Shown here: in pieces, positions 1 through 64,000 of the stretch | How positions within the stretch are numbered: position 1 is the stretch's first letter | Layout of the letters: every line of letters starts with the position of its first letter | Virus record (IMG/VR): IMGVR_UViG_3300002026_000124 | Span: 1 to 64,000 of that record | DNA: 64,000 nt | DNA from: a virus | Lineage: Duplodnaviria; Caudoviricetes | Reading direction: 5' to 3' (one strand) | The notes under the pieces: model-generated | What the model saw: the letters and a program-made list of their open reading frames with translations, nothing else | Told to the model about the DNA's origin: nothing | The model's database searches: none | Made by a program: the position numbers and the translations under genes

Positions 1-1
1 T

Positions 2-3000
2 ACTCAATATAAAGAAGAGGTTAATGATAATAATAAAGAACTTACCCTAATTGATAACATTGGTATATATAGTAATAATTTAAAGGAAATTCCAACCGAT
101 GGTTTAAATGAAAATATAAGCCAGAGATTAGTCATTGCATTTCAAATTGGAAATGAACTAATTAGTCTAGACCAATTTATCGAAATTTCGGGTAATGATA
201 GAAGTACATTTTTAAAAAATAATGTACTTGGAAAATATAGAGCAGAAATATTAGGTAGATTTAAAAGTAGTTTAGGGGGTTTTATTGGAGATGTAGACAT
301 ACCTGAGCCTAAAGAAATGTTCAATAAGCAAGAATTTAAATCTGTTGCTCCAAAAGTTGGTAATGCATATATAGTCCTTGATATAACTAATGCCTATATT
401 AAACTTTATAAACGTAGAACGGCTTTACAGGCATCAAAAACAAATGAGCTTTCTGCAGTTAATGAAGTAATTAATGATATGGTAGTTACAAATCTTGGTA
501 TGAAACCAACGATTTATAATATATTTAAAATAATTTTACATGATGTTGATGTATTTTTTAATAAATTAAGAAGTGTATCGTATGATGCTGAATCTAGACA
601 TCACCCATTATATTATAACCAAATTGTTAAAAATCCAAATTTTCAAGATGCTAAAAAGAATGATAAAGAAATATTTGCATTCCCATTAGTAATTAAAGAG
701 GAAAGGGTGTGTGACCAAGTAAAACAAACTAGAGGTTTACCATTATTCGAAATTACTGAACAATTTCCGGAATTAACTTTAGTTGAAGATTTTATTGAGA
801 CGTTTATAACCCAAGAAAAAATAACTGCATTATATAATTTAAAGGCAGAACAAAATGGGGATGGGTCATTTAAGTGGATACCAATATCGCCAGTTGATTC
901 AAGACTTGCAAATGATAGCACATTAACACCATATTTTGGTGTCGACAATACTAATGGTGGTTCTGCCGGACAGCCAATTAATTTAAGTACCAATCCTTTA
1001 TTAACTGAAGTTTTTGAAAGATTATTAAGAAGGTACTATATATTATCACAAAATGCATTTGGACTCACATTTTATAATAACAATAAAACTAATTTAGAAT
1101 TAGTAAAATTATATGGTAGCTCCGAAGCGGTAAACTTAGCTGCATCAATTACAAATTTAGATTATACTAATCTTTTAGAAAATGCTTCTAAAGAATATGG
1201 TACAAAAAGGAATGTGAATGCATTTTATGATTATTTAAATAAATATGTAGGTGCGTTATATACCGGTAATACCGAAACATTTCATAAAATACTTGGCGGT
1301 AATGATTTATATACAAATAAAAGTGACGGAAATTATGATGGGTTAAAGGTATATTATACAGATGATATTGTTACTAGAGTTAGTGCTGCCGATTCAAGTA
1401 ATCCGGTAGATAAATTTTTAGATACTTTACCAAAAAGTGCCTATTGGGAAAGATTTATGGGTGGAAACGTTGATACGGCAGACATGTATAAATTTACCCA
1501 AGAAAATGTTTTCTATATTAAAGATGAAAATACTGCTGGCGATTCGAATTTTGGAAACGTAAACGTAAATACTAGATTTTTAGTATCTCCAAATAATATA
1601 TATACCCCTGCTGATAATTCATCAATACTACATTTTACAATACCAAATAATGTTGTTAGTTATGCTGGGTCTGCTAGTGGTGCAGGTAATATTACTAGTA
1701 CTGAAGTAAATAAGGATTTAGTAATTAGTAACGCATCAAAATTTGGAAATAATGGCATTAAAAATAGTGGCGTTCAATTTGCAATGATGGATTATGAATC
1801 AATTAATGTTAGTAAAAGTATTGTTGGGATTTGGGCAGACCAATTAACTAAATATGACACTGAAATATATTCTAGTATTAGTACACCGTCAAAATTTAGT
1901 GCATTAATGTTTTTGTCTAATCTTGGTTATTCTATAAGTCCTTTCAGTTACTATCCAAACAATTTAATTGATGTTGTGTTTAAAACACCTGCAGTGGTTG
2001 AAGTACCAAAATTTTTGCCACAATATATGGGTGGTTTGGTTGGTATAAATGATGGAGACGATTTATATAATCAAATTTATGATTTCTTTAATGGTGGTGC
2101 AGGGAGAAATATTGAAAATTCTGGAATTTTTATTCTTGCAGATATATATGATATTAATAATAATTTGGCTTCAAAAGATAAGGATGAATTACAAAATTCC
2201 TTTAATATATTTTTTGGGGATGGCGGTGGAGAATTTACTGTGTATGGCGGTATCTTAGACATGTTTAAAAATTTATATGCTGAGGCACAAGCTAAAATTG
2301 CCGATGTACCTGAAGATAAAAAAGGGGAAGTTAAGGGAAAATTTTATTATGAAAATCTAGGACCAAATGGAACTTATTTTCAAACCATAATACTTCCACT
2401 AATTGACAGAATTAACTTAATAAATTTCAGTCAGTATACTTTTAGTAATACCAAACCTACTCCGGCAACATATACTTCATTACTAACTCAAAATGCTAAT
2501 AATGAGAAAAAGGACATCAATAATTTATTTTTCGAAACCTTTTTCACTAGATTAGCAACAGAAATTAATTTAAAGAAGCAGAAATTAGCTAATGAAGAAA
2601 AGGAATCTAAAAAATTAATGAATGACGAAGATATTATGACAGAATTATATTATTCGTTTAAAAATATTAATGATAAATGGGTTTCTTCGCCACAAAGTGG
2701 AAATTTAAATATGGGTTATCCGTTTAATACTAAAAGTAAAATTATTAGTAACACTGAAAATAGCGATAGTGGAGAATATGCATTAATAAATTCCTTTGCC
2801 TTTGTTGATAGGGCAATGAATCCAATTGGTGACACTATAATCAATCCGGAAGTACTAGTGGATTTACTTGAAGACCCAAATGCAACAGTGTTTACGGTTT
2901 TAACACAATTACTATCTATTAATGGATTTGAATTTTTTCCATTGCAAAATTTTATGAATTTTAGTATACCAAATGAATGGAAAGAATCATTTATTGTTGA

Positions 3001-3763
3001 TGCTAGCGGCATTTTAACCGGACAAACATCGTCATTTGTATGTATGTATATCGGTGGTAGTTCTAGCTATCCTTCGGGCATCGATAAATATTTGGGTGGT
3101 CAATTTAAGGATGATGGTATTCTTGATATAAGTAATCCTGGGACACAAGATTTCTTTTTTAATGGTGATTGTGGTAGTGTTCCTACAGATGATAACCAAA
3201 CTGCAACGAATACAAGTTTTCCGTATCGACAAGTAAGAGCATTCAGAGTTAGATTTGGTGAACAAAACCAATCTATGTTTTCCGGAATTAAAATTGATAG
3301 TAAGGAATATCCTGAAACCAATGAAAGTATTCAGATTTTATCTAGATTAGCGGGAGATAATAAAAAGAATGCCCCACCACCTAAAGGACAAAACTTATAT
3401 AATTTATATGAGAACCGTGCCTATAAAGCAACTGTAACTGGATTGGGTAATGCGATGATTCAGCCAACACAATATTTTCAAGTAGAAAATATCCCTATAT
3501 ATAATGGTGCGTATTTAATTTTAAATGTTGAACACCAAATCGACCCGAATAAAATGATAACTAGTTTTAGTGGTACTAAAATATTAAAATTTCCAATTCC
3601 TAGAGTATTGGAATCATCAGCAATTGTCGGATTTAATGGTGGAAATACAGATAACACAAGTTCTACTGCATCATCGGCATCTAGCGTTACTGCGGGTGTG
3701 GGTACTGCGGGTAATTTAGAACAATCGAAATATAACTCAATGTACGAATTTAAAATACAATAA
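2..3763 (+). CDS. Large baseplate hub / late-control-D (gp27/VgrG-like) structural protein, 5'-partial
   Basis: Frame is open from position 2 through the track start at 317, so the gene begins upstream of the window. C-terminal motif GNAMIQPTQYFQVENIPIYNGAYLILNVEHQ resembles phage hub proteins; lies just upstream of a cell-wall hydrolase. Confidence 0.55.
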   Translation, partial: TQYKEEVNDNNKELTLIDNIGIYSNNLKEIPTDGLNENISQRLVIAFQIGNELISLDQFIEISGNDRSTFLKNNVLGKYRAEILGRFKSSLGGFIGDVDIPEPKEMFNKQEFKSVAPKVGNAYIVLDITNAYIKLYKRRTALQASKTNELSAVNEVINDMVVTNLGMKPTIYNIFKIILHDVDVFFNKLRSVSYDAESRHHPLYYNQIVKNPNFQDAKKNDKEIFAFPLVIKEERVCDQVKQTRGLPLFEITEQFPELTLVEDFIETFITQEKITALYNLKAEQNGDGSFKWIPISPVDSRLANDSTLTPYFGVDNTNGGSAGQPINLSTNPLLTEVFERLLRRYYILSQNAFGLTFYNNNKTNLELVKLYGSSEAVNLAASITNLDYTNLLENASKEYGTKRNVNAFYDYLNKYVGALYTGNTETFHKILGGNDLYTNKSDGNYDGLKVYYTDDIVTRVSAADSSNPVDKFLDTLPKSAYWERFMGGNVDTADMYKFTQENVFYIKDENTAGDSNFGNVNVNTRFLVSPNNIYTPADNSSILHFTIPNNVVSYAGSASGAGNITSTEVNKDLVISNASKFGNNGIKNSGVQFAMMDYESINVSKSIVGIWADQLTKYDTEIYSSISTPSKFSALMFLSNLGYSISPFSYYPNNLIDVVFKTPAVVEVPKFLPQYMGGLVGINDGDDLYNQIYDFFNGGAGRNIENSGIFILADIYDINNNLASKDKDELQNSFNIFFGDGGGEFTVYGGILDMFKNLYAEAQAKIADVPEDKKGEVKGKFYYENLGPNGTYFQTIILPLIDRINLINFSQYTFSNTKPTPATYTSLLTQNANNEKKDINNLFFETFFTRLATEINLKKQKLANEEKESKKLMNDEDIMTELYYSFKNINDKWVSSPQSGNLNMGYPFNTKSKIISNTENSDSGEYALINSFAFVDRAMNPIGDTIINPEVLVDLLEDPNATVFTVLTQLLSINGFEFFPLQNFMNFSIPNEWKESFIVDASGILTGQTSSFVCMYIGGSSSYPSGIDKYLGGQFKDDGILDISNPGTQDFFFNGDCGSVPTDDNQTATNTSFPYRQVRAFRVRFGEQNQSMFSGIKIDSKEYPETNESIQILSRLAGDNKKNAPPPKGQNLYNLYENRAYKATVTGLGNAMIQPTQYFQVENIPIYNGAYLILNVEHQIDPNKMITSFSGTKILKFPIPRVLESSAIVGFNGGNTDNTSSTASSASSVTAGVGTAGNLEQSKYNSMYEFKIQ

Positions 3764-3764
3764 T

Positions 3765-5525
3765 ATGTTTAGTGCAATAACGGAAGATGGTGTAAATTTT
3801 ATTAAATTCATTTGTATCAAAGGCATGAAACCAGATAGGAATGGTAATACATTACTTTCAGGAATAAAAACTGAAGGTTTACCATATACTGGTCCACCAC
3901 AAATTAAAAAAAGGTGGGAATGTAATATAATGTATAATGGTGCTAGAATAACTACTGGAGAAGTATTAGCTGAAGCATTGGTTGTGTGGTTTAATAAATA
4001 TGCTGCCCAATATCAATTAGATGCAAACGTAATTGCAGCTCAAGCATACGCTGAATCGCATTATATTATGTGGAATTATGCTGGTGGCGATAGTACTGCA
4101 TCCGGAGTAAGTCAATTTACAATGCTTACCATTTTCGGAATTATTATTGATAATGCAGGTAATTCCGATAAGATGACAAGTGAAGAAATTGGTAAAATCA
4201 CCAACGGCTTACCTTTTCCAAATGGTAAAAATTCATATATGGTTAAAAGTGACACATATCAAAATGCGTGGGCAAATAGAGAACAATTACATCAAAATGT
4301 AATTAATAATCCAGATGTAATGATTAAAGCACAATGTAGATATATGAAAAACATTGCAAATTCTTGCGACTCACTTACAAGCAGTACTTTATTTTGTTAT
4401 AGTAGGGGACCAGCATATGCTAGGGACACATATAGTAAATCAATGCAAGCATGTATTGATGGCACTAAATCAAAACCGACATATATTGATGAGGGTTTAA
4501 CCTATGTTTTACGAATTTTTGGTATACTTGGTGATAAAGATAATTATCTCGAAAGTAAAGGGGCGGGCGCATACAAACCAAAAGGTTATTATTTTGGATA
4601 CGATGAAAAATTATATCCAGATGTAAACAATGCTCCAAACCCAAAAAATTTAAGAATGAAGGAAGGTGTTGTGTTTAATGCATTTAAAGCAAATGTAACC
4701 GAATCAGATAATTATAATTTAGATAAATCGTATGGTACTGATTCGGTAGTTGAGACACTATCAAAAAATATAAATTATAAATTCATTTATTATCCGGAAC
4801 AAGACTATAAACACGAAGTTACTAATAAAACACAAATTGTACTTCATCATACTGTTAGTGGTGATAATATTGCAGGGGACATATTATGGTGGGAAAATCA
4901 AGTGGCTAAAACTGGAGATAAAGTTGGAACAGCATTCATAGTTGGAAGACGTGGAGAAATATTCCAATTATTTTCAACGGATTATTGGGCATATCATCTA
5001 GGAATTTCAGAAAAAATAATTGCGGATAATCAACTTTCCGGAAGTGCAAACCGCATATTAAATGAGGGTTCTGTTGGTATTGAAATTGATTCTTGGGGTG
5101 GCTTAATTCAATCTGGGGGTAATTGGTATCCGGCAACAAGTGATGATTATCATAAACAGCAATATGTTGCGAATACAAAAGTTAAACCCATAGAAAATGT
5201 CATTGAATATAATAGTAGTAATGGTTACCCTAATGGATTTCATGGATTTTACGGATTTGAAAAATATACTAACGACCAAATTCTTGCAGTTAAAGAAATA
5301 ATTCAAGCGGTTAGAAATAAATTTAGTAATCCTACTACTAAAACCTCTAGTATTCCGGGAACATATAATAGTGATATGTGGGGTATTGATAATGGTGGGG
5401 TTTGGAAACCAATTCAAGCTGCGTTAGATGGGAAAGCTGGAATTTGGACACATGTGAGTTATCGTTATGATAAATCTGATTGTCACCCACAACCAGAATT
5501 AATAAATATGTTAAAAACTCTATAA
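3765..5525 (+). CDS. Two-domain peptidoglycan hydrolase (N-terminal lytic transglycosylase-like, C-terminal Amidase_2)
   Basis: AAQAYAES...SGVSQF lysozyme-fold motif; IVLHHT, AYHLG, SVGIEI and THVSY...DKSDCHP zinc-amidase motifs. Confidence 0.8.
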   Translation: MFSAITEDGVNFIKFICIKGMKPDRNGNTLLSGIKTEGLPYTGPPQIKKRWECNIMYNGARITTGEVLAEALVVWFNKYAAQYQLDANVIAAQAYAESHYIMWNYAGGDSTASGVSQFTMLTIFGIIIDNAGNSDKMTSEEIGKITNGLPFPNGKNSYMVKSDTYQNAWANREQLHQNVINNPDVMIKAQCRYMKNIANSCDSLTSSTLFCYSRGPAYARDTYSKSMQACIDGTKSKPTYIDEGLTYVLRIFGILGDKDNYLESKGAGAYKPKGYYFGYDEKLYPDVNNAPNPKNLRMKEGVVFNAFKANVTESDNYNLDKSYGTDSVVETLSKNINYKFIYYPEQDYKHEVTNKTQIVLHHTVSGDNIAGDILWWENQVAKTGDKVGTAFIVGRRGEIFQLFSTDYWAYHLGISEKIIADNQLSGSANRILNEGSVGIEIDSWGGLIQSGGNWYPATSDDYHKQQYVANTKVKPIENVIEYNSSNGYPNGFHGFYGFEKYTNDQILAVKEIIQAVRNKFSNPTTKTSSIPGTYNSDMWGIDNGGVWKPIQAALDGKAGIWTHVSYRYDKSDCHPQPELINMLKTL

Positions 5526-5528
5526 TAA

Positions 5529-5553
5529 AAAAGGCATCAATTTGATGCCTTTT
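5529..5553. terminator. Bidirectional intrinsic terminator
   Basis: aaaaggcatca/tgatgcctttt inverted repeat between convergent genes. Confidence 0.8.
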
Positions 5554-5557
5554 CTGT

Positions 5558-6352
5558 TTAAAGTAATTCTTTCTTAAAATAATGTAGATTAATTATGTCA
5601 TCGTTGACGGTTTTCGGATTATAAATCATTTCACGAATTTTTTGCATTGCCTTCTGTACTTTATCTTCACTTCCATCTTTTTCTGCACTTTCCAATATTC
5701 TCAAACTTTCACTTTTATATTCTTCAAGTAGTTCTTGTTTTTCGCTAGTATTTGATTTTATAAGTAATTTTAACAGATTCTTATCACCTTCATTAAGGTC
5801 ATCATATTTTTCATTAAATTTATTAATTGCTATTTGAACAACATCGTCATTTACCAATTTTAATTCAGATTCAACAATTTGTTTTTTCTCTTTCGGCTTT
5901 TTTATGTAGTTTAGAACGGTTGTAAATGATTCATGAATGCTATCAACATCAATTTTATCATAATCGCTTAATGATTCTGTAATTAAATCATCAATTGCAT
6001 TATATAAATTAACTTTATCTAAATTATAATCTGTGTTTTGGGGAATTGCTTCCTCCATAATGAAATTCTTTAACTTTTCACGTTCAGCATCTATTTCACC
6101 AATTGTATATACCTCAAACAACTTAATGTTATTGTCGATATAACGTGTCGCACTTAAGTCATTTTCAATGTGTTTATTCTCAATATTATTAAATATTTTG
6201 AACTCCAATTGTAATATTGGAGAATTCTTAACAACATTGAAAAAATCGGTTGTTAATTTTTTTGATTCTTCAAGTAAATTATTATTAAAATAAGATTCTT
6301 TTAATTTATTTGAAACTATCAAATTAACAATACCTATGTTTACATTTTTCAT
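5558..6352 (-). CDS. Hypothetical helical protein downstream of the portal
   Basis: 264-aa ORF with upstream GTATTTAT motif; head-module context. Confidence 0.6.
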   Translation of the reverse strand: MKNVNIGIVNLIVSNKLKESYFNNNLLEESKKLTTDFFNVVKNSPILQLEFKIFNNIENKHIENDLSATRYIDNNIKLFEVYTIGEIDAEREKLKNFIMEEAIPQNTDYNLDKVNLYNAIDDLITESLSDYDKIDVDSIHESFTTVLNYIKKPKEKKQIVESELKLVNDDVVQIAINKFNEKYDDLNEGDKNLLKLLIKSNTSEKQELLEEYKSESLRILESAEKDGSEDKVQKAMQKIREMIYNPKTVNDDIINLHYFKKELL

Positions 6353-6424
6353 ATGATTTAATTCGATTTATTATAAATACTATTAGTTATTATAAACGGT
6401 TATTTTATTTTACTTAAATTATTA

Positions 6425-8467
6425 CTATACCTCCAAATCTCCAATGTCGTTAATTTCAACATCTTCTGAATCAATTATTTTCTGTTCGCCATTAAGACTT
6501 ATATTTTTTTTAAGTAAATTATCAATTTCATTAATCATATTTTCAGCGTCTCGATTTAATTTATCATTAATTTTATTATTCTCGCTAATAATTTTTTTAT
6601 TTTTACTTTCTTTTTTTCTTTCAGGTTCAATGCTACTATTATAAACCAATTTTTCGATTTGTTTATTATAGTCATCTTCACTCAAAACCCTTCTACTCCT
6701 AACACTATCACCCACAACAGGTGGTAAATCACTTGGTGACTGATTAGGTAAGCCGCTCGTTTCAGGACCACCCATTGGTGGAGCACCGCCACCTGCAGGC
6801 GGCATACCACCCGCTTCAGGACCGCCCATTGGTGGAGCACCCATACCACCGCCCGCAGGTGGCATACCACCTTGTTCAGTTCCACCGCTTGCACCGCCCG
6901 CAGGCATTCCTTCAATTGGTTCACCATATCTCTTATCAATATCGGCAAATAAACCAGATTTCTTAATAACAACTGGAGAATCTTGAAGTTCTTGTTGTAT
7001 AACCTTTTCCATTTTCTGTTGTTTAAGGTCTTCAACAATTTCCCTATCACTCATATTGAATATTATACGTTTTGCATTGGTATGTGACATTGCTGCGATA
7101 CCACCTTCATTACGTGTTAATTCTGTGTATGTTTGTGCCTTATCACGCATCAATTCAGATTTCAATAAATCTTGTTGTGTGCTTGGATTTGTAAGGGTAA
7201 GTGTAAAATCTTTAATATCGTCTCCAGAATAACCCAATAGGTACAGATGAATCATTCCCATTTTATTGAGTTCCTGAATTATGGCTTGTTGAATACGACT
7301 AATTTTCTTTGCGAAACGAATATCGTATTGTGCCATATTTTTTCCCGCACCTGCAGCATCTTGGAAACTTAAAAATGGTTTAGGAACACCTAATCCAACA
7401 AATAAATTATCACGTAGATATTCAATGTCCTGTATTTGGTCAAGGTTTGATGCACCCGGAAGTGTTTCAATACCAGTTTGGGTATTTGCGTTTCTTACAG
7501 GTAAGAAATAATCTTCATCGTTACCTAAAATGTTAAATCTATAATCAATTTGTCCGTCATTTGGTGCAACTTGTGCAATTTTTTTAAATTTTGTAGCTAC
7601 TTTGTAGATATAATTTTCAATATCATCTTCATCGATGTTTCCAACATCAATTTTAAATACTTTTTTCTCTCCTGCACGTATGATACGATAAGTTAACATA
7701 GCATCTTCAGCCATAACTAGCTGTCTAAATACTCTACGTACTTTATTAAGTACTGATGAACCATATGGCAAGTACTTATCGTCACCAAGCAATCTAAAAT
7801 GGGCAATTTCAAATACGTTGAATTCATCACCCGTCATTCGTTCTCTAAATTTTACAAATGGTTTCCCATTTTGGATTCTTTCAAATCTTTCAATTTCATA
7901 ATTAACGAGTTGTTTTACGTGAGTGATTCCCTTTTTTCTTTCTCCGTATAATAATACAAAATTATCACCGTATTTAACAGTATTTCTTACCCAAAATGGT
8001 AAGTTAACATTCACGTTAACAATATCATAAAAGAATTCTTCGAGTATAGTCTTGATACGTTCTTTATTTGAATAAATATTTAACATTTTACCATTAAAGC
8101 CAATGGTTGTAGCTTCTTCCATAAATAAATCTAATGCACTACTGATAATTGGATAATATTCCATACCCTCATAATCAATATATGCTGGAAGTCTAGCAGC
8201 TTCATATTGTAATGCTTTCTGAAATCCCCTATCAGTGGTTCTAAAAAATTTATTTTGAAGTTCTCTTTTCTGTTCTAACTCCAAACCTTTCTTATGAATT
8301 TCTTCCGGAGTGTTACCCTTAATAATTACTTTGTTTTCTTTAGATGGGATAGCACTTACAGAAGACTGTAAACTTGGATTTTGTTCATGAAAACCGAAGC
8401 CATCTAAATTAAGAAATTTATTAAGCTGTTGATATATCGTTAATTTATTTTGTTTTTCGTCAGCCAT
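6425..8467 (-). CDS. Portal protein (T4 gp20-like)
   Basis: Motifs YIDYEGME..PIISSALD, AHFRL...PYGSSVL, EDAMLTYRI.RA.E..VFKIDVG, EDYFLP, IETLPG..NL..I.DIEY, LGVPK; Gly/Pro/Met low-complexity C-terminus. Confidence 0.93.
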   Translation of the reverse strand: MADEKQNKLTIYQQLNKFLNLDGFGFHEQNPSLQSSVSAIPSKENKVIIKGNTPEEIHKKGLELEQKRELQNKFFRTTDRGFQKALQYEAARLPAYIDYEGMEYYPIISSALDLFMEEATTIGFNGKMLNIYSNKERIKTILEEFFYDIVNVNVNLPFWVRNTVKYGDNFVLLYGERKKGITHVKQLVNYEIERFERIQNGKPFVKFRERMTGDEFNVFEIAHFRLLGDDKYLPYGSSVLNKVRRVFRQLVMAEDAMLTYRIIRAGEKKVFKIDVGNIDEDDIENYIYKVATKFKKIAQVAPNDGQIDYRFNILGNDEDYFLPVRNANTQTGIETLPGASNLDQIQDIEYLRDNLFVGLGVPKPFLSFQDAAGAGKNMAQYDIRFAKKISRIQQAIIQELNKMGMIHLYLLGYSGDDIKDFTLTLTNPSTQQDLLKSELMRDKAQTYTELTRNEGGIAAMSHTNAKRIIFNMSDREIVEDLKQQKMEKVIQQELQDSPVVIKKSGLFADIDKRYGEPIEGMPAGGASGGTEQGGMPPAGGGMGAPPMGGPEAGGMPPAGGGAPPMGGPETSGLPNQSPSDLPPVVGDSVRSRRVLSEDDYNKQIEKLVYNSSIEPERKKESKNKKIISENNKINDKLNRDAENMINEIDNLLKKNISLNGEQKIIDSEDVEINDIGDLEV

Positions 8468-8541
8468 TTTTTATAATTTATTATAGTTTTTTATAAATAC
8501 TTTAATTTTTTCGAAAAGTTCGATTTAACTATAAATACATT

Positions 8542-10596
8542 CTATCTTTTGTTTTTATCAACGATTCCTGTAAATAACCAAGCATTTGCTTGATATGGAT
8601 TTAATGGTGATACGCTATTTGGCGAAATCATTGGTCTATTTTTAATATCTTGTTTTTGACCAATTTCGTTTATATCGTTTACAGTGAGAAAAGCATTCAT
8701 CATTTTTTCGGTTATGCCTTTATTCTGCTTATATTTCGCCATGTCAAAGTTCAGAACATATAAACCGATTGATAGTCCCATGATAGAATCATCGTGAAAA
8801 CTACGTTTATGGTCAGCCACACGATTTCCAGGTACTGTCACAAAAGTTTTTAATTCGTTTAACAATCTAATTGACCTAATAATTACATCACCAAGATGAA
8901 CTGCTCTTTGCATTTCCAATACAACAGATGGTCGATTATTTCCAATAAAAAATCCGGGAATTAAATCTAGGTTAACAGTTGCTCCATCAGGCATAATTTT
9001 TTGACCCTTCTTAATATAACCTTGTAATCTATCCCTAGATGGTTTATGTGTTACTTCGGCATAATGCATATTTTCGTATCCAATTTCCAACATAGTTTCA
9101 ACAGTTTGAGCACCATGACCACCAGTAATATCGATAATACAATAAGCATTATTATATGATTTACCATATTGATATGCAATTTGTGCAAGTAATTGAGGCG
9201 TTACTTTTCCGTAATATTCAGCAACTTGTTCAACCGTATGTCGTTTTATTTTAACCTTTTTTATTTTATCCCCCTTAGTTATTATCTTTTCTTCAATGGT
9301 TTCGATTGTTTTAAGCATATTGATGGTCGAACTATCTTCACCATGACCCGGAGAAACGTCAATTGCCATAATATAATCCTCTCCAGGTAATGAGTCTTCC
9401 CAAATCCACATGTTCAAATCATTATATTCTTGACGAATAGGTGTTTTAACTTCATTTTCCTGTATTCTTTTAAGATATTCCTCAGCAATAAAGTTATCTC
9501 CAGAACCCAAGAATGAACATAAAAGTTCCTGTGCAATTTTACGCATGTCACCGTTTGCATCCTTAACTTGGTCTTCGAACCAAGGCGAACTCGCTTCCCA
9601 TCCATCATCCATCATTTGGATTCTTCTCACATTGTTCCAATTTTCATCGGGTAATCTAATTTCATTTTCTTTTCCTTTATTCTTTACCCATGATAAACCC
9701 TTATTATATCTAGGGTCATTATACCACCATAATTCAACCGCTTTGAAATTATTTTCATTTCTACGTGCCCCATCGAAATGCTTATAAAATACTGCATCTA
9801 ATCCGGAAGGTGTACTAACCATAATTGCCCCACCACCAGTACCTAAAGTAGGTTTAGCAGCTGTCCAGAATTTATCGCCCTTTTCAGTCCATGCTGTTTC
9901 ATCCCAAAATATTAAAGTTGGTGTCATACCACGAAGACCTTTAGAACTAAAAGCACCTAGTTTAGAATTATTGTCATAAATTTTTAATTTTTGAGTATCT
10001 TTTAAATTTTTCTCATTACTATCCCTACCTGTTTTTGGTCTAAGCCAATCCGGACAACCTTCAATGAATAAAACAACGTCACTCATTAATTCGTCACGTG
10101 CAGTTTCTAGTTTATCCGCAACAATAGCAACCTGACGGTTTTGATTAAACATTATATACCATGCAATATATGCACATGTGGTTGTTGAAATACCTGCCTG
10201 ACGATATTTATTAGCAACTACAAAACGATTATCTAAATATGTTCTAATTAAATCTTTTTGGAAATCAAATAAATGAAAGGGAACAATAAGACCCGCAGTA
10301 CCTTGAGTCTGGTCAAAAATAGTTAAATATGTTTCAATGAAATAAACTGGATTAGTAGCACATTTTACAATTTCGTCTTCCTGTTCTAAAAGTGTTAATT
10401 CACTAGCTTTTTTTGCAATACCATCCTTGGTAACAATAACAGGTTCAATTTTCCCAGTTTTTTTTCTAATTTCTTCCCCTAACTTTCTAATTTTCTCCTT
10501 TTCAGTATCTTTTTGAAAATTATATGGTATTATAGGTACGTGTTCTGGGGAATCGTCCTTTTCTAGTATATTATCTAAATCTACATTAACATTCAT
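8542..10596 (-). CDS. terL: Terminase large subunit (T4 gp17-like)
   Basis: Walker A KYRQAGIST, Walker B LIFWDE, STPSG, QELLCSF, nuclease AIDVS..G.D and HDDSIM; adjacent to the portal. Confidence 0.95.
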   Translation of the reverse strand: MNVNVDLDNILEKDDSPEHVPIIPYNFQKDTEKEKIRKLGEEIRKKTGKIEPVIVTKDGIAKKASELTLLEQEDEIVKCATNPVYFIETYLTIFDQTQGTAGLIVPFHLFDFQKDLIRTYLDNRFVVANKYRQAGISTTTCAYIAWYIMFNQNRQVAIVADKLETARDELMSDVVLFIEGCPDWLRPKTGRDSNEKNLKDTQKLKIYDNNSKLGAFSSKGLRGMTPTLIFWDETAWTEKGDKFWTAAKPTLGTGGGAIMVSTPSGLDAVFYKHFDGARRNENNFKAVELWWYNDPRYNKGLSWVKNKGKENEIRLPDENWNNVRRIQMMDDGWEASSPWFEDQVKDANGDMRKIAQELLCSFLGSGDNFIAEEYLKRIQENEVKTPIRQEYNDLNMWIWEDSLPGEDYIMAIDVSPGHGEDSSTINMLKTIETIEEKIITKGDKIKKVKIKRHTVEQVAEYYGKVTPQLLAQIAYQYGKSYNNAYCIIDITGGHGAQTVETMLEIGYENMHYAEVTHKPSRDRLQGYIKKGQKIMPDGATVNLDLIPGFFIGNNRPSVVLEMQRAVHLGDVIIRSIRLLNELKTFVTVPGNRVADHKRSFHDDSIMGLSIGLYVLNFDMAKYKQNKGITEKMMNAFLTVNDINEIGQKQDIKNRPMISPNSVSPLNPYQANAWLFTGIVDKNKR

Positions 10597-10629
10597 TTTA
10601 TAAATATTTATAATAAATACTTATAAACA

Positions 10630-10865
10630 TAAAATAGCAAAGCACGCTATATTTCTCGACATAGCGTGCTTCGATTTCCTTCACCCAAATGGTGCGATGA
10701 ACTTAAAATGCCAAAGACGCATTTCTACGTCTTCTAAACTGTTTTACCACTTACAATGTTAATATGGGTAATCAGCGTTTTGATATCAACTAAACCGCAA
10801 GGCTTGGCAATAATCCGGTATTGTCAAGCCTCGAAACCTTTTCCTCCGAATAAGGTAGGATAGGC
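10630..10865 (-). ncRNA. Candidate structured RNA upstream of terL
   Basis: ~235 nt without an ORF; own GTATTTAT motif at 10870-10877; several hairpins including a GAAA tetraloop and a terminal 11-bp stem. Confidence 0.5.
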
Positions 10866-10876
10866 AAATATAAATA

Positions 10877-11359
10877 CTATAACTTTATTGAAGAGGTTTC
10901 AACAAACTCATTATTTTTTAAAACGATTTTTCTAGCATAGAATAAATCTTTAACACGTACTAATGACATTCCATAATGAAAAACTAATAATGGTACATCA
11001 TCGGATTTATCAAATATTTCATCATATTGATTAAAACCGTTTTCATCAATATCCTCTCTATCTTCTTCATATGCTAATGCGTGAATAGTGTGATAACCAT
11101 GCATATACGGTCTATCTACGGCTTCATGCAGACATACCAAATCAAAACCACTTGTTTTTAAACTATAAACTGCTGAAATGTAGTTTTCTTCAGGTGGCAT
11201 AGCTTTATCACATGCAGGAGTTAAATCCCAACACCATGCCTCAATATCGACATTAGTTTCGTCATCCGAAAATATAAATTCGTATAACCCTTCATCTTTG
11301 GAATTATATCCAATTTTTAAAACGTATATTAATTTTAATTTTTTATCATCAATTTCCAT
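10877..11359 (-). CDS. Hypothetical acidic protein
   Basis: 160-aa ORF with upstream GTATTTAT motif. Confidence 0.6.
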   Translation of the reverse strand: MEIDDKKLKLIYVLKIGYNSKDEGLYEFIFSDDETNVDIEAWCWDLTPACDKAMPPEENYISAVYSLKTSGFDLVCLHEAVDRPYMHGYHTIHALAYEEDREDIDENGFNQYDEIFDKSDDVPLLVFHYGMSLVRVKDLFYARKIVLKNNEFVETSSIKL

Positions 11360-11390
11360 AGCGTGATTTTCCTATAAATACTATGAACTA

Positions 11391-11804
11391 TTAATAATTA
11401 CTGATGATTAAACCTGTACAGATACGAATTTTATCCGATACAATTTTAAGTACTAAATCATGAGCAAATAATTGCTCAAACTCTTTGGATTTAATCCAGA
11501 TATAAATCAGCCGAGAAACAATTCCAAGAACTAAGATTGTTAACGAAACATATAAATTGACTAATGTAATAAGGATTGCAATTGCTAATAAGACATAGCT
11601 GATGATGTTTAGTACGAATCTCCAACTCATTAAAACTATCAATAGGTCGTATGAATATGTCGTAAATATTCTACGATATTCAAGCCAGTCTGTTTCCGAA
11701 CCACTTTCGTCAAGACCTTGTACCTTTTTGAATATCTCTAATTCACGTTTTTTTGAACCCCCAATATAGGTTCTACGAAACTTTAATGTATCGAATTGTA
11801 TCAT
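11391..11804 (-). CDS. Membrane protein (two hydrophobic segments)
   Basis: Hydrophobic stretch; start moved to ATG 11804, downstream of the TGTAACA-N15-CGTATAAT motif at 11825-11854. Confidence 0.55.
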   Translation of the reverse strand: MIQFDTLKFRRTYIGGSKKRELEIFKKVQGLDESGSETDWLEYRRIFTTYSYDLLIVLMSWRFVLNIISYVLLAIAILITLVNLYVSLTILVLGIVSRLIYIWIKSKEFEQLFAHDLVLKIVSDKIRICTGLIISNY

Positions 11805-11907
11805 AATAGTGTTTATTAAAAACAATTATACGTTAAAATTAATTAAATGTTACAAAAAAACCCGAATTTCTTCGGGTTTTAATTTTATAAATTACAATTT
11901 ATAATTG

Positions 11908-14391
11908 TTATACACCACCCATTTGGGTTTTTCCTTGTGTTCCACCAGCAGCAAATTGATTACCCATTGCTTTTGTTTTAAAAGCATCTGATTTATATTC
12001 AACACCATTACGACCTAATCTCAAAGTACCACCACCATTTTCAACATATAGTTTTAATAACTCATATCTCTGTGGTAATTGTAGTTTTCTAGCTTCTTCA
12101 GCAATTGCACCCATTTGAGGATTGATTAAAATGTTTCGATATGCTTCACCAAACAATTTATTAACTTCGTTCGCATTGTTAGGGTCAAGTTTTGCAAATT
12201 TTTCTTTTATACTCCAACCAAACATTTCATTTACTTGAACTTTTTTCTTTAATATTACGTTTTCATACAATTTAAATTGTTTGTCAATAATACCATCAAG
12301 TTTTTTCATTGTGCTTGATTTTGCACTTTCATTAAGTGTTGATTTTCTTAAACCAGCTTTTTCTTCAAGACGTGTGCGAATATATTTTCTTACTTTAGCT
12401 TCACTTTCATTCATTGAAATCTGAACTTCTTTATCCGGACTGATAGTAATGTCAACACCAGTAGTTGGAGCACCGTCAGGTTTAACTGTAGCTACACCAA
12501 GACTTTGAGCACCTGGAGCAAAACCAGTGAATGGTTTGTCACCACTTTTTTCAAATGGTTTTTCAGCACCCATATCATCAGCATCTTCTTCACTAGCAGT
12601 ATCAATATCTTCGATGTCAATTCCGTCTTTTTCAACTTCTTCTTCATCTTCTTTTAACATGTTAGGTACACTGACTTCAGTATTTAATGGGTCTACAGTT
12701 TCGGCAATACCTAAACCTGCAATTCCACCACCACTCTTTGAAGCACCAACTTCTTGACTAATAGCAGTCATGATTTTTTTAATGTCGACTTCAGCTTTTC
12801 CAGCACTTTTCAATCTAGTATTTAATGCTGTGATTTGTTTTCCTAAACTAGCTGCTTGTGCTTCTAATTTTTTAACTTCTGCAGGAACTTCACCTGCATT
12901 ATATGTTTGTTTAATTCCGGTAACGGCTTTATTAACACCCTGTTTAGCTTGGTCAAATTTTTGTCCAACTGCTTGACCAACTTGGTTAGCTTTATTACCG
13001 ATTGCCTGACTAGCTTGGTTTGCACCTGCCTTAATTCCACCAACTGCAGCTTTACCTAGGTTTTTTAAACCACCAAATAATTCGTTAAGTTGTGCAATAT
13101 TTTCTTCATCTGAACTTTCATTCATTCCGGTAACCATAGGTTCAAGTTTATTTGCATAATCTTCATGACCATAATCACCCTTTAATTGATTTAAAATTTC
13201 AGGATTAACTATTTTAATAACCATTGCAACATTTTCTAAATCGCCATCATTCTGACCATCATTATGTGCATTTGCATAACCACTTACAAGGTTACCAACT
13301 TCTTCTTCACCACATTCCATAAGTGCTTCGGCACTATTATAACCACGTGATTCAGCATATTGTGCAAAACCACCACATTCGCTACACTGTTCCACACCTT
13401 CAGCAGCCATACCCAATTCTTCTTCCCCACCATCTTGAGGTACACTATCACCTAAGTCAGCAATGTCATCTTGGTTAACAACCTTAATGAGTCTATTTGC
13501 CATATCTTTTCTATCTTCGATTTCAATTTCAGGAAGTTTATCTTTAAATGCAGATATAAAAGAATTAATATATGACTTAACCTGTTCGTCAGTCATTTCT
13601 GTTTTTCTAATTTTATTAGTTATCTTACCAATAACTTTTTCAAGTTCTTTATTTGGTTCATCTGTTTCTTCGCCAGTATCAATACCGCCAGCATCTTCTG
13701 CTCCAGCTTCCATATCTTCAGCACCTTCAGCGCCTGCATCACCCATATCTTCACTACCTGCTTCAGCATCTTCTGCTCCTTCAGCACCTGCATCACCCAT
13801 GTCACCCATATCTTCAGCACCCATTTCGTCTGCACCTGCTTCAGCATCGCCCATTCCCATATCCTCACCACCTGCTTCTGCACCTGCATCAGCCATATCA
13901 CCACCTTCTGGTGGACCACTTGGAAGAGCCTGTGGTGCTGGTTCTGGAGTTGCATCTGCACTTGCAGCAGCATCTAAATCATCTACTTTACTAGCAGCCA
14001 TATCGATTTCTTTTCCCGCAACATCTTCGTTTAAAACCATTTTGCTACCGGATTTATTTGGTTTTAATGAGTTTGCACCACCAATAGTGTGAAACATCAT
14101 ATTTCTTTGTTTGTCTGCTTCAGCTAAAGACTTAAATTGATAGTTTGTTATATTTGATAAACCACCAATATATGCAAAATCAGATGCGTTAGGGTCTTGT
14201 TTTGTTCCTGCCTTTTTAATATAGTAGTTATGGTTTTCTTTAATAATACCATATGCTACGCCATCGGCAGCTCTCTTATAATCAATAAGACTACCTGCAC
14301 CACTAGTTTTGGTTTCTTTAATTATTGGTTTTACGCTACCTAAATTTCTAAGTCTTTCGTAATATGCTTCTTTTGATGAATGGTTTTTCAT
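11908..14391 (-). CDS. Very acidic head-associated protein (scaffold/internal core candidate)
   Basis: 827 aa with D/E/A/G repeats (DAGAEGAED), several L/M-N-E motifs, late-type motif upstream, located beside the packaging genes. Confidence 0.5.
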   Translation of the reverse strand: MKNHSSKEAYYERLRNLGSVKPIIKETKTSGAGSLIDYKRAADGVAYGIIKENHNYYIKKAGTKQDPNASDFAYIGGLSNITNYQFKSLAEADKQRNMMFHTIGGANSLKPNKSGSKMVLNEDVAGKEIDMAASKVDDLDAAASADATPEPAPQALPSGPPEGGDMADAGAEAGGEDMGMGDAEAGADEMGAEDMGDMGDAGAEGAEDAEAGSEDMGDAGAEGAEDMEAGAEDAGGIDTGEETDEPNKELEKVIGKITNKIRKTEMTDEQVKSYINSFISAFKDKLPEIEIEDRKDMANRLIKVVNQDDIADLGDSVPQDGGEEELGMAAEGVEQCSECGGFAQYAESRGYNSAEALMECGEEEVGNLVSGYANAHNDGQNDGDLENVAMVIKIVNPEILNQLKGDYGHEDYANKLEPMVTGMNESSDEENIAQLNELFGGLKNLGKAAVGGIKAGANQASQAIGNKANQVGQAVGQKFDQAKQGVNKAVTGIKQTYNAGEVPAEVKKLEAQAASLGKQITALNTRLKSAGKAEVDIKKIMTAISQEVGASKSGGGIAGLGIAETVDPLNTEVSVPNMLKEDEEEVEKDGIDIEDIDTASEEDADDMGAEKPFEKSGDKPFTGFAPGAQSLGVATVKPDGAPTTGVDITISPDKEVQISMNESEAKVRKYIRTRLEEKAGLRKSTLNESAKSSTMKKLDGIIDKQFKLYENVILKKKVQVNEMFGWSIKEKFAKLDPNNANEVNKLFGEAYRNILINPQMGAIAEEARKLQLPQRYELLKLYVENGGGTLRLGRNGVEYKSDAFKTKAMGNQFAAGGTQGKTQMGGV

Positions 14392-14469
14392 TTGAATATT
14401 TTTAATTTAACTATTATTTACTTTACATTTTTTTATAAATACTTTATTTGGAACAAAAAAATGCAAAAC

Positions 14470-14730
14470 TTATATTATTTCACCAACTTCGTTAGTGATT
14501 TTATTTTTAACTAGCATTTCAGCAACTCTTTTTGTGATTAAATTCTTTTTATTATATATATCAATAATTGATTGATTCGCCTTTTTATGTGAAACATTTT
14601 CGTTTAGAAATTTTTCATTTTTATGCATATGCTCAACAATGTCATAGAAAACTTTTTCTGCCTTTTTATTTTCTATGTATTCTTTTAATTGTGCTTCCGT
14701 AACTATAATTCTTTTCATTGCATTAGTCAT
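14470..14730 (-). CDS. Hypothetical protein
   Basis: 86-aa ORF, co-oriented and overlapping the upstream gene. Confidence 0.55.
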   Translation of the reverse strand: MTNAMKRIIVTEAQLKEYIENKKAEKVFYDIVEHMHKNEKFLNENVSHKKANQSIIDIYNKKNLITKRVAEMLVKNKITNEVGEII

Positions 14731-15526
14731 TATACTCTTTTAAACTTAATTCATCAGTCAAGTATTGGTTTTTCATTTCAACCATTTTTTCTAAATATCC
14801 TGTGTTACGCAAAATTTTGAATACTAGGTTCTCAACACCAAATTCTCCCGATTTATCAAGTCCGGATTGTCTATATTTTTTTATTTTATTTTTTAATACT
14901 TCATGCTTTTTAATGAAACTTTCATCGTTCATTTCATCTTCAAGGTCATCAATTGCATTCATCAGACCTGCAGATTTTAATTGCACATCTGCCATATCAA
15001 TGTTAATAATCTTCTTTATTGGTTTTCTAATCCAATCATTTTTAATTAGTGAATATGTACCTGAAGAATGATGAGGTTCTTTCGAATCTTGAAAATACAT
15101 TTCAACATCATGACCTTTTACTTGTATAGGTAACTTATCTGCCCAAAGTTGTTTTTTTAATTTAAAGAAATCTCCAACAAAATCCTTATTTTCAGAGATT
15201 TGATTGAAGTCAAGTACTATGTGAATATCTAAATCGGAGTTCTCACTATAGTTATAGTTTGCCATGCTACCGGTTAATATTACGTCATCAAATTTGAGGT
15301 TCTCAACATCAGAAAATTCAATAAATCTTTTAGCATTCATTAATAATGTCTTCCTCACTTCTTGTTTTAGCTTGTCGTTATCCCAAATAAGCGGACTTAA
15401 TGTATCGTTCATTTTTATTGATGATACATCAACTACCTCTGGTTCAATTACTTCTTTAAGAATTTCAGAAATATTATTTTTCTTCCAGAATTTTGCGCTC
15501 CATTTTCTCGGATTATTGCTATCCAT
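14723..15526 (-). CDS. Pol-beta-family nucleotidyltransferase
   Basis: GSMANYNYSENSDLDIH (GS...DxD) motif plus a third acidic residue in VEMY. Confidence 0.8.
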   Translation of the reverse strand: MDSNNPRKWSAKFWKKNNISEILKEVIEPEVVDVSSIKMNDTLSPLIWDNDKLKQEVRKTLLMNAKRFIEFSDVENLKFDDVILTGSMANYNYSENSDLDIHIVLDFNQISENKDFVGDFFKLKKQLWADKLPIQVKGHDVEMYFQDSKEPHHSSGTYSLIKNDWIRKPIKKIINIDMADVQLKSAGLMNAIDDLEDEMNDESFIKKHEVLKNKIKKYRQSGLDKSGEFGVENLVFKILRNTGYLEKMVEMKNQYLTDELSLKEYND

Positions 15527-15530
15527 ATCT

Positions 15531-16226
15531 TTAATTAATATATGATGTTAATTCGTATTTACCACTATCCATTCTATAAATACTAATTGTTACACTTCTA
15601 TTTTTTTGTGGGACACCATCTTTCAATAGCTGTATTGTATCACGTTTAGTTTCGCCATAATTAATACCGCCAGTACCAAAACGGAAGAACATAGCGTCTT
15701 CATCAACGGTATAACCCTTCTTCCCTACCTTTATTCTAACAGAATCGAGTGCTTCAGATAATGTATTAAAATATGTATCATTTTGTTGTGGCATATCAGA
15801 ACCTTCAGCAATTCCGGCTTCTGGATTACTTGGCATTAATTTAGTAATAATTGTTTCTATTTTACCTAGAAGTTCTTTATAATTTTTATCGTTCTGCATT
15901 GAAAGGTAATCAAGTTTTCTTTTCAATTCATCAACCTTAATTTGATAATTTCCTTGGTCTTCATTAACATTCTGCTGAACGTTTTTTACACTCCTACTTA
16001 TTAAAAGTCTATAGATTGAATCTATTACGCCATATTCTTGGTCTGATAATAAATCATCAATAACCCCTTTAATTTTTTCGGCTTTATCAGTATAAACTTC
16101 GGTGTCCATTTCAAGCCCCTCATTTAAATTTTTAGCCGAAATCACATTATTTAATTTAAATCCCGGATTTAATTTTACCATATTTTCGAAAAGCAATGCT
16201 TTAGAATCTTTAGCTGTTCTTATCAT
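15531..16226 (-). CDS. Hypothetical protein with LFE-type N-terminal motif
   Basis: N-terminus KDSKALLFENMVKLNPGF shared with other ORFs in the window. Confidence 0.6.
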   Translation of the reverse strand: MIRTAKDSKALLFENMVKLNPGFKLNNVISAKNLNEGLEMDTEVYTDKAEKIKGVIDDLLSDQEYGVIDSIYRLLISRSVKNVQQNVNEDQGNYQIKVDELKRKLDYLSMQNDKNYKELLGKIETIITKLMPSNPEAGIAEGSDMPQQNDTYFNTLSEALDSVRIKVGKKGYTVDEDAMFFRFGTGGINYGETKRDTIQLLKDGVPQKNRSVTISIYRMDSGKYELTSYIN

Positions 16227-16255
16227 AATATTTTCAATTTGTTATAAATACTAAT

Positions 16256-17644
16256 TTAATTGTGAATTAGATTAATAATTCCTTGTGTGTCTTTTCTTGA
16301 CGCAGGAATATCTGTATCGCCAGGTTTTATAATCACCCACCATTTTCTGTCATGTGGTAAGTTTCTATCGTGCGGCATCTTAATATAATCATCATACCAT
16401 ATAACATTTTTGTCATCTAAATTAAAAAGATGTTTATGCTGATGTTCATTATTATAATAATTAATGATTCTTGATTTTATAATTGGCTTTTCAGTTTTTT
16501 CATCAAATTGCCACATGCCAGCCATATCTTTCCATTCCACATTTCCAATATCAGAGGGTTTCTCTTTAAAAAACTCACTAAATAATTTTGCTGGTGCTGC
16601 AACACCAAGTACATCACCTTTTGTAAGACCAGTTACTTGATGCCCTTCAAGTGAAAATTTAAACTCAAAATTTGGCGGTATTTTAGCACCCTTTATCATA
16701 TTAACCTCTTTAGTGTATGCATAATGAATGGTGTTTGGAGTATTTCTAGCAATATCAAACGCCAATTCTAAATATTTCGATGAGATAAAATCACCAGCAT
16801 CATGCCATCTAACAACGGTATCTTCACCCCTTTTTTGACTATACCCCTCTATTTTTTGAATCTGTCCAATTATATTATTTTTCCACTCATCCCAATGGTT
16901 AATAATATAATTTAATTTTTGCATTTTTTGTCTAATTGGTGGGTCGTATTGAACATAATTACCCATTTGAGCATAACACCATTTTACACATTCTTTCGCT
17001 TGTGTACAAGTAATAAGAACATAGAAGTTTTCTGGTGAATAATCTCCCCTTTCTAAATAAATTATTGATTTTAGTGCAGGTAATGAAATGTTAAAAAAAT
17101 TACTTTTCGCCATTTTTTGATTTTTACCTAATAACTTATCATCATCAAGTTTTGTTGTTAAAACATCTGCCAGTTTTTTTAAATCAAAATCTGGAATGTC
17201 TTCTGCTCGTACATCATAATATTTCCTAACTTTACCGGATAATTTCGATGGGTCAATTTTTTTTCCCGTTCTTCTATCAACAACATTACTTAAATCAACA
17301 ATCAAATCTTTAAGTGTTCCAGAATGTATACGACCAGTTGCACCAACACCTTGTTTATCACCACGTATGAATGCTGCCAGTTTTTCCTTAAAACCGCTTT
17401 GCATCTCCTGTTCAATACCTTTATCTAATTTAGCAGTTTTAATTGAATTAAACATTTCATCACCTTGCATTTCTTCACTAATTTCAGTACTACATGGAGT
17501 TTGTTCTATATCTTTTTGTAGTGGTACAAAATCAGATGTTGAGAATCCTGGGGGTAATTTGGATAAAGAATTTTCTTCTCTTAACGGCATTCCAGCAACC
17601 CTATTCATCATTTCGAATAATCGCTGTTTAGAATCTTTAATCAT
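16256..17644 (-). CDS. Gp88-like (radical-SAM-related) protein with LFE-type N-terminal motif
   Basis: FNISLPA, CxxxxxCxxxCYA, VRWHDAGDF and YAYTK motifs. Confidence 0.65.
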   Translation of the reverse strand: MIKDSKQRLFEMMNRVAGMPLREENSLSKLPPGFSTSDFVPLQKDIEQTPCSTEISEEMQGDEMFNSIKTAKLDKGIEQEMQSGFKEKLAAFIRGDKQGVGATGRIHSGTLKDLIVDLSNVVDRRTGKKIDPSKLSGKVRKYYDVRAEDIPDFDLKKLADVLTTKLDDDKLLGKNQKMAKSNFFNISLPALKSIIYLERGDYSPENFYVLITCTQAKECVKWCYAQMGNYVQYDPPIRQKMQKLNYIINHWDEWKNNIIGQIQKIEGYSQKRGEDTVVRWHDAGDFISSKYLELAFDIARNTPNTIHYAYTKEVNMIKGAKIPPNFEFKFSLEGHQVTGLTKGDVLGVAAPAKLFSEFFKEKPSDIGNVEWKDMAGMWQFDEKTEKPIIKSRIINYYNNEHQHKHLFNLDDKNVIWYDDYIKMPHDRNLPHDRKWWVIIKPGDTDIPASRKDTQGIINLIHN

Positions 17645-17716
17645 ATTAAAACATTTTCTATAAATACTGAATTATTAATTAAAATGCCATAGTATTTATT
17701 ATAAATTCCTGTAGAA

Positions 17717-19426
17717 ATGAATTTAGAATGTTTAAATACGATAATTAGCGAAAATCTTGCAATACATATTGATATTGATGATTTACGTTCATGGAACTTA
17801 AATACTGGTCTTACACTAACAAGTATAACTAAATGGAATCAATCTAAAGCAGATAATCTTAATCTATATGATTTCGGATTAACTGGTTATGATAATGGTA
17901 GAATTGACAACATGTTAGATGGGATTACATTAAATAGTAATGATAATAAAGTAAAATTATACCGTGTAGGGAAAAATGACGCTAGTGGAAATACCTCATA
18001 TAGTGGTTATACTATTTCTTCATTCACAGGGACTTCAGTGGGAAACTACTTTAATCTAAATGGTGGTTATTTTCAAGGATTTTTTAAATTAGAGGGTTAT
18101 AATTATGAATTATTTCCACCTAGATATAATAATGGTATTACTATTGAAACAATTATAGAGTTATTACCCGAATCCAAAGGCATTTTCTTTTTAATGGGTA
18201 CTCGTGCTGAAGATAAATATAATCCATATTTTAGCGGTGAAACTGCAATCACTGGTCAAACTGCATATCAGGAAATTCATAATATTACTAAATACAAATA
18301 TTCTTTTTCCGGTTATACGACATCTGAAGGTAATTATTTAGAGGCATTTGAGGAAATTGGCATTAATAAACAAGCATTCTCTGAACCGGAGAATTTAGTT
18401 GCCGTCATTGATGAAGACATTCCAGAACTAGATAATGTTAGAAACAATGTAATTGCATTTGAAATTACAGCAGATGGTAATATCGGATATAAATATATTG
18501 ATAACGATGGTTTAATTGCTCAAAATTATTCCCCAAATGTTATAACAAAAATTGGATGGACAATTATTGATGTTGTTTTCACACCATATGATATAATCCC
18601 TAATTATAATCCCGCAATGTATAATTGCTATCCTCGTAGAACAGGTAGCCTAATGTTTTATGTTAATGGTAGGAAATTTTGGAAAGTGAATGATTTTCTA
18701 GAATGGTATTGTACTCCATTAATTAATAATAGGGAAAAACAATTGGGTGTACCATTTAATATTAGTTGGGGTGGCGGTTCATTTGGACTTGAACATTCTT
18801 GGCATTTTAGCGGAGATACTTCAAATCCATTAGTTATGGACACAAGAAAAGATAATCTGCTAATTCAGAAATACTTCAATAATTCATATATTGGAAATGT
18901 TCAAAAATTAAGAATGTATGATACTGCGTTTACTCCACAAATGGTACTACATAATGCATTAATTGAGGTTAATGATAATAATTATAACATATTTGTTAAT
19001 AAAGGTGGTAGATTAGTTAATGGTGTACTAAGTACAGCAAATATTACTCAACAAACATCTGGGTCTGATATCAGAAAATCAATTAAATATAGAAATGCTG
19101 ACAATACTTATAGAAATCTATTCGATATGCTAGATATCAAAGTCGTTGTTAAATCTAAATCAAATACTAGTGTTGAACTAATTAAATTTAAAAAGGATAG
19201 TATAACCGGAATGACAGGATGGACAGGTTTAATATATATTGACAACTTTACTTATGACTTTATTGTACCCAATACAATTACTGCACAACATCCTAACGAA
19301 GTATTATATGCTGAAATTAAGTTCCAATGGGCAGACCCATATGATATTGATGGTGTACTTGATAGAATTTTTATAATTAATTTAACAACTTCTGCATTAC
19401 TTGATAATAGTATAAAAAATTATTAA
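17717..19426 (+). CDS. Virion structural protein (beta-rich)
   Basis: 569-aa ORF after GTATTTAT at 17692; first gene of the tail-fibre operon. Confidence 0.5.
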   Translation: MNLECLNTIISENLAIHIDIDDLRSWNLNTGLTLTSITKWNQSKADNLNLYDFGLTGYDNGRIDNMLDGITLNSNDNKVKLYRVGKNDASGNTSYSGYTISSFTGTSVGNYFNLNGGYFQGFFKLEGYNYELFPPRYNNGITIETIIELLPESKGIFFLMGTRAEDKYNPYFSGETAITGQTAYQEIHNITKYKYSFSGYTTSEGNYLEAFEEIGINKQAFSEPENLVAVIDEDIPELDNVRNNVIAFEITADGNIGYKYIDNDGLIAQNYSPNVITKIGWTIIDVVFTPYDIIPNYNPAMYNCYPRRTGSLMFYVNGRKFWKVNDFLEWYCTPLINNREKQLGVPFNISWGGGSFGLEHSWHFSGDTSNPLVMDTRKDNLLIQKYFNNSYIGNVQKLRMYDTAFTPQMVLHNALIEVNDNNYNIFVNKGGRLVNGVLSTANITQQTSGSDIRKSIKYRNADNTYRNLFDMLDIKVVVKSKSNTSVELIKFKKDSITGMTGWTGLIYIDNFTYDFIVPNTITAQHPNEVLYAEIKFQWADPYDIDGVLDRIFIINLTTSALLDNSIKNY

Positions 19427-19427
19427 T

Positions 19428-20567
19428 ATGTCAACAAATTGCTCTGTAATTATAATATCTGATGGCTGTTCTCTTAATACTGCTGAATATGTTGAGAGAA
19501 TCAGTGACTCAGTTATAATTACTGACCCTGCAGGCGATACGTTAATACTTCAAGATTATAATCCGGCATCCACACCAATAATTCCACCGACACCACCATA
19601 TGTTGCGGAAAATGTTGCAAATAAAAAAACAGATTTACTAAATCCTGATAACACCACCTATCCAACAACACTTGCAGTTGCTAACGCATTAATAAGTGGA
19701 ACAACCTACGAGTTACAATCACCCGCAGTAATTTCAGTTGGTGGAATAACCGCAGGCATGGTTCTAACAGGTAAAACATTAGCGGAAATAATACAAGATA
19801 TGTTAGTGCCGGAATTATTTGGAAGTATTACTGCACCATCAACCTCAATTTCATTGTCAACAACAGGTACATTTGAAGTTGGATGTACTATTTCACAAAC
19901 AATTAGTGGTACGTTTAATCGTGGTTGTATCAATCCTAAGTATTGTAGTATTAGTGATAAACGTAGTGGATGTGTGACTGCCTATAGTTTTACTGGCACA
20001 GGTATGCCAGTTGGTTGGCAAAGCTGCATAACTAGTCCAGCCACTCAAATTAATCCTAGTTATACAATTATAAATGGTAGTCAGTCTTGGGGTGTTTGCA
20101 GTACTTATGAAGCAGGATTACCCGCTCTAGGAAGTAAGAATACCGAATATTGTACAGCATTACCATCAGGTAATACCTCAGCTGCTAGTTCGAGTGTATC
20201 CGGTATATACCCATATTATTATGGTAAAGTAGTTTCGGCAGGTCGCCCTGCAGTTACAAATGAATTAATTACTGGTGGTACTAAGTCTATTGCAAGTAGT
20301 ACAGGTACAGTTACCATTGATTTTAATAGTGCGTCAAACGAATTCACGTGGCTTGCAATACCTGCAATTAGTACGTCAAAAACTTGTTGGTATGTGAATG
20401 CCCTAGATAATGGTAGAATCAATAACTTATTGAGTGATAAGTATCCTGATGAATGTATATTAAGTGTTTCTTCAGGTCAATATTGCTGGTCAGGTATAAA
20501 TTATAAAATATATATGAGTGGTGCTGTGGGAGCTATTACAGACCCAATCCAATTTAGAAATAACTAA
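19428..20567 (+). CDS. Tail/fibre-associated structural protein
   Basis: S/T/G-rich, Cys-rich beta composition, directly upstream of the fibre gene. Confidence 0.5.
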   Translation: MSTNCSVIIISDGCSLNTAEYVERISDSVIITDPAGDTLILQDYNPASTPIIPPTPPYVAENVANKKTDLLNPDNTTYPTTLAVANALISGTTYELQSPAVISVGGITAGMVLTGKTLAEIIQDMLVPELFGSITAPSTSISLSTTGTFEVGCTISQTISGTFNRGCINPKYCSISDKRSGCVTAYSFTGTGMPVGWQSCITSPATQINPSYTIINGSQSWGVCSTYEAGLPALGSKNTEYCTALPSGNTSAASSSVSGIYPYYYGKVVSAGRPAVTNELITGGTKSIASSTGTVTIDFNSASNEFTWLAIPAISTSKTCWYVNALDNGRINNLLSDKYPDECILSVSSGQYCWSGINYKIYMSGAVGAITDPIQFRNN

Positions 20568-20568
20568 T

Positions 20569-22890
20569 ATGGCAATAAATTTAAGTGATAATATAAGGGT
20601 AAATGGACCTAAACCTACCGAGAGTAAATATTTAAATATACTCTCACCATACATTGACATTAATGAAGTTAATTCATCAATTGCTATTGGTGAACGATAT
20701 ATAGGTCTCACAGTTAATGTTAATGGTGTCGAATATTGGTATAAGGTTGGTATTGGTGATGGTGACTTAGTTGTTAAATCTAGTGGTGGTGGCAGTGGTA
20801 GCTTAACTGGTGCAACTAACGGCTTAAGTTTAATTAATAGCGGAACTACTGCAGTCTTAGGAGGTGTGTTGACTCAAAACACTAATATTACTGGTAATTA
20901 TACCCTAACTTTAAGTGGTGGTAGTAAAATAAACACAACCTGTGGTTATCAAATCTCTGGCGTGACGATGTTTAGAACGAGTAGGTCACTATCAAATATT
21001 GGAATTGGTTGTTTAAGTTTAAATGCTGTAAGCACAGCAATTGATAATGTTGCTATGGGACGTTTAGCAATGTGTAAAAATACAATCGGTAATTATAATA
21101 CTGCATATGGTACTTCTGCGCTATGTTGTAATTCTAGTGGTAATTGGAATGTTGGTGTAGGTACTAATGCTCTCACAAGAAATGGAACTGGTTGTAGTAA
21201 TGTTGCAGTTGGGACAGGCGCACTTAGTAATAATCAAAGTGGTAGTGGTAATATTGCATTTGGAAATAACACATTAAATGCTAATTCCACTGGTTGTGAT
21301 AATATTGGGGGTGGGACACTTGCAGTTAGTCAAAATACTAGTGGTTGTAATAACATTGGTTTTGGTGTTAGTGCGGTTCTATGTAACTGCAGTGGTTGTT
21401 ATAATATTGGTCTTGGTTGGAATTCTCTAACAAATAATAGAACTGGTAGTAATAATATCGCATTTGGATATCAAGCATTGGCGGGAATACAGAATATTTC
21501 CCATAGCAATAACATTGGTGTGGGTTATCAAACACTTTTTTGCATAAGTGGTGGTACTAGCAATATTGGTATGGGTTATCGTGCACTATATAATAACACC
21601 AAAGGAAATCATAATAATGCTAGTGGTTATCAAGCACTTAGTGCAAATACTACTGGTCGTTTTAACATTGCTAGTGGTTATCAGGCGTTGGTTAAAAATA
21701 CTTCAGGAACTGGTAATATTTCAAGTGGTTATCAAGCACTTTATTGTAACACTACTGGTTGTTATAATATTGGTAATGGTTATCAAGTGCTTAGTGGGAA
21801 TAGTAGCGGTCATCACAATGTGGCAAGTGGCTACAAATCAATGGCATGTACTTTTAATGCTGTTGGTAATGTTGCTATTGGGCATCAATCTCTATATTGT
21901 GGAGGTAATAGTTCAGGTAATATTGCTATTGGTTGCTGTACATTATCTAATAATTGGAGTGGTGGTCAAAATATTGCAATTGGTGATTGCCCACTTTATT
22001 GTAACATTAATGGTAATTATAATATTGCAATAGGTTATCAAGCACTTTATTGTAATACATGTAATTCATGTAATATTGCAATAGGTTTCCGTGCACTTTA
22101 TAATAATAAATGTGTTGGTGGTGTTGGAGGATGTGATAATATTGCAATAGGTTTATACTCTTTATATTCAAATACCTATGGACGTTATAATATAGGTATT
22201 AATCAATGTTCATTATATTCAAATACCTATGGTTGTCATAATAGTGCTAGTGGATATCAAGCACTAAGTGCAAATACAACTGGCTGTTTCAATACAGTTT
22301 ATGGAAGTCAAGCATTACCGAAGAACACAACTGCAAGAAGTAATACAGCCATTGGTTATCGTGCTGGTTTTAGTAACGTTACTGGTAGTGGTAGTACATA
22401 TATTGGAACATGTGCAGGTTATAATGGAACTGCTTCAAACATGCTATATATTGCAAATAATGCAACAACTACACTGATTAAAGGTTGTTTCAGTAATAAT
22501 ACAGTATGTAATGCAGGAAATGTTACAACATGGAATACAACCTCTGATATTAGGATAAAGGAAAATATATGTACGATTGAAAATAGTATTGGTATAATTT
22601 CACAATTGAATCCAGTAGAATTTGATTATAATTGCAATTATGCATGTAATCATTCATGGGATGACAAGCAAAGAATATGTAATTATGGATTTATTGCACA
22701 AGAATTCGAGCAAGTATTTCCAAAGCACATAACTATTGGTTGTGAGAAGATAGGAGATTGCATCATAGAAGACTTCAGAACTATAAGTACTGGACATTTA
22801 CTACCATTATTAGTAAAGGCAGTTCAGGAGCAACAATTAGAGATTAAAGATTTAAAGGAAAAATTAAATCGGATTTTAGATAAAATATAA
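20569..22890 (+). CDS. Tail fibre with N(I/V)AIG-type beta-roll repeats and C-terminal peptidase S74 chaperone
   Basis: ~14-aa repeats N[IV]A[IS]G..AL..N..G; SDIRIKENI...GFIAQE...LVKAVQE; start set at ATG 20569, just after the upstream stop. Confidence 0.85.
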   Translation: MAINLSDNIRVNGPKPTESKYLNILSPYIDINEVNSSIAIGERYIGLTVNVNGVEYWYKVGIGDGDLVVKSSGGGSGSLTGATNGLSLINSGTTAVLGGVLTQNTNITGNYTLTLSGGSKINTTCGYQISGVTMFRTSRSLSNIGIGCLSLNAVSTAIDNVAMGRLAMCKNTIGNYNTAYGTSALCCNSSGNWNVGVGTNALTRNGTGCSNVAVGTGALSNNQSGSGNIAFGNNTLNANSTGCDNIGGGTLAVSQNTSGCNNIGFGVSAVLCNCSGCYNIGLGWNSLTNNRTGSNNIAFGYQALAGIQNISHSNNIGVGYQTLFCISGGTSNIGMGYRALYNNTKGNHNNASGYQALSANTTGRFNIASGYQALVKNTSGTGNISSGYQALYCNTTGCYNIGNGYQVLSGNSSGHHNVASGYKSMACTFNAVGNVAIGHQSLYCGGNSSGNIAIGCCTLSNNWSGGQNIAIGDCPLYCNINGNYNIAIGYQALYCNTCNSCNIAIGFRALYNNKCVGGVGGCDNIAIGLYSLYSNTYGRYNIGINQCSLYSNTYGCHNSASGYQALSANTTGCFNTVYGSQALPKNTTARSNTAIGYRAGFSNVTGSGSTYIGTCAGYNGTASNMLYIANNATTTLIKGCFSNNTVCNAGNVTTWNTTSDIRIKENICTIENSIGIISQLNPVEFDYNCNYACNHSWDDKQRICNYGFIAQEFEQVFPKHITIGCEKIGDCIIEDFRTISTGHLLPLLVKAVQEQQLEIKDLKEKLNRILDKI

Positions 22891-23099
22891 TGAGTCAATT
22901 GTCAGAAATTTATGCGGGTTGGAAGAATATTATATTTCCTAATCCGGAAGTAGAGGCACAAGCTAAAAAAAGAATAATTATTTGTGTGAGTAACGAATGT
23001 AAAAATTTTCGTAAAAATAAAAGTTGTAAGCTATGTGGTTGTTACATGCCTGCCAAAGTAAGAAGTCCGAAATCTAAATGTGATATTGGTAAATGGTAA
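22890..23099 (+). CDS. Small Cys-rich (DUF6171-like) protein
   Basis: C..C...CKLCGC.MPAK.R.....C.IGKW pattern. Confidence 0.55.
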   Translation: MSQLSEIYAGWKNIIFPNPEVEAQAKKRIIICVSNECKNFRKNKSCKLCGCYMPAKVRSPKSKCDIGKW

Positions 23100-23522
23100 T
23101 TATTTCCTATTGCTTGTAACTACGTAAGTATTTTCAAGCGCAATGCCCTCAAATGTATCGGTATCAATACACATTTTATGATATGAGTCCAAAATTTCCG
23201 TTTTTCCATTGAAAATTAATTCAATCCTACCACTTAAACAAAGCATACAATGTATATAATCTCTTTGTTTTAATTCAATTACCGAACCTTTAGGTAAATA
23301 ATAGAAAATTACAATATCTTCCGGTTTACTATTATCGATAATTTTTTTATATTTAATATCATTTACACACTCATCCCAATCGGTAAAAAAACGGATAATT
23401 ATACCGTCTTCGATAGTGTGAACGCTAGGAAGTTTTTTTATTAAGCTGCCCTTCTTTTTTAGAATTGAGGCGTTAATTTTATCAAACAATTGTCTTTTCT
23501 CGTCAGTCATTCTAATTAACAA
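23100..23522 (-). CDS. Cupin-fold protein
   Basis: H...IHCMLCLSGRIEL...H.M.I beta-barrel pattern. Confidence 0.45.
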   Translation of the reverse strand: MLIRMTDEKRQLFDKINASILKKKGSLIKKLPSVHTIEDGIIIRFFTDWDECVNDIKYKKIIDNSKPEDIVIFYYLPKGSVIELKQRDYIHCMLCLSGRIELIFNGKTEILDSYHKMCIDTDTFEGIALENTYVVTSNRK

Positions 23523-24106
23523 TAAGGAATACTACTTATGTCGTCTCTATTAATTTCGTTCGTACCTAATGATTTTTTCGCAATTAATGATTCGGTGTAA
23601 TGTCTAATAAAAATTGATTTTATTTTTTCCGGTGCTTTTTTAAATGATATGAAATCAATTTCAACGCCATCAGATGTCCACAATGTAACATCAATACCAG
23701 TCCATTCAATATAACTATAATCGGCTTCACCATTTGGAGCAGTATCATAACTACCACTATCATATGTAGCATTTACTCTAATCGGAACATTATCACCCTC
23801 AAATTTTAATGAAAATTCTATCGGTTCTTTATTAGCATCGAATTGATAGACAATCTCAAAATTATTTAGAATTGATAAATGAGAAGCCTGATTTCCATAT
23901 TCCCAATCACCACCAAGTCTGGCATCAGAAATTTCTGTTTTAATATTATTCTTATCGATTAATGAATCACAAATAAATTGTTTCTGAAAATCTTCATTTT
24001 TTAATAAATTTACTTTCTCTTCTTCCTTATTATATGCTTCATTTCCAAGAAAATCAAAATTTTGAATTTCTTCGTTTATTAGTTTTATTAATTCGATATT
24101 TTTCAT
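23516..24106 (-). CDS. Hypothetical protein with I-x-EE-I N-terminal motif
   Basis: MKNIELIKLINEEIQNF; GTATTTAT motif at 24123-24130 on the minus strand. Confidence 0.6.
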   Translation of the reverse strand: MKNIELIKLINEEIQNFDFLGNEAYNKEEEKVNLLKNEDFQKQFICDSLIDKNNIKTEISDARLGGDWEYGNQASHLSILNNFEIVYQFDANKEPIEFSLKFEGDNVPIRVNATYDSGSYDTAPNGEADYSYIEWTGIDVTLWTSDGVEIDFISFKKAPEKIKSIFIRHYTESLIAKKSLGTNEINRDDISSIPYC

Positions 24107-24185
24107 TAAAGTTTAATTTAAAATAAATACTATGAGATTCATATAAATCTAAATAATTTTAACATTTAAAGTATTTATAAGTATG

Positions 24186-24333
24186 AAAGTCATTGCTTAA
24201 TTAGGAATTAAGTTACGTCTGTAAAGTCAGAAATGGTTTTTGAAATTTTATCGCCAGTTAGTGGTTAAGTAAAATTTAGACATAACAAAATGATTATTAT
24301 GAATGCACTCCTTAAAAAAGAGTGCATTTTTTT
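24186..24333 (+). ncRNA. Candidate small structured RNA with terminator
   Basis: GTATTTAT at 24171; nested stems 24189-24294; terminator 24302-24333. Confidence 0.4.
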
Positions 24334-24370
24334 ATTAAATATAAATATTTTTATTTTTTTTCGAAAAAAG

Positions 24371-24401
24371 TTTGTATTTATGATTTTAAGTCGTACATTT
24401 G
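24371..24401 (+). promoter_or_regulatory. Bacteroidota sigma-A-type promoter of tRNA operon 1
   Basis: TTTG (24371-74), N19, TACATTTG (24394-401). Confidence 0.8.
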
Positions 24402-24430
24402 TACTCTGTAATAGTTAAACATAGTTTGAA

Positions 24431-24505
24431 ATGAAAAATTTAGTAAACATACAACCCCAGCCGCAACAACATCCAAAAGATGGTGAATGGGAAAAGTTTG
24501 CTTAA
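24431..24505 (+). CDS. Attenuator leader peptide 1, MKNLVNIQPQPQQHPKDGEWEKFA
   Basis: Hand translation; QPQPQQHP run matches the downstream Pro/Gln/His tRNAs. Confidence 0.85.
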   Translation: MKNLVNIQPQPQQHPKDGEWEKFA

Positions 24506-24532
24506 ATTTTCAAGAGAAGTTTTAGGTTAATT

Positions 24533-24564
24533 AAACCCCATTCGTGACGAGTGGGGTTTTTTTT
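24533..24564 (+). terminator. Attenuator terminator 1
   Basis: aaaccccattcg/cgagtggggttt stem plus T-run; 5' arm also complementary to leader 24485-24491. Confidence 0.85.
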
Positions 24565-24572
24565 GTTTTTAT

Positions 24573-24648
24573 CGGGATATAGTACAGTTGGTAGTATGCG
24601 TGCTTTGGGAGCATGAGGTCGTCAGTTCGAGTCTGGCTATCCCGACCA
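24573..24648 (+). tRNA. tRNA-Pro(TGG)
   Basis: Cloverleaf, loop TTTGGGA, C1-G72, encoded CCA. Confidence 0.95.
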
Positions 24649-24649
24649 A

Positions 24650-24743
24650 CAGGAAGTGAGCGAGAGGTTGAAGCTACTGGTCTTGGAAACCAGTCACGGC
24701 ACAAAGGCGTTGTCGTGCGTGGGTTCGAACCCCACCTTCCTGA
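24650..24743 (+). tRNA. tRNA-Pro(TGG) with 25-nt variable arm
   Basis: Acceptor caggaag/cttcctg, A73, stem ctggt/accag, loop CTTGGAA. Confidence 0.75.
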
Positions 24744-24813
24744 CATGTGGACTGGTTAGAATTTACATACAAGGTCGTCCGTAATTGGAAATGATGCGTA
24801 GGAAATTCAACAT

Positions 24814-24888
24814 GGTGGGTATAGCTTAGTTGGTTAAAGCGTCTGATTGTGGTTCAGAAGACCGTGGGTTCGAACCCCACTATCCACC
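24814..24888 (+). tRNA. tRNA-His(GTG)
   Basis: G-1:C73, loop TTGTGGT. Confidence 0.95.
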
Positions 24889-24896
24889 CTTTTTTT

Positions 24897-24972
24897 CGAG
24901 TAGTTGGGGAGTTGGTCACCCCGCCACATTTGGGATGTGGAGAACTCGCAGGTTCGAATCCTGCCTACTCGA
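24897..24972 (+). tRNA. tRNA-Pro(TGG)
   Basis: Acceptor cgagtag/ctactcg, loop TTTGGGA. Confidence 0.9.
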
Positions 24973-24974
24973 CT

Positions 24975-25049
24975 GTGTTAGGCGTAGATGTTGGCATCTT
25001 CACTTGGCTGTGAACCAAGGCTTCGGGGGTTCGATTCCCCTCTAACACC
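24975..25049 (+). tRNA. tRNA-His(GTG), no encoded G-1
   Basis: Stem cttgg/ccaag, loop CTGTGAA, C73. Confidence 0.75.
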
Positions 25050-25141
25050 TAAAAGCGTGATAAAAGAGTTTATCACGTTTATATGTGATTGAATATAAAA
25101 TTTACTAATCAGCTTATATTATATTCAATCACATATAATAC

Positions 25142-25214
25142 TGTCTCGTGGTGTAATTGGCAACATGTTTGGCTCTGAACCAAAAGAGTAGGGGTTCGAA
25201 ACCCTTCGAGACAA
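25142..25214 (+). tRNA. tRNA-Gln(CTG)
   Basis: Acceptor tgtctcg/cgagaca, loop CTCTGAA. Confidence 0.9.
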
Positions 25215-25219
25215 CATAT

Positions 25220-25300
25220 TATCCTTTGGCAGAATGGTCATTGCATCGCCCTTTGAAGGCGACACCGAGAGGTTTGCAGGTTCGAGTCCTGCAGGGATAA
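25220..25300 (+). tRNA. tRNA-Gln(TTG) with long variable arm
   Basis: Stem tcgcc/ggcga, loop CTTTGAA, extra arm caccgagaggttt. Confidence 0.8.
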
Positions 25301-25417
25301 CAAAAAGTTTTTGGAAATCTTGTATTTATTATTATCTTTGCATAAATATTGCTGGTATAATAACACGTTGTTATAGAATAGTACACGATGCATACTATCG
25401 CCAACATTTTTTAATAT

Positions 25418-25490
25418 TGTCCTGTGGTGTAATTGGCAACACGTCTGGTTTTGGTCCAGAAGAGTTCAGGTTCGAGACCTGACGGGACAA
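25418..25490 (+). tRNA. tRNA-Gln(TTG)
   Basis: Stem tctgg/ccaga, loop TTTTGGT; internal promoter TTTG-N19-TATCTTTG at 25310-25340 upstream. Confidence 0.9.
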
Positions 25491-25503
25491 CAAATTTATT
25501 ATT

Positions 25504-25653
25504 ATGGGAAAATTAAGAGTTGGAAACAAGGAAAATTCTTTACTTAATGGTGAATGGGCAGGTCATGTTAGAAAAGATGGTAAGGAATGGACTGCAAGAA
25601 AACGCAGAAACCTTGACAAAGAAATAATTAAAAAGGAAAGCAATGAGTTATAA
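25504..25653 (+). CDS. Small basic hypothetical protein (49 aa)
   Basis: Hand-translated MGKLRVGNKENSLLNGEWAGHVRK...; overlaps the next start. Confidence 0.45.
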   Translation: MGKLRVGNKENSLLNGEWAGHVRKDGKEWTARKRRNLDKEIIKKESNEL

Positions 25654-26065
25654 TTTATTCTTAGATGACTACAGATTTCCAAAGGAAACTGTTGATTACA
25701 TGTTTATTCCAATCTACACTAGTGAAGAATGGATAATCGTCAGGAATTACTATGCCTTTATTACAATAATTCAAAAGAAAGGTCTTCCGGATATCATTTC
25801 TTTCGACCACGACCTTGCAGATGTTCATTATAAGAATCAGGTTTTCGATTATAATGATGAAACCCTGGAAAAAACCGGATATCATTGTGCAAAATGGCTC
25901 ATTGACTATTGTCTCGATAATAATTTAGAAGTTCCCACAAGAATATTAATACATTCAATGAATCCTTACGGGACACAGAATATCAAATCAGTTTTCGAAA
26001 CCTACTTCAAGGTTTATGGTAAAGAATATAGTCCAATTAGCATTACCCCAAGCATGCGTAGATAA
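25643..26065 (+). CDS. Cyclic-phosphate-processing receiver-like domain protein
   Basis: LFLDD.R.P, ISFDHDL, KTGY..AKWL and IHSMNP.G motifs. Confidence 0.65.
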   Translation: MSYNLFLDDYRFPKETVDYMFIPIYTSEEWIIVRNYYAFITIIQKKGLPDIISFDHDLADVHYKNQVFDYNDETLEKTGYHCAKWLIDYCLDNNLEVPTRILIHSMNPYGTQNIKSVFETYFKVYGKEYSPISITPSMRR

Positions 26066-26155
26066 TTGTTTTTAATGTCTTTGCAGCTTAAGTCCCAATC
26101 TTTTAAATAAAAGGATAGTATTTATATAAAATAAGTACATAATAAAATATCAATT

Positions 26156-27325
26156 ATGAAAAAAGATAGTAAAGTAAGACTTTTCGAAGTCATGGGCAGA
26201 TTAGACAAAACGTTTAAACCAGTTCTTAACGAATGGAATTTCGATAAGAAAAAAGATGACGATTCCGATGATAAAGAGGAAAAAGAAGAAAAGGACGAAA
26301 AACCAAAAGGTAAAACACAGTTTAATTTTGATAAAAAAGAAGATAAAGAAACTGAGAAACATGAAGATTCTGAAACTCCTGAAGAATTGAAAGAAGAAGA
26401 TGCGCCAAAAGCTAAGATACCTGTTAATGCAATTGCAAAAGTAGGTGGAAAAATTAATGAGTCTTTGCCTGTAGATGAAAAATATAATAAATGGGGTCAA
26501 TCTCAAGATGCTTGGGCAGATATTGAAAATGGTAAACCCTCAATTGGAAAAGAATTACAGAAAAAAGTAAATCTTGATAAAAAGGGCGAACTTGGTAGCG
26601 GAAGTGGTGATTCTCACGTACCCGAATATTATTACTCATATGATTCAGATGACCCAATTTCAAACGTTAATGGCTATACCCAACGTCAAATTGATGCTAA
26701 AAATCAACAGTGGAGAGATAATATGTCACGCAATATGAGAGGGTCAATGGGTGATGAAGATGGTATGTATGAAAATAAAAAGATTAAATTGGAAAAGAGT
26801 AAAGTAAGACTTTTCGAAGTTATGCAAAGAGTAACACCAAATTTTACTGGTAAAGCATTAAATGAAAGAGACGAAGAATTTTGGGCACAAGAAAAAAATG
26901 CAGGTGATGGTAATGCATATTCAAACACTAATCGTTATGAAACCGAAAATGGTCAAATGATTCCAGTTAATAAATATGATGAATTTGAACACGGTAAAAT
27001 TTTGGGAACATATGATAGTAATGGTAATAAAATTGGAGACCCGAATTTACCTAAATCAATAATAGAACCTAAAAAAGAACCAACACCAGATGAAATAACA
27101 CAAACTAATGACGATAGTGTGAAAATTACTAGCGCCCTAATTCAAAATGGTTTCTTTAATTCAAGTGGTAGTAGTGATAAATTCGTTAAACCGTATGACC
27201 AAGGACCGAATTGGCATGGCTGGAGTGAAATGGATAAATTTTTAAAGGATGGTGCTCAAAAGGGTTTGTGGTCAGAAGAGAGTGCTAGAAAATATAGCGA
27301 AAACGTGTGGCGTTCATACGATTAA
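26156..27325 (+). CDS. Charged low-complexity protein with two LFE-type motifs (internal head protein candidate)
   Basis: SKVRLFEVM occurs twice; GTATTTAT at 26118. Confidence 0.6.
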   Translation: MKKDSKVRLFEVMGRLDKTFKPVLNEWNFDKKKDDDSDDKEEKEEKDEKPKGKTQFNFDKKEDKETEKHEDSETPEELKEEDAPKAKIPVNAIAKVGGKINESLPVDEKYNKWGQSQDAWADIENGKPSIGKELQKKVNLDKKGELGSGSGDSHVPEYYYSYDSDDPISNVNGYTQRQIDAKNQQWRDNMSRNMRGSMGDEDGMYENKKIKLEKSKVRLFEVMQRVTPNFTGKALNERDEEFWAQEKNAGDGNAYSNTNRYETENGQMIPVNKYDEFEHGKILGTYDSNGNKIGDPNLPKSIIEPKKEPTPDEITQTNDDSVKITSALIQNGFFNSSGSSDKFVKPYDQGPNWHGWSEMDKFLKDGAQKGLWSEESARKYSENVWRSYD

Positions 27326-27365
27326 AATAAAAAAATAAAAATATTTTAATTTTTTTTCGAAAAAG

Positions 27366-27396
27366 TTTGTATTTATCAAAAATGTCTCTATCTTTG
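27366..27396 (+). promoter_or_regulatory. Bacteroidota sigma-A-type promoter of tRNA operon 2
   Basis: TTTG (27366-69), N19, TATCTTTG (27389-96). Confidence 0.8.
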
Positions 27397-27428
27397 CAGA
27401 GAATTTAATTAGTGAAAACAATAAAGTT

Positions 27429-27542
27429 ATGAAAAATTTACTCAACATATTATCAGTAGTCCTAGTGGATGCGCTCTTATGGGCAGCGGATGAGGATATG
27501 GTATATCGTGTCGGGTCGAAAGATACTGGAGTAGGTTATTAA
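27429..27542 (+). CDS. Attenuator leader peptide 2, MKNLLNILSVVLVDALLWAADEDMVYRVGSKDTGVGY
   Basis: Hand translation; 17 of residues 8-25 are L/V/D/A/W/E/M, matching the downstream tRNAs. Confidence 0.85.
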   Translation: MKNLLNILSVVLVDALLWAADEDMVYRVGSKDTGVGY

Positions 27543-27562
27543 TAACTGAAACAATAAAAACG

Positions 27563-27592
27563 AAACCCGACCCGAAAGAGTCGGGTTTTTTT
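27563..27592 (+). terminator. Attenuator terminator 2
   Basis: aaacccgac/gtcgggttt stem, GAAA loop, T-run; leader 27511-27518 is complementary to 27568-27575. Confidence 0.85.
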
Positions 27593-27618
27593 ATTGTTCT
27601 TTGACATGTTGGAAATTT

Positions 27619-27689
27619 GGTCTATTAGGGTATGGGTATCCTTGGTGGTTGTCGCCCACCAGAATCGAGTTCGAGTCTCGAATAGACCG
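27619..27689 (+). tRNA. tRNA-Asp(GTC)
   Basis: Stem ggtgg/ccacc, loop TTGTCGC, G73. Confidence 0.85.
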
Positions 27690-27838
27690 CTAAACATTTG
27701 ATTGTCGGGTTATTACTCAGAGGGTTTTAACTTACGAAGATAGACGTGTTAGTATAATAAGTACACTTGCCTTAAATAAGTAGGAAGTTGTAACATGAAA
27801 AGGTTATCACACGTAACAAGAACGTCAAATGTTTTTAA

Positions 27839-27910
27839 CGGGGTCGTAGTTTAATGGTTAGAATACCGCACTGTCTATGCGGGGAAGGGGTTCGAATCCC
27901 ACGGCTTCGG
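27839..27910 (+). tRNA. tRNA-Asp(GTC), weak T-stem
   Basis: Stem ccgca/tgcgg, loop CTGTCTA, G73; only 3 bp in the T-stem. Confidence 0.7.
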
Positions 27911-27924
27911 CAAAATTTAAATTT

Positions 27925-28044
27925 ATGAAAAAGAATAAGTCGTCCGAAAATACCGGACAGTTAAAATCAAAAGTTTGCTTTAAAGTAATTTCTAAAGAGG
28001 AATTAAAGAAAAACAGAAGTAATGCATATGATTACTTAATTTAA
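27925..28044 (+). CDS. Small basic ORF (39 aa)
   Basis: Hand translation MKKNKSSENTGQ...YDYLI. Confidence 0.35.
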   Translation: MKKNKSSENTGQLKSKVCFKVISKEELKKNRSNAYDYLI

Positions 28045-28167
28045 TCTACCGATAATCTACCGTTATAACAGTAAAAAGTGCAATATGTTGCACAATCTAC
28101 CGATAATCTACCGATAATCTACCGATAATTACCGTTATAACAGTAAAAAGTGCAATATGGTGCACAA
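28043..28167. repeat. Compound tandem repeat (11-mer aatctaccgat plus duplicated palindrome-containing unit)
   Basis: 11-mer repeated 1x then 3x; taccgttataacagtaaaaagtgcaatatgNtgcacaa present twice. Confidence 0.85.
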
Positions 28168-28171
28168 AAAC

Positions 28172-28255
28172 GCAGCATTATACAAGCGGTCAAAGTAGCA
28201 AGTCCTTCAAACTTGCATCTTCGGATTTCGAGGGGTTCGAATCCCCCATGCTGTA
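28172..28255 (+). tRNA. Class II-type tRNA, anticodon TTC (Glu) by geometry, C33
   Basis: Acceptor gcagcat/atgctgt, stem caagt/acttg, loop CCTTCAA, variable hairpin atc-ttcg-gat. Confidence 0.65.
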
Positions 28256-28306
28256 CCTTGACTTTTCTGTACCATAGGACTATTTATAATAAAATATTAT
28301 ACTCCT

Positions 28307-28951
28307 ATGGCACGAAAAGAAAAAAAATATCACTTTATTTATAAAACAATAAACATCATAAATAATAAGTTTTATATTGGTATGCATTCAACAGACAATT
28401 TGAATGATGGATATGTTGGTAGCGGAACAAGACTTTGGTATTCAATAAATAAATATGGTAGGGAAAATCATAGATTGGAAATACTTGAATTTCATGAAAC
28501 ACGAATTATATTAAAAGAACGTGAAAAGAATTTAGTAAATGAGGATTTATTGAAAAATCCTATGTGCATGAACATAAAGATTGGTGGTGAAGGTGGATTA
28601 AATGGTCTTTCACAAGAATCAATTAAAAAAATACGTAAGGGTGCATCTGATTTCATGAAAATGAAGTGGAATGAACCAGAATTTAGAAATATGTGTTCTC
28701 AACGTTCTATAATTAAAATGAAAGAAAATCATAGACTTGGTAAAATGAGATATGATACGTTTATTGGTAAATCTCATAGTGAAGAAACAAGAGAACTTAT
28801 GAAAGTAGTTCATAAGGGAATGGGTATTGGTTCTACAAATTCTCAATTCGGTACTTGTTGGATAACTAAGTGTGGCGTAAATAAAAAAATTAATAATAAT
28901 GATTTGTCCTTATATATTAGTGATGGTTGGTGTAAGGGTAGAGTCATATAA
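28307..28951 (+). mobile_element. Free-standing GIY-YIG homing endonuclease (Seg-like) in the tRNA array
   Basis: FIYKTIN...KFYIGMHST...Y.GSG; NUMOD3-like GKSHSEETR. Confidence 0.85.
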
Positions 28952-28952
28952 T

Positions 28953-29024
28953 GGTCCGTTCGTCTAACGGTTAGGACGGCAGGTTTTCATCCTGTTAATA
29001 GGGTTTCGATTACCCTACGGACTA
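28953..29024 (+). tRNA. tRNA-Glu(TTC)
   Basis: Stem gcagg/cctgt, loop TTTTCAT. Confidence 0.9.
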
Positions 29025-29031
29025 CTAAAAT

Positions 29032-29104
29032 TGCGTGTTGTGGAAGTTGGCTCTCCGGACAGAATCATAATCTGTAGACACTGGTTCAAATCCAGTACAC
29101 GCAA
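29032..29104 (+). tRNA. tRNA-CAT (Met or Ile2)
   Basis: Stem acaga/tctgt, loop ATCATAA. Confidence 0.8.
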
Positions 29105-29111
29105 CAATATT

Positions 29112-29186
29112 GCTCTCTTAACTCAGTTGGTTCAGAGTGTCACGCTTACAACGTGAAGGTCGGGGGTTCGACTCCCTCAGAGAGCA
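29112..29186 (+). tRNA. tRNA-Val(TAC)
   Basis: Stem tcacg/cgtga, loop CTTACAA. Confidence 0.92.
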
Positions 29187-29303
29187 CAAATGCCGTAAGT
29201 CTGGATAAAATTCCTTAAAGGGAAACTGGAGTAGCGAATAACTTAAAGCGAAGTGGTTTCGTGATAGACGGTTGTGATGAAAAGTTAGTCACTCATTAGT
29301 CGC

Positions 29304-29379
29304 AGGGTAGAATGGTGTAAGAATGGGAGCACGTTTGCGATAAGCAAAAAGACGAAAGGTTCGAATCCGAAATACCCCT
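29304..29379 (+). pseudogene. Degenerate tRNA-like sequence
   Basis: GGTTCGAATCC present but T-stem is 2 bp; anticodon loop lacks U33. Confidence 0.45.
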
Positions 29380-29383
29380 TAAT

Positions 29384-29458
29384 AGTCCCTTAGTTTAGTT
29401 GGTAAAAACGTCTGGCTTACATCCAGAAGATGCACTGGTTCGAATCCAGTAGGGACTA
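29384..29458 (+). tRNA. tRNA-Val(TAC)
   Basis: Stem tctgg/ccaga, loop CTTACAT. Confidence 0.9.
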
Positions 29459-29468
29459 CTTTTGACAT

Positions 29469-29534
29469 ACGGTTTAGGACCGTTATAGCTTCGGCTATAA
29501 AGGGGGTGGGATGTTCGCTACTGACCACCCCTTT
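29469..29534 (+). ncRNA. Compact three-hairpin element
   Basis: acggt/accgt, tatagc-UUCG-gctata and a 10-bp aagggggtgg/ccaccccttt stem. Confidence 0.45.
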
Positions 29535-29653
29535 ACAAAAAACGTTTAATTTTGCATAGTTATTCTTATTAATTTAAACTATCTGTGCAAATTTTATCGG
29601 TTGTAGAGGCGATAAGCATAGTTTATCGGTTGTAGAGACGATAAAATTTAAAT

Positions 29654-29735
29654 ACGGGTATAGTCCAACGGTAGGACGCTCTCTGTCCAAGGGGAGAAAT
29701 AGGCTGCAGTCAGGGTTCAATTCCCCTTACCCGTG
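29654..29735 (+). tRNA. tRNA-Asp(GTC)-like with aberrant anticodon arm and long variable region
   Basis: Acceptor acgggta/tacccgt, G73, D-stem gtcc/ggac, CTGTC present, loop irregular. Confidence 0.5.
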
Positions 29736-29795
29736 CAAAAAATAATTATTATCCTTGTATTATATATTAACTGCATATACTAAGATAATAAATAT

Positions 29796-29877
29796 CTCGC
29801 AGTGTCGTAATTGGTAGCCGGGACAGTCTAAGAAGCTGTTGCCTTCGGGTGTGTGGGTTCGAGTCCCACTTGCGAGA
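29796..29877 (+). tRNA. tRNA-Leu(AAG)
   Basis: Stem acagt/gctgt, loop CTAAGAA, long variable arm, A73. Confidence 0.8.
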
Positions 29878-29884
29878 CGAATAT

Positions 29885-29939
29885 GGGGATGTGATGAAAT
29901 TGGCGATACATGCCAGACTTAGAATCTGGCGCTAATAAA
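29885..29939 (+). pseudogene. 5' two-thirds of tRNA-Leu(TAG), truncated in the variable arm
   Basis: GGGGATG..D-arm..ccaga CTTAGAA tctgg, then no T-arm. Confidence 0.7.
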
Positions 29940-29952
29940 CTGGCTTCACTTT

Positions 29953-30029
29953 GGGGCAGTAGTGACAATTGGCTAACACGACAGATTTGCACTCTGTAAA
30001 TGGGGTATCATACATCCCCTGCTCCACCA
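29953..30029 (+). tRNA. tRNA-Ala(TGC) with non-canonical T-loop
   Basis: G3:U70, loop TTTGCAC, encoded CCA; T-loop ATCATAC. Confidence 0.75.
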
Positions 30030-30098
30030 CAACATTGGTTTCGAAAACCAACGTCTCCACTTTTCCAGAAAACCAAGTATTTATAATAAAGAAATATT

Positions 30099-30917
30099 GT
30101 GAATACTTGGAAAACTAATAGAAAAACAATTTTAATTAATTGTGAAAATTGTGGAAATGAATTCAAAAAAACATTATCTGAATATAATCGTTCAGAAAAA
30201 TTAAATAAAAAACATTTTTGTTCATTAAAATGTAATAATGAATCTAAAAAGATTAAACTAAAATTCTGTTTACAATGTAATGAAGAGTTTATTCCCGATA
30301 AAAATAAAACTAAGTTCTGTTCACATTCTTGTAACGCAAAATATAATAATAAAAATAGAAAGGGTATTAAATACAATATAAGTGAAAATGGTTTAATTGG
30401 ATTAAGGGAATCGTATAAAAATAATTTCGGATATGATATTATAAAATTTAGAAATAACTATTATCAATCACAGAATTATTGTAAAGAATGTAATGAACCT
30501 ATTCCATATGAAAAAAAGAATCATGTTTTTTGTAATCGGGATTGTAAAAGAACATATGATAGAAAGAATTTAACTGAATATCAAAAATACTATAAAGATT
30601 GTCAATTTAAATTTGGTTTATCAGACTATCCAAATGAATTTGATTTCGAATTGATTAAAACACATGGTTGGTATCAACCAAAAAATCATGGCAATAACTT
30701 AGGTGGAATTAGTAGAGACCATATGATTTCAGTAAAATATGGATATGAAAATAATATTAGTTCTGAGATAATTAGTCATCCTGCCAATTGTCAATTGATG
30801 ATTCATAATGAGAATATTAGTAAATATAAGAATTGTTCAATAACATTAGAAGAACTAATGATTAAAATTGATAATTGGAATGAAAAATATTCACAAATAA
30901 CAATGGGTTTAACATAG
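30099..30917 (+). mobile_element. Zn-finger/HNH-type homing endonuclease
   Basis: Repeated CxxC...FCS..C modules and C-terminal RDHMISV...HPANC...H..N..K. Confidence 0.75.
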
Positions 30918-30981
30918 TGGCGAGTGTTAACCGTAAGTCCTGCGTGGCTGGTAACGGTGGTTCGATTCCATCAGCCTGTTG
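30901..30981 (+). ncRNA. Non-canonical tRNA-like RNA
   Basis: Intact T-arm ggtgg-TTCGATT-ccatc, 7-bp D-like stem, 8-bp acceptor-like stem, no standard anticodon loop. Confidence 0.4.
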
Positions 30982-30986
30982 TTTAT

Positions 30987-31059
30987 GCCCTGTTGACGTA
31001 ATTGGCAACCGTATTGGTCTTAAAAGCCAAGTTTCTCAGTTCGAATCTGAGGCGGGGTA
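30987..31059 (+). tRNA. tRNA-Leu(TAA) with short (4-nt) variable loop
   Basis: Stem ttggt/gccaa, loop CTTAAAA, A73. Confidence 0.8.
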
Positions 31060-31095
31060 CTATTTAAAAATTTTATAGTATTTATGATAAAAACT

Positions 31096-31416
31096 ATGGA
31101 TACAAAACAAAAATTATTCGAGATGATGGGTAAACTAAATCATGATTTTAAACAATCAAAAATTGTTGAAGGGTTTGAAAATAGTAATAATCCAATTAAT
31201 TCCGAACAATTAACCCAAAAGGATGTGGCATCTAAAATTAGAAATCGAGGATATCAATATCACACAGATACTACACTTAAAACAATTGGTGTAAATGCTA
31301 TTATAGATGAAATGAAACCCAGAGATTTACAATATTTTTTGGATTTAGGGTTTGTACGTGAACCATTAGGTGATTTAGGTTCAGAATATGATTCATTAAA
31401 TTATCATTACATATAA
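31096..31416 (+). CDS. Hypothetical protein with LFE-type N-terminal motif
   Basis: MDTKQKLFEMMGKLNHDF; start at 31096, after GTATTTAT at 31078. Confidence 0.6.
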   Translation: MDTKQKLFEMMGKLNHDFKQSKIVEGFENSNNPINSEQLTQKDVASKIRNRGYQYHTDTTLKTIGVNAIIDEMKPRDLQYFLDLGFVREPLGDLGSEYDSLNYHYI

Positions 31417-31420
31417 ATCT

Positions 31421-31936
31421 ATGGACTACCATTTGAGTTTATTTATCATGTCGATTCTTGTATTTGTTTCCTATGTCGGAGCAGTATGGATTAAATTCGG
31501 TGTACAGCCATCAATAAGTGCAAGTTATGATTGTTGGAAAGGCTTATGGCAATCACTTTTCGTATTATTCTGTTGGGGATTTGCATTTCCTGCAATGGTT
31601 ATTGGTATAGAAGTAACGCCATTAATGTTTTTTGCTTGTGCTGGAATTATGTTTGTAGGTGCCGCATATGAAATAAAAATTAAATGGGTATATGAATATC
31701 ATATGGTATTTGCAATATCCGGAATTATATTTAGCCAGTTAGCAATTTACTTTGGTTATGATTTACTATGGGTTAACATAGTATCGGTTGTATTATCAGT
31801 ATTAATATTATTAGGTAAATTGTATCTTGGTTTAAAGAATCACTTCTGGTGGATAGAGTTAGTTGCCTTTGCTGCAATAGTTTATGCAATGGGAACTAAG
31901 ATTATTCCTTTCTTATATCTAACAACACTTAATTAA
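31421..31936 (+). CDS. Polytopic membrane protein
   Basis: About five hydrophobic segments. Confidence 0.65.
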   Translation: MDYHLSLFIMSILVFVSYVGAVWIKFGVQPSISASYDCWKGLWQSLFVLFCWGFAFPAMVIGIEVTPLMFFACAGIMFVGAAYEIKIKWVYEYHMVFAISGIIFSQLAIYFGYDLLWVNIVSVVLSVLILLGKLYLGLKNHFWWIELVAFAAIVYAMGTKIIPFLYLTTLN

Positions 31937-31939
31937 AAT

Positions 31940-32022
31940 TCGTTCGTGGTAGAGTGGTCGATTACATTGGTCTCCAAAACCAATAGAGAAATCTCACGTG
32001 GGTTCGAATCCTACCGAACGAG
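31940..32022 (+). tRNA. tRNA-Trp(CCA) with long variable arm
   Basis: Stem ttggt/accaa, loop CTCCAAA, G73, extra arm gag-aaat-ctc. Confidence 0.85.
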
Positions 32023-32231
32023 CATAAATAATGGTAAAAATTGCGGGTACGTACACAAGTCAAAGTTCTTTCCAACGGAACACCGACTACTACTGAGGGT
32101 AGAGATATTCCCAAGAGCAATATCAGTTAGTGTATGACCATTATTTTATAATTTTTTATAAAATTTCCAAAAATCTTTAAATTTTTATTATTTTTTATTT
32201 TTCAGATAGTATTTATCTGAAAAGTATAACT

Positions 32232-32411
32232 ATGGCAATATCAAAACAAGACAATGCTTGTAGAACGTTCATTATAAATGAAAAGGAGTACAATGTCTAT
32301 AAAGATGGGAAGCACACATTTGTTAAATCTGAGGATAAAATTGTATTTAATAGTACAAAATCTGATATAACTGTGTCTCAATGGTTAAAAAAAATAAGAA
32401 ATACTAAATAA
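32232..32411 (+). CDS. Small hypothetical protein (59 aa)
   Basis: Hand translation, after GTATTTAT at 32209. Confidence 0.5.
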   Translation: MAISKQDNACRTFIINEKEYNVYKDGKHTFVKSEDKIVFNSTKSDITVSQWLKKIRNTK

Positions 32412-32422
32412 TAAGAATTTAA

Positions 32423-34111
32423 ATGGCAATATTAGGAACAGATGTATCGGTAAGTGTAGGTGGTAATATTCGTTGGACGGGTGGTGCAACAACAAACTAT
32501 ACAGTACTTGAATTACATAGATTTTTACAAGATTTGGCTGACGATGCAGCTGCAAGTGGAAATGATTTAATTGATATTACAAGTAGTACACCATCTGAAA
32601 GGTCAACAGATAATATCATCACATTATTGGGAAGTTACAATATCGATGATACGATGGCGAAGCATCTTTATGATGGTTCTATTACGCAGAGTGGGGGTAG
32701 TACAGTATATTCTGGTTTAAAGGTGTTGGGTGCTGTAAATAACAGTGCAACTCAATTACAAGTTATTCAGAATAACGGTTTATATGATGGTGCAGCACCT
32801 TTCTGGGGAACTCAGGCAACTGGTGGTTTTAATGGTAGTGCAGCTTCCGGGGTTTTGATGCGATGTTTAATTAAATCGAGATTTGGAAATAATGATATTG
32901 ATGGTAAGCGTATTAGGGTACAGGCAAGACATTGGGGTGACACATATGATTTCTTTAACGTTACTTTGGGTCAGGGTGAAGCCGTAGCTGCTATTGGTAC
33001 AACACCTGATGCACAAAATACTACATCTAAGCCGACAGTTACTGCATATACTCATGTTGCGAACACCGAAGGTTATCAAACAATTAATTTAAATAATGGT
33101 AATGGTGCACAACCTTATTATTCTAAATGGACATATGGTGTAAATACTTCTGGTGATGGACTTAAAGGTGTTTGGGAATATATTAAAGATTTAACTGGTA
33201 CTGGTACAGCAAAAACTTTACATGGTATCAACGGTGAATTGTTTTTAGGTGTTACACATCAATATGCGTATAGTGGAGAAACTGGAACTGCATTTATTGA
33301 AGACGATGTTATTACTTGGGGTGCGGGTGCTACTGCAGGGACTGGTTTATTACTTGCATTAAATGATGCCGGAACGACTGGTACTGTATGGATGCAATTA
33401 CTAACTGGTGTTGCACCAACAAATGCGATGACAGTCAATAATGAAGCTGCTAATGGTAGTCATAAACTTAATGGGAATACTACTACAAGAACAATTCCTA
33501 AAGTATTTTTAGGTTCATATACAGGTTCACTAATTGGTGCATTTGGTATTGGTGTACTGGCTTCAAATTTACTTTCGACTGATAGTATTCAAGATTTACT
33601 TGGTGTTACTCAAATTCCACCAAACAACGTTACATTTACTGTATCTGGATTGGTAAGTGGACAGGACATGGTGTTGGTAGGACCGAAAGCTGGTGGTGAT
33701 ACATTTGACTTTGCACAATTAACATTAAATACAACATTAGCGGCTGGCTCAACAACAGTTGTTGTAACTACTGCAATTCCTTCTGATACACCTTCAAGTG
33801 GAACTATTAGGGTACTTGATAATAATGGTGTTTATATTCGTGCACCATATACATCATGGGCAGGAAGTACATTTAATTTAACCGGTACTTTTGGTAGTGC
33901 TGCAACTGCACCTAAAAATGTTTGGATATCATATATTGATAGACTTGCTGACGATACTACAGAAGCATTTACATCAATCTATAGTGCACCAAGGTCACTT
34001 TGGATTAGGGTTCGTGATGGTGGTGTGACTCCTATTAAAACATATGAATCACAAGGTACATTAGGTTCTGCTGGTGGTAGTGCAGTTGCAAGTAGAATTA
34101 CAGACCTTTAA
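32423..34111 (+). CDS. Virion structural protein (G/T/A-rich)
   Basis: 562 aa, beta-rich composition, late operon. Confidence 0.55.
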   Translation: MAILGTDVSVSVGGNIRWTGGATTNYTVLELHRFLQDLADDAAASGNDLIDITSSTPSERSTDNIITLLGSYNIDDTMAKHLYDGSITQSGGSTVYSGLKVLGAVNNSATQLQVIQNNGLYDGAAPFWGTQATGGFNGSAASGVLMRCLIKSRFGNNDIDGKRIRVQARHWGDTYDFFNVTLGQGEAVAAIGTTPDAQNTTSKPTVTAYTHVANTEGYQTINLNNGNGAQPYYSKWTYGVNTSGDGLKGVWEYIKDLTGTGTAKTLHGINGELFLGVTHQYAYSGETGTAFIEDDVITWGAGATAGTGLLLALNDAGTTGTVWMQLLTGVAPTNAMTVNNEAANGSHKLNGNTTTRTIPKVFLGSYTGSLIGAFGIGVLASNLLSTDSIQDLLGVTQIPPNNVTFTVSGLVSGQDMVLVGPKAGGDTFDFAQLTLNTTLAAGSTTVVVTTAIPSDTPSSGTIRVLDNNGVYIRAPYTSWAGSTFNLTGTFGSAATAPKNVWISYIDRLADDTTEAFTSIYSAPRSLWIRVRDGGVTPIKTYESQGTLGSAGGSAVASRITDL

Positions 34112-34173
34112 TAATTAATAATTGATTTTAAAATATATAAACGTATTTTTATGTACGTGGAAAGGAGTGCTTT

Positions 34174-37100
34174 ATCGCAACAATAGTAGTAAATACGTAT
34201 CTTGATGGTGGGGTTGCAAGAACTGCAGGTGAAACTTGGACGATAAATAGTGGTGCAATTTTTACAGTTAGAACTGATAGTCGATGGCATCTCAATAGTC
34301 CTGCAGCTTATGCTGGTTCATTTAGTACAATAATTTGTAATGAGGGTGAAGTGGTTTTTGATGGTCGCAATGTTAGGTGGTTAGCGATTAATACAGGTAG
34401 TGGAACTGCTGCAATTGGAGACACTATTAGCCAAGGCGGTGTATCTGGTTATTTTTTAGGCTTTTGGTCAAGTCTTACTGCGCAACCATCGTTAACAATT
34501 GGTGCTACTGGATTTATTAAGTTAAGAGAAGTTACAGGTGGTAATTATGCTGCAGGTGCTCTAACTTTTAGTGGTGGTGGTGCTGCAACAGCGACTAGTG
34601 CTGATGTTACTGGCTGGATAGAAATTGTAGCAGATGCTAGTACATCAATGACATTCCCACGATTAGGTAAACATACTATTCGTGGTGATTGGTTTTATCT
34701 TGCAAATACAAATGGTACATTAGGTCAACAAATACAATTACCCACTAATGGTGGTGGTGTGAATACGTTCTGCCCCGGTGTTTGGGTCGAAACTGCTCCA
34801 AGTTCTAATACTTATGAATATTTTCCAGCATTAACGACAAGTTCTGGTTGGGCTAGACAACATATTGGTGCTGCTGTTGGTGAAACTGATAAAAGACAAA
34901 ATTTTGTAAAAGATATCGGAAATGGTCTGGTACAGTTCGGAGAATCGTCAAGTCTTGCAGGTACATATGCTAACCTTGCTGCACAAGTAACTGCATATAG
35001 TTCAATATCACATACTTCCACATATACTGTAGTTAATAATCTTTGTACAATAACATATACAACTGGACATTTTTTAAAAACTGGTGCACAAGTTGGGGTG
35101 GATTTTACTTCAGGTGGTGCTTCTGCTTTAGATAATATATTTACTATTACAGTATTAGATGCTTTTACATACACATTCGCATTAACAACTGCCGACACAA
35201 GTGGTAATGCCACGGTAAGACCTGGGATATCAATGGCAGCCACTGCACATGCATTAGGTGTTGGCGATACAGTTTATTGTGATTTTACCACAGGAACTGG
35301 TGTTGATGGTCAATATACTGTTTATTCGGTGGGTAGTACTAGCGTATATTTTCTTGCTTATCCACATATTGCAGCACTAACAGGTGGTAACGTGTCAATA
35401 CATTCAAGATTTGTAGTAACATTTACTACACATGCATTGGCACTTGGTAATAGGGTTCATCTTGATTTCACAACAGGTGCTGGTGTTGATGGAATTTATA
35501 CTATTGTTGCAGTTCCAGATGCAAACACATTTCATATTGTGGCTAACAACGGTGCTACAGCAACTTCTGGAAACGTTAGTATTAGACAAACAATTGGTAA
35601 TGTTCCTGTAAGTGGTTGTACAATTAGAATACCAAATGTTATTTTACGAGAATGCCCTACTGCTGCAAGGGCGACTAATCAAATTACTGCATCCATTACT
35701 ACAAGACCTGAATGGCTGACTACATCCGCAGGTGCAATAGATTTCGAATATGCATATACTACATGGTATATGAATTTTTCGCAACCATATTCAGTTAGAT
35801 TATATCATTCCAGTACATACGACTCATTAATTTCAAATGAGGTTGCTACCGCATTAGATATTGATGACATGCATACTTCCATGTATGGTAGCCAAGACGT
35901 TGTGACATTTAATTGTACTTCAAATTTTGCTGGTGGTGCGGTTAAGAACTGTAAATTCCAAAGAGGAAATGCCCCCGGAACATCTGACCACGCTGTAATA
36001 GTAAATTATAGTAAGGACATTGTTTTCACTAATGTGACTGGTGGAATTATTCAGTATGGTAGGAGTTCAGGTAAAGGATTTTTTCTATCATATGATAACG
36101 GATGTTCATTCATTAATTGTAGAGGTTTTAATACCAACTTTCCAATGACTGCATGTATAAATATAACGATAAGTAATTACGACCATTGTGATAGATATAT
36201 TGGATATACAACTACTACTAGTCCAAATTATGCATTTCTTTTAAGTGCTGGTTGTTCAAATATTGATATAAACGGGATTAGCTTTGGTTTTAACGGAACA
36301 GTTCCTAACGTTCATCCGCATTCAGGTTTATTGTCGATTACTGCAAATAATGGAGTTAAATTGAGAAATGGTGGTTCAAAAACGACTCCATTGGCTTGTG
36401 GGTCGTGGAGACCAAACTATCACTCAATGAGGGTGACTCATATTACTGGAGGGAATAATGATAATATTAAATATCAGAGACTATATATTGATGATAATGC
36501 TGGAACTGGAGTATTTTCAACGGTAAATAGTGATAATAACATAACCTACGAGTCTGTTCATTGTGGCATATATGTAATGAGTGCAATGGCAGTATCTGTT
36601 CAAATCAATGCAGGTCTTAACTCAATCATCAAAAACGGAAGAGCGGGAAATACTACAACTACAGGACAAGCATCTGTATATGGTAGTCACTTTCAAGATA
36701 TATTCTTAGGTGATTTTAATGGTAGATTTATTCTTACATGTAATGAACCAACTGTTGAGACAATATCACAATTTACGATGGTATCTGGAGTAGCTAAATT
36801 TAACTCAGCAGGTGGTATTTTAATGGGGGTTATTGGTAACCAAGCAATTTTTGAGGATTCTTGTTTTAGATTAGGTCATACTGGTTTTCAGAATACCACA
36901 CCTTCAATGTCAGGTGGTGTTATTGGAAACTTTACATTAGAATATGATATTGATTTAGGCACTGGTTATACTAATACGTGGTCGACACTCAATGGAACAA
37001 ATTTGAGTGCAATTTCTGTCAATCCGGCAATCGGATTTAAAATGAAAATCAGAATAACAACTACTAATACAAATGCTGCAGCAATAACGCATTTAAGAAT

Positions 37101-37428
37101 TGATACAGTATCAACTGCTGCAGCACAGGAAAATGTTTATCCACTTGATACAGTTCCAATAACGATTAAGGTTTTGGATGCCATAACTAAATTACCAATT
37201 TCTGGTGCTAGAGTATATTTGGAAACAAGTCCTGCAGGGGTTGATATTTTCAACACATTAACCGATGTAAATGGAAATATTCAAACATCATTTTTCTACG
37301 AGTCGGATGTGAATGTTGTTGGTAGAGTTAGAAAATCCACTGAATTCCCATTTTATAAAACAGGTGATATTATTGGTGAAATAACTTCAGAAGGATTTGA
37401 CAATACCATTTTATTGATTTCCGATTAA
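34174..37428 (+). CDS. Large virion structural/fibre protein; probable non-canonical ATC start
   Basis: Frame open from 34141; AAAGGAG at 34161-67 followed by ATC-GCA-ACA; three internal ~60-aa repeats (V..DFT.G.G.D..YT). Confidence 0.6.
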   Translation: MATIVVNTYLDGGVARTAGETWTINSGAIFTVRTDSRWHLNSPAAYAGSFSTIICNEGEVVFDGRNVRWLAINTGSGTAAIGDTISQGGVSGYFLGFWSSLTAQPSLTIGATGFIKLREVTGGNYAAGALTFSGGGAATATSADVTGWIEIVADASTSMTFPRLGKHTIRGDWFYLANTNGTLGQQIQLPTNGGGVNTFCPGVWVETAPSSNTYEYFPALTTSSGWARQHIGAAVGETDKRQNFVKDIGNGLVQFGESSSLAGTYANLAAQVTAYSSISHTSTYTVVNNLCTITYTTGHFLKTGAQVGVDFTSGGASALDNIFTITVLDAFTYTFALTTADTSGNATVRPGISMAATAHALGVGDTVYCDFTTGTGVDGQYTVYSVGSTSVYFLAYPHIAALTGGNVSIHSRFVVTFTTHALALGNRVHLDFTTGAGVDGIYTIVAVPDANTFHIVANNGATATSGNVSIRQTIGNVPVSGCTIRIPNVILRECPTAARATNQITASITTRPEWLTTSAGAIDFEYAYTTWYMNFSQPYSVRLYHSSTYDSLISNEVATALDIDDMHTSMYGSQDVVTFNCTSNFAGGAVKNCKFQRGNAPGTSDHAVIVNYSKDIVFTNVTGGIIQYGRSSGKGFFLSYDNGCSFINCRGFNTNFPMTACINITISNYDHCDRYIGYTTTTSPNYAFLLSAGCSNIDINGISFGFNGTVPNVHPHSGLLSITANNGVKLRNGGSKTTPLACGSWRPNYHSMRVTHITGGNNDNIKYQRLYIDDNAGTGVFSTVNSDNNITYESVHCGIYVMSAMAVSVQINAGLNSIIKNGRAGNTTTTGQASVYGSHFQDIFLGDFNGRFILTCNEPTVETISQFTMVSGVAKFNSAGGILMGVIGNQAIFEDSCFRLGHTGFQNTTPSMSGGVIGNFTLEYDIDLGTGYTNTWSTLNGTNLSAISVNPAIGFKMKIRITTTNTNAAAITHLRIDTVSTAAAQENVYPLDTVPITIKVLDAITKLPISGARVYLETSPAGVDIFNTLTDVNGNIQTSFFYESDVNVVGRVRKSTEFPFYKTGDIIGEITSEGFDNTILLISD

Positions 37429-37513
37429 TTTTCAGTAAAATTTTTAAACATTAAATATAGTATTTATAGTAAAAATATATTTAAATTACTATATTTACAA
37501 AATATTTATTAAT

Positions 37514-37792
37514 ATGGCTAATGATATCGAGGTAGTAGAAGAAGCATATAGAGCGTTAAAACAACTACATATAACATCAAATGATGTAAATCAAGATTTG
37601 TTAGTTGTGATTGAAGAGTTAAAGAAGGAAAACGAATATCTCAAAGAACTTATTATCAATGCAGATAAGAATGTTGCAATCCAAAAATCTATCGTATTAA
37701 ATAGTTTGATGTCTAGTCAAGAAAAACATGAACGAGATTATCAAGAAATTTTGTTATTGAAAAATGAAATAAAATTATTAAAAGGTAAATAA
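37514..37792 (+). CDS. Coiled-coil hypothetical protein
   Basis: Heptad-rich 92 aa; GTATTTAT at 37460. Confidence 0.55.
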   Translation: MANDIEVVEEAYRALKQLHITSNDVNQDLLVVIEELKKENEYLKELIINADKNVAIQKSIVLNSLMSSQEKHERDYQEILLLKNEIKLLKGK

Positions 37793-38223
37793 TGGCTATA
37801 TCAATTAATTGGGGAACTAAAGTAATATATGTACCAAAATCAGATTTGACTTCATTGGGTGGAAACATATATGAACTCGATTTAGACTGGTTTAGATTGG
37901 AACTAAAATCTTTGGAGGATGGTGAAGAAGGCATAGTGTTTCCCGATACACATACACATAATTCACCTGTTACCCTTGGTGGTGCAACGTATGCACAGGT
38001 TATTGAATTTATAAATGGATATACAATAACTTTTGAAGATGGACAATATGCAGTAAAGGCGGTTGGTGCTAATAGCAATGTTGCTGACGTTACTAATGTT
38101 AATCAGGTTTCATTAAGAACCTCTAACTCAGCAGGATTGATTGTTGTGACATCCGGCTCTGGTGTTACCGAACAAGACAAATTAGATATTGCCAACAGAG
38201 TTTGGAGTAAAACATTACCATAA
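37792..38223 (+). CDS. Structural hypothetical protein
   Basis: 143 aa, translationally coupled to both neighbours. Confidence 0.55.
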   Translation: MAISINWGTKVIYVPKSDLTSLGGNIYELDLDWFRLELKSLEDGEEGIVFPDTHTHNSPVTLGGATYAQVIEFINGYTITFEDGQYAVKAVGANSNVADVTNVNQVSLRTSNSAGLIVVTSGSGVTEQDKLDIANRVWSKTLP

Positions 38224-38948
38224 TGACAACAGGTGAGAGACTATTATCAATATCATCACTTTCTAGTGGTACTACACTTGACTTATTTATGAATATCAGT
38301 GGAGGTACTTCATTAAATTATCCCGAATTAATATATGTTGATATAACAAATTGTAGTGCAATTGGTAGTGATGATGGTCAATTAGAAATTACCGCAAGTG
38401 GTGGCACAGCTCCATACACATATTCAATTGGTGGTGCATATCAAAGTAGTAACATTTTTACCGGATTATCTGCGGGAACATACAGCATTTCGGTTAAAGA
38501 CTATGCTTCATTAATTGATAGTATTGGTGGAATTAAATTAACTGTCCCTAGTTCGGGTCCACCATCAACAGTAATACCGTTTATTTATAGTTTAATAATT
38601 ACTGATTTAACTCAAAATAATTCATTAGATGGTAGTATTAAGGTATTTGCTAGTGGTGGTACTATGCCATACACATATTCAATTAATGATAATCCTTATC
38701 AAGTAAGTAATAATTTCTCAGGTTTACCTGCAGGTGATTTTAAAATTAATGTTAAAGATGCGGATGGGTTAATTGGTGGTTTATCTGGAATTAAAGTGAG
38801 TTCGCAAACATTAGTTAGTGGGGGTAGTGGTTGGGGTGGTGGTAGAAAATTCGACAATCAACGCTATAAAACTAAAGTCAATGTTAAGAATATAAAAATT
38901 AGTGATACCGATTTAAATGAAAGTATTAAAGTTAGGGTAACGATTTAG
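38223..38948 (+). CDS. SprB-repeat protein
   Basis: Two DG.I...ASGGT.PYTYSI....YQ.SN.F.GL.AG...I.VKD repeats. Confidence 0.75.
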   Translation: MTTGERLLSISSLSSGTTLDLFMNISGGTSLNYPELIYVDITNCSAIGSDDGQLEITASGGTAPYTYSIGGAYQSSNIFTGLSAGTYSISVKDYASLIDSIGGIKLTVPSSGPPSTVIPFIYSLIITDLTQNNSLDGSIKVFASGGTMPYTYSINDNPYQVSNNFSGLPAGDFKINVKDADGLIGGLSGIKVSSQTLVSGGSGWGGGRKFDNQRYKTKVNVKNIKISDTDLNESIKVRVTI

Positions 38949-38990
38949 TACTAATTTATAAAATCGAACTATTTATATGAAAACATTGTT

Positions 38991-39572
38991 ATGCAAAAAT
39001 TTTTCACAGATAAAACAAAATTATTCGAATGCAACATATCTGTTGATGGTGCGAATATTAATGAAACCAAGGCTAGACTAATTCTAGAATTTCCTAATAA
39101 AAGAAATCTTTTATTTTATGGTGATATTGATACTAATGGTAAATGTAAGGTAGTAATACCCGCACTTAAGGAAATGAATGAATGTGAGGGGACAGTTTTA
39201 TTGGAAGTTATTGCAGAATCAACACATTTCGAATCATGGAGAGATAAATTTCAACTCGAAACTAATAAAAAGGTGCAGGTCGAAATGGTTGAATCACAAA
39301 AAGAGGTTATTATTGAAAATACTAAGCCACGTGTTGCAGTTATTGTCGACAATGTGGTGGAAATTAATCCAACCTATAAAAAGTTTGATAAGTTTGTTAA
39401 TGAAAATAAAATTAACATAAATTCGGTTATGAAAAATAAAACCGAATTTTTCAACACTTTATATGAATTTAAAAACCGTTATAATGCAAGTAAAGAAGAT
39501 GTAGTTATAATTGTTGAAGAATTGAAAAAGGTTGCAAATTCAAATGAAATACAAAATTTATTAAATTCTTAA
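38991..39572 (+). CDS. Hypothetical protein
   Basis: 193-aa ORF with CTATTTAT upstream. Confidence 0.55.
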   Translation: MQKFFTDKTKLFECNISVDGANINETKARLILEFPNKRNLLFYGDIDTNGKCKVVIPALKEMNECEGTVLLEVIAESTHFESWRDKFQLETNKKVQVEMVESQKEVIIENTKPRVAVIVDNVVEINPTYKKFDKFVNENKININSVMKNKTEFFNTLYEFKNRYNASKEDVVIIVEELKKVANSNEIQNLLNS

Positions 39573-39580
39573 TTAATTTC

Positions 39581-39610
39581 TGTAACATTCCTTGTTGATT
39601 ATCGTATAAT
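39581..39610 (+). promoter_or_regulatory. Phage-specific promoter motif TGTAACA-N15-CGTATAAT
   Basis: Same motif at 47724-47753 (+) and 11825-11854 (-); variants at 51704 and 59298. Confidence 0.65.
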
Positions 39611-39644
39611 ATACTATATTTGAAATATTTTTAAATACTGTATT

Positions 39645-40290
39645 ATGTTTATTATTTCAAAAAAGAAAGATTATTACGATGGCGTTGTTGGTACTGTTGG
39701 TATCGACAAAACACTTGTGTATAACCGTGAAACTGTTGAAATCGAGGAAAATAAATTCCCAAATATTCTAAAAAAAATGCCATATTATGGTAGCCGATAA
39801 TTTCATAATTGGATTTTGTGGAAAACTTTATGTTGGTTGGAAACTCTCATATGAAGTAGATGCTCCACAGGGTAAAGTATTAATGAGTGACATCACATAT
39901 GATTTTGAATTTATTAAGAGCATATTTAATTGTGATGGTTGGAGTGGTAAACTAATTGACCAATATAATTATGTTGTAAGCTATGATGCGTTGCAATTAT
40001 TTATAGATTTAAAAGTACCTGTTTTTATATATGAAGTCTATCATAACAGAACATCCATTGGTAAATATTGGGGTAGAGATACTACAAAATTCTTTGTTAA
40101 TCCCACACTAAAAGATTATGAGTTCTTTAAAATTTTTGATAGTTTTCAAGCGTTTCAAGAAATTCAGATGTTTATGGGTGGTGTATTAGGTAGGGGTGAA
40201 AAGGAAATCGTTGAAATTGAAGACAAATATAAGATTGCACAACACGGATTTAATAAATGGAGTTTTAGAAAAGAACCAAAAACTAAATAA
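39645..40290 (+). pseudogene. Hypothetical gene split by a frameshift at an A8 tract
   Basis: ORF 39645-39800 joins ORF 39787-40290 if one A of 39770-39777 is skipped. Confidence 0.5.
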
Positions 40291-40291
40291 T

Positions 40292-40699
40292 ATGTCTGAA
40301 AGTCATGAAGGTGGGTTTCAATTTGAAACTGAAAGAGAAAAATTTAAAAGACACATGGAAGAACAAAGGGCGTTGTTCGAAAGAAAAGTGTACGAAAAAA
40401 GAGTGAGAGTGATGGAAGCTAATTCTGTTGAATCTAAAACCGATTCCTTAATTAAAGAAATTGAAAGACTGAGGGTTGAGAATGCTAATTTAAGAAACGA
40501 AAATGGAAATTTGTATGCTAAAATTAGAAAGCTAACTTATTATTCAGAGAATAATAAAACTACACAGCAATCAGGATTTATAGTTGTACCAAAAAAAGAA
40601 GGTCCTTCGATGTACGATATATTTGCTAGTAATTGGGAGTCTGTAAAAGAATTTATCAAAAATATAGGAGATAAAACAATAAAGTGGTTTAATAGTTAA
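40292..40699 (+). CDS. Coiled-coil hypothetical protein
   Basis: ATG directly after the upstream stop. Confidence 0.55.
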   Translation: MSESHEGGFQFETEREKFKRHMEEQRALFERKVYEKRVRVMEANSVESKTDSLIKEIERLRVENANLRNENGNLYAKIRKLTYYSENNKTTQQSGFIVVPKKEGPSMYDIFASNWESVKEFIKNIGDKTIKWFNS

Positions 40700-40734
40700 A
40701 TCATAAAGTATTTAGGGTAAAACAACATTTTAAA

Positions 40735-41010
40735 ATGGAACAAGAATTACACGATATTCACATAATACCCGCAGTGTTTCTCAAATATAGAGAAGATGGT
40801 AATGTGATTTTAAGATGCTTACAGGGTGAAGAAACTGTGGATAGGGCATTTGAACCACATATTACCAAAGGTATTAAAGACCCAAAATATTTATTGTTGG
40901 GAATCATGACAGGTGTTGGGTACACGCAATTGAATGTTTGCGATGCTAGTGAATTTGAAGATTTATTTATTGAAAAGTGGTCGATTCTTTATAAAAACGT
41001 TGACTATTAA
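40735..41010 (+). CDS. Hypothetical protein
   Basis: 91-aa ORF in operon. Confidence 0.55.
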   Translation: MEQELHDIHIIPAVFLKYREDGNVILRCLQGEETVDRAFEPHITKGIKDPKYLLLGIMTGVGYTQLNVCDASEFEDLFIEKWSILYKNVDY

Positions 41011-41342
41011 TGGAAAGCGAAACCGATAGATTACATCAACAATTAATTAAACTTGGTGATATGATGGGGGATGGTTTACACCATGAAGACCCTTGGATAT
41101 CTAGAGAATATAGAAAGGTGCTTAAAGCACTTCATCCCGAAATGTTTCCTAGTAAGAAACGTAAACCAAGTCAGAAACTAATCAGGACATTAATACCATG
41201 TACCTGTGGTGCGAAAGGATGGGTATTTGTTAGATTTAATGAGGGAAAAGTTGGTATTAAATGTAAAGATTGTCAACGTGCTACCGGAGAATGTAATAGT
41301 AATACCGAAGCATGTGAAAATTGGAATAAATTAGTTCATTGA
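41010..41342 (+). CDS. Hypothetical protein with C-terminal Zn-ribbon (Lar-like)
   Basis: PCTCG...IKCKDC.......EA...WN pattern. Confidence 0.5.
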   Translation: MESETDRLHQQLIKLGDMMGDGLHHEDPWISREYRKVLKALHPEMFPSKKRKPSQKLIRTLIPCTCGAKGWVFVRFNEGKVGIKCKDCQRATGECNSNTEACENWNKLVH

Positions 41343-41348
41343 TATTAT

Positions 41349-41630
41349 GGGGGCGACTTGGATTTGATTAGATGTCAGATTGGTAAAGTAAGCAAGTCTT
41401 AGTTGAATCAGACTAAGTAAAAAAGAGTGTTGAACTCGCAATGGTAGCGTAGGGAATAAACAAACCAACAAAAACTTCTGGTGAAGTAAGTTATGAATAA
41501 GTGAGTAACGAATCCCGAAGAGAAACTAAAATGTAAACTATTCTATTTTGCTTGTTTAGAAAAACGAGATAAACTTGTAGAAAACCTATTAATCACATTT
41601 AAGACGAGGGTTCGAATCCCTCCGCTTCCA
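41349..41630 (+). ncRNA. ssrA: tmRNA (short, ~282 nt)
   Basis: 5' GGGGGCGACTTGGATTTGA; 3' GAC-GAGGG-TTCGAAT-CCCTC-CGCTTCC-A; G3:U70 alanine identity. Confidence 0.85.
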
Positions 41631-41656
41631 CTTAATACATTAAAAATCAATTAGTT

Positions 41657-41932
41657 ATGGGAAAGAAATCATTGAAAAGTAAATTAATTGGATTAGTACT
41701 TAAAAATCTATGTAAAGAAAATTTTGAATTAATTACACAAGAATTAGTACAAGATGATTTAAATAAATATTTAGCATTTAAAACAAGAGTTTCTGATTTT
41801 AGATTATGTGAAGACCAAAATTTTAAAAGTGCTGGAATATCATTTACTGATGATAATGATGAATTTCGTGTGATTAATGTTACTATTGGACAAACAATTA
41901 CATCGAAAAATAAACTATTAAAAATCAATTAG
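41657..41932 (+). CDS. Hypothetical protein
   Basis: 91-aa ORF. Confidence 0.5.
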   Translation: MGKKSLKSKLIGLVLKNLCKENFELITQELVQDDLNKYLAFKTRVSDFRLCEDQNFKSAGISFTDDNDEFRVINVTIGQTITSKNKLLKIN

Positions 41933-41934
41933 TT

Positions 41935-42363
41935 ATGGGACTCGATTATGAAAAAATGAGCAAAATGTTGGATGATTATATTGCATCACCAGAAGGTATT
42001 GCATATTTCGAAAATAAACGAATTATCCAAGAAATTCAAGAAGGTCGCTACAGGCGTTTTGAGGCGTATTTACAGACACATGATTTTGATAAGTTAATGT
42101 ATCGGCTAATACTTGAACATGGGGAAGAATGGCGTGAAAAATGCTACCACAGTGGTTGTGAACCATATCCTAATAACAAGCTGCAATTCATCATCGATTA
42201 TGTACAACGTGAATTTGAAGTAATTAGGGTAGCACAACTTGAGAATATGTTTAATACGCAAATAAGGTTCTTCAAGGGATATTATTTCAGAATCATGCAT
42301 GGTCAGGGCAGTTGTTTTGATTTATATAATGGTGGGGATTTTAAACATTTATTAAGTGCATGA
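41935..42363 (+). CDS. Hypothetical protein
   Basis: 142-aa ORF. Confidence 0.55.
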   Translation: MGLDYEKMSKMLDDYIASPEGIAYFENKRIIQEIQEGRYRRFEAYLQTHDFDKLMYRLILEHGEEWREKCYHSGCEPYPNNKLQFIIDYVQREFEVIRVAQLENMFNTQIRFFKGYYFRIMHGQGSCFDLYNGGDFKHLLSA

Positions 42364-42671
42364 AAAAATTCAATAAATTAGTAAGGGATAGGATTCCGGA
42401 AATCATTGTAAAAAAGGGTTCGAAATGTGATTATCATATTGCTGAAAATAATGAAGAATTTATAACTAAACTTCACGAAAAACTCAGGGAAGAAGTCCAG
42501 GAATTCGAAGATAACCCAAGTATTGAAGAAATGGTTGACATAATGGAAGTTCTGGAAAGTCTATCAATATATTACGGTTTTGAAGCAGATGAAATCGATA
42601 AAGAGAAGAAAGAAAAGAATGAAAAACGTGGGGGATTCAAAAAAAGAATAATATTGGATTCTACGGATTAA
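42360..42671 (+). CDS. MazG-like / PRA-PH-like nucleotide pyrophosphohydrolase
   Basis: KLVRDRIPEII...KL.EE..EF...EE..D..EV pattern. Confidence 0.75.
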   Translation: MKKFNKLVRDRIPEIIVKKGSKCDYHIAENNEEFITKLHEKLREEVQEFEDNPSIEEMVDIMEVLESLSIYYGFEADEIDKEKKEKNEKRGGFKKRIILDSTD

Positions 42672-42732
42672 GAGATAAAATGTTAACCATTAAATGGGTG
42701 GCGATTCATTAGTAGTTAATATATTAACCAAT

Positions 42733-42821
42733 GGCGGGGTGGTGGAATTGGTAGACACGCTGGACTTAAAATCCAGTGGGCAGTAATGCCCGTGTGGGTT
42801 CGAGTCCCATCCCCGCTACCA
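42733..42821 (+). tRNA. tRNA-Leu(TAA)
   Basis: Canonical class II, loop CTTAAAA, encoded CCA. Confidence 0.95.
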
Positions 42822-42836
42822 AAAATTAGAAAAATT

Positions 42837-43109
42837 ATGGCGAAATTAAAAGTGCCTGTGGATGTACTGTATGAAAAATGCAGGAAAGTCATTAATCATG
42901 AAATCCGAATTGAATCTCGTGAAGAAGCAAGAGAAATTATGCTACTTACTACAGAGAAGCATCGTAATGATTTCGTCAAATATCACCAACAGGACATGGG
43001 TAATATTTGTTGCATGGTTCTTGATGCAGCAAAGCAAGACTTGGTGAAAGAAGGAAAATTAGTTCTGAAACCCGAAGATAGTTTCGGACACCCATTAACA
43101 TTTGAATAA
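42837..43109 (+). CDS. Hypothetical protein
   Basis: Start moved to ATG 42837, downstream of the tRNA. Confidence 0.5.
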   Translation: MAKLKVPVDVLYEKCRKVINHEIRIESREEAREIMLLTTEKHRNDFVKYHQQDMGNICCMVLDAAKQDLVKEGKLVLKPEDSFGHPLTFE

Positions 43110-43149
43110 TATGGCAATAATTTATTAAAAAAACTGTAAAGAAAAGACT

Positions 43150-43332
43150 ATGATAGATATTAAAGCGGGTGAAGGTTTATGCGAATATATTCGAAGGGCA
43201 AATGGTATGAAAAAAGAAATATCGCAATTAAGTGACATACCAAAAATTGTAAATAGTGATAAAATTACAATTACTGGTGGTGCTGAATTTATTGGGAAAT
43301 TTTTGAATGCGTTACCGGAAGAATATAAATAA
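43150..43332 (+). CDS. Small hypothetical protein
   Basis: 60-aa ORF. Confidence 0.4.
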   Translation: MIDIKAGEGLCEYIRRANGMKKEISQLSDIPKIVNSDKITITGGAEFIGKFLNALPEEYK

Positions 43333-43339
43333 TTTTAAA

Positions 43340-43422
43340 GTCCTTGTGATGAAATTGGTAGCACGTGATAGTTTCAAAAACTATTGCCTTCGGGCGTGAG
43401 GGTTCGAGTCCCTCCAAGGACA
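43340..43422 (+). tRNA. tRNA-Leu(CAA)
   Basis: Stem atagt/actat, loop TTCAAAA, long variable arm. Confidence 0.88.
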
Positions 43423-43446
43423 CTAATTTAATTAAAATTTAAAACG

Positions 43447-43496
43447 ATGAAAGAAAAATTTAAAGTCTTGTAGGTTGCTCTAATGCGACTACAAGA
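43447..43496 (+). promoter_or_regulatory. uORF MKEKFKVL* with hairpin covering the next initiation region
   Basis: ATG 43447 to TAG 43473; 12-bp stem 43466-43496 ends 2 nt before ATG 43499. Confidence 0.5.
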
Positions 43497-43498
43497 AA

Positions 43499-43819
43499 AT
43501 GAGAGTAAAAACTATTTCAAAGACCACTACTAATCGTGGTGTATTCAATCGTGCGTATAAAGAACTTCTTGAACGCAAAGGTAGAATCCATTGTTCACGT
43601 TGCAAATACCATAAAGGTGAAAACTATGAAGGTAAATGGTATGGAGAATATATTTATGACGATATGAATACCTGTCGTGGTAAATCAGGAACTCATACAA
43701 AGTTACCAAATTGGAAACTTGTTTCAAAACAACCAAAACAATGGATGAAAAAACCCATCAAATTTGTTGATAAACAATATGGTGGGTACAGGTACATTTA
43801 CGTTGACATCAAATGGTGA
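43499..43819 (+). CDS. Small very basic protein with CxxC
   Basis: K/R-rich 106 aa. Confidence 0.55.
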   Translation: MRVKTISKTTTNRGVFNRAYKELLERKGRIHCSRCKYHKGENYEGKWYGEYIYDDMNTCRGKSGTHTKLPNWKLVSKQPKQWMKKPIKFVDKQYGGYRYIYVDIKW

Positions 43820-43830
43820 TGTCAACACAT

Positions 43831-43902
43831 TGCGAGTTAGCTTAGTGGTAAAGCATCACCTTCATAAAGTGGAGACCGAGGGTTCGAGTCCCTCACTCGC
43901 AA
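43831..43902 (+). tRNA. tRNA-CAT (Met or Ile2)
   Basis: Acceptor tgcgagt/actcgca, loop TTCATAA, one stem mismatch. Confidence 0.8.
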
Positions 43903-43945
43903 CAAAAAACCCATCGAATTCGATGGGTTTAGATTTCCAATATGT

Positions 43946-44572
43946 TTATTTAAATTTATCTTTAATTTTATTAAAAAATCCAGATGGTTTAGCTGGTTCT
44001 TGCACAGGTGCGGGTTCTTGCACAGGTACTGGTGCTGGTTCAGCTGCAGGTTCGGGTTTTGCAGGATTATATTGACTTTTTTCTCCACGAATATCTGCTT
44101 GAATTCTTTTAATAATTGTAGGTAAAATGCTTATATGATTCTGTGATAATAATTCACTTCCACCCTCTAATTCTTCAGGTCTTCCACCATTTTTATCAGT
44201 AATTACTTTTATAACCTTAGAAGTTTCAGGACCTATAGCTACTTTCACTTTCTCAATATTTGGATTATCCAAAATTGGAAAACTTAAAACGATTTCAGCA
44301 CCATTAGGAGAATACATTTCAAAACCCTGAACATCTGCAAATTTCCCCATTACATATTTTTTTAATTCAGGATTAACATATTGTGAGAATTTATCCATTT
44401 GCTGTCCAGCTTTACGTTGATTAATTTCCGAATTACTTCCCGACCATTTATCACGCATAGTGGTATTTAATGCTCGTTGTGCTAACCCTGTAGAAACTTC
44501 ATTTAATTTATGTTTGAATGTTGGGTCAATCTTTCCCATAACTTCAAAAAGTCTTTGTTTATTATCTTTCAT
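43946..44572 (-). CDS. Hypothetical protein with LFE-type N-terminal motif
   Basis: MKDNKQRLFEVMGKIDPTFKHKLNE; PAPVQE repeats. Confidence 0.6.
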   Translation of the reverse strand: MKDNKQRLFEVMGKIDPTFKHKLNEVSTGLAQRALNTTMRDKWSGSNSEINQRKAGQQMDKFSQYVNPELKKYVMGKFADVQGFEMYSPNGAEIVLSFPILDNPNIEKVKVAIGPETSKVIKVITDKNGGRPEELEGGSELLSQNHISILPTIIKRIQADIRGEKSQYNPAKPEPAAEPAPVPVQEPAPVQEPAKPSGFFNKIKDKFK

Positions 44573-44604
44573 ATTATACTATTTTAATATTTTAATATTA
44601 TTTA

Positions 44605-45456
44605 TTATGATATCTCAAAATCTACCCATTCACCTTGGTCTTCAGCATTTTCATCAATTTGATTTTCGCTAACTACCTTTGGTTTACCTCTTTCAAACTT
44701 AACATTTTTAATTATGTTGTCGTTAAGTAATTGTTCCAACAAGTCATTGGATAGTGGTCCATATTTAAATCCACGTCTTAAACTTCTAGCAATAATAAAT
44801 GAAAGTAATGCCGGATTTTTTGTTTCCACAGCAGTAATTTCAAAACTATTATATTTTCCACCATTGACTAATCTCTCAACAAAATCAAATAAATACTCGC
44901 CTTCGGTATTAAAAACTTTCGGGGTTGTAACTGACAAATAATATTTTCCATCAATATTGAATATCATACCAATTAATGTCCTACCATTTTTTACATCATC
45001 TGAAACACCTGCAGTTTCTTCAGCAAATACAGTAATTTTAAACCCTAGTCCCATACCATTTATCCTATTCATTTCTTTCATAAAATCCCAACCATGACCA
45101 CCACGATAACCCGAACTCATTTGTTTAATATGAATCATTTCATGAGCCAAAACATTTTTAAATTGTCGATACGTGAATTTATGGAATGACGACATTGCTA
45201 GATATGAGATAGTAACCTCACCGGTGTATCTATTATATGTTCCATGAACATAACCATGTGTTTTCTTTCTATTATCCTTCCACAATAGTGGTACTTTGGG
45301 TAATATACCATTAAAGAGTTGCTGATTTAATTTATCATATTCATCTTGTATATTAATATCATTTCTATCAACAATATCTTCATCAGCATAAGGTCTTTCA
45401 TTAAGAATTTTACTTACTTCTTCAGTGATTAACGATTTTAATAGTAAGGTGTTCAT
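44605..45456 (-). CDS. SprT-like zinc metalloprotease
   Basis: VLAHEMIH...GHG.DF...M..IN; N-terminal LITEEV motif. Confidence 0.8.
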   Translation of the reverse strand: MNTLLLKSLITEEVSKILNERPYADEDIVDRNDINIQDEYDKLNQQLFNGILPKVPLLWKDNRKKTHGYVHGTYNRYTGEVTISYLAMSSFHKFTYRQFKNVLAHEMIHIKQMSSGYRGGHGWDFMKEMNRINGMGLGFKITVFAEETAGVSDDVKNGRTLIGMIFNIDGKYYLSVTTPKVFNTEGEYLFDFVERLVNGGKYNSFEITAVETKNPALLSFIIARSLRRGFKYGPLSNDLLEQLLNDNIIKNVKFERGKPKVVSENQIDENAEDQGEWVDFEIS

Positions 45457-45458
45457 AA

Positions 45459-45884
45459 TTAAAAATTTACTTTACATTCTTGAGTTTTGAAATCGAAAGA
45501 TAATCCGGAAATATATAATGAACTATCTTTAGCAAGATTGGCATTATTAATAATAAATTTCCACTGATATTCACCGATATTTTTTTGTGTTTCCTGTTTC
45601 ATTTCATCGGTATGTTTATCGTATAATTGTAACATAAACACTCCCTCTACCTTTTCAACATCAACTATAAAGTTTTCTATTCCGAATTCGTTTAACCAAA
45701 AAGAAAAACCCCAAGTAGCAATAATATCGCTACCAATAATTTTATTGTCAAATTCTGTCGTGAAATTATCGTAATTATTGAATGACGAATTGTTTAACCT
45801 TTGATTAAATTTAAATCTTTCATCATTTACTATGTAAGATTCGTTAAGAAATTTTTGAATTTCTTCAAGTATAATATTATTCAT
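45459..45884 (-). CDS. Hypothetical protein with I-x-EE-I N-terminal motif
   Basis: MNNIILEEIQKFLNES; GTATTTAT at 45900-07 on the minus strand. Confidence 0.6.
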   Translation of the reverse strand: MNNIILEEIQKFLNESYIVNDERFKFNQRLNNSSFNNYDNFTTEFDNKIIGSDIIATWGFSFWLNEFGIENFIVDVEKVEGVFMLQLYDKHTDEMKQETQKNIGEYQWKFIINNANLAKDSSLYISGLSFDFKTQECKVNF

Positions 45885-45936
45885 TTGACAACATTTTCTA
45901 TAAATACTCTTGGATAGTTAAAAATCTTACATATAT

Positions 45937-46506
45937 TTGTACTTCAAAATGATTTATATGGAAGTATTAAAGAAACCACTAGTTATTAATTTGTTTGCTG
46001 GACCTGGAACAGGAAAATCAACAACAGCTGCACAAATATTTTCAGAATTAAAATGGCAAGGTTATAGCTGCGAACTTGTTATGGAATTTGCTAAAGAAAA
46101 AGTTTGGGAAGAAAGTTTTAAAGTGCTTGATGACCAAATATATATTTTCGGAAAACAAGTTCACAAAATGCGTAGGCTTGTTGGTAAGGTAGATATAATC
46201 ATTACTGATTCCCCGCTATTATTCTCATTAGTTTACGATAGTACAAAGAATGAGAATTTTAAAAACTTAGTTCTGGATGTTAATAATGAATTCGAAAACC
46301 TGAATGTTTTTCTTATAAGACAAAAAAAATATGTTGAGGCTGGAAGGATGCAAACTGAGGAAGGTGCAATAGCATTAGATACCCAAATTAAGAATATGCT
46401 AATGAATGAAAACCAAACATATTGGGCAGTGAATGCGACACATGAGGTAATTCGTGAAGAACTTCTTCCAATTGTTATTGGAAAATACGAAAATCTAATT
46501 AAATAA
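45937..46506 (+). CDS. P-loop NTPase/kinase (NadR/AAA_28-like)
   Basis: [13 protein letters not shown] and IITDSPL motifs. Confidence 0.75.
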
Positions 46507-46802
46507 TGACGCAAATCGCATACAAATTATTCAGGCAATTAAAGTCCGGAGAAATAACATCGTTGTTCATCAATAAAAAAGAACGACTTAAACGTGGGGA
46601 ATGGTTAGACGCTAAATCATATCCAACCGATGGATTTAAACATAGACCATTTTGGCATTGTACCGAAAAACCAATTGCCCCACATCTAAGTGAGAAAAAT
46701 AGGATTTGGGTACAGGTTGAAATGGATGATTTCACGGAATTCGATAGACCTGAACACCAAGGTGGTAAATGGTTCTTGGCAAAAAAAATACGAATACTAT
46801 AA
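46506..46802 (+). CDS. Hypothetical protein
   Basis: 98 aa, coupled start. Confidence 0.55.
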   Translation: MTQIAYKLFRQLKSGEITSLFINKKERLKRGEWLDAKSYPTDGFKHRPFWHCTEKPIAPHLSEKNRIWVQVEMDDFTEFDRPEHQGGKWFLAKKIRIL

Positions 46803-47678
46803 TTATTCTTCTCCCTTTGGAATTTGATTAAAATAGTCGCTAAATTTTTCGTATTTAAATTTAGGGTTCAACCATTCTTTACCTCCGGCAGCTAATCTTT
46901 TAACTGCATATAGTTTTAATGCTCTAAAAGGTACTCCAGAACCCGATGACGGAGCTGCTGAATTAAAAAAACTAGGCATAAAATATTGTGCATATTTACT
47001 CTGTAGTTCTCCGGATTTCAATGTGTCGGCAACATTACCAGATTCATCTAAAACCAAAACGATTGATTTTGGATTCCTCGGAACAATATCAAATACTTCG
47101 TCACCATTTCTATCCAATTTTACAACGCTGAATCCATCTACTTTGGTATATTCACCTTTTCTTTGTTGTATTTCCCATTCAGGATTAACCTTTTCTGCTT
47201 CCTGTGCATAGGTTTTCTCCCATTCGAAGCTATATTTTGTGAGTTTAATAAATTTTCCTACCATTGGGTTTTGTTTCGGTTTGGCTAAATATCTATCTAA
47301 TGTTGAACCATATGACACAGTTGCAAATGACCCTGGTTTTAGATTATTTTTTAAAAATTTAAAAAAATCATTAACTTCTTCCGCTTCTTGGCTGTTATTT
47401 GGAATTTGAGGTTTATTCTCTTTATTGCTATCTAACACAAACTGTAATGCTTGTTGAACTTCTTCAGGACTTACTTGATAATCAGTTGCAAGCTGCTGTA
47501 ATTCTTTTGGGGATAATGTTGGTCTTGTTCCCAACATTGTTTTAATATCATTGACCATATCGGTTGAAAAAGATTGCTTTTCTTCGACCTCATTATAATA
47601 TTCTTCTTTCAAAAGAAAACCTGGATTAACCTTTCTCATCATTTCGAAGAGCATCTGTTTTGTGTTACTATTTTTCAT
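46803..47678 (-). CDS. Hypothetical protein with LFE-type N-terminal motif
   Basis: MKNSNTKQMLFEMMRKVNPGFLLKEE; GTATTTAT at 47716-23 on the minus strand. Confidence 0.6.
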   Translation of the reverse strand: MKNSNTKQMLFEMMRKVNPGFLLKEEYYNEVEEKQSFSTDMVNDIKTMLGTRPTLSPKELQQLATDYQVSPEEVQQALQFVLDSNKENKPQIPNNSQEAEEVNDFFKFLKNNLKPGSFATVSYGSTLDRYLAKPKQNPMVGKFIKLTKYSFEWEKTYAQEAEKVNPEWEIQQRKGEYTKVDGFSVVKLDRNGDEVFDIVPRNPKSIVLVLDESGNVADTLKSGELQSKYAQYFMPSFFNSAAPSSGSGVPFRALKLYAVKRLAAGGKEWLNPKFKYEKFSDYFNQIPKGEE

Positions 47679-47752
47679 AAAATGTATTATTTATGTTTAT
47701 ATCATTAATTTTAACATAAATACTGTAACATAATCATAAATTATTCGTATAA

Positions 47753-48850
47753 TTGCACATGAACTCATTTTTAGAAAAAGTCGATTGGAATGTATTAAAT
47801 ACATATATCGACAATAGCTTAATTATCTCAAACAAGCATCCAGAATATGATATTTGGATTCTTAATTATTCGCCAAAGGTTCAGTCTAAGAAATTTTGGG
47901 ATGAATATACTTTGTCATGCCGTGGACTCGTTATTGATGCCGAAGGCAATATCTTAGCACGACCATTTCAAAAATTCAAGAACTATGAAGAATATGACCC
48001 ATCAGAATTCGATTGGTCTCAGGACTTCGATGTGTTTGAAAAAATGGATGGCTCATTAATTATCTTATTTTACTACGAACCACGTATGGAATGGATAATT
48101 GCGTCAAGGGGTTCTTTCGCATCTGAACAAGCGATTGAAGGAAGAAAAATGATTGAGTCTAATACATATAATCATTTAGACGTTAAAGAAACATATTTGT
48201 TCGAAATTCTGTATCCAGAAAATCGCATTGTTGTCGATTACGGTAATAGAAGAGAATTAGTATTATTAGGTAGAGTTAACACTTTAGATGGTTTTGAATT
48301 ATATTATGACGATTTAGTTTCAATGCATTCAAAATATTTTACCGTTGTAAAGAAATTTAATATTAAGTCTTTCGTTGAATTAAGAGAATTGATAACTAAG
48401 GGTGAAGAAAACAAAGAAGGATTTGTAATTAGGTTTTACAGTGGTTTAAGAATTAAGATGAAATTTGCTGAATATGTTAGACTACACGGAATCATAACAA
48501 ATGTCTCAAATCTAGTTGTTTGGGAACATTTGAGAGACAAATATGAATTTGATGAATTGCTTGATAGAGTACCTGACGAGTTTTATCAGTGGCTTAATAA
48601 AACAGTAGCAACATTAAATAATGAATTCTACAATATTGAGAGATTGGCGTTGAAGGAATTTATTAGGATTTATTATAATGACGACACTGTTATTCGTAAA
48701 GATTTTGCAATGGAAGCACAAAAAAGTGCTTATCGTTCAATTTTATTTAAAATTTACGATAAAAATAGTTACGATGAAATCATATGGAATATGATAAGAC
48801 CTGAATATAGTAAACCATTTAAGGATGGTTATGTAGATGAAACTTTATGA
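47753..48850 (+). CDS. RNA ligase, T4 Rnl1 family
   Basis: CRGL...ARPF.KF.N, EKMDGS (motif I), FEI..PENRIVV, EGFV and K.K motifs. Confidence 0.88.
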   Translation: MHMNSFLEKVDWNVLNTYIDNSLIISNKHPEYDIWILNYSPKVQSKKFWDEYTLSCRGLVIDAEGNILARPFQKFKNYEEYDPSEFDWSQDFDVFEKMDGSLIILFYYEPRMEWIIASRGSFASEQAIEGRKMIESNTYNHLDVKETYLFEILYPENRIVVDYGNRRELVLLGRVNTLDGFELYYDDLVSMHSKYFTVVKKFNIKSFVELRELITKGEENKEGFVIRFYSGLRIKMKFAEYVRLHGIITNVSNLVVWEHLRDKYEFDELLDRVPDEFYQWLNKTVATLNNEFYNIERLALKEFIRIYYNDDTVIRKDFAMEAQKSAYRSILFKIYDKNSYDEIIWNMIRPEYSKPFKDGYVDETL

Positions 48851-49935
48851 AAATGAATGTATTATCTCTCTTTGACGGAATGTCATGTGGTCAAATCGCT
48901 TTAAACCGAGCAGGGGTTGATTATGGAAACTATTATGCTTCCGAAATCGACCCCTTTGCTATTAAGGTAAGTCAACATAATTATCCCAATACCCAACAAT
49001 TGGGAAACGTGTTGAATGTTAAAAGCCAGGATTTACCTAAAATCGATTTATTAATTGGTGGTAGTCCATGTACCGGATTTAGTAAAGCTGGAAAACAATT
49101 GAATTTCGAAGACCCTCACAGCAAATTATTTTTTCAATTTGTTAGAATATTAAATGAAACCAAGCCAAAGCATTTTCTTTTAGAAAACGTTAAAATGAAG
49201 AAGGAATGGCAAGACGTAATTTCATCGTATCTTGGAGTAGAACCCATTTTAATTAACTCAAATCTAGTTAGTGCACAGAATCGCAGTCGATTATATTGGA
49301 CTAATATAAACATCGATAACGCATTATTAGATAAAGGCATATTAATTAAAGATATTACTGAAGATGGTGGTAATATAATATTGGAAGACTTTTATAAAAA
49401 TAGGGAAATAAGAATCTACGATAAAAAATGCCCGACCCTTAGAAGTGAAAGAAATGGATTAAAGGTCGTTAAAAATATTACTTTGTCTTCAATTTTAGAA
49501 ACTAATGTCAACGATAAAGAGTTTTTATTGACGGAAGAAAGCATCGTCAATAATGATATTGGGAAATTTAGAGACAATAAAATTGCCAAACAAGTTATGT
49601 TTACCGAAAGGCGAACTGAAGAAGCTAAAGCAATAAGAAGAGAATACCAATCAAAGTATGGAAAAGATTATTGCCCTAGAAGGGGTAAAGAATTAGTTCC
49701 ACGCACGGACGATAAAGCCAATTGTTTAACCACAGCATTAACTAAAGAACATATAATATTAGATGAAAATTATGTTTTCCGTAAACTAACACCATTAGAA
49801 TGTGAACGCTTGCAAACCGTGCCGGATAACTATACAAATGTGAGTGGCGTTAGTAATACTCAGCGATATAAAATGCTTGGAAATGGTTGGACAATCGATG
49901 TTATAGCATATTTATTATCTAACATTCAATTCTAA
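48847..49935 (+). CDS. DNA cytosine-C5 methyltransferase
   Basis: SLFDG, GGSPC, LLENV, Q.R.R.YW, LTP.ECERLQ and GNGW motifs. Confidence 0.93.
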   Translation: MKMNVLSLFDGMSCGQIALNRAGVDYGNYYASEIDPFAIKVSQHNYPNTQQLGNVLNVKSQDLPKIDLLIGGSPCTGFSKAGKQLNFEDPHSKLFFQFVRILNETKPKHFLLENVKMKKEWQDVISSYLGVEPILINSNLVSAQNRSRLYWTNINIDNALLDKGILIKDITEDGGNIILEDFYKNREIRIYDKKCPTLRSERNGLKVVKNITLSSILETNVNDKEFLLTEESIVNNDIGKFRDNKIAKQVMFTERRTEEAKAIRREYQSKYGKDYCPRRGKELVPRTDDKANCLTTALTKEHIILDENYVFRKLTPLECERLQTVPDNYTNVSGVSNTQRYKMLGNGWTIDVIAYLLSNIQF

Positions 49936-50015
49936 TTTTTACCCTATTTAGAATGATTAAGTTTAGTTAATCGTATAGTTTTTTGTATTTATAAGTACAA
50001 AAAACTATATAAATT

Positions 50016-51632
50016 ATGATACAAAAAACAAACACAGTTGCAAGTTGCACGTACACCTCTTCAGGTGACTATTCTACTTACACGAAAAACAAAGCGTTCG
50101 ATGGCAATTCTACTACTTATTGGGTCTCATTAAGTACCACTTCACCTAAAACTATTGGGATAACATTCCCATCAGTAAAGAAAATGGAATACTATGGAAT
50201 AAAAATTAAGGACACTGCAAATTATTCTATTGAAGAAAATGCACCAGTATCGTGGACATTACAAGTATTGGAAGGTGGTTCATGGTATACAATACACGAA
50301 GTAGTTGATTATTCAGGATTCGTGAGCAATGTAGAATCATTATTCCCAATTCCTGCTTTATCTACGCATAAAAATTATCAATTAGTAATCACCAAACAAA
50401 AGGGTTTAAGTAATCAAGTTATGATAACTGAAATTATTCTTTATGCTGATATGGATAAAATTGATACAAGTATTAATGCCGTTTATTCTTCAAGCGGGGA
50501 TTTTAGTGCAATATATAAAAAAGATTATGTTTTTGACAACTTTGTAACCCAAAATCAATGGGTATCTAGTTCATCTAGCACAAAATGGATACAGGTTGAT
50601 TTAACTAAAGGAGTATTTCCTACAACGCTTGGTTATAGAGTAACTCGTTATGGAATTCTCCCAGGGAATGTTATTGAATATTTAGACCGTGCTCCAAAAT
50701 CTTGGATATTGGAAGGTTATGTTGGTGGTGCTTGGGTTAAACTTGATGAAGTTACTGGATTTGATTCAGAAGATTTTGCAGATGATACTGAAGAACAATT
50801 TATAGTTGGTAATCCTAAGTTTGCAACTAAATATAGATTAACCATTACAGAAACTAACGGTGCTCCTGTAGTAAGTTTAAGAGCATTTACATTATATGAA
50901 CAACCAAATTTTGGCAATTTAGTTGGCGTTGGTAATGCAATTGTTAGTGGAATACCAAAACCTTTAATTTGTTGGATGCCAGAAACTCAACTTACATATA
51001 CAACATTACAGGTAATTAGAAAAGTATATAGTAATGAAACAGTTATTGCTACATTCCCTTATGCAGATAGAATGAAAGTTAAATCCTTTATTGACTCAAC
51101 ATATACCAATAATGGTCAAACATATCCTGCTACGTATTGGATTAAATTACTTGGATGCTCTGATGGACAAACACATGAAAGTATTCGTATTGAACCAAGC
51201 AGAATTGTTTCAACACCTACGTTCAATGGTACTGATTATATTTATACAGTTAGTTCTCCAATTCTTTATTCAATTGGTGGTATTGAAATACATAATAGAT
51301 TTAATAATGTTCAAAGTGTTACACTTATAAGTGGTTCAACAACGATGAATTCATCTGGGTCAACACAAATTTATGGAAGTACTACCGTAAAAACTTCAAA
51401 TGATAAGAAATCTTCATCAACAAGTACTGTTAGCTCAAAATCAAACATACCTGTAGATAAGTTAGCTGCGAGTACACATAATACTTCAAGGTCGAATAGA
51501 CAATCCACTACTGTTAGTACACATAATACTTCAAGGTCGAATAGACAGTCAACTACTGTTAGTTCAAGCCATGCTCCAAGAGGTCCTTATGTACACAGTC
51601 TCTCAAACTTAGAAGATAATAGATTAGAATAA
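50016..51632 (+). CDS. Tandem discoidin (F5/8 type C) carbohydrate-binding protein with Ser/Thr-rich tail
   Basis: Two AFDG/VFD...W...I...Y.I...P.SW.L repeats; GTATTTAT at 49985. Confidence 0.7.
   Translation: MIQKTNTVASCTYTSSGDYSTYTKNKAFDGNSTTYWVSLSTTSPKTIGITFPSVKKMEYYGIKIKDTANYSIEENAPVSWTLQVLEGGSWYTIHEVVDYSGFVSNVESLFPIPALSTHKNYQLVITKQKGLSNQVMITEIILYADMDKIDTSINAVYSSSGDFSAIYKKDYVFDNFVTQNQWVSSSSSTKWIQVDLTKGVFPTTLGYRVTRYGILPGNVIEYLDRAPKSWILEGYVGGAWVKLDEVTGFDSEDFADDTEEQFIVGNPKFATKYRLTITETNGAPVVSLRAFTLYEQPNFGNLVGVGNAIVSGIPKPLICWMPETQLTYTTLQVIRKVYSNETVIATFPYADRMKVKSFIDSTYTNNGQTYPATYWIKLLGCSDGQTHESIRIEPSRIVSTPTFNGTDYIYTVSSPILYSIGGIEIHNRFNNVQSVTLISGSTTMNSSGSTQIYGSTTVKTSNDKKSSSTSTVSSKSNIPVDKLAASTHNTSRSNRQSTTVSTHNTSRSNRQSTTVSSSHAPRGPYVHSLSNLEDNRLE
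51471..51560 (+). repeat. 45-nt in-frame tandem duplication (STHNTSRSNRQSTTV x2)
   Basis: Two copies with 2 synonymous differences. Confidence 0.9.
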
Positions 51633-51703
51633 ACTAAGTTAATTAAATAAAATGGGAAGCATGCTTCCCATTTTTTATTTAATTAAAAATAATTACAAGT
51701 TTT

Positions 51704-51746
51704 TGTAACATTTACTTGTTTTATTCGTATTTATGTCTTTACTTTG
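51704..51746 (+). promoter_or_regulatory. Promoter region of tRNA operon 3
   Basis: TGTAACA-N15-CGTAT variant (51704-30) and near-consensus CTTG-N20-TTACTTTG (51715-46). Confidence 0.55.
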
Positions 51747-51782
51747 CACTCAGAAATCAAAACATATTAAAAAATTAAAGCA

Positions 51783-51875
51783 ATGAAAATTTTTGGCACA
51801 TATTATTACGGTAAAAAATCTTATAAGAAACATCTTACGAGAATCGGGAATGTTATGTCCAAAAAGCAAAAATAA
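51783..51875 (+). CDS. Attenuator leader peptide 3, MKIFGTYYYGKKSYKKHLTRIGNVMSKKQK
   Basis: Hand translation; YYYGKKSYKK run matches the downstream Lys/Tyr tRNAs. Confidence 0.85.
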   Translation: MKIFGTYYYGKKSYKKHLTRIGNVMSKKQK

Positions 51876-51902
51876 GCAATGATTTTTGCATAAAGCACAG
51901 AG

Positions 51903-51930
51903 ACCCGATTCGAAAGATTCGGGTTTTTTT
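51903..51930 (+). terminator. Attenuator terminator 3
   Basis: acccgattc-GAAA-gattcgggt plus T-run; leader 51841-48 is complementary to 51904-11. Confidence 0.85.
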
Positions 51931-51937
51931 GTTTTTA

Positions 51938-52011
51938 GACCTCTTAGCTCAATTGGTAGATGCACCACCCTTTTAAGGTGGGGGTTCTGGGTTCAAGTCC
52001 CAGAGGGGTCA
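51938..52011 (+). tRNA. tRNA-Lys(TTT)
   Basis: Stem ccacc/ggtgg, loop CTTTTAA. Confidence 0.92.
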
Positions 52012-52016
52012 CAAAT

Positions 52017-52106
52017 GAGAGTACGGCAACGAGTGGTGTTGCGCAGAGGCGCATAATCTCTGTCCCAGTGGGGTGAACATAGGTGGTTCGAATCCATCTG
52101 CTCTCA
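52017..52106 (+). tRNA. Non-canonical tRNA-CAT (G33, 6-bp anticodon stem, long variable arm)
   Basis: Acceptor gagagta/tgctctc, loop CGCATAA. Confidence 0.55.
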
Positions 52107-52111
52107 CAAAT

Positions 52112-52192
52112 GCCAGTATTGAACAGGTGGTGAGTTTAAGACTCTGTAAAAGTCTCGCTTCGGCTGTGTAGGTTCGATTCCTGCTGCTGGCA
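52112..52192 (+). tRNA. tRNA-Tyr(GTA)
   Basis: Stem agact/agtct, loop CTGTAAA, variable arm. Confidence 0.88.
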
Positions 52193-52246
52193 CTTACGGT
52201 AGAGTTTAGGCAATTTCTGTACCCAACGTAACTGAAATATCCATAC

Positions 52247-52317
52247 GCACCCGTAGCAAAGGGGATATGCCTCTGGCTTTTAACCAGATGACACAGGTTC
52301 GATTCCTGTCGGGTGCA
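52247..52317 (+). tRNA. tRNA-Lys(TTT)
   Basis: Stem tctgg/ccaga, loop CTTTTAA. Confidence 0.88.
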
Positions 52318-52372
52318 CTTTTAGGGTTTTTTACTACTTTTTAAGTCCAATGTCCCAATAAAAAGTAGACAA

Positions 52373-52457
52373 GTATTCGTAGCAAAGTGGTTATGCTCCT
52401 GCCTTTTAAGCAGAGTGTCTAAACAACACAACGTGGGTTCGATTCCCACCGAATACA
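52373..52457 (+). tRNA. tRNA-Lys(TTT) with long variable arm
   Basis: Loop CTTTTAA, extra arm gtgt...acac. Confidence 0.8.
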
Positions 52458-52462
52458 CAAAT

Positions 52463-52545
52463 GGACAGGTGGGTGAGTGGTTAAAACCGCCAGACTGTAA
52501 ATCTGGTAGCTTCGGCTTTCGGGGGTTCGAATCCCTCCCTGTCCA
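52463..52545 (+). tRNA. tRNA-Tyr(GTA)
   Basis: Canonical; ccaga CTGTAAA tctgg. Confidence 0.95.
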
Positions 52546-52552
52546 CAAATAT

Positions 52553-52795
52553 ATGATTATGGAAACACTAAAAGAAATTGTGAATGGAACTATGGCTAAA
52601 CTAAGCCATATATGCAATGGTAAAGCGTATTATAGAATTGATAATGAGAATCATTCTTATCAACTTGAAATTAATTGCAATGATGCTGAATGGAAAGATG
52701 TGTATATCTATCCTGAAATCAAAGCAATTACATTAATGAGGTGGATACGCAAGGGTATTGAAAAACAGGATGACACATTCATCGTGTTGAAATAG
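52553..52795 (+). CDS. Hypothetical protein
   Basis: Start moved downstream of tRNA-Tyr. Confidence 0.55.
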   Translation: MIMETLKEIVNGTMAKLSHICNGKAYYRIDNENHSYQLEINCNDAEWKDVYIYPEIKAITLMRWIRKGIEKQDDTFIVLK

Positions 52796-52801
52796 GCTCA
52801 A

Positions 52802-52873
52802 GCACTCGTGGCAGAATGGCGATGCTACTCCCTCTTAAGGAGACCAATAGGGGTTCGATTCCCTTCGGGTGCA
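52802..52873 (+). tRNA. tRNA-Lys(CTT)
   Basis: Loop CTCTTAA, acceptor gcactcg/cgggtgc. Confidence 0.85.
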
Positions 52874-52878
52874 CAATT

Positions 52879-53385
52879 TTATTCTACAAAGTCTTCGTAA
52901 TACCGAATCAATTGGTTCTCGGTTTCAAAGTACCTGATTTTATCATTATCTGGTGTATAATTAACCATTTCTCTGCCTTTAATTACTAATCCATCATATC
53001 CTAATCTTAACATTTCATCATTAACATTTGTGTTTGTATCAAAATCTCTTTTCGCATCAAAATAATCGTCAATTCCCTTTTCTCTACCATAATTCATCGC
53101 AAGTCGTTGTATAAACATTTCAGCATCATTCAAAGTATTAACAATTTTTGGATGTTTCGGTATTGCTCCGACAACAAAATATACTTTACCATACTTTCTT
53201 GCTAATCCACGATTACTTAATGCTGCGGTATATAGACCCTGACCAAATGAAGCCATTCCATTATTTTCTTTACCTAATTCTTGGACACCTCTAATAGTTA
53301 CATTTTGTCTTTTCCACCTGAGATATTCAGATTGATTAAAATTATTGATTTCCTCATTAATAATTTTAGCGATATTATCATTCAT
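52879..53385 (-). CDS. Hypothetical protein with I-x-EE-I N-terminal motif
   Basis: MNDNIAKIINEEINNF; FGQGLYT...A..YG and GYDG.V motifs reminiscent of ART-like folds. Confidence 0.55.
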   Translation of the reverse strand: MNDNIAKIINEEINNFNQSEYLRWKRQNVTIRGVQELGKENNGMASFGQGLYTAALSNRGLARKYGKVYFVVGAIPKHPKIVNTLNDAEMFIQRLAMNYGREKGIDDYFDAKRDFDTNTNVNDEMLRLGYDGLVIKGREMVNYTPDNDKIRYFETENQLIRYYEDFVE

Positions 53386-53563
53386 TGATATTACTTTTCA
53401 ATAAATACATTCTAAATACAATCAATTATAGTTTTTATTTAGATTATTATAATATGTTTAATAGCATGTTTTAGAATTATTTATTGATTTTTTTTGGCGG
53501 TTTAAATTATTTACCATAATTTTGTCTTCGAATTCAAGTACAAAACTTGGATTATATAAATAT

Positions 53564-55216
53564 ATGATAAATAAAACTCCGGGCGAAATTGCTGAAGTAC
53601 AGTACGCAATCGCCACAGACGAACATCTTTATGATGTTACCCCAAATCCCCGTTATTTAGAATCTCTTCGTGACACTGGTTACGACAATTATCAGGCAAT
53701 TGCCGATATTGTTGACAACTCAGTTGATGCTATCGTTTCTATGGATAGCAATCCAAATCCATTCATTAAAATTCTCACTAAATTTTCCGATAAAGGAAAG
53801 GGTAGAATTTTAATCATCGACAATGGTAGTGGTATGGTTAAAGAAACACTTATTGAAGCATTAAAACTTGGTTCGGAAACCCACAAAGAACGTGAAACTG
53901 AATTAGGATTTTTTGGTGTTGGTTTAAATGCTGCAACCGTTTCAATGGGTCGTGGTTTTAAAGTGATTACCAAACACGCTGACGATACCTATCTTACCGG
54001 TATATTCGATTTGGACAGAGCCATTAAAGAGGAATCTTGGAAATTTGTTTCCATTGAAGAATCTGACGATGACGACATTAAGTCATTTGTGAAATTAACG
54101 AATGATGCACCAACGGGAACAATTATTGAGATTTATAGTCTCGACAGAATTTCGAATCATCAGAAATCTCAGTTCGATGAAATTCTTTTAAAAACAATTG
54201 GAAGAGTTTATCGTTATTTCATTAGCGAAAATAGTAATGGAAATAACAGCGATGGGAAAATTGCTTTTTATTTGAATGATAAAAGAATCAGAAAAATCGA
54301 CCAAATGGGTAGAGAATTGAAGGGGACAAAACTCCTTAACGAAAATCAACCCGAACAAAAATATCAATTCAATATCGATGGGGAATTGATTGAGGTTATT
54401 GTAAAATATTATTATGTTGACAGTGAAATTGAAACTGTCTATCCTTCCGAAAAACTCAATGGTAGGTCTAATGGTTTTTACGTTATGCGTAATGAACGTC
54501 AAATTATGGAAGCCGAAAGACTTGACTTTTCAGGTATTGATAAATCATCGGGTCACCATACCAATTTCCGTGCAGAAATTCTTTTCGATGGTAAATTTGA
54601 CCATATCTTCAAAACAAATGTAATGAAGAATAGGATTATTATGCCACAGCAATTAACGGATAAAATGCAGTCGGATGTCAGCAATTACGTTAAATATGCT
54701 AAAGAGGAAAGGGAAAAGAATGCTCCGATAAACGAAGATGTTGACGAAAATGTGAAAAAAGATGTTGAAAGCATCGTTAACAGTAAAAACAAATCTTTAA
54801 GCACCCCAACTCTTTTAAGAGATAAGAAAGGCAATCTTATTAAAAAGGAGGAAGTAATTACCGATGCTCCGGAAGAAAACGATGTAAAAAGAGACCGTAA
54901 AAAGGAAGAAAATCCTAGGAAACCGAAAACGAAATATAAAATCGATGTCGATTTCGTCCACAATGGTGAAAGCGGTTCGTTTTACGTTCCTCGTCATATG
55001 GGTGGTGGTAAATATTTACTTCGCATTAACCTTGACCACGGATTCTACACTGAATTTGAAAAATTAAACCGTCAGGGTAGAGAATTCATCATCAATTTAC
55101 TTCACTCATATGCACTCGCAGCTCACAGCGAGATATATAGCGAAGATTTAGATACAATTGACGAACTAATCAATACTTGGAGTAATTTCCTACGTAGAGA
55201 TTTAAAGAACAATTAA
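53564..55216 (+). CDS. GHKL (MORC/Hsp90-like) ATPase
   Basis: AIADIVDNSVDA, IIDNGSGM, LGFFGVGL and GTII Bergerat-fold motifs. Confidence 0.85.
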   Translation: MINKTPGEIAEVQYAIATDEHLYDVTPNPRYLESLRDTGYDNYQAIADIVDNSVDAIVSMDSNPNPFIKILTKFSDKGKGRILIIDNGSGMVKETLIEALKLGSETHKERETELGFFGVGLNAATVSMGRGFKVITKHADDTYLTGIFDLDRAIKEESWKFVSIEESDDDDIKSFVKLTNDAPTGTIIEIYSLDRISNHQKSQFDEILLKTIGRVYRYFISENSNGNNSDGKIAFYLNDKRIRKIDQMGRELKGTKLLNENQPEQKYQFNIDGELIEVIVKYYYVDSEIETVYPSEKLNGRSNGFYVMRNERQIMEAERLDFSGIDKSSGHHTNFRAEILFDGKFDHIFKTNVMKNRIIMPQQLTDKMQSDVSNYVKYAKEEREKNAPINEDVDENVKKDVESIVNSKNKSLSTPTLLRDKKGNLIKKEEVITDAPEENDVKRDRKKEENPRKPKTKYKIDVDFVHNGESGSFYVPRHMGGGKYLLRINLDHGFYTEFEKLNRQGREFIINLLHSYALAAHSEIYSEDLDTIDELINTWSNFLRRDLKNN

Positions 55217-55341
55217 ATTCCGATAATCAATAAGAAGCCGAGAAAATATCTCGGCTTTTTTATTTAAAATCACTATTGCATTTTAATTTTAATTAATTTA
55301 TATTTGCTAAAAATAACTTTAAAGCATAAGCAATATGAAAA

Positions 55342-56100
55342 ATGACTAATAAAAAAAGGAAGGTAACTACTACTGTTACGACAACTGTTACCGAAGAAAT
55401 TATTAAAATAACCTCAAACGAAAAAACTCACATTATCTGTATTTTAGACCAAAGTGGTTCGATGTCAAATATTATGTCGGACAGTATTGGTGGTTTCAAT
55501 GCATTCCTTAAAAAGCAAAAAGAATTACCTGATGAAGCAACTATTACCGTTGCATTATTTGATGATAAATATAAACTGCTTTATGATAATATTGATATTA
55601 AAAAAGCAGAAGAACTTACAAGTGCAGTTTGGTATCCACAGGGGATGACAGCACTTTATGATGCGATTGGTAAAACAATCAATGTCGAGAAAAGAAATTT
55701 TGAAATACTTGGAAACGAAGCACCTGCAAAAGTATTGTGTGTTATTGTAACCGATGGTGAAGAAAATAGTAGTAAAGAATATAAATTAGAAGATGTTAAA
55801 AAATTAATTAAATCTTGTGAAAAAGATAACTGGAACTTCATGTATTTAGCTGCGAATCAAGATGCGTTTGCTGTTGGAACAAGTTTTGGTGTAAGTGCTG
55901 GAAATACATTTAATTATACTGCAAGTGCTGCTGGTGTTGCAAATATGTCAGCGACACTGAATAATGCGAGTGTAAGCTATAGGTCAATGAGTAGCACATC
56001 AGATAATTTTCAGAAATTGTCTAAGAAATTAATTGATGATAAGGACGATGATGTAATAAAAGATGTTATCACGACAAGTGGTACATTCACAATTAAATAA
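55342..56100 (+). CDS. vWA domain protein
   Basis: MIDAS DQSGSM, TALYDAIG, IVTDGEENSS. Confidence 0.85.
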   Translation: MTNKKRKVTTTVTTTVTEEIIKITSNEKTHIICILDQSGSMSNIMSDSIGGFNAFLKKQKELPDEATITVALFDDKYKLLYDNIDIKKAEELTSAVWYPQGMTALYDAIGKTINVEKRNFEILGNEAPAKVLCVIVTDGEENSSKEYKLEDVKKLIKSCEKDNWNFMYLAANQDAFAVGTSFGVSAGNTFNYTASAAGVANMSATLNNASVSYRSMSSTSDNFQKLSKKLIDDKDDDVIKDVITTSGTFTIK

Positions 56101-56316
56101 ATTTTTCTGTTTTGTTTCTATTTTGTTTTTTGGGGGGGTGTTGACAAACACCCCTTTTTTATTGATTAAAATTTTTTATAATTTAGCTAAAAGTTTGTTA
56201 CATAATTACTTAAAATTTATTTAATTATTTTTCCGAAAATTTCTCAAAGTCGTTGTATTTATTATGGCAAATGAATATATTTGTATCTATAATTTTACGA
56301 AATCTTAAATTTTATT

Positions 56317-58896
56317 ATGAACGAAAAAATCTTAAAAACTTACGCAAAATCCGAAATTTATAAAGCAACATTAGAATACTTTAAAGGCGATACATTAGCT
56401 ACCGAAGTATGGATAAATAAATATTGTTTAAAAAATGATACGGATTATTTCGAACTTACACCGGATGATATGCATCGAAGAATTGCGGGTGAACTTGCAA
56501 GAATTGAAGCAAAATACCCCAATCCATTATCTGAGGACCAGATTTATAAAACGCTAAAGAATTTTAAAAGAATTGTACCGCAAGGTTCACCAATGTCAGG
56601 AATTGGAAACGATTTTCAAGTTGTATCGTTATCAAATTGTTTTGTGATTGGTAATAAAGGTGAAGGTGATTCTTATGGTGCTATATTAAAAATCGACCAA
56701 GAACAAGTTCAACTCATGAAACGTAGAGGTGGCGTTGGACATGACCTATCACATATTAGACCTTCAGGAAGTCCAGTTAAGAACTCCGCAATAACATCCA
56801 CAGGTATAGTTCCATTCATGGAAAGATACTCAAATACAACAAAAGAAGTAGCACAAGATGGTCGTAGAGGTGCATTAATGCTAAGTGTTTCAATTAAACA
56901 TCCTGATTCCGAAAAATTTATTGATGCCAAACTGGAACAAGGTAAAATAACAGGTGCAAATGTTAGCGTAAAATTACATGATGATTTTATGAAAGCTGCA
57001 CTAGATAGTACACCATATCAACAACAATATCCTATTGATAGCGAAACTCCAAAATATACTAAAACAATTGACGCACAAAAACTTTGGAAAAAGATTATAC
57101 ATAATGCTTGGAAATCAGCAGAACCAGGAATTTTATTTTGGGATAAGGTAATCTCTGAAAGCATTCCGGATTGTTATGCCGACCAAGGATTTAAAACGGT
57201 TAGCACTAATCCATGCGGTGAAATCCCGTTATGTCCTTACGATAGTTGTAGACTATTAGCAATTAATTTATTTGGGTATGTAAGAAATCCATTCACCAAA
57301 GAATCATATTTCGATTGGTCAGCATTTTTTAATGATGCACAAATCGCAATGCGTTACATGGATGATATCATTGACCTTGAAATCGAAAAGATTGATGCAA
57401 TATTAGCTAAAATAGAAAGTGACCCTGAAGATGCATTTACGAAAATTTATGAAAATAATCTTTGGATGAATATTAAAAAAATGACCATTAAGGGTCGTAG
57501 AACTGGCTTGGGTGTTACTGCTGAAGGCGATATGCTTGCAGCTTTGGGTCTGCGCTATGGAACAGATGAGGCAACTTCATTTAGTGAAGAAGTTCACAAG
57601 ACATTGAAGTTAGAAGCATATCGTTCAAGTGTAACTATGGCTAAAGAACGTGGTGCATTTCCAATATATGATTGGGATAGAGAAAAAGAAAATCCATTCA
57701 TCGAAAGAATTTTTAACGAAGATGAACAACTCTATAAAGATATGGTTACTTTTGGTCGTAGAAATATTGCACTCCTAACACTTGCACCAACTGGAACTGT
57801 TTCTTTAATGACACAAACTACTTCAGGGATTGAGCCAGCATTCTTACCTGTGTATATGCGTAGACGCAAGATTAATCCACAAGAAAAAGACGTGCGTATC
57901 GATTTTGTTGACGAAGAAGGTATCGCATGGATGGAATATCCAGTATTTCATCACAAATTTGAAATGTGGCTTGTAATTAATGGATATAATATTGACGTTG
58001 TTAAGACAATGACCAAAGAACAACTCGAAGAAATTGTTAAAACTTCACCATATTATAAAGCGACATCAAATGATGTAGACTGGGTTAAAAAAGTTGAAAT
58101 GCAGGGTAGATTACAAAGGCATATTGACCACTCAATTTCAGTAACAGTTAATTTACCTAAAGAGACTACAGAAGAAATTGTTTCTAAAGTATATGAAGCA
58201 GGGTGGCGTAGTGGTTGTAAAGGAATGACAGTTTATCGTGATGGTAGTCGTAGTGGGGTATTGGTATCAAGCACAGAAAAGAAAAATAATGAAAAGGATG
58301 TTGAATTTCATGAACATCACGCACCTAAACGTCCTAAGAGATTAAAAGGTGAAATACATAGATTTCAAAATAGCTTGGAGAAATGGATTGCTGTTGTTGG
58401 AATTAAAGACGGTAGACCTTATGAAATCTTCACAGGTAAAAATGAAAATGGATTAAGTAATTTACCTTCGAATGTTAAAGACTGTGAAATCGTTAAAAAT
58501 ATTATTGATAAGGAAGAACTTAATGATGCCTATGAAAAAATCATTGTTAAGAAAAAGAGATATGACATTGAATATGTTGACAGCGATGGTATTAAACAAG
58601 TTCACACCGGTCTAAACCATGCTTTCGACCCAGAATATTGGAATTATGCTAAATTAATTTCGGGAATGCTTAGACATGGAATGCCAATGATATATGCATA
58701 TCAGTTGGTAGAATCGCTTAACTTTAAAGAAGACCATATCAATACTTGGAAAAATGGTGTTGCACGTGTAATTAAAAGATACGTGAAGGATGGTGAAAAA
58801 AGTCAGGGGAAGTGTTCTATATGTGGTGGAACTGAATTTGAATTTCAAGAAGGCTGTCTCAAATGTTCGGGGTGCGGGTGGTCAAAATGTTCCTAA
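56317..58896 (+). CDS. nrdJ: Class II (B12-dependent) ribonucleotide reductase
   Basis: SNCFV, GGVG.DLS.IRP, TNPCGEIPL, APTGTVS, SGIEP; C-terminal Zn ribbon; no small-subunit gene adjacent. Confidence 0.92.
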   Translation: MNEKILKTYAKSEIYKATLEYFKGDTLATEVWINKYCLKNDTDYFELTPDDMHRRIAGELARIEAKYPNPLSEDQIYKTLKNFKRIVPQGSPMSGIGNDFQVVSLSNCFVIGNKGEGDSYGAILKIDQEQVQLMKRRGGVGHDLSHIRPSGSPVKNSAITSTGIVPFMERYSNTTKEVAQDGRRGALMLSVSIKHPDSEKFIDAKLEQGKITGANVSVKLHDDFMKAALDSTPYQQQYPIDSETPKYTKTIDAQKLWKKIIHNAWKSAEPGILFWDKVISESIPDCYADQGFKTVSTNPCGEIPLCPYDSCRLLAINLFGYVRNPFTKESYFDWSAFFNDAQIAMRYMDDIIDLEIEKIDAILAKIESDPEDAFTKIYENNLWMNIKKMTIKGRRTGLGVTAEGDMLAALGLRYGTDEATSFSEEVHKTLKLEAYRSSVTMAKERGAFPIYDWDREKENPFIERIFNEDEQLYKDMVTFGRRNIALLTLAPTGTVSLMTQTTSGIEPAFLPVYMRRRKINPQEKDVRIDFVDEEGIAWMEYPVFHHKFEMWLVINGYNIDVVKTMTKEQLEEIVKTSPYYKATSNDVDWVKKVEMQGRLQRHIDHSISVTVNLPKETTEEIVSKVYEAGWRSGCKGMTVYRDGSRSGVLVSSTEKKNNEKDVEFHEHHAPKRPKRLKGEIHRFQNSLEKWIAVVGIKDGRPYEIFTGKNENGLSNLPSNVKDCEIVKNIIDKEELNDAYEKIIVKKKRYDIEYVDSDGIKQVHTGLNHAFDPEYWNYAKLISGMLRHGMPMIYAYQLVESLNFKEDHINTWKNGVARVIKRYVKDGEKSQGKCSICGGTEFEFQEGCLKCSGCGWSKCS

Positions 58897-58936
58897 CTTA
58901 ATGTCTGGAATGAATTATTTTCTTAATAAAAATTAA

Positions 58937-59053
58937 ATGATTTTATATAAAGATAACGAATACGTGACCTTTGAATTATTCGATGGGACATCTGCAACAC
59001 TAACTGTTTCGGAATATGAAAATTTTGTGAAAAAAAATCCAGAATATCAGTAA
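58937..59053 (+). CDS. Small hypothetical protein (38 aa)
   Basis: Hand translation. Confidence 0.35.
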   Translation: MILYKDNEYVTFELFDGTSATLTVSEYENFVKKNPEYQ

Positions 59054-59107
59054 ATGTTCTTTGATATATGAAATAAATATTATAAATTTGCTCTTCGAGC
59101 AAGTAAA

Positions 59108-59290
59108 ATGATACAACTAGAAAGTAAAATTATTGGTGATAAATATGTGAGTGGTTATTATTTAACCATTCACGATTTATCCGAACTCGTAAGAGATTTT
59201 CAGGTAGATTGTCGTGATGGATTTGTGAGTAACGACAATTCATATATTGAAAGTTGGTTAAAAAATCATAAACGCATTGAAAATAAATGA
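59108..59290 (+). CDS. Small hypothetical protein
   Basis: TTTG-N19-TAAATTTG promoter at 59060-59090. Confidence 0.5.
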   Translation: MIQLESKIIGDKYVSGYYLTIHDLSELVRDFQVDCRDGFVSNDNSYIESWLKNHKRIENK

Positions 59291-59372
59291 TATTGTACAT
59301 AACATTAAAAACAATATGTTCGTATAATATTACTATTGAAAAATAAATAACTGTAAAATTAAATTAAAATGT

Positions 59373-61688
59373 ATGAAAAAACATGTAAAAATTGATGAAG
59401 GCTATTTCCTTGCCACGCAAGAAGTTAATAGCAATGTAACTGTAGAAGTGCAGAAAAGAACCAATCACATATTTGTGGTTGACGTAAGTGGTTCAATGTA
59501 TAATGAGCTGCCACTAATCAGAACCCAATTGAAAAACAAACTCTCTAACCTGATGAAGGAAGGTGATACAATTTCAATTGTTTGGTTTTCCGGAAGAAAC
59601 GATGCTGGAATCTTAAAAGAAGAAGTTGAAGTTAAATCCCTGAAAACCCTTAGCGACCTCAACGATGCAATTGACAAATGGCTTCGTACTGTTGGGTTAA
59701 CGGCTTTCTATAAACCATTACAACTTGTAAAAGAGTTGGTTGGTAGAATTAAAGTAAACAGACCCGATTCAGTGTTCTCAATGATTTTCCTTACAGACGG
59801 TTATAACAATGACTGTCCTTGGAATGAAGTGACAAAGGCACTTAAAGACCTTGAAAATGATGTAGTTAGTTCAACATTCGTTGAATATGGATACTACGCT
59901 GATTCCCGCAAACTCACCGAAATGGCTTCAATTCTTGGTGGTGAGAAAATCTCAACAAGTAATTTTGATGAATACGAACCGATATTCGACAGAAAAATAT
60001 CATCAAGTATCAATGGTGGTAAAAAATCTGTTGTAGAAATCACCGATGCGTATCTTTACGATTTCGCATTTAGTGTTGGTGTTGACGGTAGTGTTTTATT
60101 GTACAACATTGTTGACGGAAAAATCCTGGTTGGCTCAGATGTAAAAGAAGTTCACTTTTTCAGTTCAACTGCTATTGGTGAATTAAGTCTTCCACATTAT
60201 CCAAAAAGTGAAAGATTGGATACTGCACTTTATGCTGCAATCTATGTACTTGCCGACAAACTCATGAACGATGATGCAGAAAGAATTTTCTATGCACTCG
60301 GTGATAATCATTATTACAATATGTTAGCGAATGCTTTTGGTAAACAAAAACTTAATGGTTTTAAAACCGCTATTAAGGAATGCGTTGCTGACGTATCGAA
60401 AAGATTTCCGGATGGTGTAGCGAAAATTAAAAAGGTTGACGACAATGCGTATTGCCTAATGAATCTTATTGAAGATTTAGGTAGTATCGATGGTTGCCTT
60501 TTCTATCCAAGTGATTCTAATTTCGTTTACAACAGAATTGGTAGAAAGAAAGTAGCTAGGGGTGAAAACCTTTCAGATGCTGATAAGAAGAGAATTGCCG
60601 AAGCCAAAAATGTTGAGGAACTGAGTAAAATCACCGAAGAAATCAGTGAAAAGAATATTGCGATTAAATTCAATAATTCTGACCCTGATAGAGGTTATGC
60701 CTTAACTAATTTGGTTTGGAATGAAGAACGTGCCAATCTTTCAATTCTTATTCGTATTGAAGGTAATGCAACACTTCCTGCGAATAAATTCAAAATTGAC
60801 AACATCGCAACCTACAAATACAATACATTCACTTTGGTGAAAGATGGTATTGTAAATGTGGACAAACTTCCGGTAAGCTATTCGAAGGAATTGTATGACC
60901 ATTTAACTAGCAAGGGAATTAAATTCTTCGTTGTTGGTTCAGTATCTGCACCCGTTGTAACAAATCTCGATATTCCGAGAATCGTTATCGACCTTGCAAG
61001 TTTACCAATAGTAAACCGTGGAATGGTAAAAGCTGTTAGTGCAAACGAATTGGCTAAACAGGAATGGGAATTATTGAAGCTGCAAGCAAATAAGAAAGTT
61101 TACGATTACTACAGGAAATCATTGTTTCCTAAAGAAAGTAAATCTTTCATTGAATTGCTTACTCCTACTCTCGGTGCTGAAAAAGCACAGGAATGTGCCG
61201 ATTGGCTTAAAGAAGTTGGTATTACTGACTTTAATGGTTTTGCACCAAAGACTGATTTCGAAGAATCTACGGATTTCTACATGTCAGTTAACTTGGCTAC
61301 CAAAATCAAAGGTCTTTCAAGTCTACCAAAGGTAGAAGATGTTGTGGCTAAAATAGCAAGTGGTGCTGCTTTGAAGGTAAGCGAATGGGCAATGTCCGGA
61401 GCGATTAAAGCATATCAAGCTGCTCAAGAATCTGACATTTATAAAACATTGTCAGAGGAACAGAAGAAGGAAGCACTTCGCACTTACCTCATTTCTAAAG
61501 CAACTGAATTGAATATTGCTAAGAGAAAAGTTATGCAAGAAATTGCACAAATTAAATTCTCTCTTATTCTTTCAAAGAAATGGTTTGTTGAATTCAAGAG
61601 TTTCGATGAAAACAAATTAAGTCTTAAACTTGATGGTCAGGATTTAGAATTTACTTTCGATTTAAGTGAAAAGGAAGAAAAAATCTAA
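59373..61688 (+). CDS. Large vWA domain protein
   Basis: DVSGSM, GLT.F and FLTDG MIDAS motifs, then a long unknown C-terminal region. Confidence 0.75.
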   Translation: MKKHVKIDEGYFLATQEVNSNVTVEVQKRTNHIFVVDVSGSMYNELPLIRTQLKNKLSNLMKEGDTISIVWFSGRNDAGILKEEVEVKSLKTLSDLNDAIDKWLRTVGLTAFYKPLQLVKELVGRIKVNRPDSVFSMIFLTDGYNNDCPWNEVTKALKDLENDVVSSTFVEYGYYADSRKLTEMASILGGEKISTSNFDEYEPIFDRKISSSINGGKKSVVEITDAYLYDFAFSVGVDGSVLLYNIVDGKILVGSDVKEVHFFSSTAIGELSLPHYPKSERLDTALYAAIYVLADKLMNDDAERIFYALGDNHYYNMLANAFGKQKLNGFKTAIKECVADVSKRFPDGVAKIKKVDDNAYCLMNLIEDLGSIDGCLFYPSDSNFVYNRIGRKKVARGENLSDADKKRIAEAKNVEELSKITEEISEKNIAIKFNNSDPDRGYALTNLVWNEERANLSILIRIEGNATLPANKFKIDNIATYKYNTFTLVKDGIVNVDKLPVSYSKELYDHLTSKGIKFFVVGSVSAPVVTNLDIPRIVIDLASLPIVNRGMVKAVSANELAKQEWELLKLQANKKVYDYYRKSLFPKESKSFIELLTPTLGAEKAQECADWLKEVGITDFNGFAPKTDFEESTDFYMSVNLATKIKGLSSLPKVEDVVAKIASGAALKVSEWAMSGAIKAYQAAQESDIYKTLSEEQKKEALRTYLISKATELNIAKRKVMQEIAQIKFSLILSKKWFVEFKSFDENKLSLKLDGQDLEFTFDLSEKEEKI

Positions 61689-61866
61689 TCATTTTTAATA
61701 AATTAAAACCCCGGAAAATATTCGGGGTTTTTTTGTAACGTAAACTTAATATTCGTTTTTGATTCATAACAGTATGTATAGTTGTCAGGTCGGAAAGTGC
61801 CTTAAATGTTCCTATACTGGAATTGCCTGATTCCCTTTTTTATTGTATTTATATAGAAAGACTGTC

Positions 61867-62106
61867 ATGAAAAGAAAATTATTTGCAATCATATTAATTT
61901 TATCCGTAATATTATTATCTGGATGTGCAACCGAACAATATGCACAAGTACATCGGAAGAAAAAATCGTTGATGTTGTTGAAAAACACTGAGTTAGATAG
62001 GAATATTAAACTTTATAAACAAAGGCATAATCATTATAATAAACGTGATTTTGATAAGCATATTAGAAAACAAAAAAATCATTTTTACGGTAATTCTAAA
62101 AAATAA
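61867..62106 (+). CDS. Small lipoprotein-like basic protein
   Basis: MKRK + hydrophobic stretch + LSGC lipobox. Confidence 0.55.
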   Translation: MKRKLFAIILILSVILLSGCATEQYAQVHRKKKSLMLLKNTELDRNIKLYKQRHNHYNKRDFDKHIRKQKNHFYGNSKK

Positions 62107-62116
62107 TTGAAAAAAG

Positions 62117-62147
62117 TTTGCAGATATTGAAACTTTATTTACCTTTG
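62117..62147 (+). promoter_or_regulatory. Bacteroidota sigma-A-type promoter of tRNA operon 4
   Basis: TTTG (62117-20), N19, TACCTTTG (62140-47). Confidence 0.8.
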
Positions 62148-62189
62148 CGGAGTATTTAGTTTTATACAAGACATAAAATTTATAAAATA

Positions 62190-62318
62190 ATGAAATCACA
62201 AGTATCCAATATTAACATTTCGTCAACGATTAATAGTCGTAATGGAGAAAGTATATTCTGTTCAAGTTTTACAGGCAGAAATATAGCGGATACGGGTTCA
62301 GGATTTTTATCGTGTTGA
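62190..62318 (+). CDS. Attenuator leader peptide 4, MKSQVSNINISSTINSRNGESIFCSSFTGRNIADTGSGFLSC
   Basis: Hand translation; S10 I5 T3 C2 match the downstream tRNAs; remainder is rich in N/G/F/R. Confidence 0.82.
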   Translation: MKSQVSNINISSTINSRNGESIFCSSFTGRNIADTGSGFLSC

Positions 62319-62342
62319 AATAAACACAAAAAAATTAAAAAG

Positions 62343-62372
62343 AACCCGAATTCGCAAGATTCGGGTTTTTTT
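62343..62372 (+). terminator. Attenuator terminator 4
   Basis: aacccgaat/attcgggtt, GCAA loop, T-run; leader 62293-99 is complementary to 62342-48. Confidence 0.85.
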
Positions 62373-62388
62373 ATGTTCTTTTTATACT

Positions 62389-62459
62389 GTCGGGATAATT
62401 TAGTGGTAGAATGCTTGTTTGGTATTCAAGCAACACCAGTTCGATTCTGGTTCTCGGCT
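62389..62459 (+). tRNA. tRNA-Thr(GGT)
   Basis: Loop TTGGTAT, acceptor gtcggga/tctcggc. Confidence 0.85.
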
Positions 62460-62463
62460 CAAA

Positions 62464-62513
62464 ATATAACTCTTACGGGTTATAAATACAAAATATAACC
62501 TCTACAGGTTATA
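62464..62513 (+). repeat. Tandem duplicated small hairpin (tataac-N8-gttata x2)
   Basis: Two diverged copies between tRNA-Thr and tRNA-Cys. Confidence 0.6.
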
Positions 62514-62547
62514 CTCCGTAAGATGTTCATTGACATGCTGGTTTTAT

Positions 62548-62622
62548 GCACGGATGGTCGAGTGGTCAAAGGCAACGCTCTGCAAAAGCGTACAATCGTG
62601 GGTTCGAATCCCACTCCGTGCT
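62548..62622 (+). tRNA. tRNA-Cys(GCA)
   Basis: Stem acgct/agcgt, loop CTGCAAA, U73. Confidence 0.93.
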
Positions 62623-62669
62623 CTGGGTCGTTTTCGTACTTTCTCAGTATTTATCTGAAAGTACAAATT

Positions 62670-63332
62670 ATGGCAAGAAAAGAAAAACAATATCATTTCA
62701 TTTATAAGACAACTAATAAGTTGAATGGTAAATATTATTACGGAATGCATTCCACAAATAATTTAAATGATGGATATTATGGTTCAGGAAAAAGATTGAG
62801 ACGTTCTTTGAATAAATATGGTAAAGAAAATCATGTTGTTGAATATCTTGAATTTCTACCCGATAGAAAATCGCTAATTGAACGTGAAAAAGAAATTGTT
62901 AATTTAAATGAAATTGCGAAAGAAGATTGTATGAATCTAATGGTTGGTGGAAAAGGTGGTTTTATTTCAGAACAGGCATTGAAGGGAAGATATGCTGCAG
63001 ATAAAATTTTGATTGAAAAATATGGTGAGAATTGGCGAAGAGTTATTTTTAGAAAATATTTTGATGGTTTAAGTGATGAAGAAAAAGAATTAATTTATCA
63101 GAAAATGAAAAAAACTAATGAAATAAATGGATATGACTATAAAGGTTTTTTAGGAAAAAAACATTTACCTGAAACCATAGAAAAAATGAAAAAAAGTAAG
63201 AATGTTGGGATAAATAATTCACAATTTGATACTTGCTGGATTTATTCTGATGAATATAGTAAACCACAAAAAATTAAAAAATTTCAATTAAATGAATTTA
63301 TTAATCGTGGTTGGCGAAAGGGAAGAAAATAA
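62670..63332 (+). mobile_element. Free-standing GIY-YIG homing endonuclease, paralog of 28307..28951
   Basis: MARKEKQYHFIYKTTN...YYYGMHST; start moved to ATG 62670. Confidence 0.85.
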
Positions 63333-63335
63333 TAC

Positions 63336-63416
63336 TGTGACGTGGATGAATGGTTTAGTCACCACGCTGATACCGTGGGTCGCAAGACAACGTGGGTTCG
63401 AGTCCCACCGTCACAA
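63336..63416 (+). tRNA. tRNA-Ile(GAT) with long variable arm
   Basis: Stem ccacg/cgtgg, loop CTGATAC, extra arm gtc-gcaa-gac. Confidence 0.82.
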
Positions 63417-63448
63417 CAAAGCAATCAAAATTTTAATCATTCACTAAT

Positions 63449-63533
63449 GGAAGAGTGTCCGAGTGGTTTATGGTGGCAGTCTTGAAAACTGCTGGATGTA
63501 AAAGTCCCGTGGGTTCGAATCCTACCTCTTCCG
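63449..63533 (+). tRNA. tRNA-Ser(TGA)
   Basis: Canonical class II, loop CTTGAAA, G73. Confidence 0.95.
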
Positions 63534-63572
63534 CACTATTTAATTGGAAATTGGGTAGAATATTTAAAAAAA

Positions 63573-63657
63573 GGAGGGGGGACAGGATGGTAATGTGCCT
63601 GTTTGCTAAACAGAGGCTGGGATAATACCCAAGAGTGGTCGGTACACTCTCTCTCCG
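63573..63657 (+). tRNA. tRNA-Ser(GCT) with non-canonical T-loop
   Basis: Loop TTGCTAA, G73, T-loop GTCGGTA. Confidence 0.75.
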
Positions 63658-63662
63658 CAAAA

Positions 63663-64000
63663 AAGGTTAGTAATCCAGAAGCCTAACCAGCCGAAGGGTG
63701 AAGTTTCCTTAATGAAATTGATACAAACAAGCACCTGTGGTGGGATTGCAATGTGTTGATAAATTAGTTAAAAACTCATTTCGACTTTAATATTGGAACA
63801 TGAAGATTTATGGTGCACCTTATCTTCTGGAAGGTTCGAAACCTTTGGAGTCGGCTAGAATCACATGCAGTGGATATCATCATGTGGTTTGTGCACCAAA
63901 AAAGAAGTCATGACTCTTTGAGGTGTAAAAGTTCTGGGATGCATAAGAGGCTGACCTAATGTTCTGTTGGAATTTGAGTGTTAGTAGATTTATTTACACG
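63663..64000 (+). ncRNA. Candidate large structured RNA, truncated by the window end
   Basis: No credible ORF; multiple nested stems. Confidence 0.4.

Follow-up and report, generated by a model that had tools for sequence, protein, structure and literature searches.

The four tRNA clusters in this stretch of viral DNA are probably controlled by attenuation of the trp/thr/ilv type with tRNA genes as the output, and hence by negative-feedback loops. The window, that is, the whole stretch of 64,000 nucleotides analyzed here, comes from a jumbo phage with a T4-like portal, whose host probably belongs to the Bacteroidota. It contains four units built in the same order: promoter, leader of 24-42 codons, antiterminator segment, intrinsic terminator and tRNA block (Table 1). 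All 20 amino acids are partitioned among the four blocks once block 4 is read beyond the window edge, where it gains Asn, Phe, Gly and Arg, and the phage probably makes each block only when the codons of its leader are slowly decoded. This shared architecture had been claimed in a preliminary description of the DNA, and all four leaders, terminators, complementary segments and tRNA blocks were recovered. Regarding the details given there, promoters were found for units 1, 2 and 4, and that of unit 3 is degenerate; the MK start holds for the window leaders, with MR, MT, MI and MN also occurring in homologs; and the complementary segment, put at 7-8 nt, is present in all four units and measures 7-9 nt. 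A -7-like box lies upstream of 22/22 leaders homologous to leader 1 (long ORFs: 7/57) and of 19/19 homologs of leader 4, and within 90 nt in 4/7 homologs of leader 3. The four terminators have folding energies of -9 to -13 kcal/mol, each with a U tract.

Table 1. Features of the phage element and of the four proposed attenuator-tRNA units.
Feature	Position	Strand	Details
T4-like portal and large terminase	6425..10596	-	PF07230, PF03237; mark the element as phage
Promoter 1	24371..24401	+	Bacteroidota-type: TTTG at -33, TAnnTTTG at -7 (consensus PMC7366714)
Leader 1, 24 aa	24431..24505	+	Codons 8-15 entirely Pro/Gln/His (sensor run); protector segment near 24455; antiterminator 24483-24491
Terminator 1	24536..24565	+	Hairpin 24536-24556, with U tract; -13.4 kcal/mol (folding)
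tRNA block 1	24573..25491	+	Pro x3, His x2, Gln x3
Cyclic-phosphate-processing receiver domain protein	25643..26065	+	PF20274, E 5e-21; after block 1 (context)
Promoter 2	27366..27396	+	
Leader 2, 37 aa	27429..27542	+	Sensor zone 18/21 Leu/Val/Asp/Ala/Glu/Met/Trp; antiterminator 27510-27518
Terminator 2	27566..27593	+	Hairpin 27566-27585, with U tract; -10.0 kcal/mol (folding)
tRNA block 2	27619..32023	+	Asp, Glu, Met, Val, Leu, Ala, Trp; ORFs interspersed
tmRNA group	41349..43927	+	tmRNA, Leu-TAA, Leu-CAA, Met, then hairpin at 43910
T4 Rnl1-type RNA ligase	47753..48850	+	PF09511, E 3e-20; context (RNA repair, outside the switch)
Promoter 3, degenerate	51714..51746	+	
Leader 3, 30 aa	51783..51875	+	Tyr/Lys run, codons 7-16; antiterminator 51841-51848
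Terminator 3	51904..51932	+	Hairpin 51904-51923, with U tract; -9.3 kcal/mol (folding)
tRNA block 3	51938..52874	+	Lys x4, Tyr x2
Promoter 4	62117..62147	+	
Leader 4, 42 aa	62190..62318	+	Sensor zone 25/28 Ser/Thr/Ile/Cys/Asn/Phe/Gly/Arg; antiterminator 62293-62299
Terminator 4	62345..62373	+	Hairpin 62345-62365, with U tract; -9.2 kcal/mol (folding)
tRNA block 4, window part	62389..64000	+	Thr, Cys, Ile, Ser x2

Residues of a leader's own amino acid set account for 8/23, 22/36, 12/29 and 34/41 positions in leaders 1-4 (P 1e-3 to 7e-7 against the phage proteome). Moreover, 16/20 amino acids peak in the leader of their own block, and 0/200000 permutations were as good, which bears out the earlier claim that each leader's composition matches its own cluster. 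The window leaders had originally been picked with the tRNA content known. A held-out test was provided by block 4, as its eight amino acids all occur in the sensor zone of leader 4 and four of the eight are represented by tRNAs only outside the window: Asn, Phe, Gly, Thr, Ile and Arg tRNAs follow at contig positions 64108-70375, and the first terminator after the block is at contig 71140. The fourth set, initially given as Ser, Ile, Thr and Cys, was thus correct in these members and incomplete. Pairing of a Glu codon in leader 4 with a Glu-like tRNA (contig 70221) was rejected as anecdotal, since L002 has the codon and no such tRNA was seen there. Across the phage clade, window included, cognate tRNAs were found downstream of 66 leaders in 453/461 cases; pooled P values for such units overstate independence, because homologs share descent. 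In families 1-4, the cognate fraction is 0.72, 0.90, 0.69 and 0.93 inside the sensor zone versus 0.20, 0.41, 0.15 and 0.69 beyond it. Unit L045 has an extra Met tRNA, together with a Met codon within its Lys/Tyr run; exceptions in which the leader had not changed were also observed, namely Phe (block 1) and Pro/Met (block 4) in G003, and Cys ahead of Lys in L002. Rare GC3 codons are enriched in the sensor zones, where codon diversity is slightly above expectation. Sensing at the level of isoacceptors was considered and found unsupported, as its best examples, the CCC of leader 1 and the CTC of leader 2, fall in protector helices, and the sensor zone contains no codon for four of the block anticodons.

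The correspondence was also found where the tRNAs are distributed in another way. In LR745206 and the cultured Cellulophaga phages phi4:1 and phi38:1, the tRNAs are partitioned differently and the leaders are altered to match, with phi38:1 contributing three further matched units, whose leaders lie at KC821614 positions 35283, 36744 and 37987. Among 12 units from four phages with different partitions, whose leaders were picked by rule, the own set was best in 11/12 and tied in 1/12 (0/500000), so that the predicted co-variation of leaders and tRNAs held across re-partitioned units. The leader-terminator unit was absent from both crAss001 and Lak-B1, and most LR756500 tRNAs lack one, the single unit of that genome having a poor antiterminator. 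A search for a cellular source found none: the pattern of leader 4 matched only two contigs in GTDB, both from Patescibacteria bins, which are probably misbinned, since one is as long as a 363-kb phage contig.

The geometry of the units can be read from the sequence together with their parts, conservation and co-variation. In all four families and 66 units, the cognate run ends 3-4 codons ahead of the antiterminator, where the ribosome would start covering it. Folding the leaders with a ribosome-covered region, a check suggested at the outset, placed the switch where each run ends (codons 15/16, 23/24, 15/16 and 29-32 of leaders 1-4) under an assumed footprint, and in the same model a ribosome stalled on the regulatory codons leaves the antiterminator free. 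The terminator probability predicted for leaders 2 and 4 was 0.95-1.00.

Sequence comparison also indicates that the antiterminator is under selection as RNA. Its pairing exceeds that of synonymous recodings in 16/18 units of family 2, 6/7 of family 3 and 12/19 of family 4, a null that carries no information in family 1, where the segment is fixed by the peptide. Pairing was better with the cognate than with non-cognate terminator arms in family 4 (0/20000) and family 2 (71/20000), and the cross-pairing test was not significant in family 1 (P about 0.09) or family 3 (P about 0.08), where there is little variation. In addition, compensatory antiterminator changes occur in L017 and L037, and the frame-shifted L009 and L031 still keep the segment, frameshifts being tolerated downstream of the sensor run. 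The protector helix has a predicted median probability of 0.76, 0.88, 0.76 and 0.55 in families 1-4; it is conserved for leader 3 and weak in family 4 and in window leaders 2 (0.20) and 4 (0.45). In family 1, as in most units of family 2, the stop lies 2-14 nt past the antiterminator, and a stop-codon ribosome would cover it. In family 3, much of family 4 and window leader 2 the distance is 19-27 nt, and a stop-codon ribosome would uncover the antiterminator of window leaders 2, 3 and 4 (modelled pairing 0.67-1.0), so that termination there would depend on timing and protector refolding.

According to the mechanism that we propose, which assumes transcription-translation coupling in the host, transcription would begin at the Bacteroidota-type promoter by host RNA polymerase, and a host ribosome would read the leader. 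With plentiful tRNAs, the ribosome would clear the sensor run and then either cover the antiterminator or release, allowing the protector helix to form; with the antiterminator covered or sequestered, the terminator would fold and the RNA would end short of the tRNAs. Slow reading of any listed codon would make the ribosome pause in the sensor run and occlude the protector, and the freed antiterminator would pair with the 5' arm of the terminator, so that transcription continues into the block. The tRNAs made in this way would decode the sensor codons, giving four negative-feedback loops for 20 amino acids. The layout had been likened to the ribosome-stalling attenuators of amino acid operons, and the parts, the match and the co-variation agree, as does the leader pN/pS of 0.37-0.61. 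Leader translation, switching and co-transcription of the long blocks are thereby predicted. In unit 2, no intrinsic terminator was predicted between 27585 and 43910, and the tmRNA, Leu, Leu and Met group would possibly be the distal, co-transcribed end of this operon; block 2 also includes a truncated Leu-TAG near 29885. Block 1 holds a weak hairpin (25056-25077) and a candidate internal promoter (25310-25340), which may allow ungated transcription of its last Gln tRNA.

The likeliest trigger would be functional tRNA lost or overloaded in infection, through anticodon nucleases, host tRNA decay or phage translation demand. Classical attenuators respond to starvation, and the same switch could read host nutrient status, the blocks being made in amino acid shortage: a ribosome stalls at any shortfall of charged tRNA, and the leader match is at the amino-acid level. 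Nevertheless, we consider this unlikely. Starvation would trip the switch, but with the amino acid missing, extra tRNA presumably could not restore charged tRNA, which makes tRNA loss or overload the more sensible driver. Furthermore, the partitions vary freely among phages and track no biosynthetic family, and genes for an RNA ligase and a cyclic-phosphate domain lie nearby, a T4 Rnl1-type ligase being present also in 4/5 complete relatives.

Far less probable is a general valve coupled to translation, in which any ribosome slowdown would open all blocks and composition would tune only basal readthrough. It would accord with the model, where any stall ahead of the antiterminator opens the switch, and with the Anabaena trn array, induced by general translational stress (PMC10272220); a general sensor, however, needs no match between residues and block content, which is kept through re-partitioning in four phages. 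We give equally little credence to the leaders being functional small peptides or processing leaders, with the terminator bypassed via a phage antitermination factor or internal promoters. Leader 2 is hydrophobic, leader pN/pS is below 1 (0.37-0.61), block 1 has the candidate internal promoter mentioned above, and the ilvB leader of Streptomyces coelicolor, where regulatory-codon mutations had no effect (PMC1262725), is a precedent that calls for caution. Yet substituted residues still belong to the cognate set, there is variation in the C-termini and in the position of the stop (2-27 nt from the antiterminator), a change of frame beyond the run is tolerated, and peptide sequence changes along with tRNA content. 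Finally, chance, by which AT-rich DNA rich in short ORFs would supply 7-9 nt matches that easily arise, to leaders first chosen with the tRNAs known, can be regarded as already refuted by the held-out block-4 tRNAs, more than 70 homologous units, the rule-picked leaders elsewhere and the permutation tests.

Enterobacterial multivalent leader attenuators include thrL and ilvL, besides trpL, hisL, leuL and pheL. The phage units share with them the promoter, the short ORF with cognate codons, the antiterminator and terminator helices and the U tract, with a protector helix predicted across families 1-3. They differ in being viral, in having tRNA genes rather than biosynthetic enzymes as output, in sensing up to eight amino acids each, with four units covering all 20, and in a product that would act directly back on the sensor codons. 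T-box riboswitches, which bind uncharged tRNA directly and require no ORF, likewise antiterminate on tRNA status. The Bacteroid-trp RNA motif (Rfam RF01692) is presumably an attenuator of the trp leader type, which would place the mechanism in the host phylum. An Rfam covariance search of the phage leaders gave no match to Trp, His, Leu or Thr leaders, T-box or Bacteroid-trp, the last a cis-regulatory candidate of Bacteroidetes (PMC2864571). The attenuator helix set has been described for trp and leuS leaders, and pheST and Streptomyces trpS and leuS also place charged-tRNA supply under attenuation (PMC1262725); these set the charging enzyme of one amino acid, whereas the phage units would set the tRNAs themselves. 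The Anabaena trn array is a silent tRNA operon turned on by translational stress (PMC8421152, PMC10272220), but it is a single block, with the repressor TrcR acting at initiation and without codon matching. In T5-like phages, tRNA-Lys and tRNA-Tyr rescue infection against PARIS, PrrC and retron-Eco7 (PMC11464382, PMC11555353). Lys and Tyr tRNAs here have a block of their own; those of T5-like phages are under a strong promoter, with attenuation unmentioned in the T5-like paper. Leader-peptide attenuation had been thought unreported for phage tRNA genes, and no report of it for tRNA genes was found in the literature searched, a coverage that leaves out most subscription papers.

By analogy only, the tRNA blocks may have a counter-defence role. 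The units could even represent a widespread modular tRNA homeostat in Bacteroidota phages, monitoring the decoding of all 20 amino acids block by block and releasing replacement tRNAs upon depletion by host anticodon nucleases or tRNA decay. They would then form a counter-defence, both inducible and target-agnostic, against tRNA-cleaving immunity, a reading that we hold tentatively, at slightly below even chances. The reason for tRNA genes in phage genomes has long been debated, the competing answers being codon bias, host tRNA decay and anticodon nucleases. The switches would be the phage's own record of what is monitored, and the condition that opens a block in infection would be the pressure its tRNAs answer, hence a direct test; Cellulophaga phi4:1 and phi38:1, which carry the design, are both in culture, as is their host, Cellulophaga baltica. 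If true, the mechanism would bring both tRNA genes and phages within the reach of attenuation, account for the amino-acid sorting of these tRNA arrays, and make natural multi-codon sensors available.

All four units have their leader, terminator and tRNA block at the positions given in the preliminary description, and each leader is enriched only in the amino acids of its own block. The matches between leader and block proposed therein also held, but the fourth set, given as S/I/T/C, was incomplete, as block 4 extends beyond the window edge and carries additional Asn, Phe, Gly and Arg tRNAs on the contig. All eight block-4 amino acids are represented in the sensor zone of leader 4 (the stretch of cognate codons), where 25 of 28 residues are cognate; N/F/G/R taken alone are modestly enriched (14/41 vs 9.4 expected). 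Together, blocks 1-4 (P/Q/H; L/V/D/A/E/M/W; K/Y; S/T/I/C/N/F/G/R) partition all 20 amino acids. Sixteen of these peak in the correct leader, and 18 when pooled over homologs, which are related to one another, so that pooled statistics overstate independence; none of 200,000 permutations was as good.

Other features of the blocks and their surroundings are collected in the table. In addition, an HNH-like ORF separates terminator 1 from the first tRNA in the complete genome G001, and in four relatives (L004, L005, L034 and L044) a conserved non-tRNA sequence, possibly a small ORF or a structured RNA, directly follows terminator 3, approximately 250 nt ahead of the first tRNA.

Additional features of the tRNA blocks and neighbouring regions (window positions unless another contig is named)
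Feature	Position	Remarks
Homing-endonuclease-like ORFs	28307-28951; 62670-63332	Within tRNA blocks; NUMOD3 (weak), GIY-YIG
tRNA-Leu, AAG anticodon	29796-29878	Unusual in bacteria; also in several relatives
tRNA-Leu(TAG), truncated	29885-29952	No T arm; next to tRNA-Ala
tmRNA (Rfam RF00023)	41349-41633	Between Trp and distal Leu/Met tRNAs; same position in L054, L081
C5 DNA methylase	48847-49935	
Small ORF	52560-52795	Late in block 3
HSP90-like ATPase, then vWA-domain protein	53522-56100	Adjoining block 3
Glu-like tRNA, aberrant anticodon loop	contig 70221-70292	Block 4, past window; one Glu codon in leader 4; not found in relatives checked
Apparently decayed Lys/Tyr leader region of G003	L014:4150-4578	~250 nt unexplained sequence, then terminator and single Tyr tRNA; no Rfam match
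CTA-anticodon tRNAs (amber-suppressor-like)	L009:17761; L023:5515; L032:16957; L095:11153	Phages otherwise appear to use code 11

A segment complementary to the terminator 5' arm, the antiterminator, is fixed and present in every family (a window leader with its homologs). It is retained in L009 and L031 although a frameshift alters the peptide over it, and L017 and L037 show compensatory changes in its pairing with the terminator arm. In families 2-4, most units pair more strongly here than do synonymous recodings of their leaders, and for two of these families (2 and 4) the antiterminator also pairs better with its own terminator arm than with those of other units. In all four families, the cognate fraction is approximately 0.9-1.0 over the run's final codons, then falls sharply 3-4 codons ahead of the antiterminator, which is the distance where a translating ribosome begins covering it. 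Folding with a modelled ribosome footprint, a check suggested in the preliminary description, indeed placed the structural switch at the end of each sensor run. In naked full-length RNA the terminator was predicted to prevail (0.95-1.00), and a protector helix between the antiterminator and the 5' part of the leader was predicted for families 1-3, less so for family 4. One departure from standard switch anatomy is the stop codon of families 3 and 4, usually 19-27 nt past the antiterminator, so that a ribosome resting there would leave the latter exposed.

Judging from sequence, the four units are most likely ribosome-mediated attenuators. Slow decoding of any listed codon would hold the ribosome in the sensor run, allowing the antiterminator to capture the terminator arm and the tRNA block to be transcribed; since 57 of 60 sensor codons are readable by the block's own anticodons under standard wobble, the feedback loop would be able to close. 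Moreover, as no terminator is predicted from gate 2 (the attenuator of unit 2) to 43910, nor from gate 4 to contig position 71140, these gates may also control the distal Leu, Met, Arg and Gly tRNAs and the tmRNA. A possible internal promoter precedes the last Gln tRNA, however, and others may occur. The units would work like the thrL, ilvL and pheST attenuators, agreeing with them in promoter, leader ORF with matched codons, terminator and antiterminator, and match no Rfam family. The Anabaena tRNA array is regulated too, but via the repressor TrcR, and known phage tRNA counter-defence operates through strong promoters. Literature searches retrieved no published attenuator controlling tRNA genes; the preliminary description knew of none in phages. 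One point against the attenuator reading is the Streptomyces ilvB leader, which looks similar but proved independent of its regulatory codons (PMC1262725).

A test more independent than pooled homolog statistics comes from other phages, which partition their tRNAs differently and have leaders that match; looking for such co-variation between leaders and tRNAs had been proposed in the preliminary description. LR745206 (634 kb) has five units (N/R/L/V/I/T/M; P/D/Q; E/Y; I/G/M/A; H/F/W/K/R/S), each with matching leader, terminator and complementary segment. Among cultured Cellulophaga phages, phi38:1 has three (A/K/I/G/M/D/T/V/R; Y/S/N/W/F/C; P/E/Q/H/L/R) and phi4:1 at least two. Across four phages, the own amino-acid set was best in 11 of 12 units and tied in the other (0 of 500,000 permutations). 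The tRNA arrays of crAss001 and Lak-B1 showed no leader-terminator unit of this design. Within the clade, IMG/VR searches yielded 66 distinct units, including those of the window (22, 18, 7 and 19 in families 1-4), and seven more were found afterwards; 453 of 461 tRNAs downstream of leaders are cognate, and leader-codon pN/pS is 0.37-0.61. The complete genomes G001 and G002 contain all four units, and a third, G003, contains three, its Lys/Tyr leader appearing decayed ahead of a lone Tyr tRNA. Here co-variation is imperfect: L045 acquired a Met tRNA together with a Met codon, but in G003 Phe has moved with no change in the leaders.

The 64 kb of the window form the beginning of a viral contig of 72,175 nt, which encodes a T4-like portal and terminase. 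Numerous terminase relatives (75-82% identical), several on 320-365 kb contigs, place it in a large clade of uncultured jumbo phages. The host is probably a member of the Bacteroidota, given promoters fitting the TTTG / TAnnTTTG pattern (consensus from PMC7366714), scarce Shine-Dalgarno-like motifs (4/57 long ORFs) and A at -3 in 46/66 leaders (PMC6847099). Two relatives occur in Patescibacteria bins, which we interpret as misbinning. A GTDB 'Candidatus Paceibacterota' genome (L089) includes a 362,763-nt contig that agrees with a phage of this clade in both length and tRNA block.

Regarding the trigger, tRNA loss or overload is a likelier selective driver than starvation, because the latter would open the gates and yet not be cured by tRNAs. 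Lys and Tyr tRNAs are targets of PARIS, PrrC and retron-Eco7 (PMC11464382, PMC11555353); they have their own separate block (block 3) in this phage and are grouped differently in LR745206. Nearby genes encode a ligase of the Rnl1 type and a protein with a cyclic-phosphate domain. Together with the Lys/Tyr block, these are context for a possible counter-defence role of the gated tRNAs rather than proof of one.

Follow-up and report, generated by a model that had tools for sequence, protein, structure and literature searches.

The archetypes of leader-peptide attenuators are trpL and hisL, while thrL (Thr/Ile) and the ilvGMEDA leader (Ile/Val/Leu) are multivalent examples, all of them belonging to enterobacterial amino-acid operons. 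Unit 1, the locus considered here, shares with these leaders a promoter-proximal short ORF that contains consecutive regulatory codons, a series of four segments predicted to pair as 1:2, 2:3 and 3:4, and a terminator placed before the regulated genes. As in the enterobacterial systems, region 1 lies within the sensor codons and a ribosome at the stop codon would cover region 2, and, as in thrL and ilvGMEDA, a single leader would sense more than one amino acid. The enterobacterial leaders, however, control biosynthetic enzymes, whereas unit 1 would control tRNAs and, as the regulated genes are tRNAs, its product would act directly on the sensor. Also unlike the enterobacterial leaders, unit 1 is phage-encoded and has a Bacteroidota-type promoter, and its sister units, described below, would sense up to 8-10 amino acids. 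Unit 1 bears no sequence similarity to the known leaders; no Rfam amino-acid leader family (His, Trp, Thr, Leu, Phe) was matched at the gathering score, and none was listed at E values up to 10.

Aminoacyl-tRNA synthetase leaders, such as those of E. coli pheST and the His leader found before hisS paralogues in bacilli (PMC2965389), likewise report the supply of charged tRNA. They also control a gene of the translation apparatus, but these genes are synthetases and only one amino acid is sensed, whereas in unit 1 the tRNA genes themselves would be controlled. In T-box riboswitches, too, a specific tRNA decides by its state whether transcription terminates, and the target genes are related to translation; a T-box, however, binds the uncharged tRNA directly and needs no ORF, while the sensor of unit 1 would be the translating ribosome. 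The T-box model gave no match at E values up to 10 in 24360-24575. The trn operon of Anabaena PCC 7120 is similar in being an accessory tRNA set that is normally silent and is induced when translation is impaired (PMC8421152). This array is controlled by a protein repressor, TrcR (PMC10272220), and attenuation, leader peptides and terminators go unmentioned in both Anabaena papers (PMC8421152, PMC10272220). Whereas unit 1 is phage-borne, the long Anabaena array is located on a chromosome or plasmid, and it is not codon-set-specific.

Why phages carry tRNA genes, and by what means these genes are controlled, is debated; they have been proposed to compensate for codon usage, to replace host tRNAs that are degraded or to allow an escape from anticodon nucleases. 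Phage tRNA arrays are usually regarded as constitutively or temporally expressed. Our literature search found no published account of attenuation controlling tRNA genes. Judging from sequence evidence, with no experiment performed, we consider it probable that unit 1 is a ribosome-mediated leader-peptide attenuator that gives demand-driven feedback on tRNA supply. If true, the tRNAs produced under the attenuator would be those by which its own sensor is read, giving a direct and self-correcting measure of decoding capacity, and textbook attenuation would gain a new class of target genes and would be extended to phages and to Bacteroidota.

Anatomy of unit 1

Unit 1 lies on the plus strand of the 64-kb window (the whole stretch of 64,000 nt that was analyzed), which belongs to an uncultured giant phage with a Bacteroidota host. 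A hairpin followed by a T-run at 24301-24328 (terminator scan and sequence; no strand assigned) closes the upstream, divergently oriented genes and isolates unit 1 from transcription coming from upstream. A Bacteroidota-type promoter, with TTTG at -33 and TAcaTTTG at -7, was identified by pattern match at 24371-24401, and the leader ATG lies 30 nt downstream of it. The promoter is kept in 13 of the 14 aligned sequences, the remaining row (L006) being unaligned over that stretch, and a GTTTGTATTTAT...TAnnTTTG block is common to this promoter and to the start of sister unit 2.

The leader ORF (24431-24505, 24 codons, MKNLVNIQPQPQQHPKDGEWEKFA) was read from the sequence and is backed by its conservation in relatives. 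Codons 8-15 (24452-24475) are CAA CCC CAG CCG CAA CAA CAT CCA and encode QPQPQQHP, which confirms the location and the all-Pro/Gln/His composition given in the sequence-only reading that preceded this analysis. Region 1 (AACCCCA, 24453-24459; MFE fold, RNAalifold and repeat search) lies within these sensor codons. Region 2 (GAATGGG, 24485-24491; alignments and folds) is the predicted antiterminator strand and spans codons 19-21, and a middle hairpin at 24495-24532 (folds), which holds the stop codon 24503-24505, is located inside the loop that 2:3 pairing closes. Regions 3 and 4 make up an intrinsic terminator at 24533-24567 (terminator scan, fold and RNAalifold), consisting of a 5' arm (24533-24544), a loop (24545-24547), a 3' arm (24548-24559) and a T-run (24557-24564). 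With a stem of 11-12 bp, 6 G-C pairs and a run of 8 T, this terminator is strong. The first tRNA gene begins 5 nt beyond its end, which fulfills the attenuator criterion of a terminator between leader and genes and leaves no space for a second promoter ahead of the tRNAs.

Downstream, ARAGORN and the Rfam tRNA model identified tRNA-Pro(TGG) at 24573-24648, a 95-nt tRNA-Pro(TGG) at 24650-24744, tRNA-His(GTG) at 24815-24889, tRNA-Pro(TGG) at 24897-24973, tRNA-His(GTG) at 24975-25049, tRNA-Gln(CTG) at 25142-25215 and an 82-nt tRNA-Gln(TTG) at 25220-25301, while an eighth tRNA, Gln(TTG), was found by ARAGORN at 25418-25491, all on the plus strand. The eighth gene is 92.7% identical over 55 nt to a tRNA-Gln of Cellulophaga phages. 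The set predicted from the letters alone, three Pro, three Gln and two His tRNAs, was thus recovered, and sequence and ARAGORN together bear out that both Gln codons are used in the leader and both Gln anticodons (TTG in two genes, CTG in one) are found downstream. Between tRNA-His and tRNA-Gln(CTG) lies an inverted repeat (25079-25138, no strand, 23 nt, 96% complementary), the role of which is unassigned. It had also been suggested that an internal promoter at 25310-25340 may drive the last tRNA-Gln independently. A promoter-like TTTG-N19-TAnnTTTG consensus match is present there on the plus strand, but it is lineage-specific and unverified. The match is not conserved, as the last two tRNA-Gln genes are only 15-48 nt apart in two relatives (L017 and L013), and its support is weak; 10 matches to this consensus were observed, about twice the 4.9 expected by chance.

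Sensor codons and their conservation

No other Pro/Gln/His run in the six frames of the window reaches the 8 codons of the sensor, the next longest having 6. Of 200 dinucleotide-shuffled versions of the entire window, only 1 had a run of at least 8 at any place. With these eight consecutive codons the locus meets the criterion of a promoter-proximal short ORF with clustered regulatory codons and, as the codons stand before Pro/His/Gln tRNAs, also the criterion of regulatory codons cognate to the operon products. It should be considered, as a point against an attenuator, that only one His codon is present in the sensor. GAATGGG is found only 6 times on the plus strand of the 64 kb.

At least 22 further IMG/VR phage contigs, all distinct, carry the leader, and in each it precedes Pro/His/Gln tRNAs. 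Thirteen relatives came from a single protein-anchored search, and a strict leader-core pattern gave matches in 31 IMG/VR contigs, with 14 of the pattern-search loci being from contigs new to the analysis (one locus, L060, is on the same contig as another, L071). Eight of these 14 loci have Pro/His/Gln tRNAs just downstream, and six are without any tRNA. The two of these six that were read (L077 and L082) were taken as chance matches because they consist of GC-rich coding sequence. A search for cultured relatives, by distant blastn against 50,697 phage records, gave a match to the tRNA-Pro part alone and none to the leader of this class.

Among the relatives, the variation within the sensor is mostly synonymous, almost all of it being CAA/CAG and CCN wobble changes, and leader indels are of 3 or 6 nt, preserving the reading frame. 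The ATG is invariant in the aligned relatives, while the residues flanking the sensor vary freely. The synonymous drift, the in-frame indels and the fixed ATG meet the criterion of coding selection on the leader ORF. GAATGGG is invariant in the alignments, wobble base included, and is kept in L006 even though the frame differs there, such that it reads V-N-G instead of E-W. The terminator of unit 1 is conserved in relatives as well (RNAalifold).

Leader and operon nonetheless mirror each other imperfectly at some loci: the terminator of L064 is degenerate, and the L006 operon carries a tRNA-Phe while its leader lacks a Phe codon. The sensor run of L083 includes CGC (Arg), and its operon opens with tRNA-Arg(ACG). 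This possible co-variation of sensor and operon is only suggestive, as other leaders, too, encode Arg at places outside the run. A terminator before a tRNA-Tyr in L006 was not counted as a unit because it has no obvious K/Y leader.

Alternative pairings and the proposed switch

A repeat search revealed that AACCCCA is common to regions 1 and 3 and that regions 2 and 4 are, roughly, also copies. As had been proposed, region 2 can pair without mismatch to CCCATTC (24537-24543), a part of the terminator 5' arm, and it starts 9 nt past the last sensor codon, close to the spacing of about 10 nt originally given. In the MFE fold, region 1 pairs with region 2 (CCCA/UGGG and, further in, AUCC/GGAU). 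Taken together, the AACCCCA copy and the GAATGGG complementarity give a predicted trp-style layout of 1:2, 2:3 and 3:4 pairings.

The complete leader has an MFE structure of -39.8 kcal/mol (z -3.4, 0 of 200 shuffles) that contains the 1:2 hairpin, the middle hairpin and the terminator. Once the 3' arm is left out, the leader folds into the 2:3 antiterminator (-19.1 kcal/mol, z -4.3, 0 of 200 shuffles), and the GAAUGGG/CCCAUUC helix meets the criterion of a 2:3 antiterminator that is exclusive with the terminator. Across relatives, this helix is paired in 97.9% of cells, the CCCCA/UGGGG helix of 1:2 is retained in 10-12 of 12 sequences (RNAalifold) and the middle hairpin presents compensatory changes at 3 pairs.

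These folds have some weaknesses that need to be considered. The CCCCA/UGGGG helix of 1:2 is backed by prediction and conservation, but the 1:2 hairpin taken alone does not exceed shuffled sequence in stability (z -1.3). As long as the 3' arm has not been made, the MFE fold prefers 2:3 even when region 1 is free, and the ribosome-free state could therefore be readthrough. Moreover, with only 7 bp the antiterminator does not match the strength of the terminator (11-12 bp), and the switch must therefore be kinetic. No covariation was detected in the 2:3 helix of unit 1 among the aligned relatives, because this helix never varies in the class.

In the mechanism that we propose, host RNA polymerase would initiate at the Bacteroidota-type promoter and transcribe the 24-codon leader, which a ribosome would translate as the polymerase nears the terminator. 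If charged Pro-, Gln- or His-tRNA were scarce, the ribosome would linger at codons 8-15 and melt the 1:2 hairpin, leaving GAAUGGG free to pair with CCCAUUC; that region 2 is clear of the footprint of such a stalled ribosome is inferred from geometry. The 2:3 pairing would then block the terminator and allow the polymerase to continue into the Pro/His/Gln tRNA genes. If the sensor codons were read fast, the ribosome would instead reach the stop codon, cover region 2 and open the middle hairpin, so that the 3:4 terminator would form and a transcript of roughly 150 nt would be released. Since the sensor codons are read by the very tRNAs that the operon supplies, the loop would close into a demand-driven negative feedback, and the phage probably makes its Pro/His/Gln tRNAs only when ribosomes decode those codons slowly.

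Leader translation, stalling and regulated readthrough are all inferred; at the level of sequence, the parts, their conservation, the coding variation, the alternative pairings and the leader-operon match are established. A search of sequencing runs returned only DNA runs containing this stretch, from microbial-mat metagenomes, and no usable RNA run. To our knowledge, the tightness of transcription-translation coupling in Bacteroidota has been little studied. Whether the natural signal is a loss of host tRNAs, codon-usage demand or amino-acid starvation is unresolved.

Sister units and competing explanations

The same design is found four times in the record and three times in the cultured Cellulophaga phage phi4:1, with different leaders and helices. 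Sister unit 2 (27366-27589) has a promoter, a leader (27429-27542) and a terminator (27562-27589), followed by Asp/Glu/Met/Val/Leu/Ala/Trp tRNAs. Sister unit 3 (51783-51931) has a leader with YYYGKKSYKK and a terminator, followed by Lys/Tyr tRNAs, and sister unit 4 (62117-62373) has a promoter, a leader (62190-62318) and a terminator, followed by Thr/Cys/Ile/Ser tRNAs; all three are on the plus strand. According to the folds, a 2:3 helix is possible in 7 of 7 units. For the leader-operon matrix test, the seven leaders were read directly from the sequence, and an automatic choice of the longest ORF, which had picked an overlapping wrong-frame ORF in three loci, was dropped from the statistics. 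Each leader is enriched only for the amino acids of its own operon (diagonal p 7e-7 to 1e-2; every off-diagonal p >0.5), and the true assignment ranks 1 of 24 in the IMG/VR record and 1 of 6 in phi4:1. The attenuator that was first read from the sequence alone is thus supported by layout, folds, conservation and six further matched units, with the regulation itself remaining an inference.

Another possibility is that unit 1 is a real attenuator that serves as a general translation-stress switch, responding whenever ribosomes slow down or are lost, be it by host shut-off, antibiotics or global starvation, and not to Pro/Gln/His decoding in particular; in that case the codon match would reflect history and not function. 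The alternative structures would respond to any ribosome stalled before codon 16, and general translational stress is also what induces the silent tRNA array of Anabaena (PMC8421152), the closest case in the literature. However, each of the seven units has a different codon set that matches only its own operon, and the core run of the aligned class 1 leaders keeps its P/Q/H identity, a few conservative exceptions aside, while its nucleotides drift. Such a match and such constancy go beyond the needs of a non-specific sensor, and we regard this explanation as unlikely, though still worth keeping in mind.

Considerably less probable, in our view, is a lack of any regulatory role for the ORF, in which case the hairpin would act as a constitutive and leaky terminator, as an insulator, or in the 5' processing or stability of the tRNA precursor. 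Expression data are absent, the terminator is strong and thermodynamically dominant, and the 2:3 helix of the unit 1 class is without covariation, all of which would fit this explanation. It leaves unexplained, however, the synonymous drift and in-frame indels of a conserved ORF, the seven leader-operon matches and an invariant GAATGGG that is complementary to the terminator arm. Nor does it account for the class 2 variant L022, in which the terminator stem and leader region 2 changed together, with 2 compensatory pairs in 2:3 and 3 in 3:4. That the ORF encodes a functional small peptide and lies next to the tRNAs incidentally can hardly be maintained: the ORF is conserved and two leader classes share an MKNL start, but sequence, length and C-terminus vary freely outside the sensor run and the GAATGGG-encoded residues, L006 reads the conserved nucleotides in another frame, and the different leader classes have no common peptide core.

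If the units are attenuators, they might further serve as codon-set-specific gauges of tRNA damage, an extension that we put forward only tentatively. A host defense nuclease or phage-induced decay would remove one set of host tRNAs, ribosomes would stall on the matching leader only, and the phage would turn on exactly the replacement set. The phage encodes a T4 Rnl1-type RNA ligase and a cyclic-phosphate-processing receiver protein, and a phage tmRNA is present in relatives; together with the attenuators, these could form a module for surveillance and rescue of the tRNA pool. The cultured phage phi4:1, having the same design, would offer a system in which attenuation of tRNA genes can be tested, and phi17:2, likewise cultured, has three analogous units as well.

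The attenuator reading also carries a prediction for annotation, namely that a leader lists the content of its operon. This was borne out for unit 4, the leader of which includes Asn, Phe, Gly and Arg codons, as the matching Asn/Phe/Gly/Arg tRNAs were found past the edge of the window.

The Pro/His/Gln tRNA unit and its predicted folds

The first tRNA unit begins with a promoter match of the TTTG-N19-TAnnTTTG type (24371-24401), and a hairpin with a T-run (24301-24328) ends the divergent genes upstream, so that the unit is self-contained. Its leader ORF of 24 residues (24431-24505, stop codon at 24503-24505) carries in codons 8-15 (24452-24475) the sensor QPQPQQHP, in which CAA, CAG, CCC, CCG, CCA and CAT are used. 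Within these codons, AACCCCA (region 1, 24453-24459) is a copy of the terminator 5' arm (region 3), while GAATGGG (region 2, 24485-24491), which begins 9 nt past the last sensor codon, resembles the 3' arm (region 4). The terminator (24533-24559, then eight T) contains 11-12 pairs (six G-C) and is followed by tRNA genes in the order Pro (starting at 24573), Pro, His, Pro, His, Gln(CTG), Gln(TTG), Gln(TTG). All of the elements named by the sequence-only reading are present: the leader, its QPQPQQHP codons, GAATGGG, the terminator and the 3 Pro, 3 Gln and 2 His tRNAs, with both Gln anticodons downstream (CTG once, TTG twice). Its suggestion of an internal promoter before the last tRNA-Gln (25310-25340) is weak; the equivalent gap in relatives is just 15-48 nt. 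No other obvious promoter was found for the tRNAs of this unit.

The eight-residue P/Q/H run is the longest in the six frames of the window (the runner-up is 6), and only one of 200 dinucleotide shuffles of the full 64 kb contained a run of at least 8 at any position. The + strand of the window holds six copies of GAATGGG; the placement of one within ~100 nt before a terminator with a complementary arm is unlikely by chance, in the order of 1-5%.

The full leader is predicted to fold into an anti-antiterminator hairpin (1:2), a middle hairpin that holds the leader stop codon, and the terminator (3:4), at -39.8 kcal/mol (z -3.4, 0/200 shuffles). The 1:2 hairpin joins CCCA and AUCC of the sensor codons to GGAU and UGGG around region 2. 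With the 3' arm omitted, to mimic a polymerase that has yet to make it, the 2:3 antiterminator forms instead, by pairing of GAAUGGG with CCCAUUC across the middle hairpin (-19.1 kcal/mol, z -4.3, 0/200 shuffles). Judged by sequence, the resemblance of region 1 to 3 and of region 2 to 4 is the classic 1-2-3-4 symmetry. It should be noted that the 1:2 hairpin by itself is unremarkable (z -1.3) and that, before the 3' arm exists, folding favours 2:3 even with region 1 present, which leaves the ribosome-free behaviour uncertain.

Further features lie among the tRNA genes. Directly 5' of tRNA-Gln(CTG) there is an AT-rich inverted repeat of 23 nt, 96% complementary (25079-25138), preceded by a weaker hairpin (25053-25078); the repeat may mark a point of processing or of partial termination within the operon. 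One tRNA-Pro(UGG) gene is 95-96 nt long (24650-24744 in the window; 7485-7580, 8253-8348 and 6704-6799 in the related phage loci L013, L017 and L021, respectively) and one tRNA-Gln(UUG) gene 82-84 nt (25220-25301 in the window). Both lengths are kept across relatives and suggest long extra arms, which are normally confined to Leu, Ser and Tyr tRNAs.

Conservation of the leader in related phages

To collect relatives, we used as anchor a cREC_REC protein (cyclic-phosphate processing receiver, Pfam) of 140 aa, encoded between tRNA operons 1 and 2 (25643-26065), a position kept in 56 related contigs; 56 IMG/VR loci were returned. These loci and the window were scanned by script for terminators no more than 60 nt upstream of a tRNA, which yielded 48 places, and then for ORFs ending before each. 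Homologues of the leader (consensus MKNLvNIQPQPQQHPQ..EWG.YA) were found in 13 distinct relatives, always before Pro/His/Gln tRNAs. A strict leader-core pattern matched 31 contigs, and 14 loci from it on contigs new to the analysis were examined (L060 is the same contig as L071, other strand). A Pro/His/Gln cluster lies just downstream on the same strand in 8 of these 14, and no tRNA in the other 6, of which the two that were read are both GC-rich coding sequence and hence chance matches. Counted by distinct contigs, at least 22 relatives carry the leader: 13 come from the anchor search, 7 were examined after the pattern search, and L008 and L024 are added on the basis of their contig names.

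In the alignments of these leaders, the promoter is kept in every sequence except L006, the 5' UTR is variable in both respects, length and sequence, and the ATG is invariant. Changes in the sensor are nearly all CAA/CAG or CCN wobble, deletions are of 3 or 6 nt, and the sensor-flanking residues and C-terminus vary freely; the ORF is thus constrained as coding sequence at the sensor. GAATGGG and CCCCATTC are invariant. In L006 a 2-nt shift causes GAATGGG to be read V-N-G rather than E-W and its nucleotides are nonetheless kept, so region 2 is constrained as RNA. Three pairs of the middle hairpin show compensatory changes; the 2:3 helix of leaders homologous to this one (class 1) is 97.9% paired and never varies, and thus offers no covariation.

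A variant leader in L083 (2286-2357, MKNLLNNGRPQQHPQVDEWGYYV) has the sensor G-R-P-Q-Q-H-P-Q, with Arg encoded by CGC, before an operon (2440-2989) of tRNA-Arg(ACG), Pro, His, Gln and Gln. Sensor and operon may have acquired Arg jointly; this is only suggestive, as Arg is also found outside the sensor in other leaders. L006 is a counter-case, having a tRNA-Phe in the operon and no Phe codon in the leader.

Sister units and Cellulophaga phage phi4:1

Three further units in this record share the design. Unit 2 (leader 27429-27542) precedes tRNAs Asp, Glu, Met, Val, Leu, Trp and Ala(TGC), the last being a gene with encoded CCA (29953-30026) that ARAGORN missed and the Rfam tRNA model matched; as leader 2 has three Ala codons, this tRNA completes its match to the operon. 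Unit 3 (leader 51783-51875, YYYGKKSYKK) precedes Lys and Tyr, and unit 4 (leader 62190-62318) Thr, Cys, Ile and Ser. Asn, Gly, Phe and Arg are abundant in leader 4 as well, and tRNAs for exactly those four lie past the window edge, a prediction from the leader that is fulfilled. The promoter and first seven codons of units 1 and 2 are nearly letter-identical, which makes duplication with later sensor rewriting the probable origin of the units.

The cultured phage phi4:1 (NC_021788) has three leader-terminator units before tRNA blocks (5564-5632, 6524-6607 and 8270-8368), with unrelated leader sequences, and provides a system in which the design is testable. The leader beginning MKIQRLHLQELEQP precedes tRNAs Pro, Glu, Gln, His, Leu, Leu and Arg; MQLTKTGITVIDKTKGARAY precedes Ala, Lys, Ile, Gly, Met, Asp, Thr, Val, Arg, Met and Tyr; and MKTNYCTYNNSNWSFSY precedes Tyr, Ser, Asn, Trp and Phe. 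Only the MQLTKTGITVIDKTKGARAY leader carries an annotation, hypothetical protein gp075, whose assigned start codon falls within the promoter.

We scored each leader against the amino-acid set of each operon, with the phage's own amino-acid frequencies as background. Cognate pairs gave p values of 2.5e-4, 2.3e-3, 7.5e-5 and 7.4e-7 for units 1-4 and 5.9e-3, 6.0e-4 and 1.2e-2 for phi4:1, all non-cognate pairs exceeded 0.5, and the true assignment ranked first of 24 and of 6 permutations, respectively. With the 3' arm withheld, all 7 units fold into the 2:3 antiterminator (z -4.3, -1.2, -3.5 and -5.9 for units 1-4; -2.7, -2.4 and -5.5 for phi4:1), by a helix whose sequence differs from unit to unit. 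Among leaders homologous to that of unit 2 (class 2), the terminator stem and region 2 changed jointly in the L022 lineage; two compensatory pairs are seen in the 2:3 helix (98.1% paired) and three in the terminator (99% paired).

Proposed mechanism and phage setting

Comparative and structural evidence supports the attenuator interpretation of the sequence-only reading, namely ribosome-mediated attenuation of a phage tRNA operon, which has not been experimentally shown. The geometry of unit 1 fits classical attenuation, with steps that are inferred, there being no RNA data for this phage. A ribosome held at codons 8-15 would open 1:2 and free region 2, while one at the stop codon would sit over region 2 together with the 5' half of the middle hairpin and thereby allow 3:4 to form. 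Such coverage agrees with the class-2 leaders, in most of which region 2 is immediately followed by the stop codon. Since the terminator (11-12 bp) has a thermodynamic advantage over the 7-bp antiterminator, kinetics must decide between them, as in known attenuators. The natural signal could be host-tRNA depletion, phage codon demand or amino-acid starvation, among which sequence cannot discriminate; only the first two would be relieved by tRNA output.

Unit 1 meets the structural criteria for multivalent leader-peptide attenuators, with weaker support for the 1:2 hairpin, and by analogy with what is established for the thr and ilv operons it would work like their attenuators; its target genes set it apart from them. 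It matched no curated RNA family, including T-box and amino-acid leader families, and full-text literature searches gave no report of tRNA genes, in phages or cells, being controlled by attenuation. Closest among published systems is the Anabaena trn array, which is induced by translational stress (PMC8421152) and controlled by the repressor TrcR (PMC10272220); attenuation and leader peptides are mentioned in neither paper.

The IMG/VR virus record has 72,175 nt, of which the window is the first 64 kb, and an estimated completeness of ~21%. The window is AT-rich (G+C ~29-38%), and DNA reads containing this stretch come from microbial-mat metagenomes. When it was compared with 50,697 phage records at the nucleotide level, only 55 nt of a tRNA-Gln matched, in Cellulophaga phages phi4:1 and phi17:2. 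Given this link, the promoter type and a phage-encoded protein with SprB repeats, the host is probably a member of the Bacteroidota, likely flavobacterial.

A T4 Rnl1-type RNA ligase (47753-48850) is encoded 22 kb from the cREC_REC gene; both kinds of protein are linked to cleaved-tRNA repair. No tmRNA was found within the window; relatives carry one a few kb past the tRNA operons (L012 19345-19718, L017 19840-20320, L021 17528-17881, L071 6903-7267), with tag peptides ending in ELALAA, ELAMVA, ELAMAA or ELEMAA. This neighbourhood fits a concern with tRNA damage.

ARAGORN finds 32 tRNA genes inside the window and another 15 lie past its edge. ORFs are interspersed among them, as in the T4 tRNA region: 28307-28951 and 62523-63332 have weak, sub-threshold Pfam matches to the endonuclease motifs NUMOD3 and GIY-YIG, respectively, and 30099-30917 has no Pfam match. 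A small Leu-Leu-Met tRNA group (42733-43903) directly follows a protein-coding gene without a leader or terminator unit; not every tRNA of this phage would be gated.

What the first reader, a model, noticed from the sequence alone, without database searches (positions are those of the whole stretch)
27366..32022. Attenuator 2: seven-amino-acid sensor with isoacceptor-level match
Seen: leader 27429-27542. Seventeen of residues 8-25 are L/V/D/A/W/E/M, and the downstream cluster encodes Asp, Glu, CAT, Val, Leu, Ala and Trp tRNAs. Leader Leu codons are TTA, CTC and CTA, matching the cluster's TAA, AAG and (truncated) TAG genes. TTG is absent from the leader, and tRNA-Leu(CAA) lies outside the cluster. 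TCGGGTCG (27511-18) is perfectly complementary to 27568-75. Inference: one ~4.4 kb transcript; whether it reaches tRNA-Trp is not shown.
Basis: partly seen in the sequence, partly recalled or inferred. Interest (0 to 1): 0.9.

Follow-up and report, generated by a model that had tools for sequence, protein, structure and literature searches.

The report
Leader-peptide attenuator gating phage tRNA cluster
A giant uncultured phage places a tiny translated test gene and a switchable transcription stop in front of a block of tRNA genes, and the test gene is written in the amino acids those tRNAs carry, so the phage probably makes this tRNA block when ribosomes read those codons slowly, a control I could not find described for tRNA genes.

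Summary
A 37-codon ORF (27429-27542) lies between a Bacteroidota-type promoter and a strong intrinsic terminator. The terminator ends about 25 nt before the first of roughly 13 tRNA genes: Asp, Glu, CAT, Val, Leu, Ala, Trp. Residues 8-25 are 17/18 from that amino-acid set (a 16-residue run; 0 of 20,000 simulations). Three sister units in the same record match their own clusters, and together they cover all 20 amino acids (chi-square P=2.6e-13). Twenty distinct related metagenomic phage loci keep the same leader family, the same rare sensor codons and the terminator. They also keep an antiterminator inside the ORF, which is supported by compensatory changes, and a conserved 1:2 helix. A more distant relative that sorts its tRNAs differently has leaders rewritten to match. 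I read it as a trp/ilv-type ribosome-mediated attenuator that controls tRNA genes (about 0.8). No part of this has been tested experimentally. Sub-claims are weaker: TTG avoidance is specific to this phage, the Leu(TAG) gene is truncated, and the 4.4-kb transcript is untested. Follow-up agents of this scan reported the same kind of element on other phage DNA. I found no publication describing it.

The parts
27366..27396 (+). Promoter: -33 TTTG (27366-69), 19-nt spacer, -7 TAnnTTTG (27389-96); transcription start inferred near 27402
   Evidence: Motif scan. The stretch 27340-77 is 95% identical to the promoter region of unit 1. The same motif lies upstream of the leader in 19 of 21 relatives. 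Assignment to Bacteroidota sigma-A rests on the published consensus as I recall it.
27429..27542 (+). Leader ORF, 37 codons plus TAA
   Evidence: The family is conserved in frame, with gaps in multiples of three, in 20 distinct related loci.
27439..27446 (+). Segment 1 (codons 4-6), candidate partner of segment 2 when the leader is not translated
   Evidence: RNAalifold on 12 relatives predicts an 8-bp helix between codons 4-6 and segment 2 plus the stop codon. This phage has one A.C mismatch. The helix is conserved but shows little covariation.
27450..27503 (+). Sensor codons 8-25 (Leu, Val, Asp, Ala, Trp, Glu, Met)
   Evidence: Rare codons CTA, CTC, GTC and GAG are enriched in 21 leaders.
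27510..27518 (+). Segment 2: 5' strand of the antiterminator (GTCGGGT, encodes Val-Gly)
   Evidence: Pairs with the terminator's 5' arm. Six of its 10 pairs show changes on both sides across 20 sequences, 0 of 500 shuffles reach this, and slid controls are far lower.
27562..27592 (+). Intrinsic terminator: 10-bp stem (27562-71 with 27580-89), then a T7 run (27586-92)
   Evidence: -14.8 kcal/mol; covariation.
27619..28257 (+). tRNA-Asp(GTC) 27619-27690, tRNA-Asp(GTC) 27839-27911, tRNA-Glu(TTC) 28172-28257 (86 nt, extra arm)
28307..28951 (+). Homing endonuclease gene inserted in the cluster
   Evidence: PHROG 314, E=1.7e-38; weak NUMOD3 hit
28953..29459 (+). tRNA-Glu(TTC) 28953-29025, tRNA(CAT) 29032-29105 (elongator Met or Ile2, not decided), tRNA-Val(TAC) 29112-29187 and 29384-29459
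29654..30029 (+). 83-nt Asp(GTC)-like tRNA with extra arm 29654-29736; tRNA-Leu(AAG) 29796-29878; truncated Leu(TAG)-like piece about 29886-29950; tRNA-Ala(TGC) 29953-30029 (G3:U70, odd T loop)
30099..30917 (+). HNH-endonuclease-like ORF inside the cluster
   Evidence: PHROG 1271, E=6.6e-8, and PHROG 23051, E=1.9e-30; no Pfam hit
30987..31060 (+). tRNA-Leu(TAA), 74 nt, without the long variable arm
   Evidence: Close copies exist in relatives.
31084..31936 (+). Two ORFs of unknown function (110 aa; 171 aa, hydrophobic) between Leu and Trp tRNAs
   Evidence: no Pfam or PHROG hit
31940..32023 (+). tRNA-Trp(CCA), 84 nt with extra arm; last gene of the presumed unit

Best explanation
This is a ribosome-mediated (leader-peptide) transcription attenuator of the trp/ilv type, and it controls a block of phage tRNA genes instead of biosynthetic enzymes. 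Host RNA polymerase starts at the Bacteroidota-type promoter and a ribosome translates the 37-codon leader. If charged tRNA for the Leu, Val, Asp, Ala, Trp, Glu or Met codons in codons 8-25 is scarce, the ribosome stalls there. Segment 2 (GTCGGGT, 27510-16) then stays free and pairs with the 5' arm of the terminator, and polymerase reads on into the tRNA genes. If these codons are read quickly, the ribosome runs over segment 2 to the stop codon. The terminator hairpin then forms and transcription ends at the T run, about 25 nt before the first tRNA. Without translation, segment 1 (codons 4-6) can hold segment 2, which again gives termination. Because the regulated products are the tRNAs that read the sensor codons, the simplest logic is negative feedback on tRNA supply: any one short tRNA turns on the whole block. 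Shown from sequence: the parts, their conservation, the covariation and the composition match. Inferred: translation of the leader, the stall-dependent switch, the signal, and how far the transcript extends.
For: (1) Layout. The terminator lies between the only recognisable promoter and the tRNAs, and the first tRNA starts 22-30 nt after it, so the tRNAs can only be reached by read-through.
(2) Composition. 22/36 leader residues are in the cluster's set (P=1e-3), with a 16-residue run (0/20,000).
(3) Sister units. Four units in the same record have the same build, and each leader matches its own cluster. The 4x4 table gives chi2=78.9, P=2.6e-13, and 0/200,000 permutations reach it. The four clusters together cover all 20 amino acids.
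(4) Conservation. The leader-2 family is present before Asp/Glu/Val/Leu/Ala/Trp clusters in 20 further distinct IMG/VR loci. These include five complete 325-365 kb genomes that keep the same four-unit order; in two of them unit 1 was not captured in the fetched stretch, and unit 3 is degenerate in G007.
(5) Residue order. The order of sensor residues shuffles between relatives while composition and particular rare codons stay. CTA is 21% against 7% background, CTC 16% against 3%, GAG 53% against 11%, and the common CTT, GTT and GCT are depleted. This points to selection on codons, not on a folded peptide.
(6) Antiterminator. Duplex energy is -12 to -19 kcal/mol with z<=-2.9 in 17 of 21 leaders. 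Six pairs have compensatory changes, 0/500 shuffles reach this, and slid controls are 2-4 times lower. The terminator behaves likewise.
(7) Stop codon. In 12 of 21 leaders the stop codon abuts segment 2, the canonical geometry.
(8) A conserved 1:2 helix is predicted.
(9) When the transcript is cut before the terminator's 3' arm, it folds into the antiterminator.
(10) Re-sorted relative. G001 sorts its tRNAs differently and has leaders to match. A 17-residue run of T/Y/K/Q/P/G precedes Pro, Tyr, Gln, Lys, Thr and Gly genes. An L/V/C leader without W, D or E precedes Cys, Val and Leu genes.
(11) There is a weak, sub-threshold resemblance to Rfam Trp_leader (24.7 bits, E=0.089).
Against: There is no expression or biochemical data of any kind. 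In this phage the ORF runs 23 nt past segment 2, so a terminating ribosome would block the antiterminator only by steric hindrance, not by covering it. The 8-nt complementarity is only z=-2.2 in this phage alone. Segment 1 has a mismatch here and shows little covariation. The match is not exact. Glu is not enriched as an amino acid. GTC and GCC are enriched without a directly cognate phage anticodon. TTG is not avoided in relatives. In G007, leader 4 keeps Arg and Phe codons although I found no Arg tRNA and no Phe tRNA in that cluster. One unit in G002 shows no significant match (P=0.15). Several tRNA genes of this cluster look atypical or broken. A stall cannot tell low tRNA from low charging, so the feedback reading is an inference.
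Confidence: 0.8

Rival explanations
1. The mechanism is the same, but the signal is general translation stress or amino-acid starvation of the host, or a timer that opens as host translation capacity falls during infection, and not feedback on the phage's own tRNA supply.
For: A stalled ribosome reports charged-tRNA supply and cannot tell low tRNA from low charging. The leader senses seven amino acids at once, so it acts as a broad sensor. Leader 4 of G007 keeps Arg and Phe codons although its cluster lacks those tRNAs.
Against: Each of four leaders is tuned to its own cluster, and re-sorted clusters have re-written leaders. A general stress sensor would not need that. Making more tRNA does not help when amino acids are missing.
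Confidence: 0.15
2. The ORF is an ordinary small gene, for a short hydrophobic or membrane peptide, with its own terminator. The tRNAs are made by leaky read-through or from unrecognised phage promoters, and the composition match is a coincidence.
For: Residues 4-20 are hydrophobic and the peptide family is conserved. No transcript data exist.
Against: Charged residues sit at shifting positions inside the hydrophobic stretch, and residue order is not conserved while codons are. The other three leaders are polar and still match their clusters. The ORF's 3' end covaries with the terminator arm. There is no room for a host-type promoter between terminator and first tRNA.
Confidence: 0.04
3. It is an RNA-only switch, by direct binding of tRNA or of a protein as in T-box or TRAP systems, and the ORF is not translated.
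For: Alternative helices alone could serve a riboswitch-like element.
Against: The reading frame, the ATG and the stop position are conserved with in-frame gaps. The amino-acid match only makes sense through translation. There is no T-box or other Rfam hit at or near threshold.
Confidence: 0.02

Closest known systems
Multivalent leader-peptide attenuators of enterobacterial amino-acid operons (ilvGMEDA leader for Ile/Leu/Val; thr leader for Thr/Ile)
   Same: A promoter, a short translated ORF with codons for several regulatory amino acids, mutually exclusive 1:2, 2:3 and 3:4 helices, and an intrinsic terminator just before the regulated genes. Rare codons are used as sensors, as in the leu leader (from my knowledge of these systems).
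   Different: The regulated genes are tRNAs, not enzymes. Seven amino acids are sensed by one leader. It is one of four units that together cover all 20 amino acids. It is phage-borne and has a Bacteroidota-type promoter without a Shine-Dalgarno sequence.
trp operon leader (Rfam RF00513)
   Same: Four-segment architecture, a Trp codon in the leader, and a stop codon next to segment 2 in most relatives.
   Different: Only a sub-threshold score (24.7 bits against a gathering score of 41). There is no sequence homology, and the regulated genes are different.
pheST (pheM) leader attenuator of E. coli
   Same: A leader-peptide attenuator that controls a component of the translation apparatus and not a biosynthetic pathway (from memory).
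   Different: It controls an aminoacyl-tRNA synthetase, senses one amino acid and is cellular.
T-box riboswitches
   Same: The same logic: tRNA status decides between terminator and antiterminator upstream of translation-related genes.
   Different: A T-box binds uncharged tRNA directly and is not translated. No T-box match was found here.
Phage tRNA gene clusters (e.g. T4, T5, KVP40-like phages)
   Same: Arrays of phage tRNA genes interspersed with homing endonuclease genes.
   Different: I know of no leader ORF and terminator switch for them. My literature searches found none.

Membership tests
Ribosome-mediated (leader-peptide) transcription attenuator | Promoter upstream of the leader and no separate promoter between terminator and regulated genes | tested here: met
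   TTTG-N19-TAnnTTTG at 27366-96. About 25 nt separate the T run from the first tRNA. No host-type promoter lies in 27600-32430. Phage-specific promoters cannot be excluded.
Ribosome-mediated (leader-peptide) transcription attenuator | Short ORF with a start codon, conserved in frame | tested here: met
   37 codons. The family occurs in 20 further distinct loci with in-frame gaps only. Translation itself is not shown.
Ribosome-mediated (leader-peptide) transcription attenuator | Leader enriched in codons of the amino acids linked to the regulated genes | tested here: met
   22/36, P=1e-3; run of 16, 0/20,000; four-unit table P=2.6e-13
Ribosome-mediated (leader-peptide) transcription attenuator | Intrinsic terminator between the leader and the regulated genes | tested here: met
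   10-bp stem plus T7, -14.8 kcal/mol; covariation
Ribosome-mediated (leader-peptide) transcription attenuator | Antiterminator helix that excludes the terminator, with its 5' strand in or next to the ORF | tested here: met
   27510-17 with 27564-71. Six covarying pairs, 0/500 shuffles.
Ribosome-mediated (leader-peptide) transcription attenuator | Anti-antiterminator (1:2) helix overlapping the sensor region | tested here: inconclusive
   An 8-bp helix is predicted and conserved in 12 relatives, but with almost no covariation. This phage has one mismatch.
Ribosome-mediated (leader-peptide) transcription attenuator | Stop codon placed so that a terminating ribosome masks segment 2 | tested here: inconclusive
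   Met in 12 of 21 leaders, where the stop abuts segment 2. In this phage the stop lies 23 nt downstream, so the block would be steric only.
Ribosome-mediated (leader-peptide) transcription attenuator | Read-through responds to the supply of charged cognate tRNA | not testable with these tools
   Needs reporter or in-vitro assays.
Rfam Trp_leader RF00513 | Score at or above the gathering threshold | tested here: not met
   24.7 bits against 41
T-box riboswitch | Match to the T-box covariance model (specifier loop, T-box sequence) | tested here: not met
   No hit in the gathering or E<=1 searches

The most novel reading that the evidence does not exclude
The four attenuators form a phage-encoded tRNA-pool homeostat. 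Each senses, codon by codon, a shortage of particular tRNAs, for example after host tRNA decay or cleavage by anticodon-nuclease defences. Each answers by transcribing the replacement tRNAs, so a giant phage keeps its own decoding capacity under closed-loop control, independent of the host.
Probability: 0.35. Interest if true: 0.9.

Novelty: new variant of a known kind. Interest (0 to 1): 0.8.

Why it matters
Leader-peptide attenuation is known as a control of amino-acid biosynthesis. Here the same device appears to regulate tRNA genes, so the sensed molecule and the product are the same. That would be the first product-feedback control described for tRNA supply, and the first regulatory logic proposed for the large tRNA sets of giant phages. 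It gives a directly testable answer to why and when phages express their tRNAs. It predicts that these phages respond to depletion of specific tRNAs. It also offers compact, codon-addressable switches for Bacteroidota, where few genetic parts exist.

Tried and rejected
- Cultured-phage searches. Megablast of 27000-32100 and tblastn of the 562-aa neighbour against INPHARED phages gave no match, so there is no cultured relative to lean on.
- Synteny anchor. The 562-aa protein (32423-34111) gave 31 related loci, but only one of them had tRNA clusters within 10 kb. Synteny there is not kept. The cREC_REC gene (25643-26065) worked instead.
- RNA evidence. No RNA holder is listed for the stretch.
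- Protein families. Pfam gave nothing for the ORFs inside the cluster. I first took the 562-aa protein for a capsid protein by eye and dropped that label, because it has no Pfam or PHROG hit.
- Unit 3 of G007. It keeps a terminator but no leader ORF and only a Tyr tRNA. It is degenerate and not informative.
- The Val/Ala/Glu/Asp unit of G002. It has the layout but no significant composition match (P=0.15), so I did not count it as support.
- Old papers. The papers on the E. coli tRNA-Phe genes pheU and pheV, which I wanted to check for a possible precedent, could not be opened by DOI. The pheL paper mentions a tRNA operon only in another context.
- Identity of the CAT tRNA at 29032 (Met or Ile2). 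It could not be decided from sequence.


Full report
CONTEXT. The window is the first 64 kb of a 72,175-base IMG/VR virus record. CheckV rates the record 21% complete, so the whole genome is probably above 300 kb. It is AT-rich and carries 47 tRNA genes and a tmRNA. It has no match among cultured phages. DNA runs that hold most of the stretch are microbial-mat metagenomes.

OBSERVATION.
- The ORF at 27429-27542 has 37 codons.
- Residues 8-25 are 17/18 from L/V/D/A/W/E/M.
- The Leu codons are TTA, CTC and CTA.
- TCGGGTCG (27511-18) is the exact complement of 27568-75.
- A strong intrinsic terminator follows: 10-bp stem, T7 run, -14.8 kcal/mol, at 27562-27592.
- The first tRNA starts at 27619.
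- Up to 32023 the cluster holds Asp, Glu, CAT, Val, Leu(AAG), Leu(TAA) and Trp genes, and an Ala(TGC) gene that ARAGORN misses at default settings. It also holds a truncated Leu(TAG)-like piece, a homing endonuclease gene, an HNH-like ORF and two unknown ORFs.

IS IT MORE THAN CHANCE?
- This unit alone: 22/36 residues are in the set against 12.4 expected (P=1e-3). The in-set run of 16 was reached in 0 of 20,000 simulated peptides.
- The unit is one of four with the same build on the same strand. Each has a promoter TTTG-N19-TAnnTTTG, an ORF starting Met-Lys, a terminator of the CCCGA...TCGGG type, and then tRNAs.
- The sets are P/H/Q, D/E/M/V/L/A/W, K/Y and T/C/I/S/N/F/G/R. The last was completed from the part of the record beyond the window. 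Together they cover all 20 amino acids.
- The 4x4 table of leader residues against cluster sets gives chi2=78.9, P=2.6e-13. No permutation out of 200,000 reached the observed diagonal.

RELATIVES.
- The cREC_REC gene next to unit 1 and the 389-aa gene upstream of leader 2 brought in 61 IMG/VR loci.
- I wrote a detector that looks for a terminator within 100 nt upstream of a tRNA and an ORF ending within 90 nt upstream of that terminator. It found the leader-2 family in 20 further distinct loci, always before Asp/Glu/Val/Leu/Ala/Trp clusters. It found the leader-1 family before Pro/His/Gln clusters.
- Five complete genomes of 325-365 kb keep the same four-unit order. In two of them unit 1 was not captured in the fetched stretch, and unit 3 is degenerate in G007.
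- In 19 of 21 leaders the strict promoter motif lies 23-76 nt upstream of the ATG. The first tRNA is always Asp, 30-78 nt after the terminator stem.

WHAT IS CONSERVED IN THE LEADER. Across the 21 leaders the order of L/V/A/M/D/E residues in the core shuffles, and charged residues move about inside the hydrophobic stretch. The composition and particular codons stay the same:

| Codon | Share among synonymous codons in leaders | Share in long ORFs of the same loci |
|---|---|---|
| CTA | 21% | 7% |
| CTC | 16% | 3% |
| GTC | 39% | 6% |
| GAG | 53% | 11% |
| CTT | 2% | 19% |
| GTT | 13% | 53% |
| GCT | 9% | 31% |

This is what codon-level selection gives, and it argues against a folded or membrane peptide. 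It also supports part of the isoacceptor idea, because CTC, CTA and TTA are each kept and the clusters carry the AAG, TAG and TAA genes. TTG, however, is used at the background rate (14% against 15%), so its absence here has no weight.

RNA SWITCH.
- The Val-Gly codons near the end of the ORF (GTC GGG) form the 5' strand of a helix with the terminator's 5' arm. The duplex energy is -12 to -19 kcal/mol, comparable with the terminators. It gives z<=-2.9 against shuffles in 17 of 21 leaders, and -2.2 in this phage.
- On a 20-sequence alignment, 6 of the 10 antiterminator pairs show changes on both sides. No shuffle out of 500 reached the observed covariation, and slid registers score 2-4 times lower. 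The terminator behaves the same way.
- One relative has a TCTCGACC arm, and its ORF carries GGTCGAGA and ends in different amino acids. This shows that the peptide's end follows the RNA.
- The transcript cut before the terminator's 3' arm folds into the antiterminator. The full leader folds into the terminator.
- RNAalifold on 12 relatives also predicts an 8-bp helix between codons 4-6 and segment 2 plus the stop codon. That gives the full four-segment layout of the trp leader.
- In 12 of 21 leaders the stop codon abuts segment 2. This phage and four others have a 15-23 nt extension. A terminating ribosome would then sit between segments 2 and 3 and hinder their pairing only sterically. That step is inferred.

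NATURAL EXPERIMENT.
- A more distant complete genome (G001, 360 kb) sorts its tRNAs differently. One unit has a run of 17 residues, all T/Y/K/Q/P/G, before Pro, Tyr, Gln, Lys, Thr and Gly genes.
- Another unit has a leader with the same N-terminus as leader 2, but with an L/V/C core and no W, D or E. It stands before Cys, Val and Leu genes. Asp/Glu/Ala and Trp lie elsewhere in that genome.
- Both units have a terminator and a complementary segment inside the ORF, read from the sequences printed.
- A Lys/Ser unit in G002 also matches (P=1e-3). A Val/Ala/Glu/Asp unit there does not (P=0.15).

EXTENT OF THE UNIT. Between 27600 and 32430 I found no host-type promoter and no plus-strand intrinsic terminator. 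One transcript reaching tRNA-Trp is therefore possible but not shown. No RNA data are available.

COMPARISON WITH KNOWN SYSTEMS. The device works like the multivalent ilv and thr attenuators, and it meets the defining features that can be tested in silico. It is not a member of any Rfam family: Trp_leader scores 24.7 bits against a gathering score of 41, and there is no T-box hit. Seven full-text searches found no description of leader-peptide control of tRNA genes in phages or cells. Follow-up agents of this scan reported the same kind of element in other phage genomes. The first-stage notes on this genome list the four units. I tested the claims for this genome independently.

VERDICT. The attenuator reading is well supported by comparative sequence evidence (about 0.8) but is untested experimentally. 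The feedback-on-tRNA-supply logic is the most economical reading, but it remains an inference. It is a new variant of a known mechanism, of high interest.

Noticed in passing
window 24650-24744, 25220-25301, 28172-28257, 29654-29736, 31940-32023, 52373-52458, 63336-63417; record 64905-64994, 68185-68268; also G001 (L067-L069): Many amino acids have two phage tRNA genes: one of normal length (72-76 nt) and one with an extra long variable arm (82-95 nt), although they are not class II tRNAs. Conversely, some Leu tRNAs (e.g. 30987-31060, with copies in G005, G007 and G008) are only 74-76 nt and lack the long arm. I have no explanation.
   Followed up: partly
alignment A1/A2 columns about 50-62 (e.g. 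L092:1850-1870); absent in the window: In most relatives the spacer between the leader-2 stop codon and the terminator holds ACCTCCTTTCTT. This looks like the 3' tail of 16S rRNA (an anti-Shine-Dalgarno mimic). Its role is unknown.
   Followed up: no
G005, G006, G008, G009 (end of the unit-4 clusters): A tRNA with anticodon CTA, called Pyl by ARAGORN and so a possible amber suppressor, closes the last tRNA cluster in four complete relatives. I did not look for it in the window's record beyond 70.4 kb.
   Followed up: no
window 25310-25340 (-7 motif at 25333): A second promoter-like TTTG-N19-TAnnTTTG site lies inside cluster 1, just before the last tRNA-Gln (25418). That gene may also be transcribed on its own.
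   Followed up: partly
window 41349-41633: A phage-borne tmRNA gene (Rfam 69.5 bits). It lies 1.1 kb upstream of a leaderless mini-cluster Leu(TAA), Leu(CAA), CAT (42733-43903). In relatives that mini-cluster follows cluster 2 after 2-4 kb.
   Followed up: no
window 25643-26065: A protein with a cyclic-phosphate-processing receiver domain (cREC_REC, E=5e-21) sits between tRNA cluster 1 and unit 2. It is conserved at that place in 56 related loci, which hints at RNA-repair or tRNA-end chemistry next to the tRNA genes.
   Followed up: no
window 29654-29736: An 83-nt tRNA-like gene, called Asp(GTC) with the anticodon at an unusual position, has an extra arm and a weak score (35 bits). It may be a pseudogene or have an odd anticodon loop.
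   Followed up: no
G007 region (L142/L143), unit 3: One complete relative has lost the Lys/Tyr leader ORF and the Lys tRNAs of unit 3 but keeps the terminator and one Tyr tRNA. This looks like a decaying unit.
   Followed up: partly

Follow-up and report, generated by a model that had tools for sequence, protein, structure and literature searches.

A probable leader-peptide transcription attenuator upstream of phage Lys and Tyr tRNA genes

The window (the whole 64,000-nt stretch of phage DNA analysed) carries, ahead of six Lys and Tyr tRNA genes, what is likely a classical leader-peptide, that is, ribosome-mediated, transcription attenuator controlling those genes. In silico we found a predicted promoter and an ORF, regulatory codons matching the downstream tRNAs, an intrinsic terminator and an antiterminator whose formation depends on the position of the ribosome. 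The structural reading of the original prediction, a leader attenuator gating the Lys/Tyr tRNAs through a GAATCGGG antiterminator, was supported by the in-silico tests run. Its inventory of parts was also borne out: the counts of 8 Lys (AAA and AAG) and 4 Tyr codons in the leader at 51783-51875 were reproduced, 51841-51848 was found to be a perfect complement of 51904-51911, and the downstream genes for Lys(TTT) (three), Lys(CTT) (one) and Tyr(GTA) (two) were all confirmed by ARAGORN and Rfam. The elements of the unit, each tRNA being called by both programs, are:

51649-51674, no strand assigned: bidirectional terminator hairpin closing the upstream gene (50016-51632), with an 11-bp stem and T-runs on both sides
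51715-51746, + strand: predicted Bacteroidota-type promoter, a weak copy (CTTG, 20-nt spacer, TTACTTTG), recognised by eye and by alignment with relatives
51783-51875, + strand: leader ORF of 30 codons plus stop, with the ATG invariant and the frame open in 22/22 distinct relatives
51801-51830, + strand: sensor codons 7-16 (YYYGKKSYKK; 4 Tyr and 4 Lys codons), conserved, with indels in multiples of 3 (relatives L005, L024 and L029)
51841-51848, + strand: region 2, the antiterminator strand GAATCGGG, within codons 20-22, invariant in 22/22 relatives
51790-51865, + strand: predicted anti-antiterminator helix A, formed by a 5' strand at 51790-51812 (codons 3-10) and a 3' strand at 51843-51865
51866-51889, + strand: intervening hairpin with the leader stop codon (51873-51875), enclosed by the antiterminator when this is formed
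51904-51930, + strand: predicted intrinsic terminator, with 5' arm CCCGATTC (51904-51911), loop GAAA, 3' arm GATTCGGG (51916-51923) and T7 (51924-51930)
51938-52012, + strand: tRNA-Lys(UUU) no. 1
52112-52193, + strand: tRNA-Tyr(GUA) no. 1
52247-52318, + strand: tRNA-Lys(UUU) no. 2
52373-52458, + strand: tRNA-Lys(UUU) no. 3, which has an insert in its variable region and a length of 86 nt
52463-52546, + strand: tRNA-Tyr(GUA) no. 2
52802-52874, + strand: tRNA-Lys(CUU), with which the unit ends

The bidirectional terminator is predicted to shield the Lys/Tyr unit from upstream transcription, and a convergent gene (52879-53385) closes the unit after tRNA-Lys(CUU). The promoter copy in the window departs from the consensus; relatives carry the full TTTG ... 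TAnnTTTG at the homologous position, and strain variants in DNA runs X1 and X4 have a T at 51715 that restores TTTG. A sigma-70 promoter scan, which does not cover Bacteroidota promoters, did not flag it. At the terminator, the stem holds one T-T mismatch, within the 3' arm GATTCGGG (51916-51923), and for this reason the attenuator hairpin (51904-51923) was not listed by a simple terminator scan, which does not cover mismatched stems. The 5' arm was invariant among relatives and the 3' arm varied (GATT, GAGT, GTTT, GAAT, GAT-). Only 8 nt separate the end of the T-run from the first tRNA, so that there is no room for tRNA-Lys no. 1 to have a promoter of its own. The contig has no Lys or Tyr tRNA besides these six, which score 46-65 bits in Rfam, and the three Lys-UUU genes among them are strongly divergent isodecoders that differ in their acceptor and anticodon stems.

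The start codon of the leader sits within an unpaired A-rich stretch of the predicted fold. Lys is found at codons 2, 11, 12, 15, 16, 27, 28 and 30 (6 AAA, 2 AAG), and codons 7, 8, 9 and 14 specify Tyr (3 TAT, 1 TAC), so Lys and Tyr together account for 12 of 29 leader residues, where the proteome background is 0.126 (binomial 1e-4). The Lys/Tyr fraction of the whole peptide separated own from foreign tRNA sets weakly (0.33 vs 0.25), because the large Ser/Thr/Ile set overlaps non-sensor residues, and a 10-residue window proved the better statistic. Among 403 small ATG-ORFs in six frames, the Lys/Tyr leader was the only one with at least 8 K/Y in such a window, and the stricter combination of at least 8 K/Y including at least 3 Y was found once in the 78,638 stop-free 10-residue windows of the 72-kb contig, namely in the leader core. 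The K/Y-rich core is not a product of chance. Only its Tyr and Lys codons (7-16) were conserved across relatives, the tail Lys codons 27, 28 and 30 being variable, and the N-terminal 16 residues of the peptide were strongly conserved within the family. The association of this core with Lys/Tyr tRNAs was kept throughout the 22 distinct relatives. Third codon positions were mostly fixed in the sensor, where conservation of nucleotides exceeded that of amino acids.

Downstream of the sensor, GAATCGGG forms a perfect 8-bp complement of region 3, CCCGATTC (51904-51911), and is present once on the + strand of the entire 72-kb contig. In two relatives (L017 and L026) a 1-nt deletion shifts the frame over region 2 and the nucleotides of GAATCGGG are kept, indicating that selection does not act on the tail peptide. 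Within the Lys/Tyr family, regions 2 and 3 were the same in every sequence, with no compensatory change between them; the predicted 2:3 pairing draws its support from this invariance and from the comparison of families rather than from compensation within the family. In all 36 units compared, from four leader families, the leader tail contained a perfect 7-12 nt complement of the 5' arm of its own terminator, these complements differing in sequence between families and having a chance rate of about 0.03-0.04 per unit.

Folding of the free RNA (MFE, z = -6.3) placed region 2 inside helix A, which encloses an inner hairpin (51819-51842). Helix A was 86.8% paired across relatives, with 5 pairs changed on both sides, and the figure for the inner hairpin was 91.8%, where 3 sequences showed compensation from G-C to A-U. 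Helix A is dominant in the window copy and absent from the three sibling units of the same phage (units 1, 2 and 4, see below), and in free-RNA folding it beat the antiterminator in about 8 of the 22 relatives, i.e. about a third. The intervening hairpin reached -4 to -10 kcal/mol in every relative when sequences were folded singly, and was 56% paired in an alignment that indels rendered poor at this position. The complete termination-state structure was 83.5% paired and included 13 pairs altered on both sides, compared to 38-51% pairing in slid controls, and RNAalifold, unprompted, picked the antiterminator and the inner hairpin.

When the 3' arm was present, equilibrium folding let the terminator win at every position of the ribosome; the switch must therefore be kinetic, as in classical attenuators, and full-terminator equilibrium folding is uninformative for a switch of this kind. 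Constrained folding of the nascent RNA was used instead, the RNA ending after region 3 and the ribosome being placed codon by codon. An A site placed on codons 1-16 gave the antiterminator a probability of about 0.9-1.0, which fell to about 0 for codons 17-27; this held for the window copy and for all 22 relatives. In the free RNA of the window copy the probability was 0.01-0.13. Folding permitted the antiterminator again once the ribosome occupied the last three codons or the stop, so that termination behind an unstalled ribosome would have to come from timing, from the ribosome's bulk within the loop or from helix A refolding.

From this anatomy we infer leader translation, stalling, timing and read-through along the following lines. 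Transcription would begin at the Bacteroidota-type promoter near 51715-51746 and a ribosome would load onto the 30-codon leader. With charged Lys and Tyr tRNAs in ample supply, this ribosome would pass codons 7-16 and reach region 2 during synthesis of the terminator; region 2 would then be masked by the ribosome or, after its release, re-sequestered by helix A, and the hairpin CCCGATTC/GATTCGGG followed by T7 would form and end transcription 8 nt ahead of the first tRNA. If Tyr or Lys were decoded slowly, the ribosome would stall on YYYGKKSYKK, keeping helix A open and region 2 free, and the free GAATCGGG would pair with newly made CCCGATTC, in which case no terminator would form and the six tRNA genes would be transcribed. 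Since the product would be the same tRNAs that are sensed, the circuit would act as a negative-feedback control of supply: the phage probably confines production of Lys/Tyr tRNAs to times of shortage at the ribosome, and the switch would respond to slow Lys/Tyr decoding whatever its cause. A weak hint of transcription past the terminator was provided by contig X19 from an RNA library (depth 3.2), which could be contaminating DNA; it spans the leader tail, the terminator and tRNA-Lys no. 1 and is identical to 51852-52015 except for one T fewer in the T-run. Small shares of the phage were found in only two RNA runs, X19 and X20, both available as contigs, and those of X20 contained nothing on the leader.

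The same phage carries three sibling units of the same design, whose leaders are each enriched for the amino acids that the tRNAs of the respective block carry:

24431-24505: leader of unit 1 (binomial 2.5e-4)
27429-27542: leader of unit 2 (binomial 2e-3)
62190-62318: leader of unit 4 (binomial 7e-7)

Leader composition thus matched the downstream tRNAs in 4/4 units, and each leader was unique or nearly so among the 403 small ORFs. Units 1, 2 and 4 would gate tRNAs for the other 18 amino acids and all 20 are covered by the four units combined, a point in favour of a general control of tRNA supply. This genomic signature, in which the composition of a leader predicts the tRNA set behind it, correctly predicted tRNAs past the window edge, where those for Asn, Phe, Gly and Arg, expected from leader 4, were found; block 2 also holds an Ala tRNA that ARAGORN had missed. 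Consensus Bacteroidota-type promoters precede units 1, 2 and 4, and an extra promoter lies inside block 1 (25310-25340). The four leader families have no sensor sequence in common, and still every one of them codes for the amino acids that its tRNAs carry; leaders of the Ser/Thr/Ile family have diverged in sequence and kept their composition. The leader frame was open in 36/36 units.

Outside this phage, a search with the terminator motif returned 30 viral loci, about 24 of which were leader-plus-tRNA units. The back-translated core YGKKSYKK matched 20 viral stretches, all of them (20/20) with the order leader, terminator, Lys/Tyr tRNAs. The same pattern gave 33 matches in 596 Gb of cellular genomes, 32 being unrelated, without GAATCGGG or tRNAs, and the remaining one a mis-binned phage contig. 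Lys and Tyr tRNAs were found in a separate small operon in about 25 viral contigs. Comparison of the unit with cultured phages by megablast and blastn found no relative, and a 52-nt match to a Mycoplasma phage was discarded as AT-rich noise. The source phage is giant and uncultured and occurs in microbial mats, among them those sampled in DNA runs X1-X3 and X5; its closest cultured terminase, 28% identical, is that of a Flavobacterium phage, and the host is probably a member of the Bacteroidota. An Rfam search of 51600-52950 at E <= 1 yielded only the six tRNAs as matches reaching the gathering score, with no match to a leader family (Trp, His, Leu, Thr or Phe) and none of the leader to the T-box (RF00230).

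Depletion of Lys and Tyr tRNAs may also be a consequence of host defence. That tRNA-Lys is a target of PrrC and PARIS, and tRNA-Tyr of some retron effectors, formed part of the original prediction and is correct: AriB of PARIS degrades tRNA-Lys (PMC11464382), and PtuAB of Retron-Eco7 degrades tRNA-Tyr while a phage tRNA-Lys counters PrrC170 (PMC11555353). Rescue of infection by phage tRNAs is likewise reported (PMC11464382, PMC11555353, PMC10264068). The same switch could then serve mainly as an inducible counter-defence, sensing the loss of tRNA-Lys/Tyr to host anticodon nucleases (PrrC-like, PARIS-like or retron-type) and answering with replacement phage tRNAs that may resist cleavage. The documented targets and rescues fit this reading, as does the maintenance of Lys and Tyr in an operon of their own in the viral contigs mentioned above, and circumstantial, weaker points in its favour are a T4 Rnl1-type RNA ligase (47753-48850), a protein with a cyclic-phosphate RNA-repair domain (25643-26065) and the strong divergence of the three Lys-UUU genes. 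However, the three siblings built on this plan would serve tRNAs for the remaining 18 amino acids, so that the design cannot be called defence-specific; the switch is blind to whether nuclease damage or any other shortage slows decoding; and the known nucleases all belong to E. coli or enterobacterial systems, whereas this phage carries Bacteroidota-type promoters. We regard defence as a plausible but unlikely main function. A tentative and rather unlikely combination of the two readings is that four attenuator-gated operons split the genetic code among them, as a demand-driven control of tRNA supply, and that the Lys/Tyr operon doubles as a nuclease alarm, inducing divergent and possibly resistant isodecoders beside RNA-repair enzymes.

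The fixed third codon positions of the sensor and the marked structure of the leader RNA would also be expected of a switch made of RNA only, in which the leader RNA binds tRNA in a T-box-like manner, a protein or a small molecule, the ORF being incidental. The lack of any Rfam match for the leader at E <= 1, T-box included, speaks against it, as do the invariant ATG, the reading frame open in every unit and the 3-nt indels of the sensor. Nor would it predict that families without a common sensor sequence each encode the amino acids of their own tRNAs, or that composition is kept in the divergent Ser/Thr/Ile leaders, and we consider such a switch very unlikely. Lys codons are common in this genome (GC 33%) and block 1 does have its extra promoter, as would suit an independent micro-gene followed by a constitutive terminator, with tRNAs expressed from other promoters or by leak-through and a leader-to-tRNA match that is coincidental or driven by AT content. 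Against this stand the 8 nt between T-run and tRNA-Lys no. 1, a core window unique among 78,638, the agreement of every unit with its own tRNAs, the presence of Lys/Tyr tRNAs behind all viral matches and their absence from all genuinely cellular ones, and the frame-shifted tail peptide of two relatives, which leaves no conserved protein product; this explanation is extremely improbable. Finally, nascent-peptide arrest of the SecM/TnaC type, in which the conserved FGTYYYGKKSYKK would stall the ribosome via the exit tunnel regardless of tRNA supply, agrees with the conservation of the 16 N-terminal residues in the family, but can hardly be upheld when the other three peptides are unrelated and share only the match to their own tRNA set, and when constitutive arrest would render the terminator pointless.

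A ribosome-mediated attenuator has close parallels in enterobacteria, where leader attenuators include the multivalent thrL (Thr/Ile) and ilvL (Ile/Val/Leu), as well as trpL, hisL and pheL. Like thrL and ilvL, the Lys/Tyr unit combines a promoter, a short ORF whose codon run serves two or more amino acids, an intrinsic terminator and an antiterminator strand whose availability is predicted to be set by the position of the ribosome, to which the window copy adds a putative anti-antiterminator. Unlike them, it is encoded by a phage, its regulated genes are tRNAs and not biosynthetic enzymes, it has Bacteroidota-type promoters, no Shine-Dalgarno sequence and no match to an Rfam leader family, and its region 2 sits 8 codons before the stop rather than beside it. 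The pheST attenuator of E. coli, with the pheM leader, is chromosomal, senses a single amino acid and regulates a synthetase; it shares with the phage unit the leader-peptide attenuation of a component of the translation apparatus by the charged level of the cognate tRNA, whereas in the phage the tRNAs themselves, not their synthetase, would be regulated. The T-box of Firmicutes (RF00230) binds uncharged tRNA directly and needs no translation; both are terminator/antiterminator switches reading tRNA status for genes of translation supply, but the phage leader has a conserved ORF and does not match RF00230. Our literature search found no description of attenuation controlling tRNA genes, in phages or otherwise, and we know of no earlier case of leader-peptide attenuation of tRNA genes. 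If our reading is true, the unit is a compact natural sensor of codon-specific decoding and a rare example of a virus with a homeostatic loop on the translation machinery of its host.

The purpose of phage tRNA genes has been debated for decades between codon compensation and evasion of defence, as outlined in PMC10264068. The nearest phage counterpart is the tRNA region of T5, which likewise encodes Lys and Tyr tRNAs able to replace those of the host (PMC11464382, PMC11555353, PMC10264068). T5 overexpresses its tRNA-Tyr from a strong promoter, according to a section heading of PMC11555353, whereas expression of the Lys/Tyr tRNAs here appears to be conditional on slow decoding, an architecture implying that the phage gauges decoding speed for each codon class and makes each tRNA block on demand.

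Sequence inspection, tRNA calls and Rfam recovered every element of the original prediction (leader, antiterminator pairing, terminator and tRNAs) at its proposed position. The leader, predicted to contain eight Lys and four Tyr, does so within 30 codons (Lys, six AAA and two AAG; Tyr, three TAT and one TAC), and its codons 7-16, the sensor, read YYYGKKSYKK. The pairing claimed as perfect proved to be so, GAATCGGG (region 2) being the exact complement of CCCGATTC (region 3). The main parts are:

51649-51674, bidirectional terminator that ends the upstream gene
51783-51875, leader ORF
51841-51848, region 2, the antiterminator strand
51904-51911, region 3, opening the terminator hairpin: 5' arm CCCGATTC, loop GAAA, 3' arm GATTCGGG, one T-T mismatch, then seven T

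The T-run is separated by 8 nt from the first tRNA, Lys(UUU). The expected four Lys and two Tyr tRNAs follow in the order Lys(UUU), Tyr, Lys(UUU), Lys(UUU), Tyr, Lys(CUU), and are the only Lys and Tyr tRNAs in the contig. Given the upstream bidirectional terminator and the convergent orientation of the gene beyond the last tRNA, the unit is self-contained for transcription. The three Lys(UUU) genes are dissimilar in almost every stem, and three further features were observed in the cluster:

52016-52108 (+), tRNA-shaped element between the first tRNA-Lys and the first tRNA-Tyr, with 7-bp acceptor stem, 6-bp D stem, 7-bp anticodon stem, loop CGCATAA, long variable arm and GGTTCGAATCC T-loop
52373-52458, third Lys(UUU) gene, 86 nt, with a variable-region insert of ~14-19 nt
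52553-52795 (+), 80-codon ORF with no Pfam family

The tRNA-shaped element, called by neither ARAGORN nor Rfam at E <= 1, could be a degenerate or unusual tRNA. The ORF is an optional insert, since in related DNA contigs from sequencing run X4 position 52546 is followed immediately by 52802.

Among the 403 ORFs of the whole contig (ATG-started, 20-60 codons, six frames), only the Lys/Tyr leader had a 10-residue window containing at least 8 K/Y, and its core was the single one of 78,638 stop-free 10-residue windows to contain at least 8 K/Y of which at least 3 are Y. The composition and position of this leader are not due to chance. The same correspondence between leader and tRNAs was found three further times in this phage:

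24371-25491, unit 1: leader 24431-24505, core QPQPQQHP; tRNAs 3 Pro, 2 His, 3 Gln
27366-32023, unit 2: leader 27429-27542, core of Val, Leu, Asp, Ala, Trp, Glu, Met; tRNAs Asp, Glu, Met, Val, Leu, Trp and Ala(UGC), the last (29953-30026) missed by ARAGORN
62117-64000 and on to contig position 70375, unit 4: leader 62190-62318, 83% Ser, Thr, Ile, Asn, Cys, Phe, Gly, Arg; tRNAs Thr, Cys, Ile, Ser and, past the window edge, Asn, Phe, Gly and four Arg

Binomial enrichment against the phage proteome gave 2.5e-4, 2e-3, 1e-4 and 7e-7 for units 1, 2, 3 (Lys/Tyr) and 4, respectively. The sibling units are laid out as promoter, MK-leader, antiterminator strand, terminator and tRNA block, and together with the Lys/Tyr unit they supply tRNAs for all 20 amino acids. 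Other observations in or near the tRNA arrays were:

24650-24744, over-long tRNA-Pro (95 nt)
25310-25340 (+), full-consensus Bacteroidota-type promoter inside tRNA block 1, just upstream of the last tRNA-Gln (25418)
42733-43903 (+), tRNAs Leu(UAA), Leu(CAA) and Met(CAU), belonging to none of the four gated blocks
62523-63332 (+), ORF in block 4 flanked by tRNA-Cys and tRNA-Ile, weakly similar to GIY-YIG nucleases (E 3.6e-4, short of the Pfam threshold)

Owing to the internal promoter, tRNA-Gln 25418 may escape attenuator 1. No matching leader was seen before the 42733-43903 tRNAs; relatives L010 and L024 carry a phage tmRNA gene in this region, and the window has none. The ORF in block 4 may encode a homing endonuclease residing in the tRNA array.

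Nascent RNA was folded to just past region 3, with 28 nt kept unpaired around each possible A-site codon. In the free RNA of the window copy, region 2 was sequestered by helix A, the anti-antiterminator (51790-51812 with 51843-51865), and the predicted antiterminator probability was 0.01-0.13. With the A site on codons 1-16 helix A was opened and this value became 0.8-1.0, and on codons 17-27 region 2 was masked and it was 0. All 22 relatives folded gave the same ribosome-position profile. Folding produced no helix A in units 1, 2 and 4, where the same logic applies: only a ribosome covering region 2 near the ORF end prevents the antiterminator from forming. Each of the four units has a small hairpin, carrying the leader stop codon, inside the antiterminator; a ribosome arriving there would sit within the antiterminator loop, and we infer, beyond what a folding calculation can show, that it would block the antiterminator sterically. 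When the whole terminator was present, equilibrium folding favoured termination every time, so the decision must be kinetic, as in trp. A ribosome masking region 2 is 65-95 nt away from a polymerase located at the T-run, a spacing similar to that in the trp leader.

Across an alignment of 22 distinct Lys/Tyr leaders, the ATG, GAATCGGG and CCCGATTC were unchanged and the terminator 3' arm was free to vary (GATT, GAGT, GTTT, GAAT, GAT-), the pattern expected of a 5' arm that pairs with two partners and a 3' arm that pairs with one. Indels in the sensor were of 3 nt. In L017 and L026, a 1-nt deletion just upstream of GAATCGGG alters the tail peptide, the nucleotides of GAATCGGG reading Glu-Ser-Gly there and Arg/Gly-Ile-Gly elsewhere; this frame shift over a preserved sequence indicates that selection acts on translation itself and on the RNA rather than on the encoded peptide. 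Among relatives, AAG and AAA alternate at Lys codons 15 and 16, and in 3 sequences a G-to-A change in codon 15 is offset by a C-to-T change in the Leu/Phe codon with which it pairs. Unguided RNAalifold returned the antiterminator (22/22 pairs intact) and the inner hairpin (51819-51842) involving codon 15. The termination-state structure (helix A, inner hairpin, stop-codon hairpin and terminator) was 83.5% paired, compared to 38-51% with slid partners, and 13 of its pairs had changed on both sides, 5 of them in helix A. Regions 2 and 3 show no co-variation within the Lys/Tyr family because neither changes; across leader families they do co-vary (GAATGGG/CCCATTC in unit 1, TCGGGTCG/CGACCCGA in unit 2, CGGGTTC/GAACCCG in unit 4). 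A complement of 7 nt or more was present in 36 out of 36 units, with a chance expectation of ~0.03-0.04 per unit, the longest (12 nt) being in a relative.

A terminator motif search returned 30 viral loci, ~24 of which consisted of leader ORF, terminator and tRNAs, in the same four leader families. An independent search with back-translated YGKKSYKK, leaving RNA structure unconstrained, found 20 viral stretches, and all 20 were leaders followed by the CCCGATTC terminator and Lys/Tyr tRNAs. In the control, 596 Gb of bacterial and archaeal genomes yielded 33 matches to this pattern, 32 of them without GAATCGGG and without a nearby tRNA. The remaining, leader-like match (JBAZIW010000001.1), with Lys/Tyr leader and tRNAs, is a contig deposited under a Candidatus Paceibacterota MAG; since it and IMG/VR UViG_3300029288_000055 are both 362,763 nt, it probably represents jumbo phage DNA that was mis-binned with a bacterial genome. 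As the viral matches were all leaders and the cellular ones otherwise unrelated, the element is confined to one clade of large phages, whose contigs reach 365 kb.

The IMG/VR record itself (72,175 nt, the window being its first 64 kb) has an estimated completeness of 21%, so the window is a fragment of a jumbo phage. It has a GC content of 32.8%, codes for large terminase, portal, tail-fibre proteins and ribonucleotide reductase, and holds 47 tRNA genes with Rfam support, every one on the + strand. Bacteroidota-type promoters (TTTG, 18-20 nt, TAnnTTTG) numbered 8 against 2.7 expected, 3 of the 8 lying directly upstream of leader ORFs; the promoter type, likewise an SprB-repeat protein, points to Bacteroidota as the host phylum. 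Near-identical DNA occurs in microbial-mat metagenomes, and no cultured relative was found in the phage collection searched. RNA-repair-type genes lie close to the tRNA islands:

25643-26065, cREC_REC cyclic-phosphate processing receiver domain (PF20274, 5e-21)
45937-46506, AAA_28 kinase-like protein
47753-48850, T4 Rnl1-family RNA ligase (PF09511, 3e-20)

At the RNA level, where data were contig-level only, one contig of an oligo-dT library (X19; depth 3.2) was identical to 51852-52015 save for one T fewer in the T-run, connecting leader tail, terminator and the first tRNA-Lys; the rest of the 1.35-kb stretch was uncovered at high identity in this library. The contig hints weakly at a read-through precursor and could instead derive from DNA carry-over.

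Regarding purpose, four units of the same design spanning all 20 amino acids make general feedback on tRNA supply the simplest proposal, with defence sensing as a possible by-product. The original prediction had cited tRNA-Lys as a target of PARIS and PrrC and tRNA-Tyr as one of some retron effectors, which PMC11464382 and PMC11555353 bear out. PARIS degrades tRNA-Lys, and infection is rescued by the tRNA-Lys that T5 itself encodes (PMC11464382); retron-Eco7 degrades tRNA-Tyr and a phage tRNA-Lys counters PrrC170 (PMC11555353). An attenuator of this kind would respond automatically to tRNA-Lys or tRNA-Tyr damage, and the phage has both a T4 Rnl1-type ligase and an RNA-repair receiver domain, besides three very different Lys-UUU isodecoders. 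Nevertheless, the coverage of the entire amino acid set by one design makes it unlikely that defence is the main purpose of the Lys/Tyr unit.

The Lys/Tyr element matched no Rfam leader family and no T-box, and full-text literature searches turned up no account of tRNA genes under attenuation control. In its operation it is like the multivalent enterobacterial attenuators thrL and ilvL, and in the kind of target it resembles the pheST attenuator. The mechanism is known; what is new is the class of regulated gene and the biological setting, and the partition of the whole genetic code among units is unusual.
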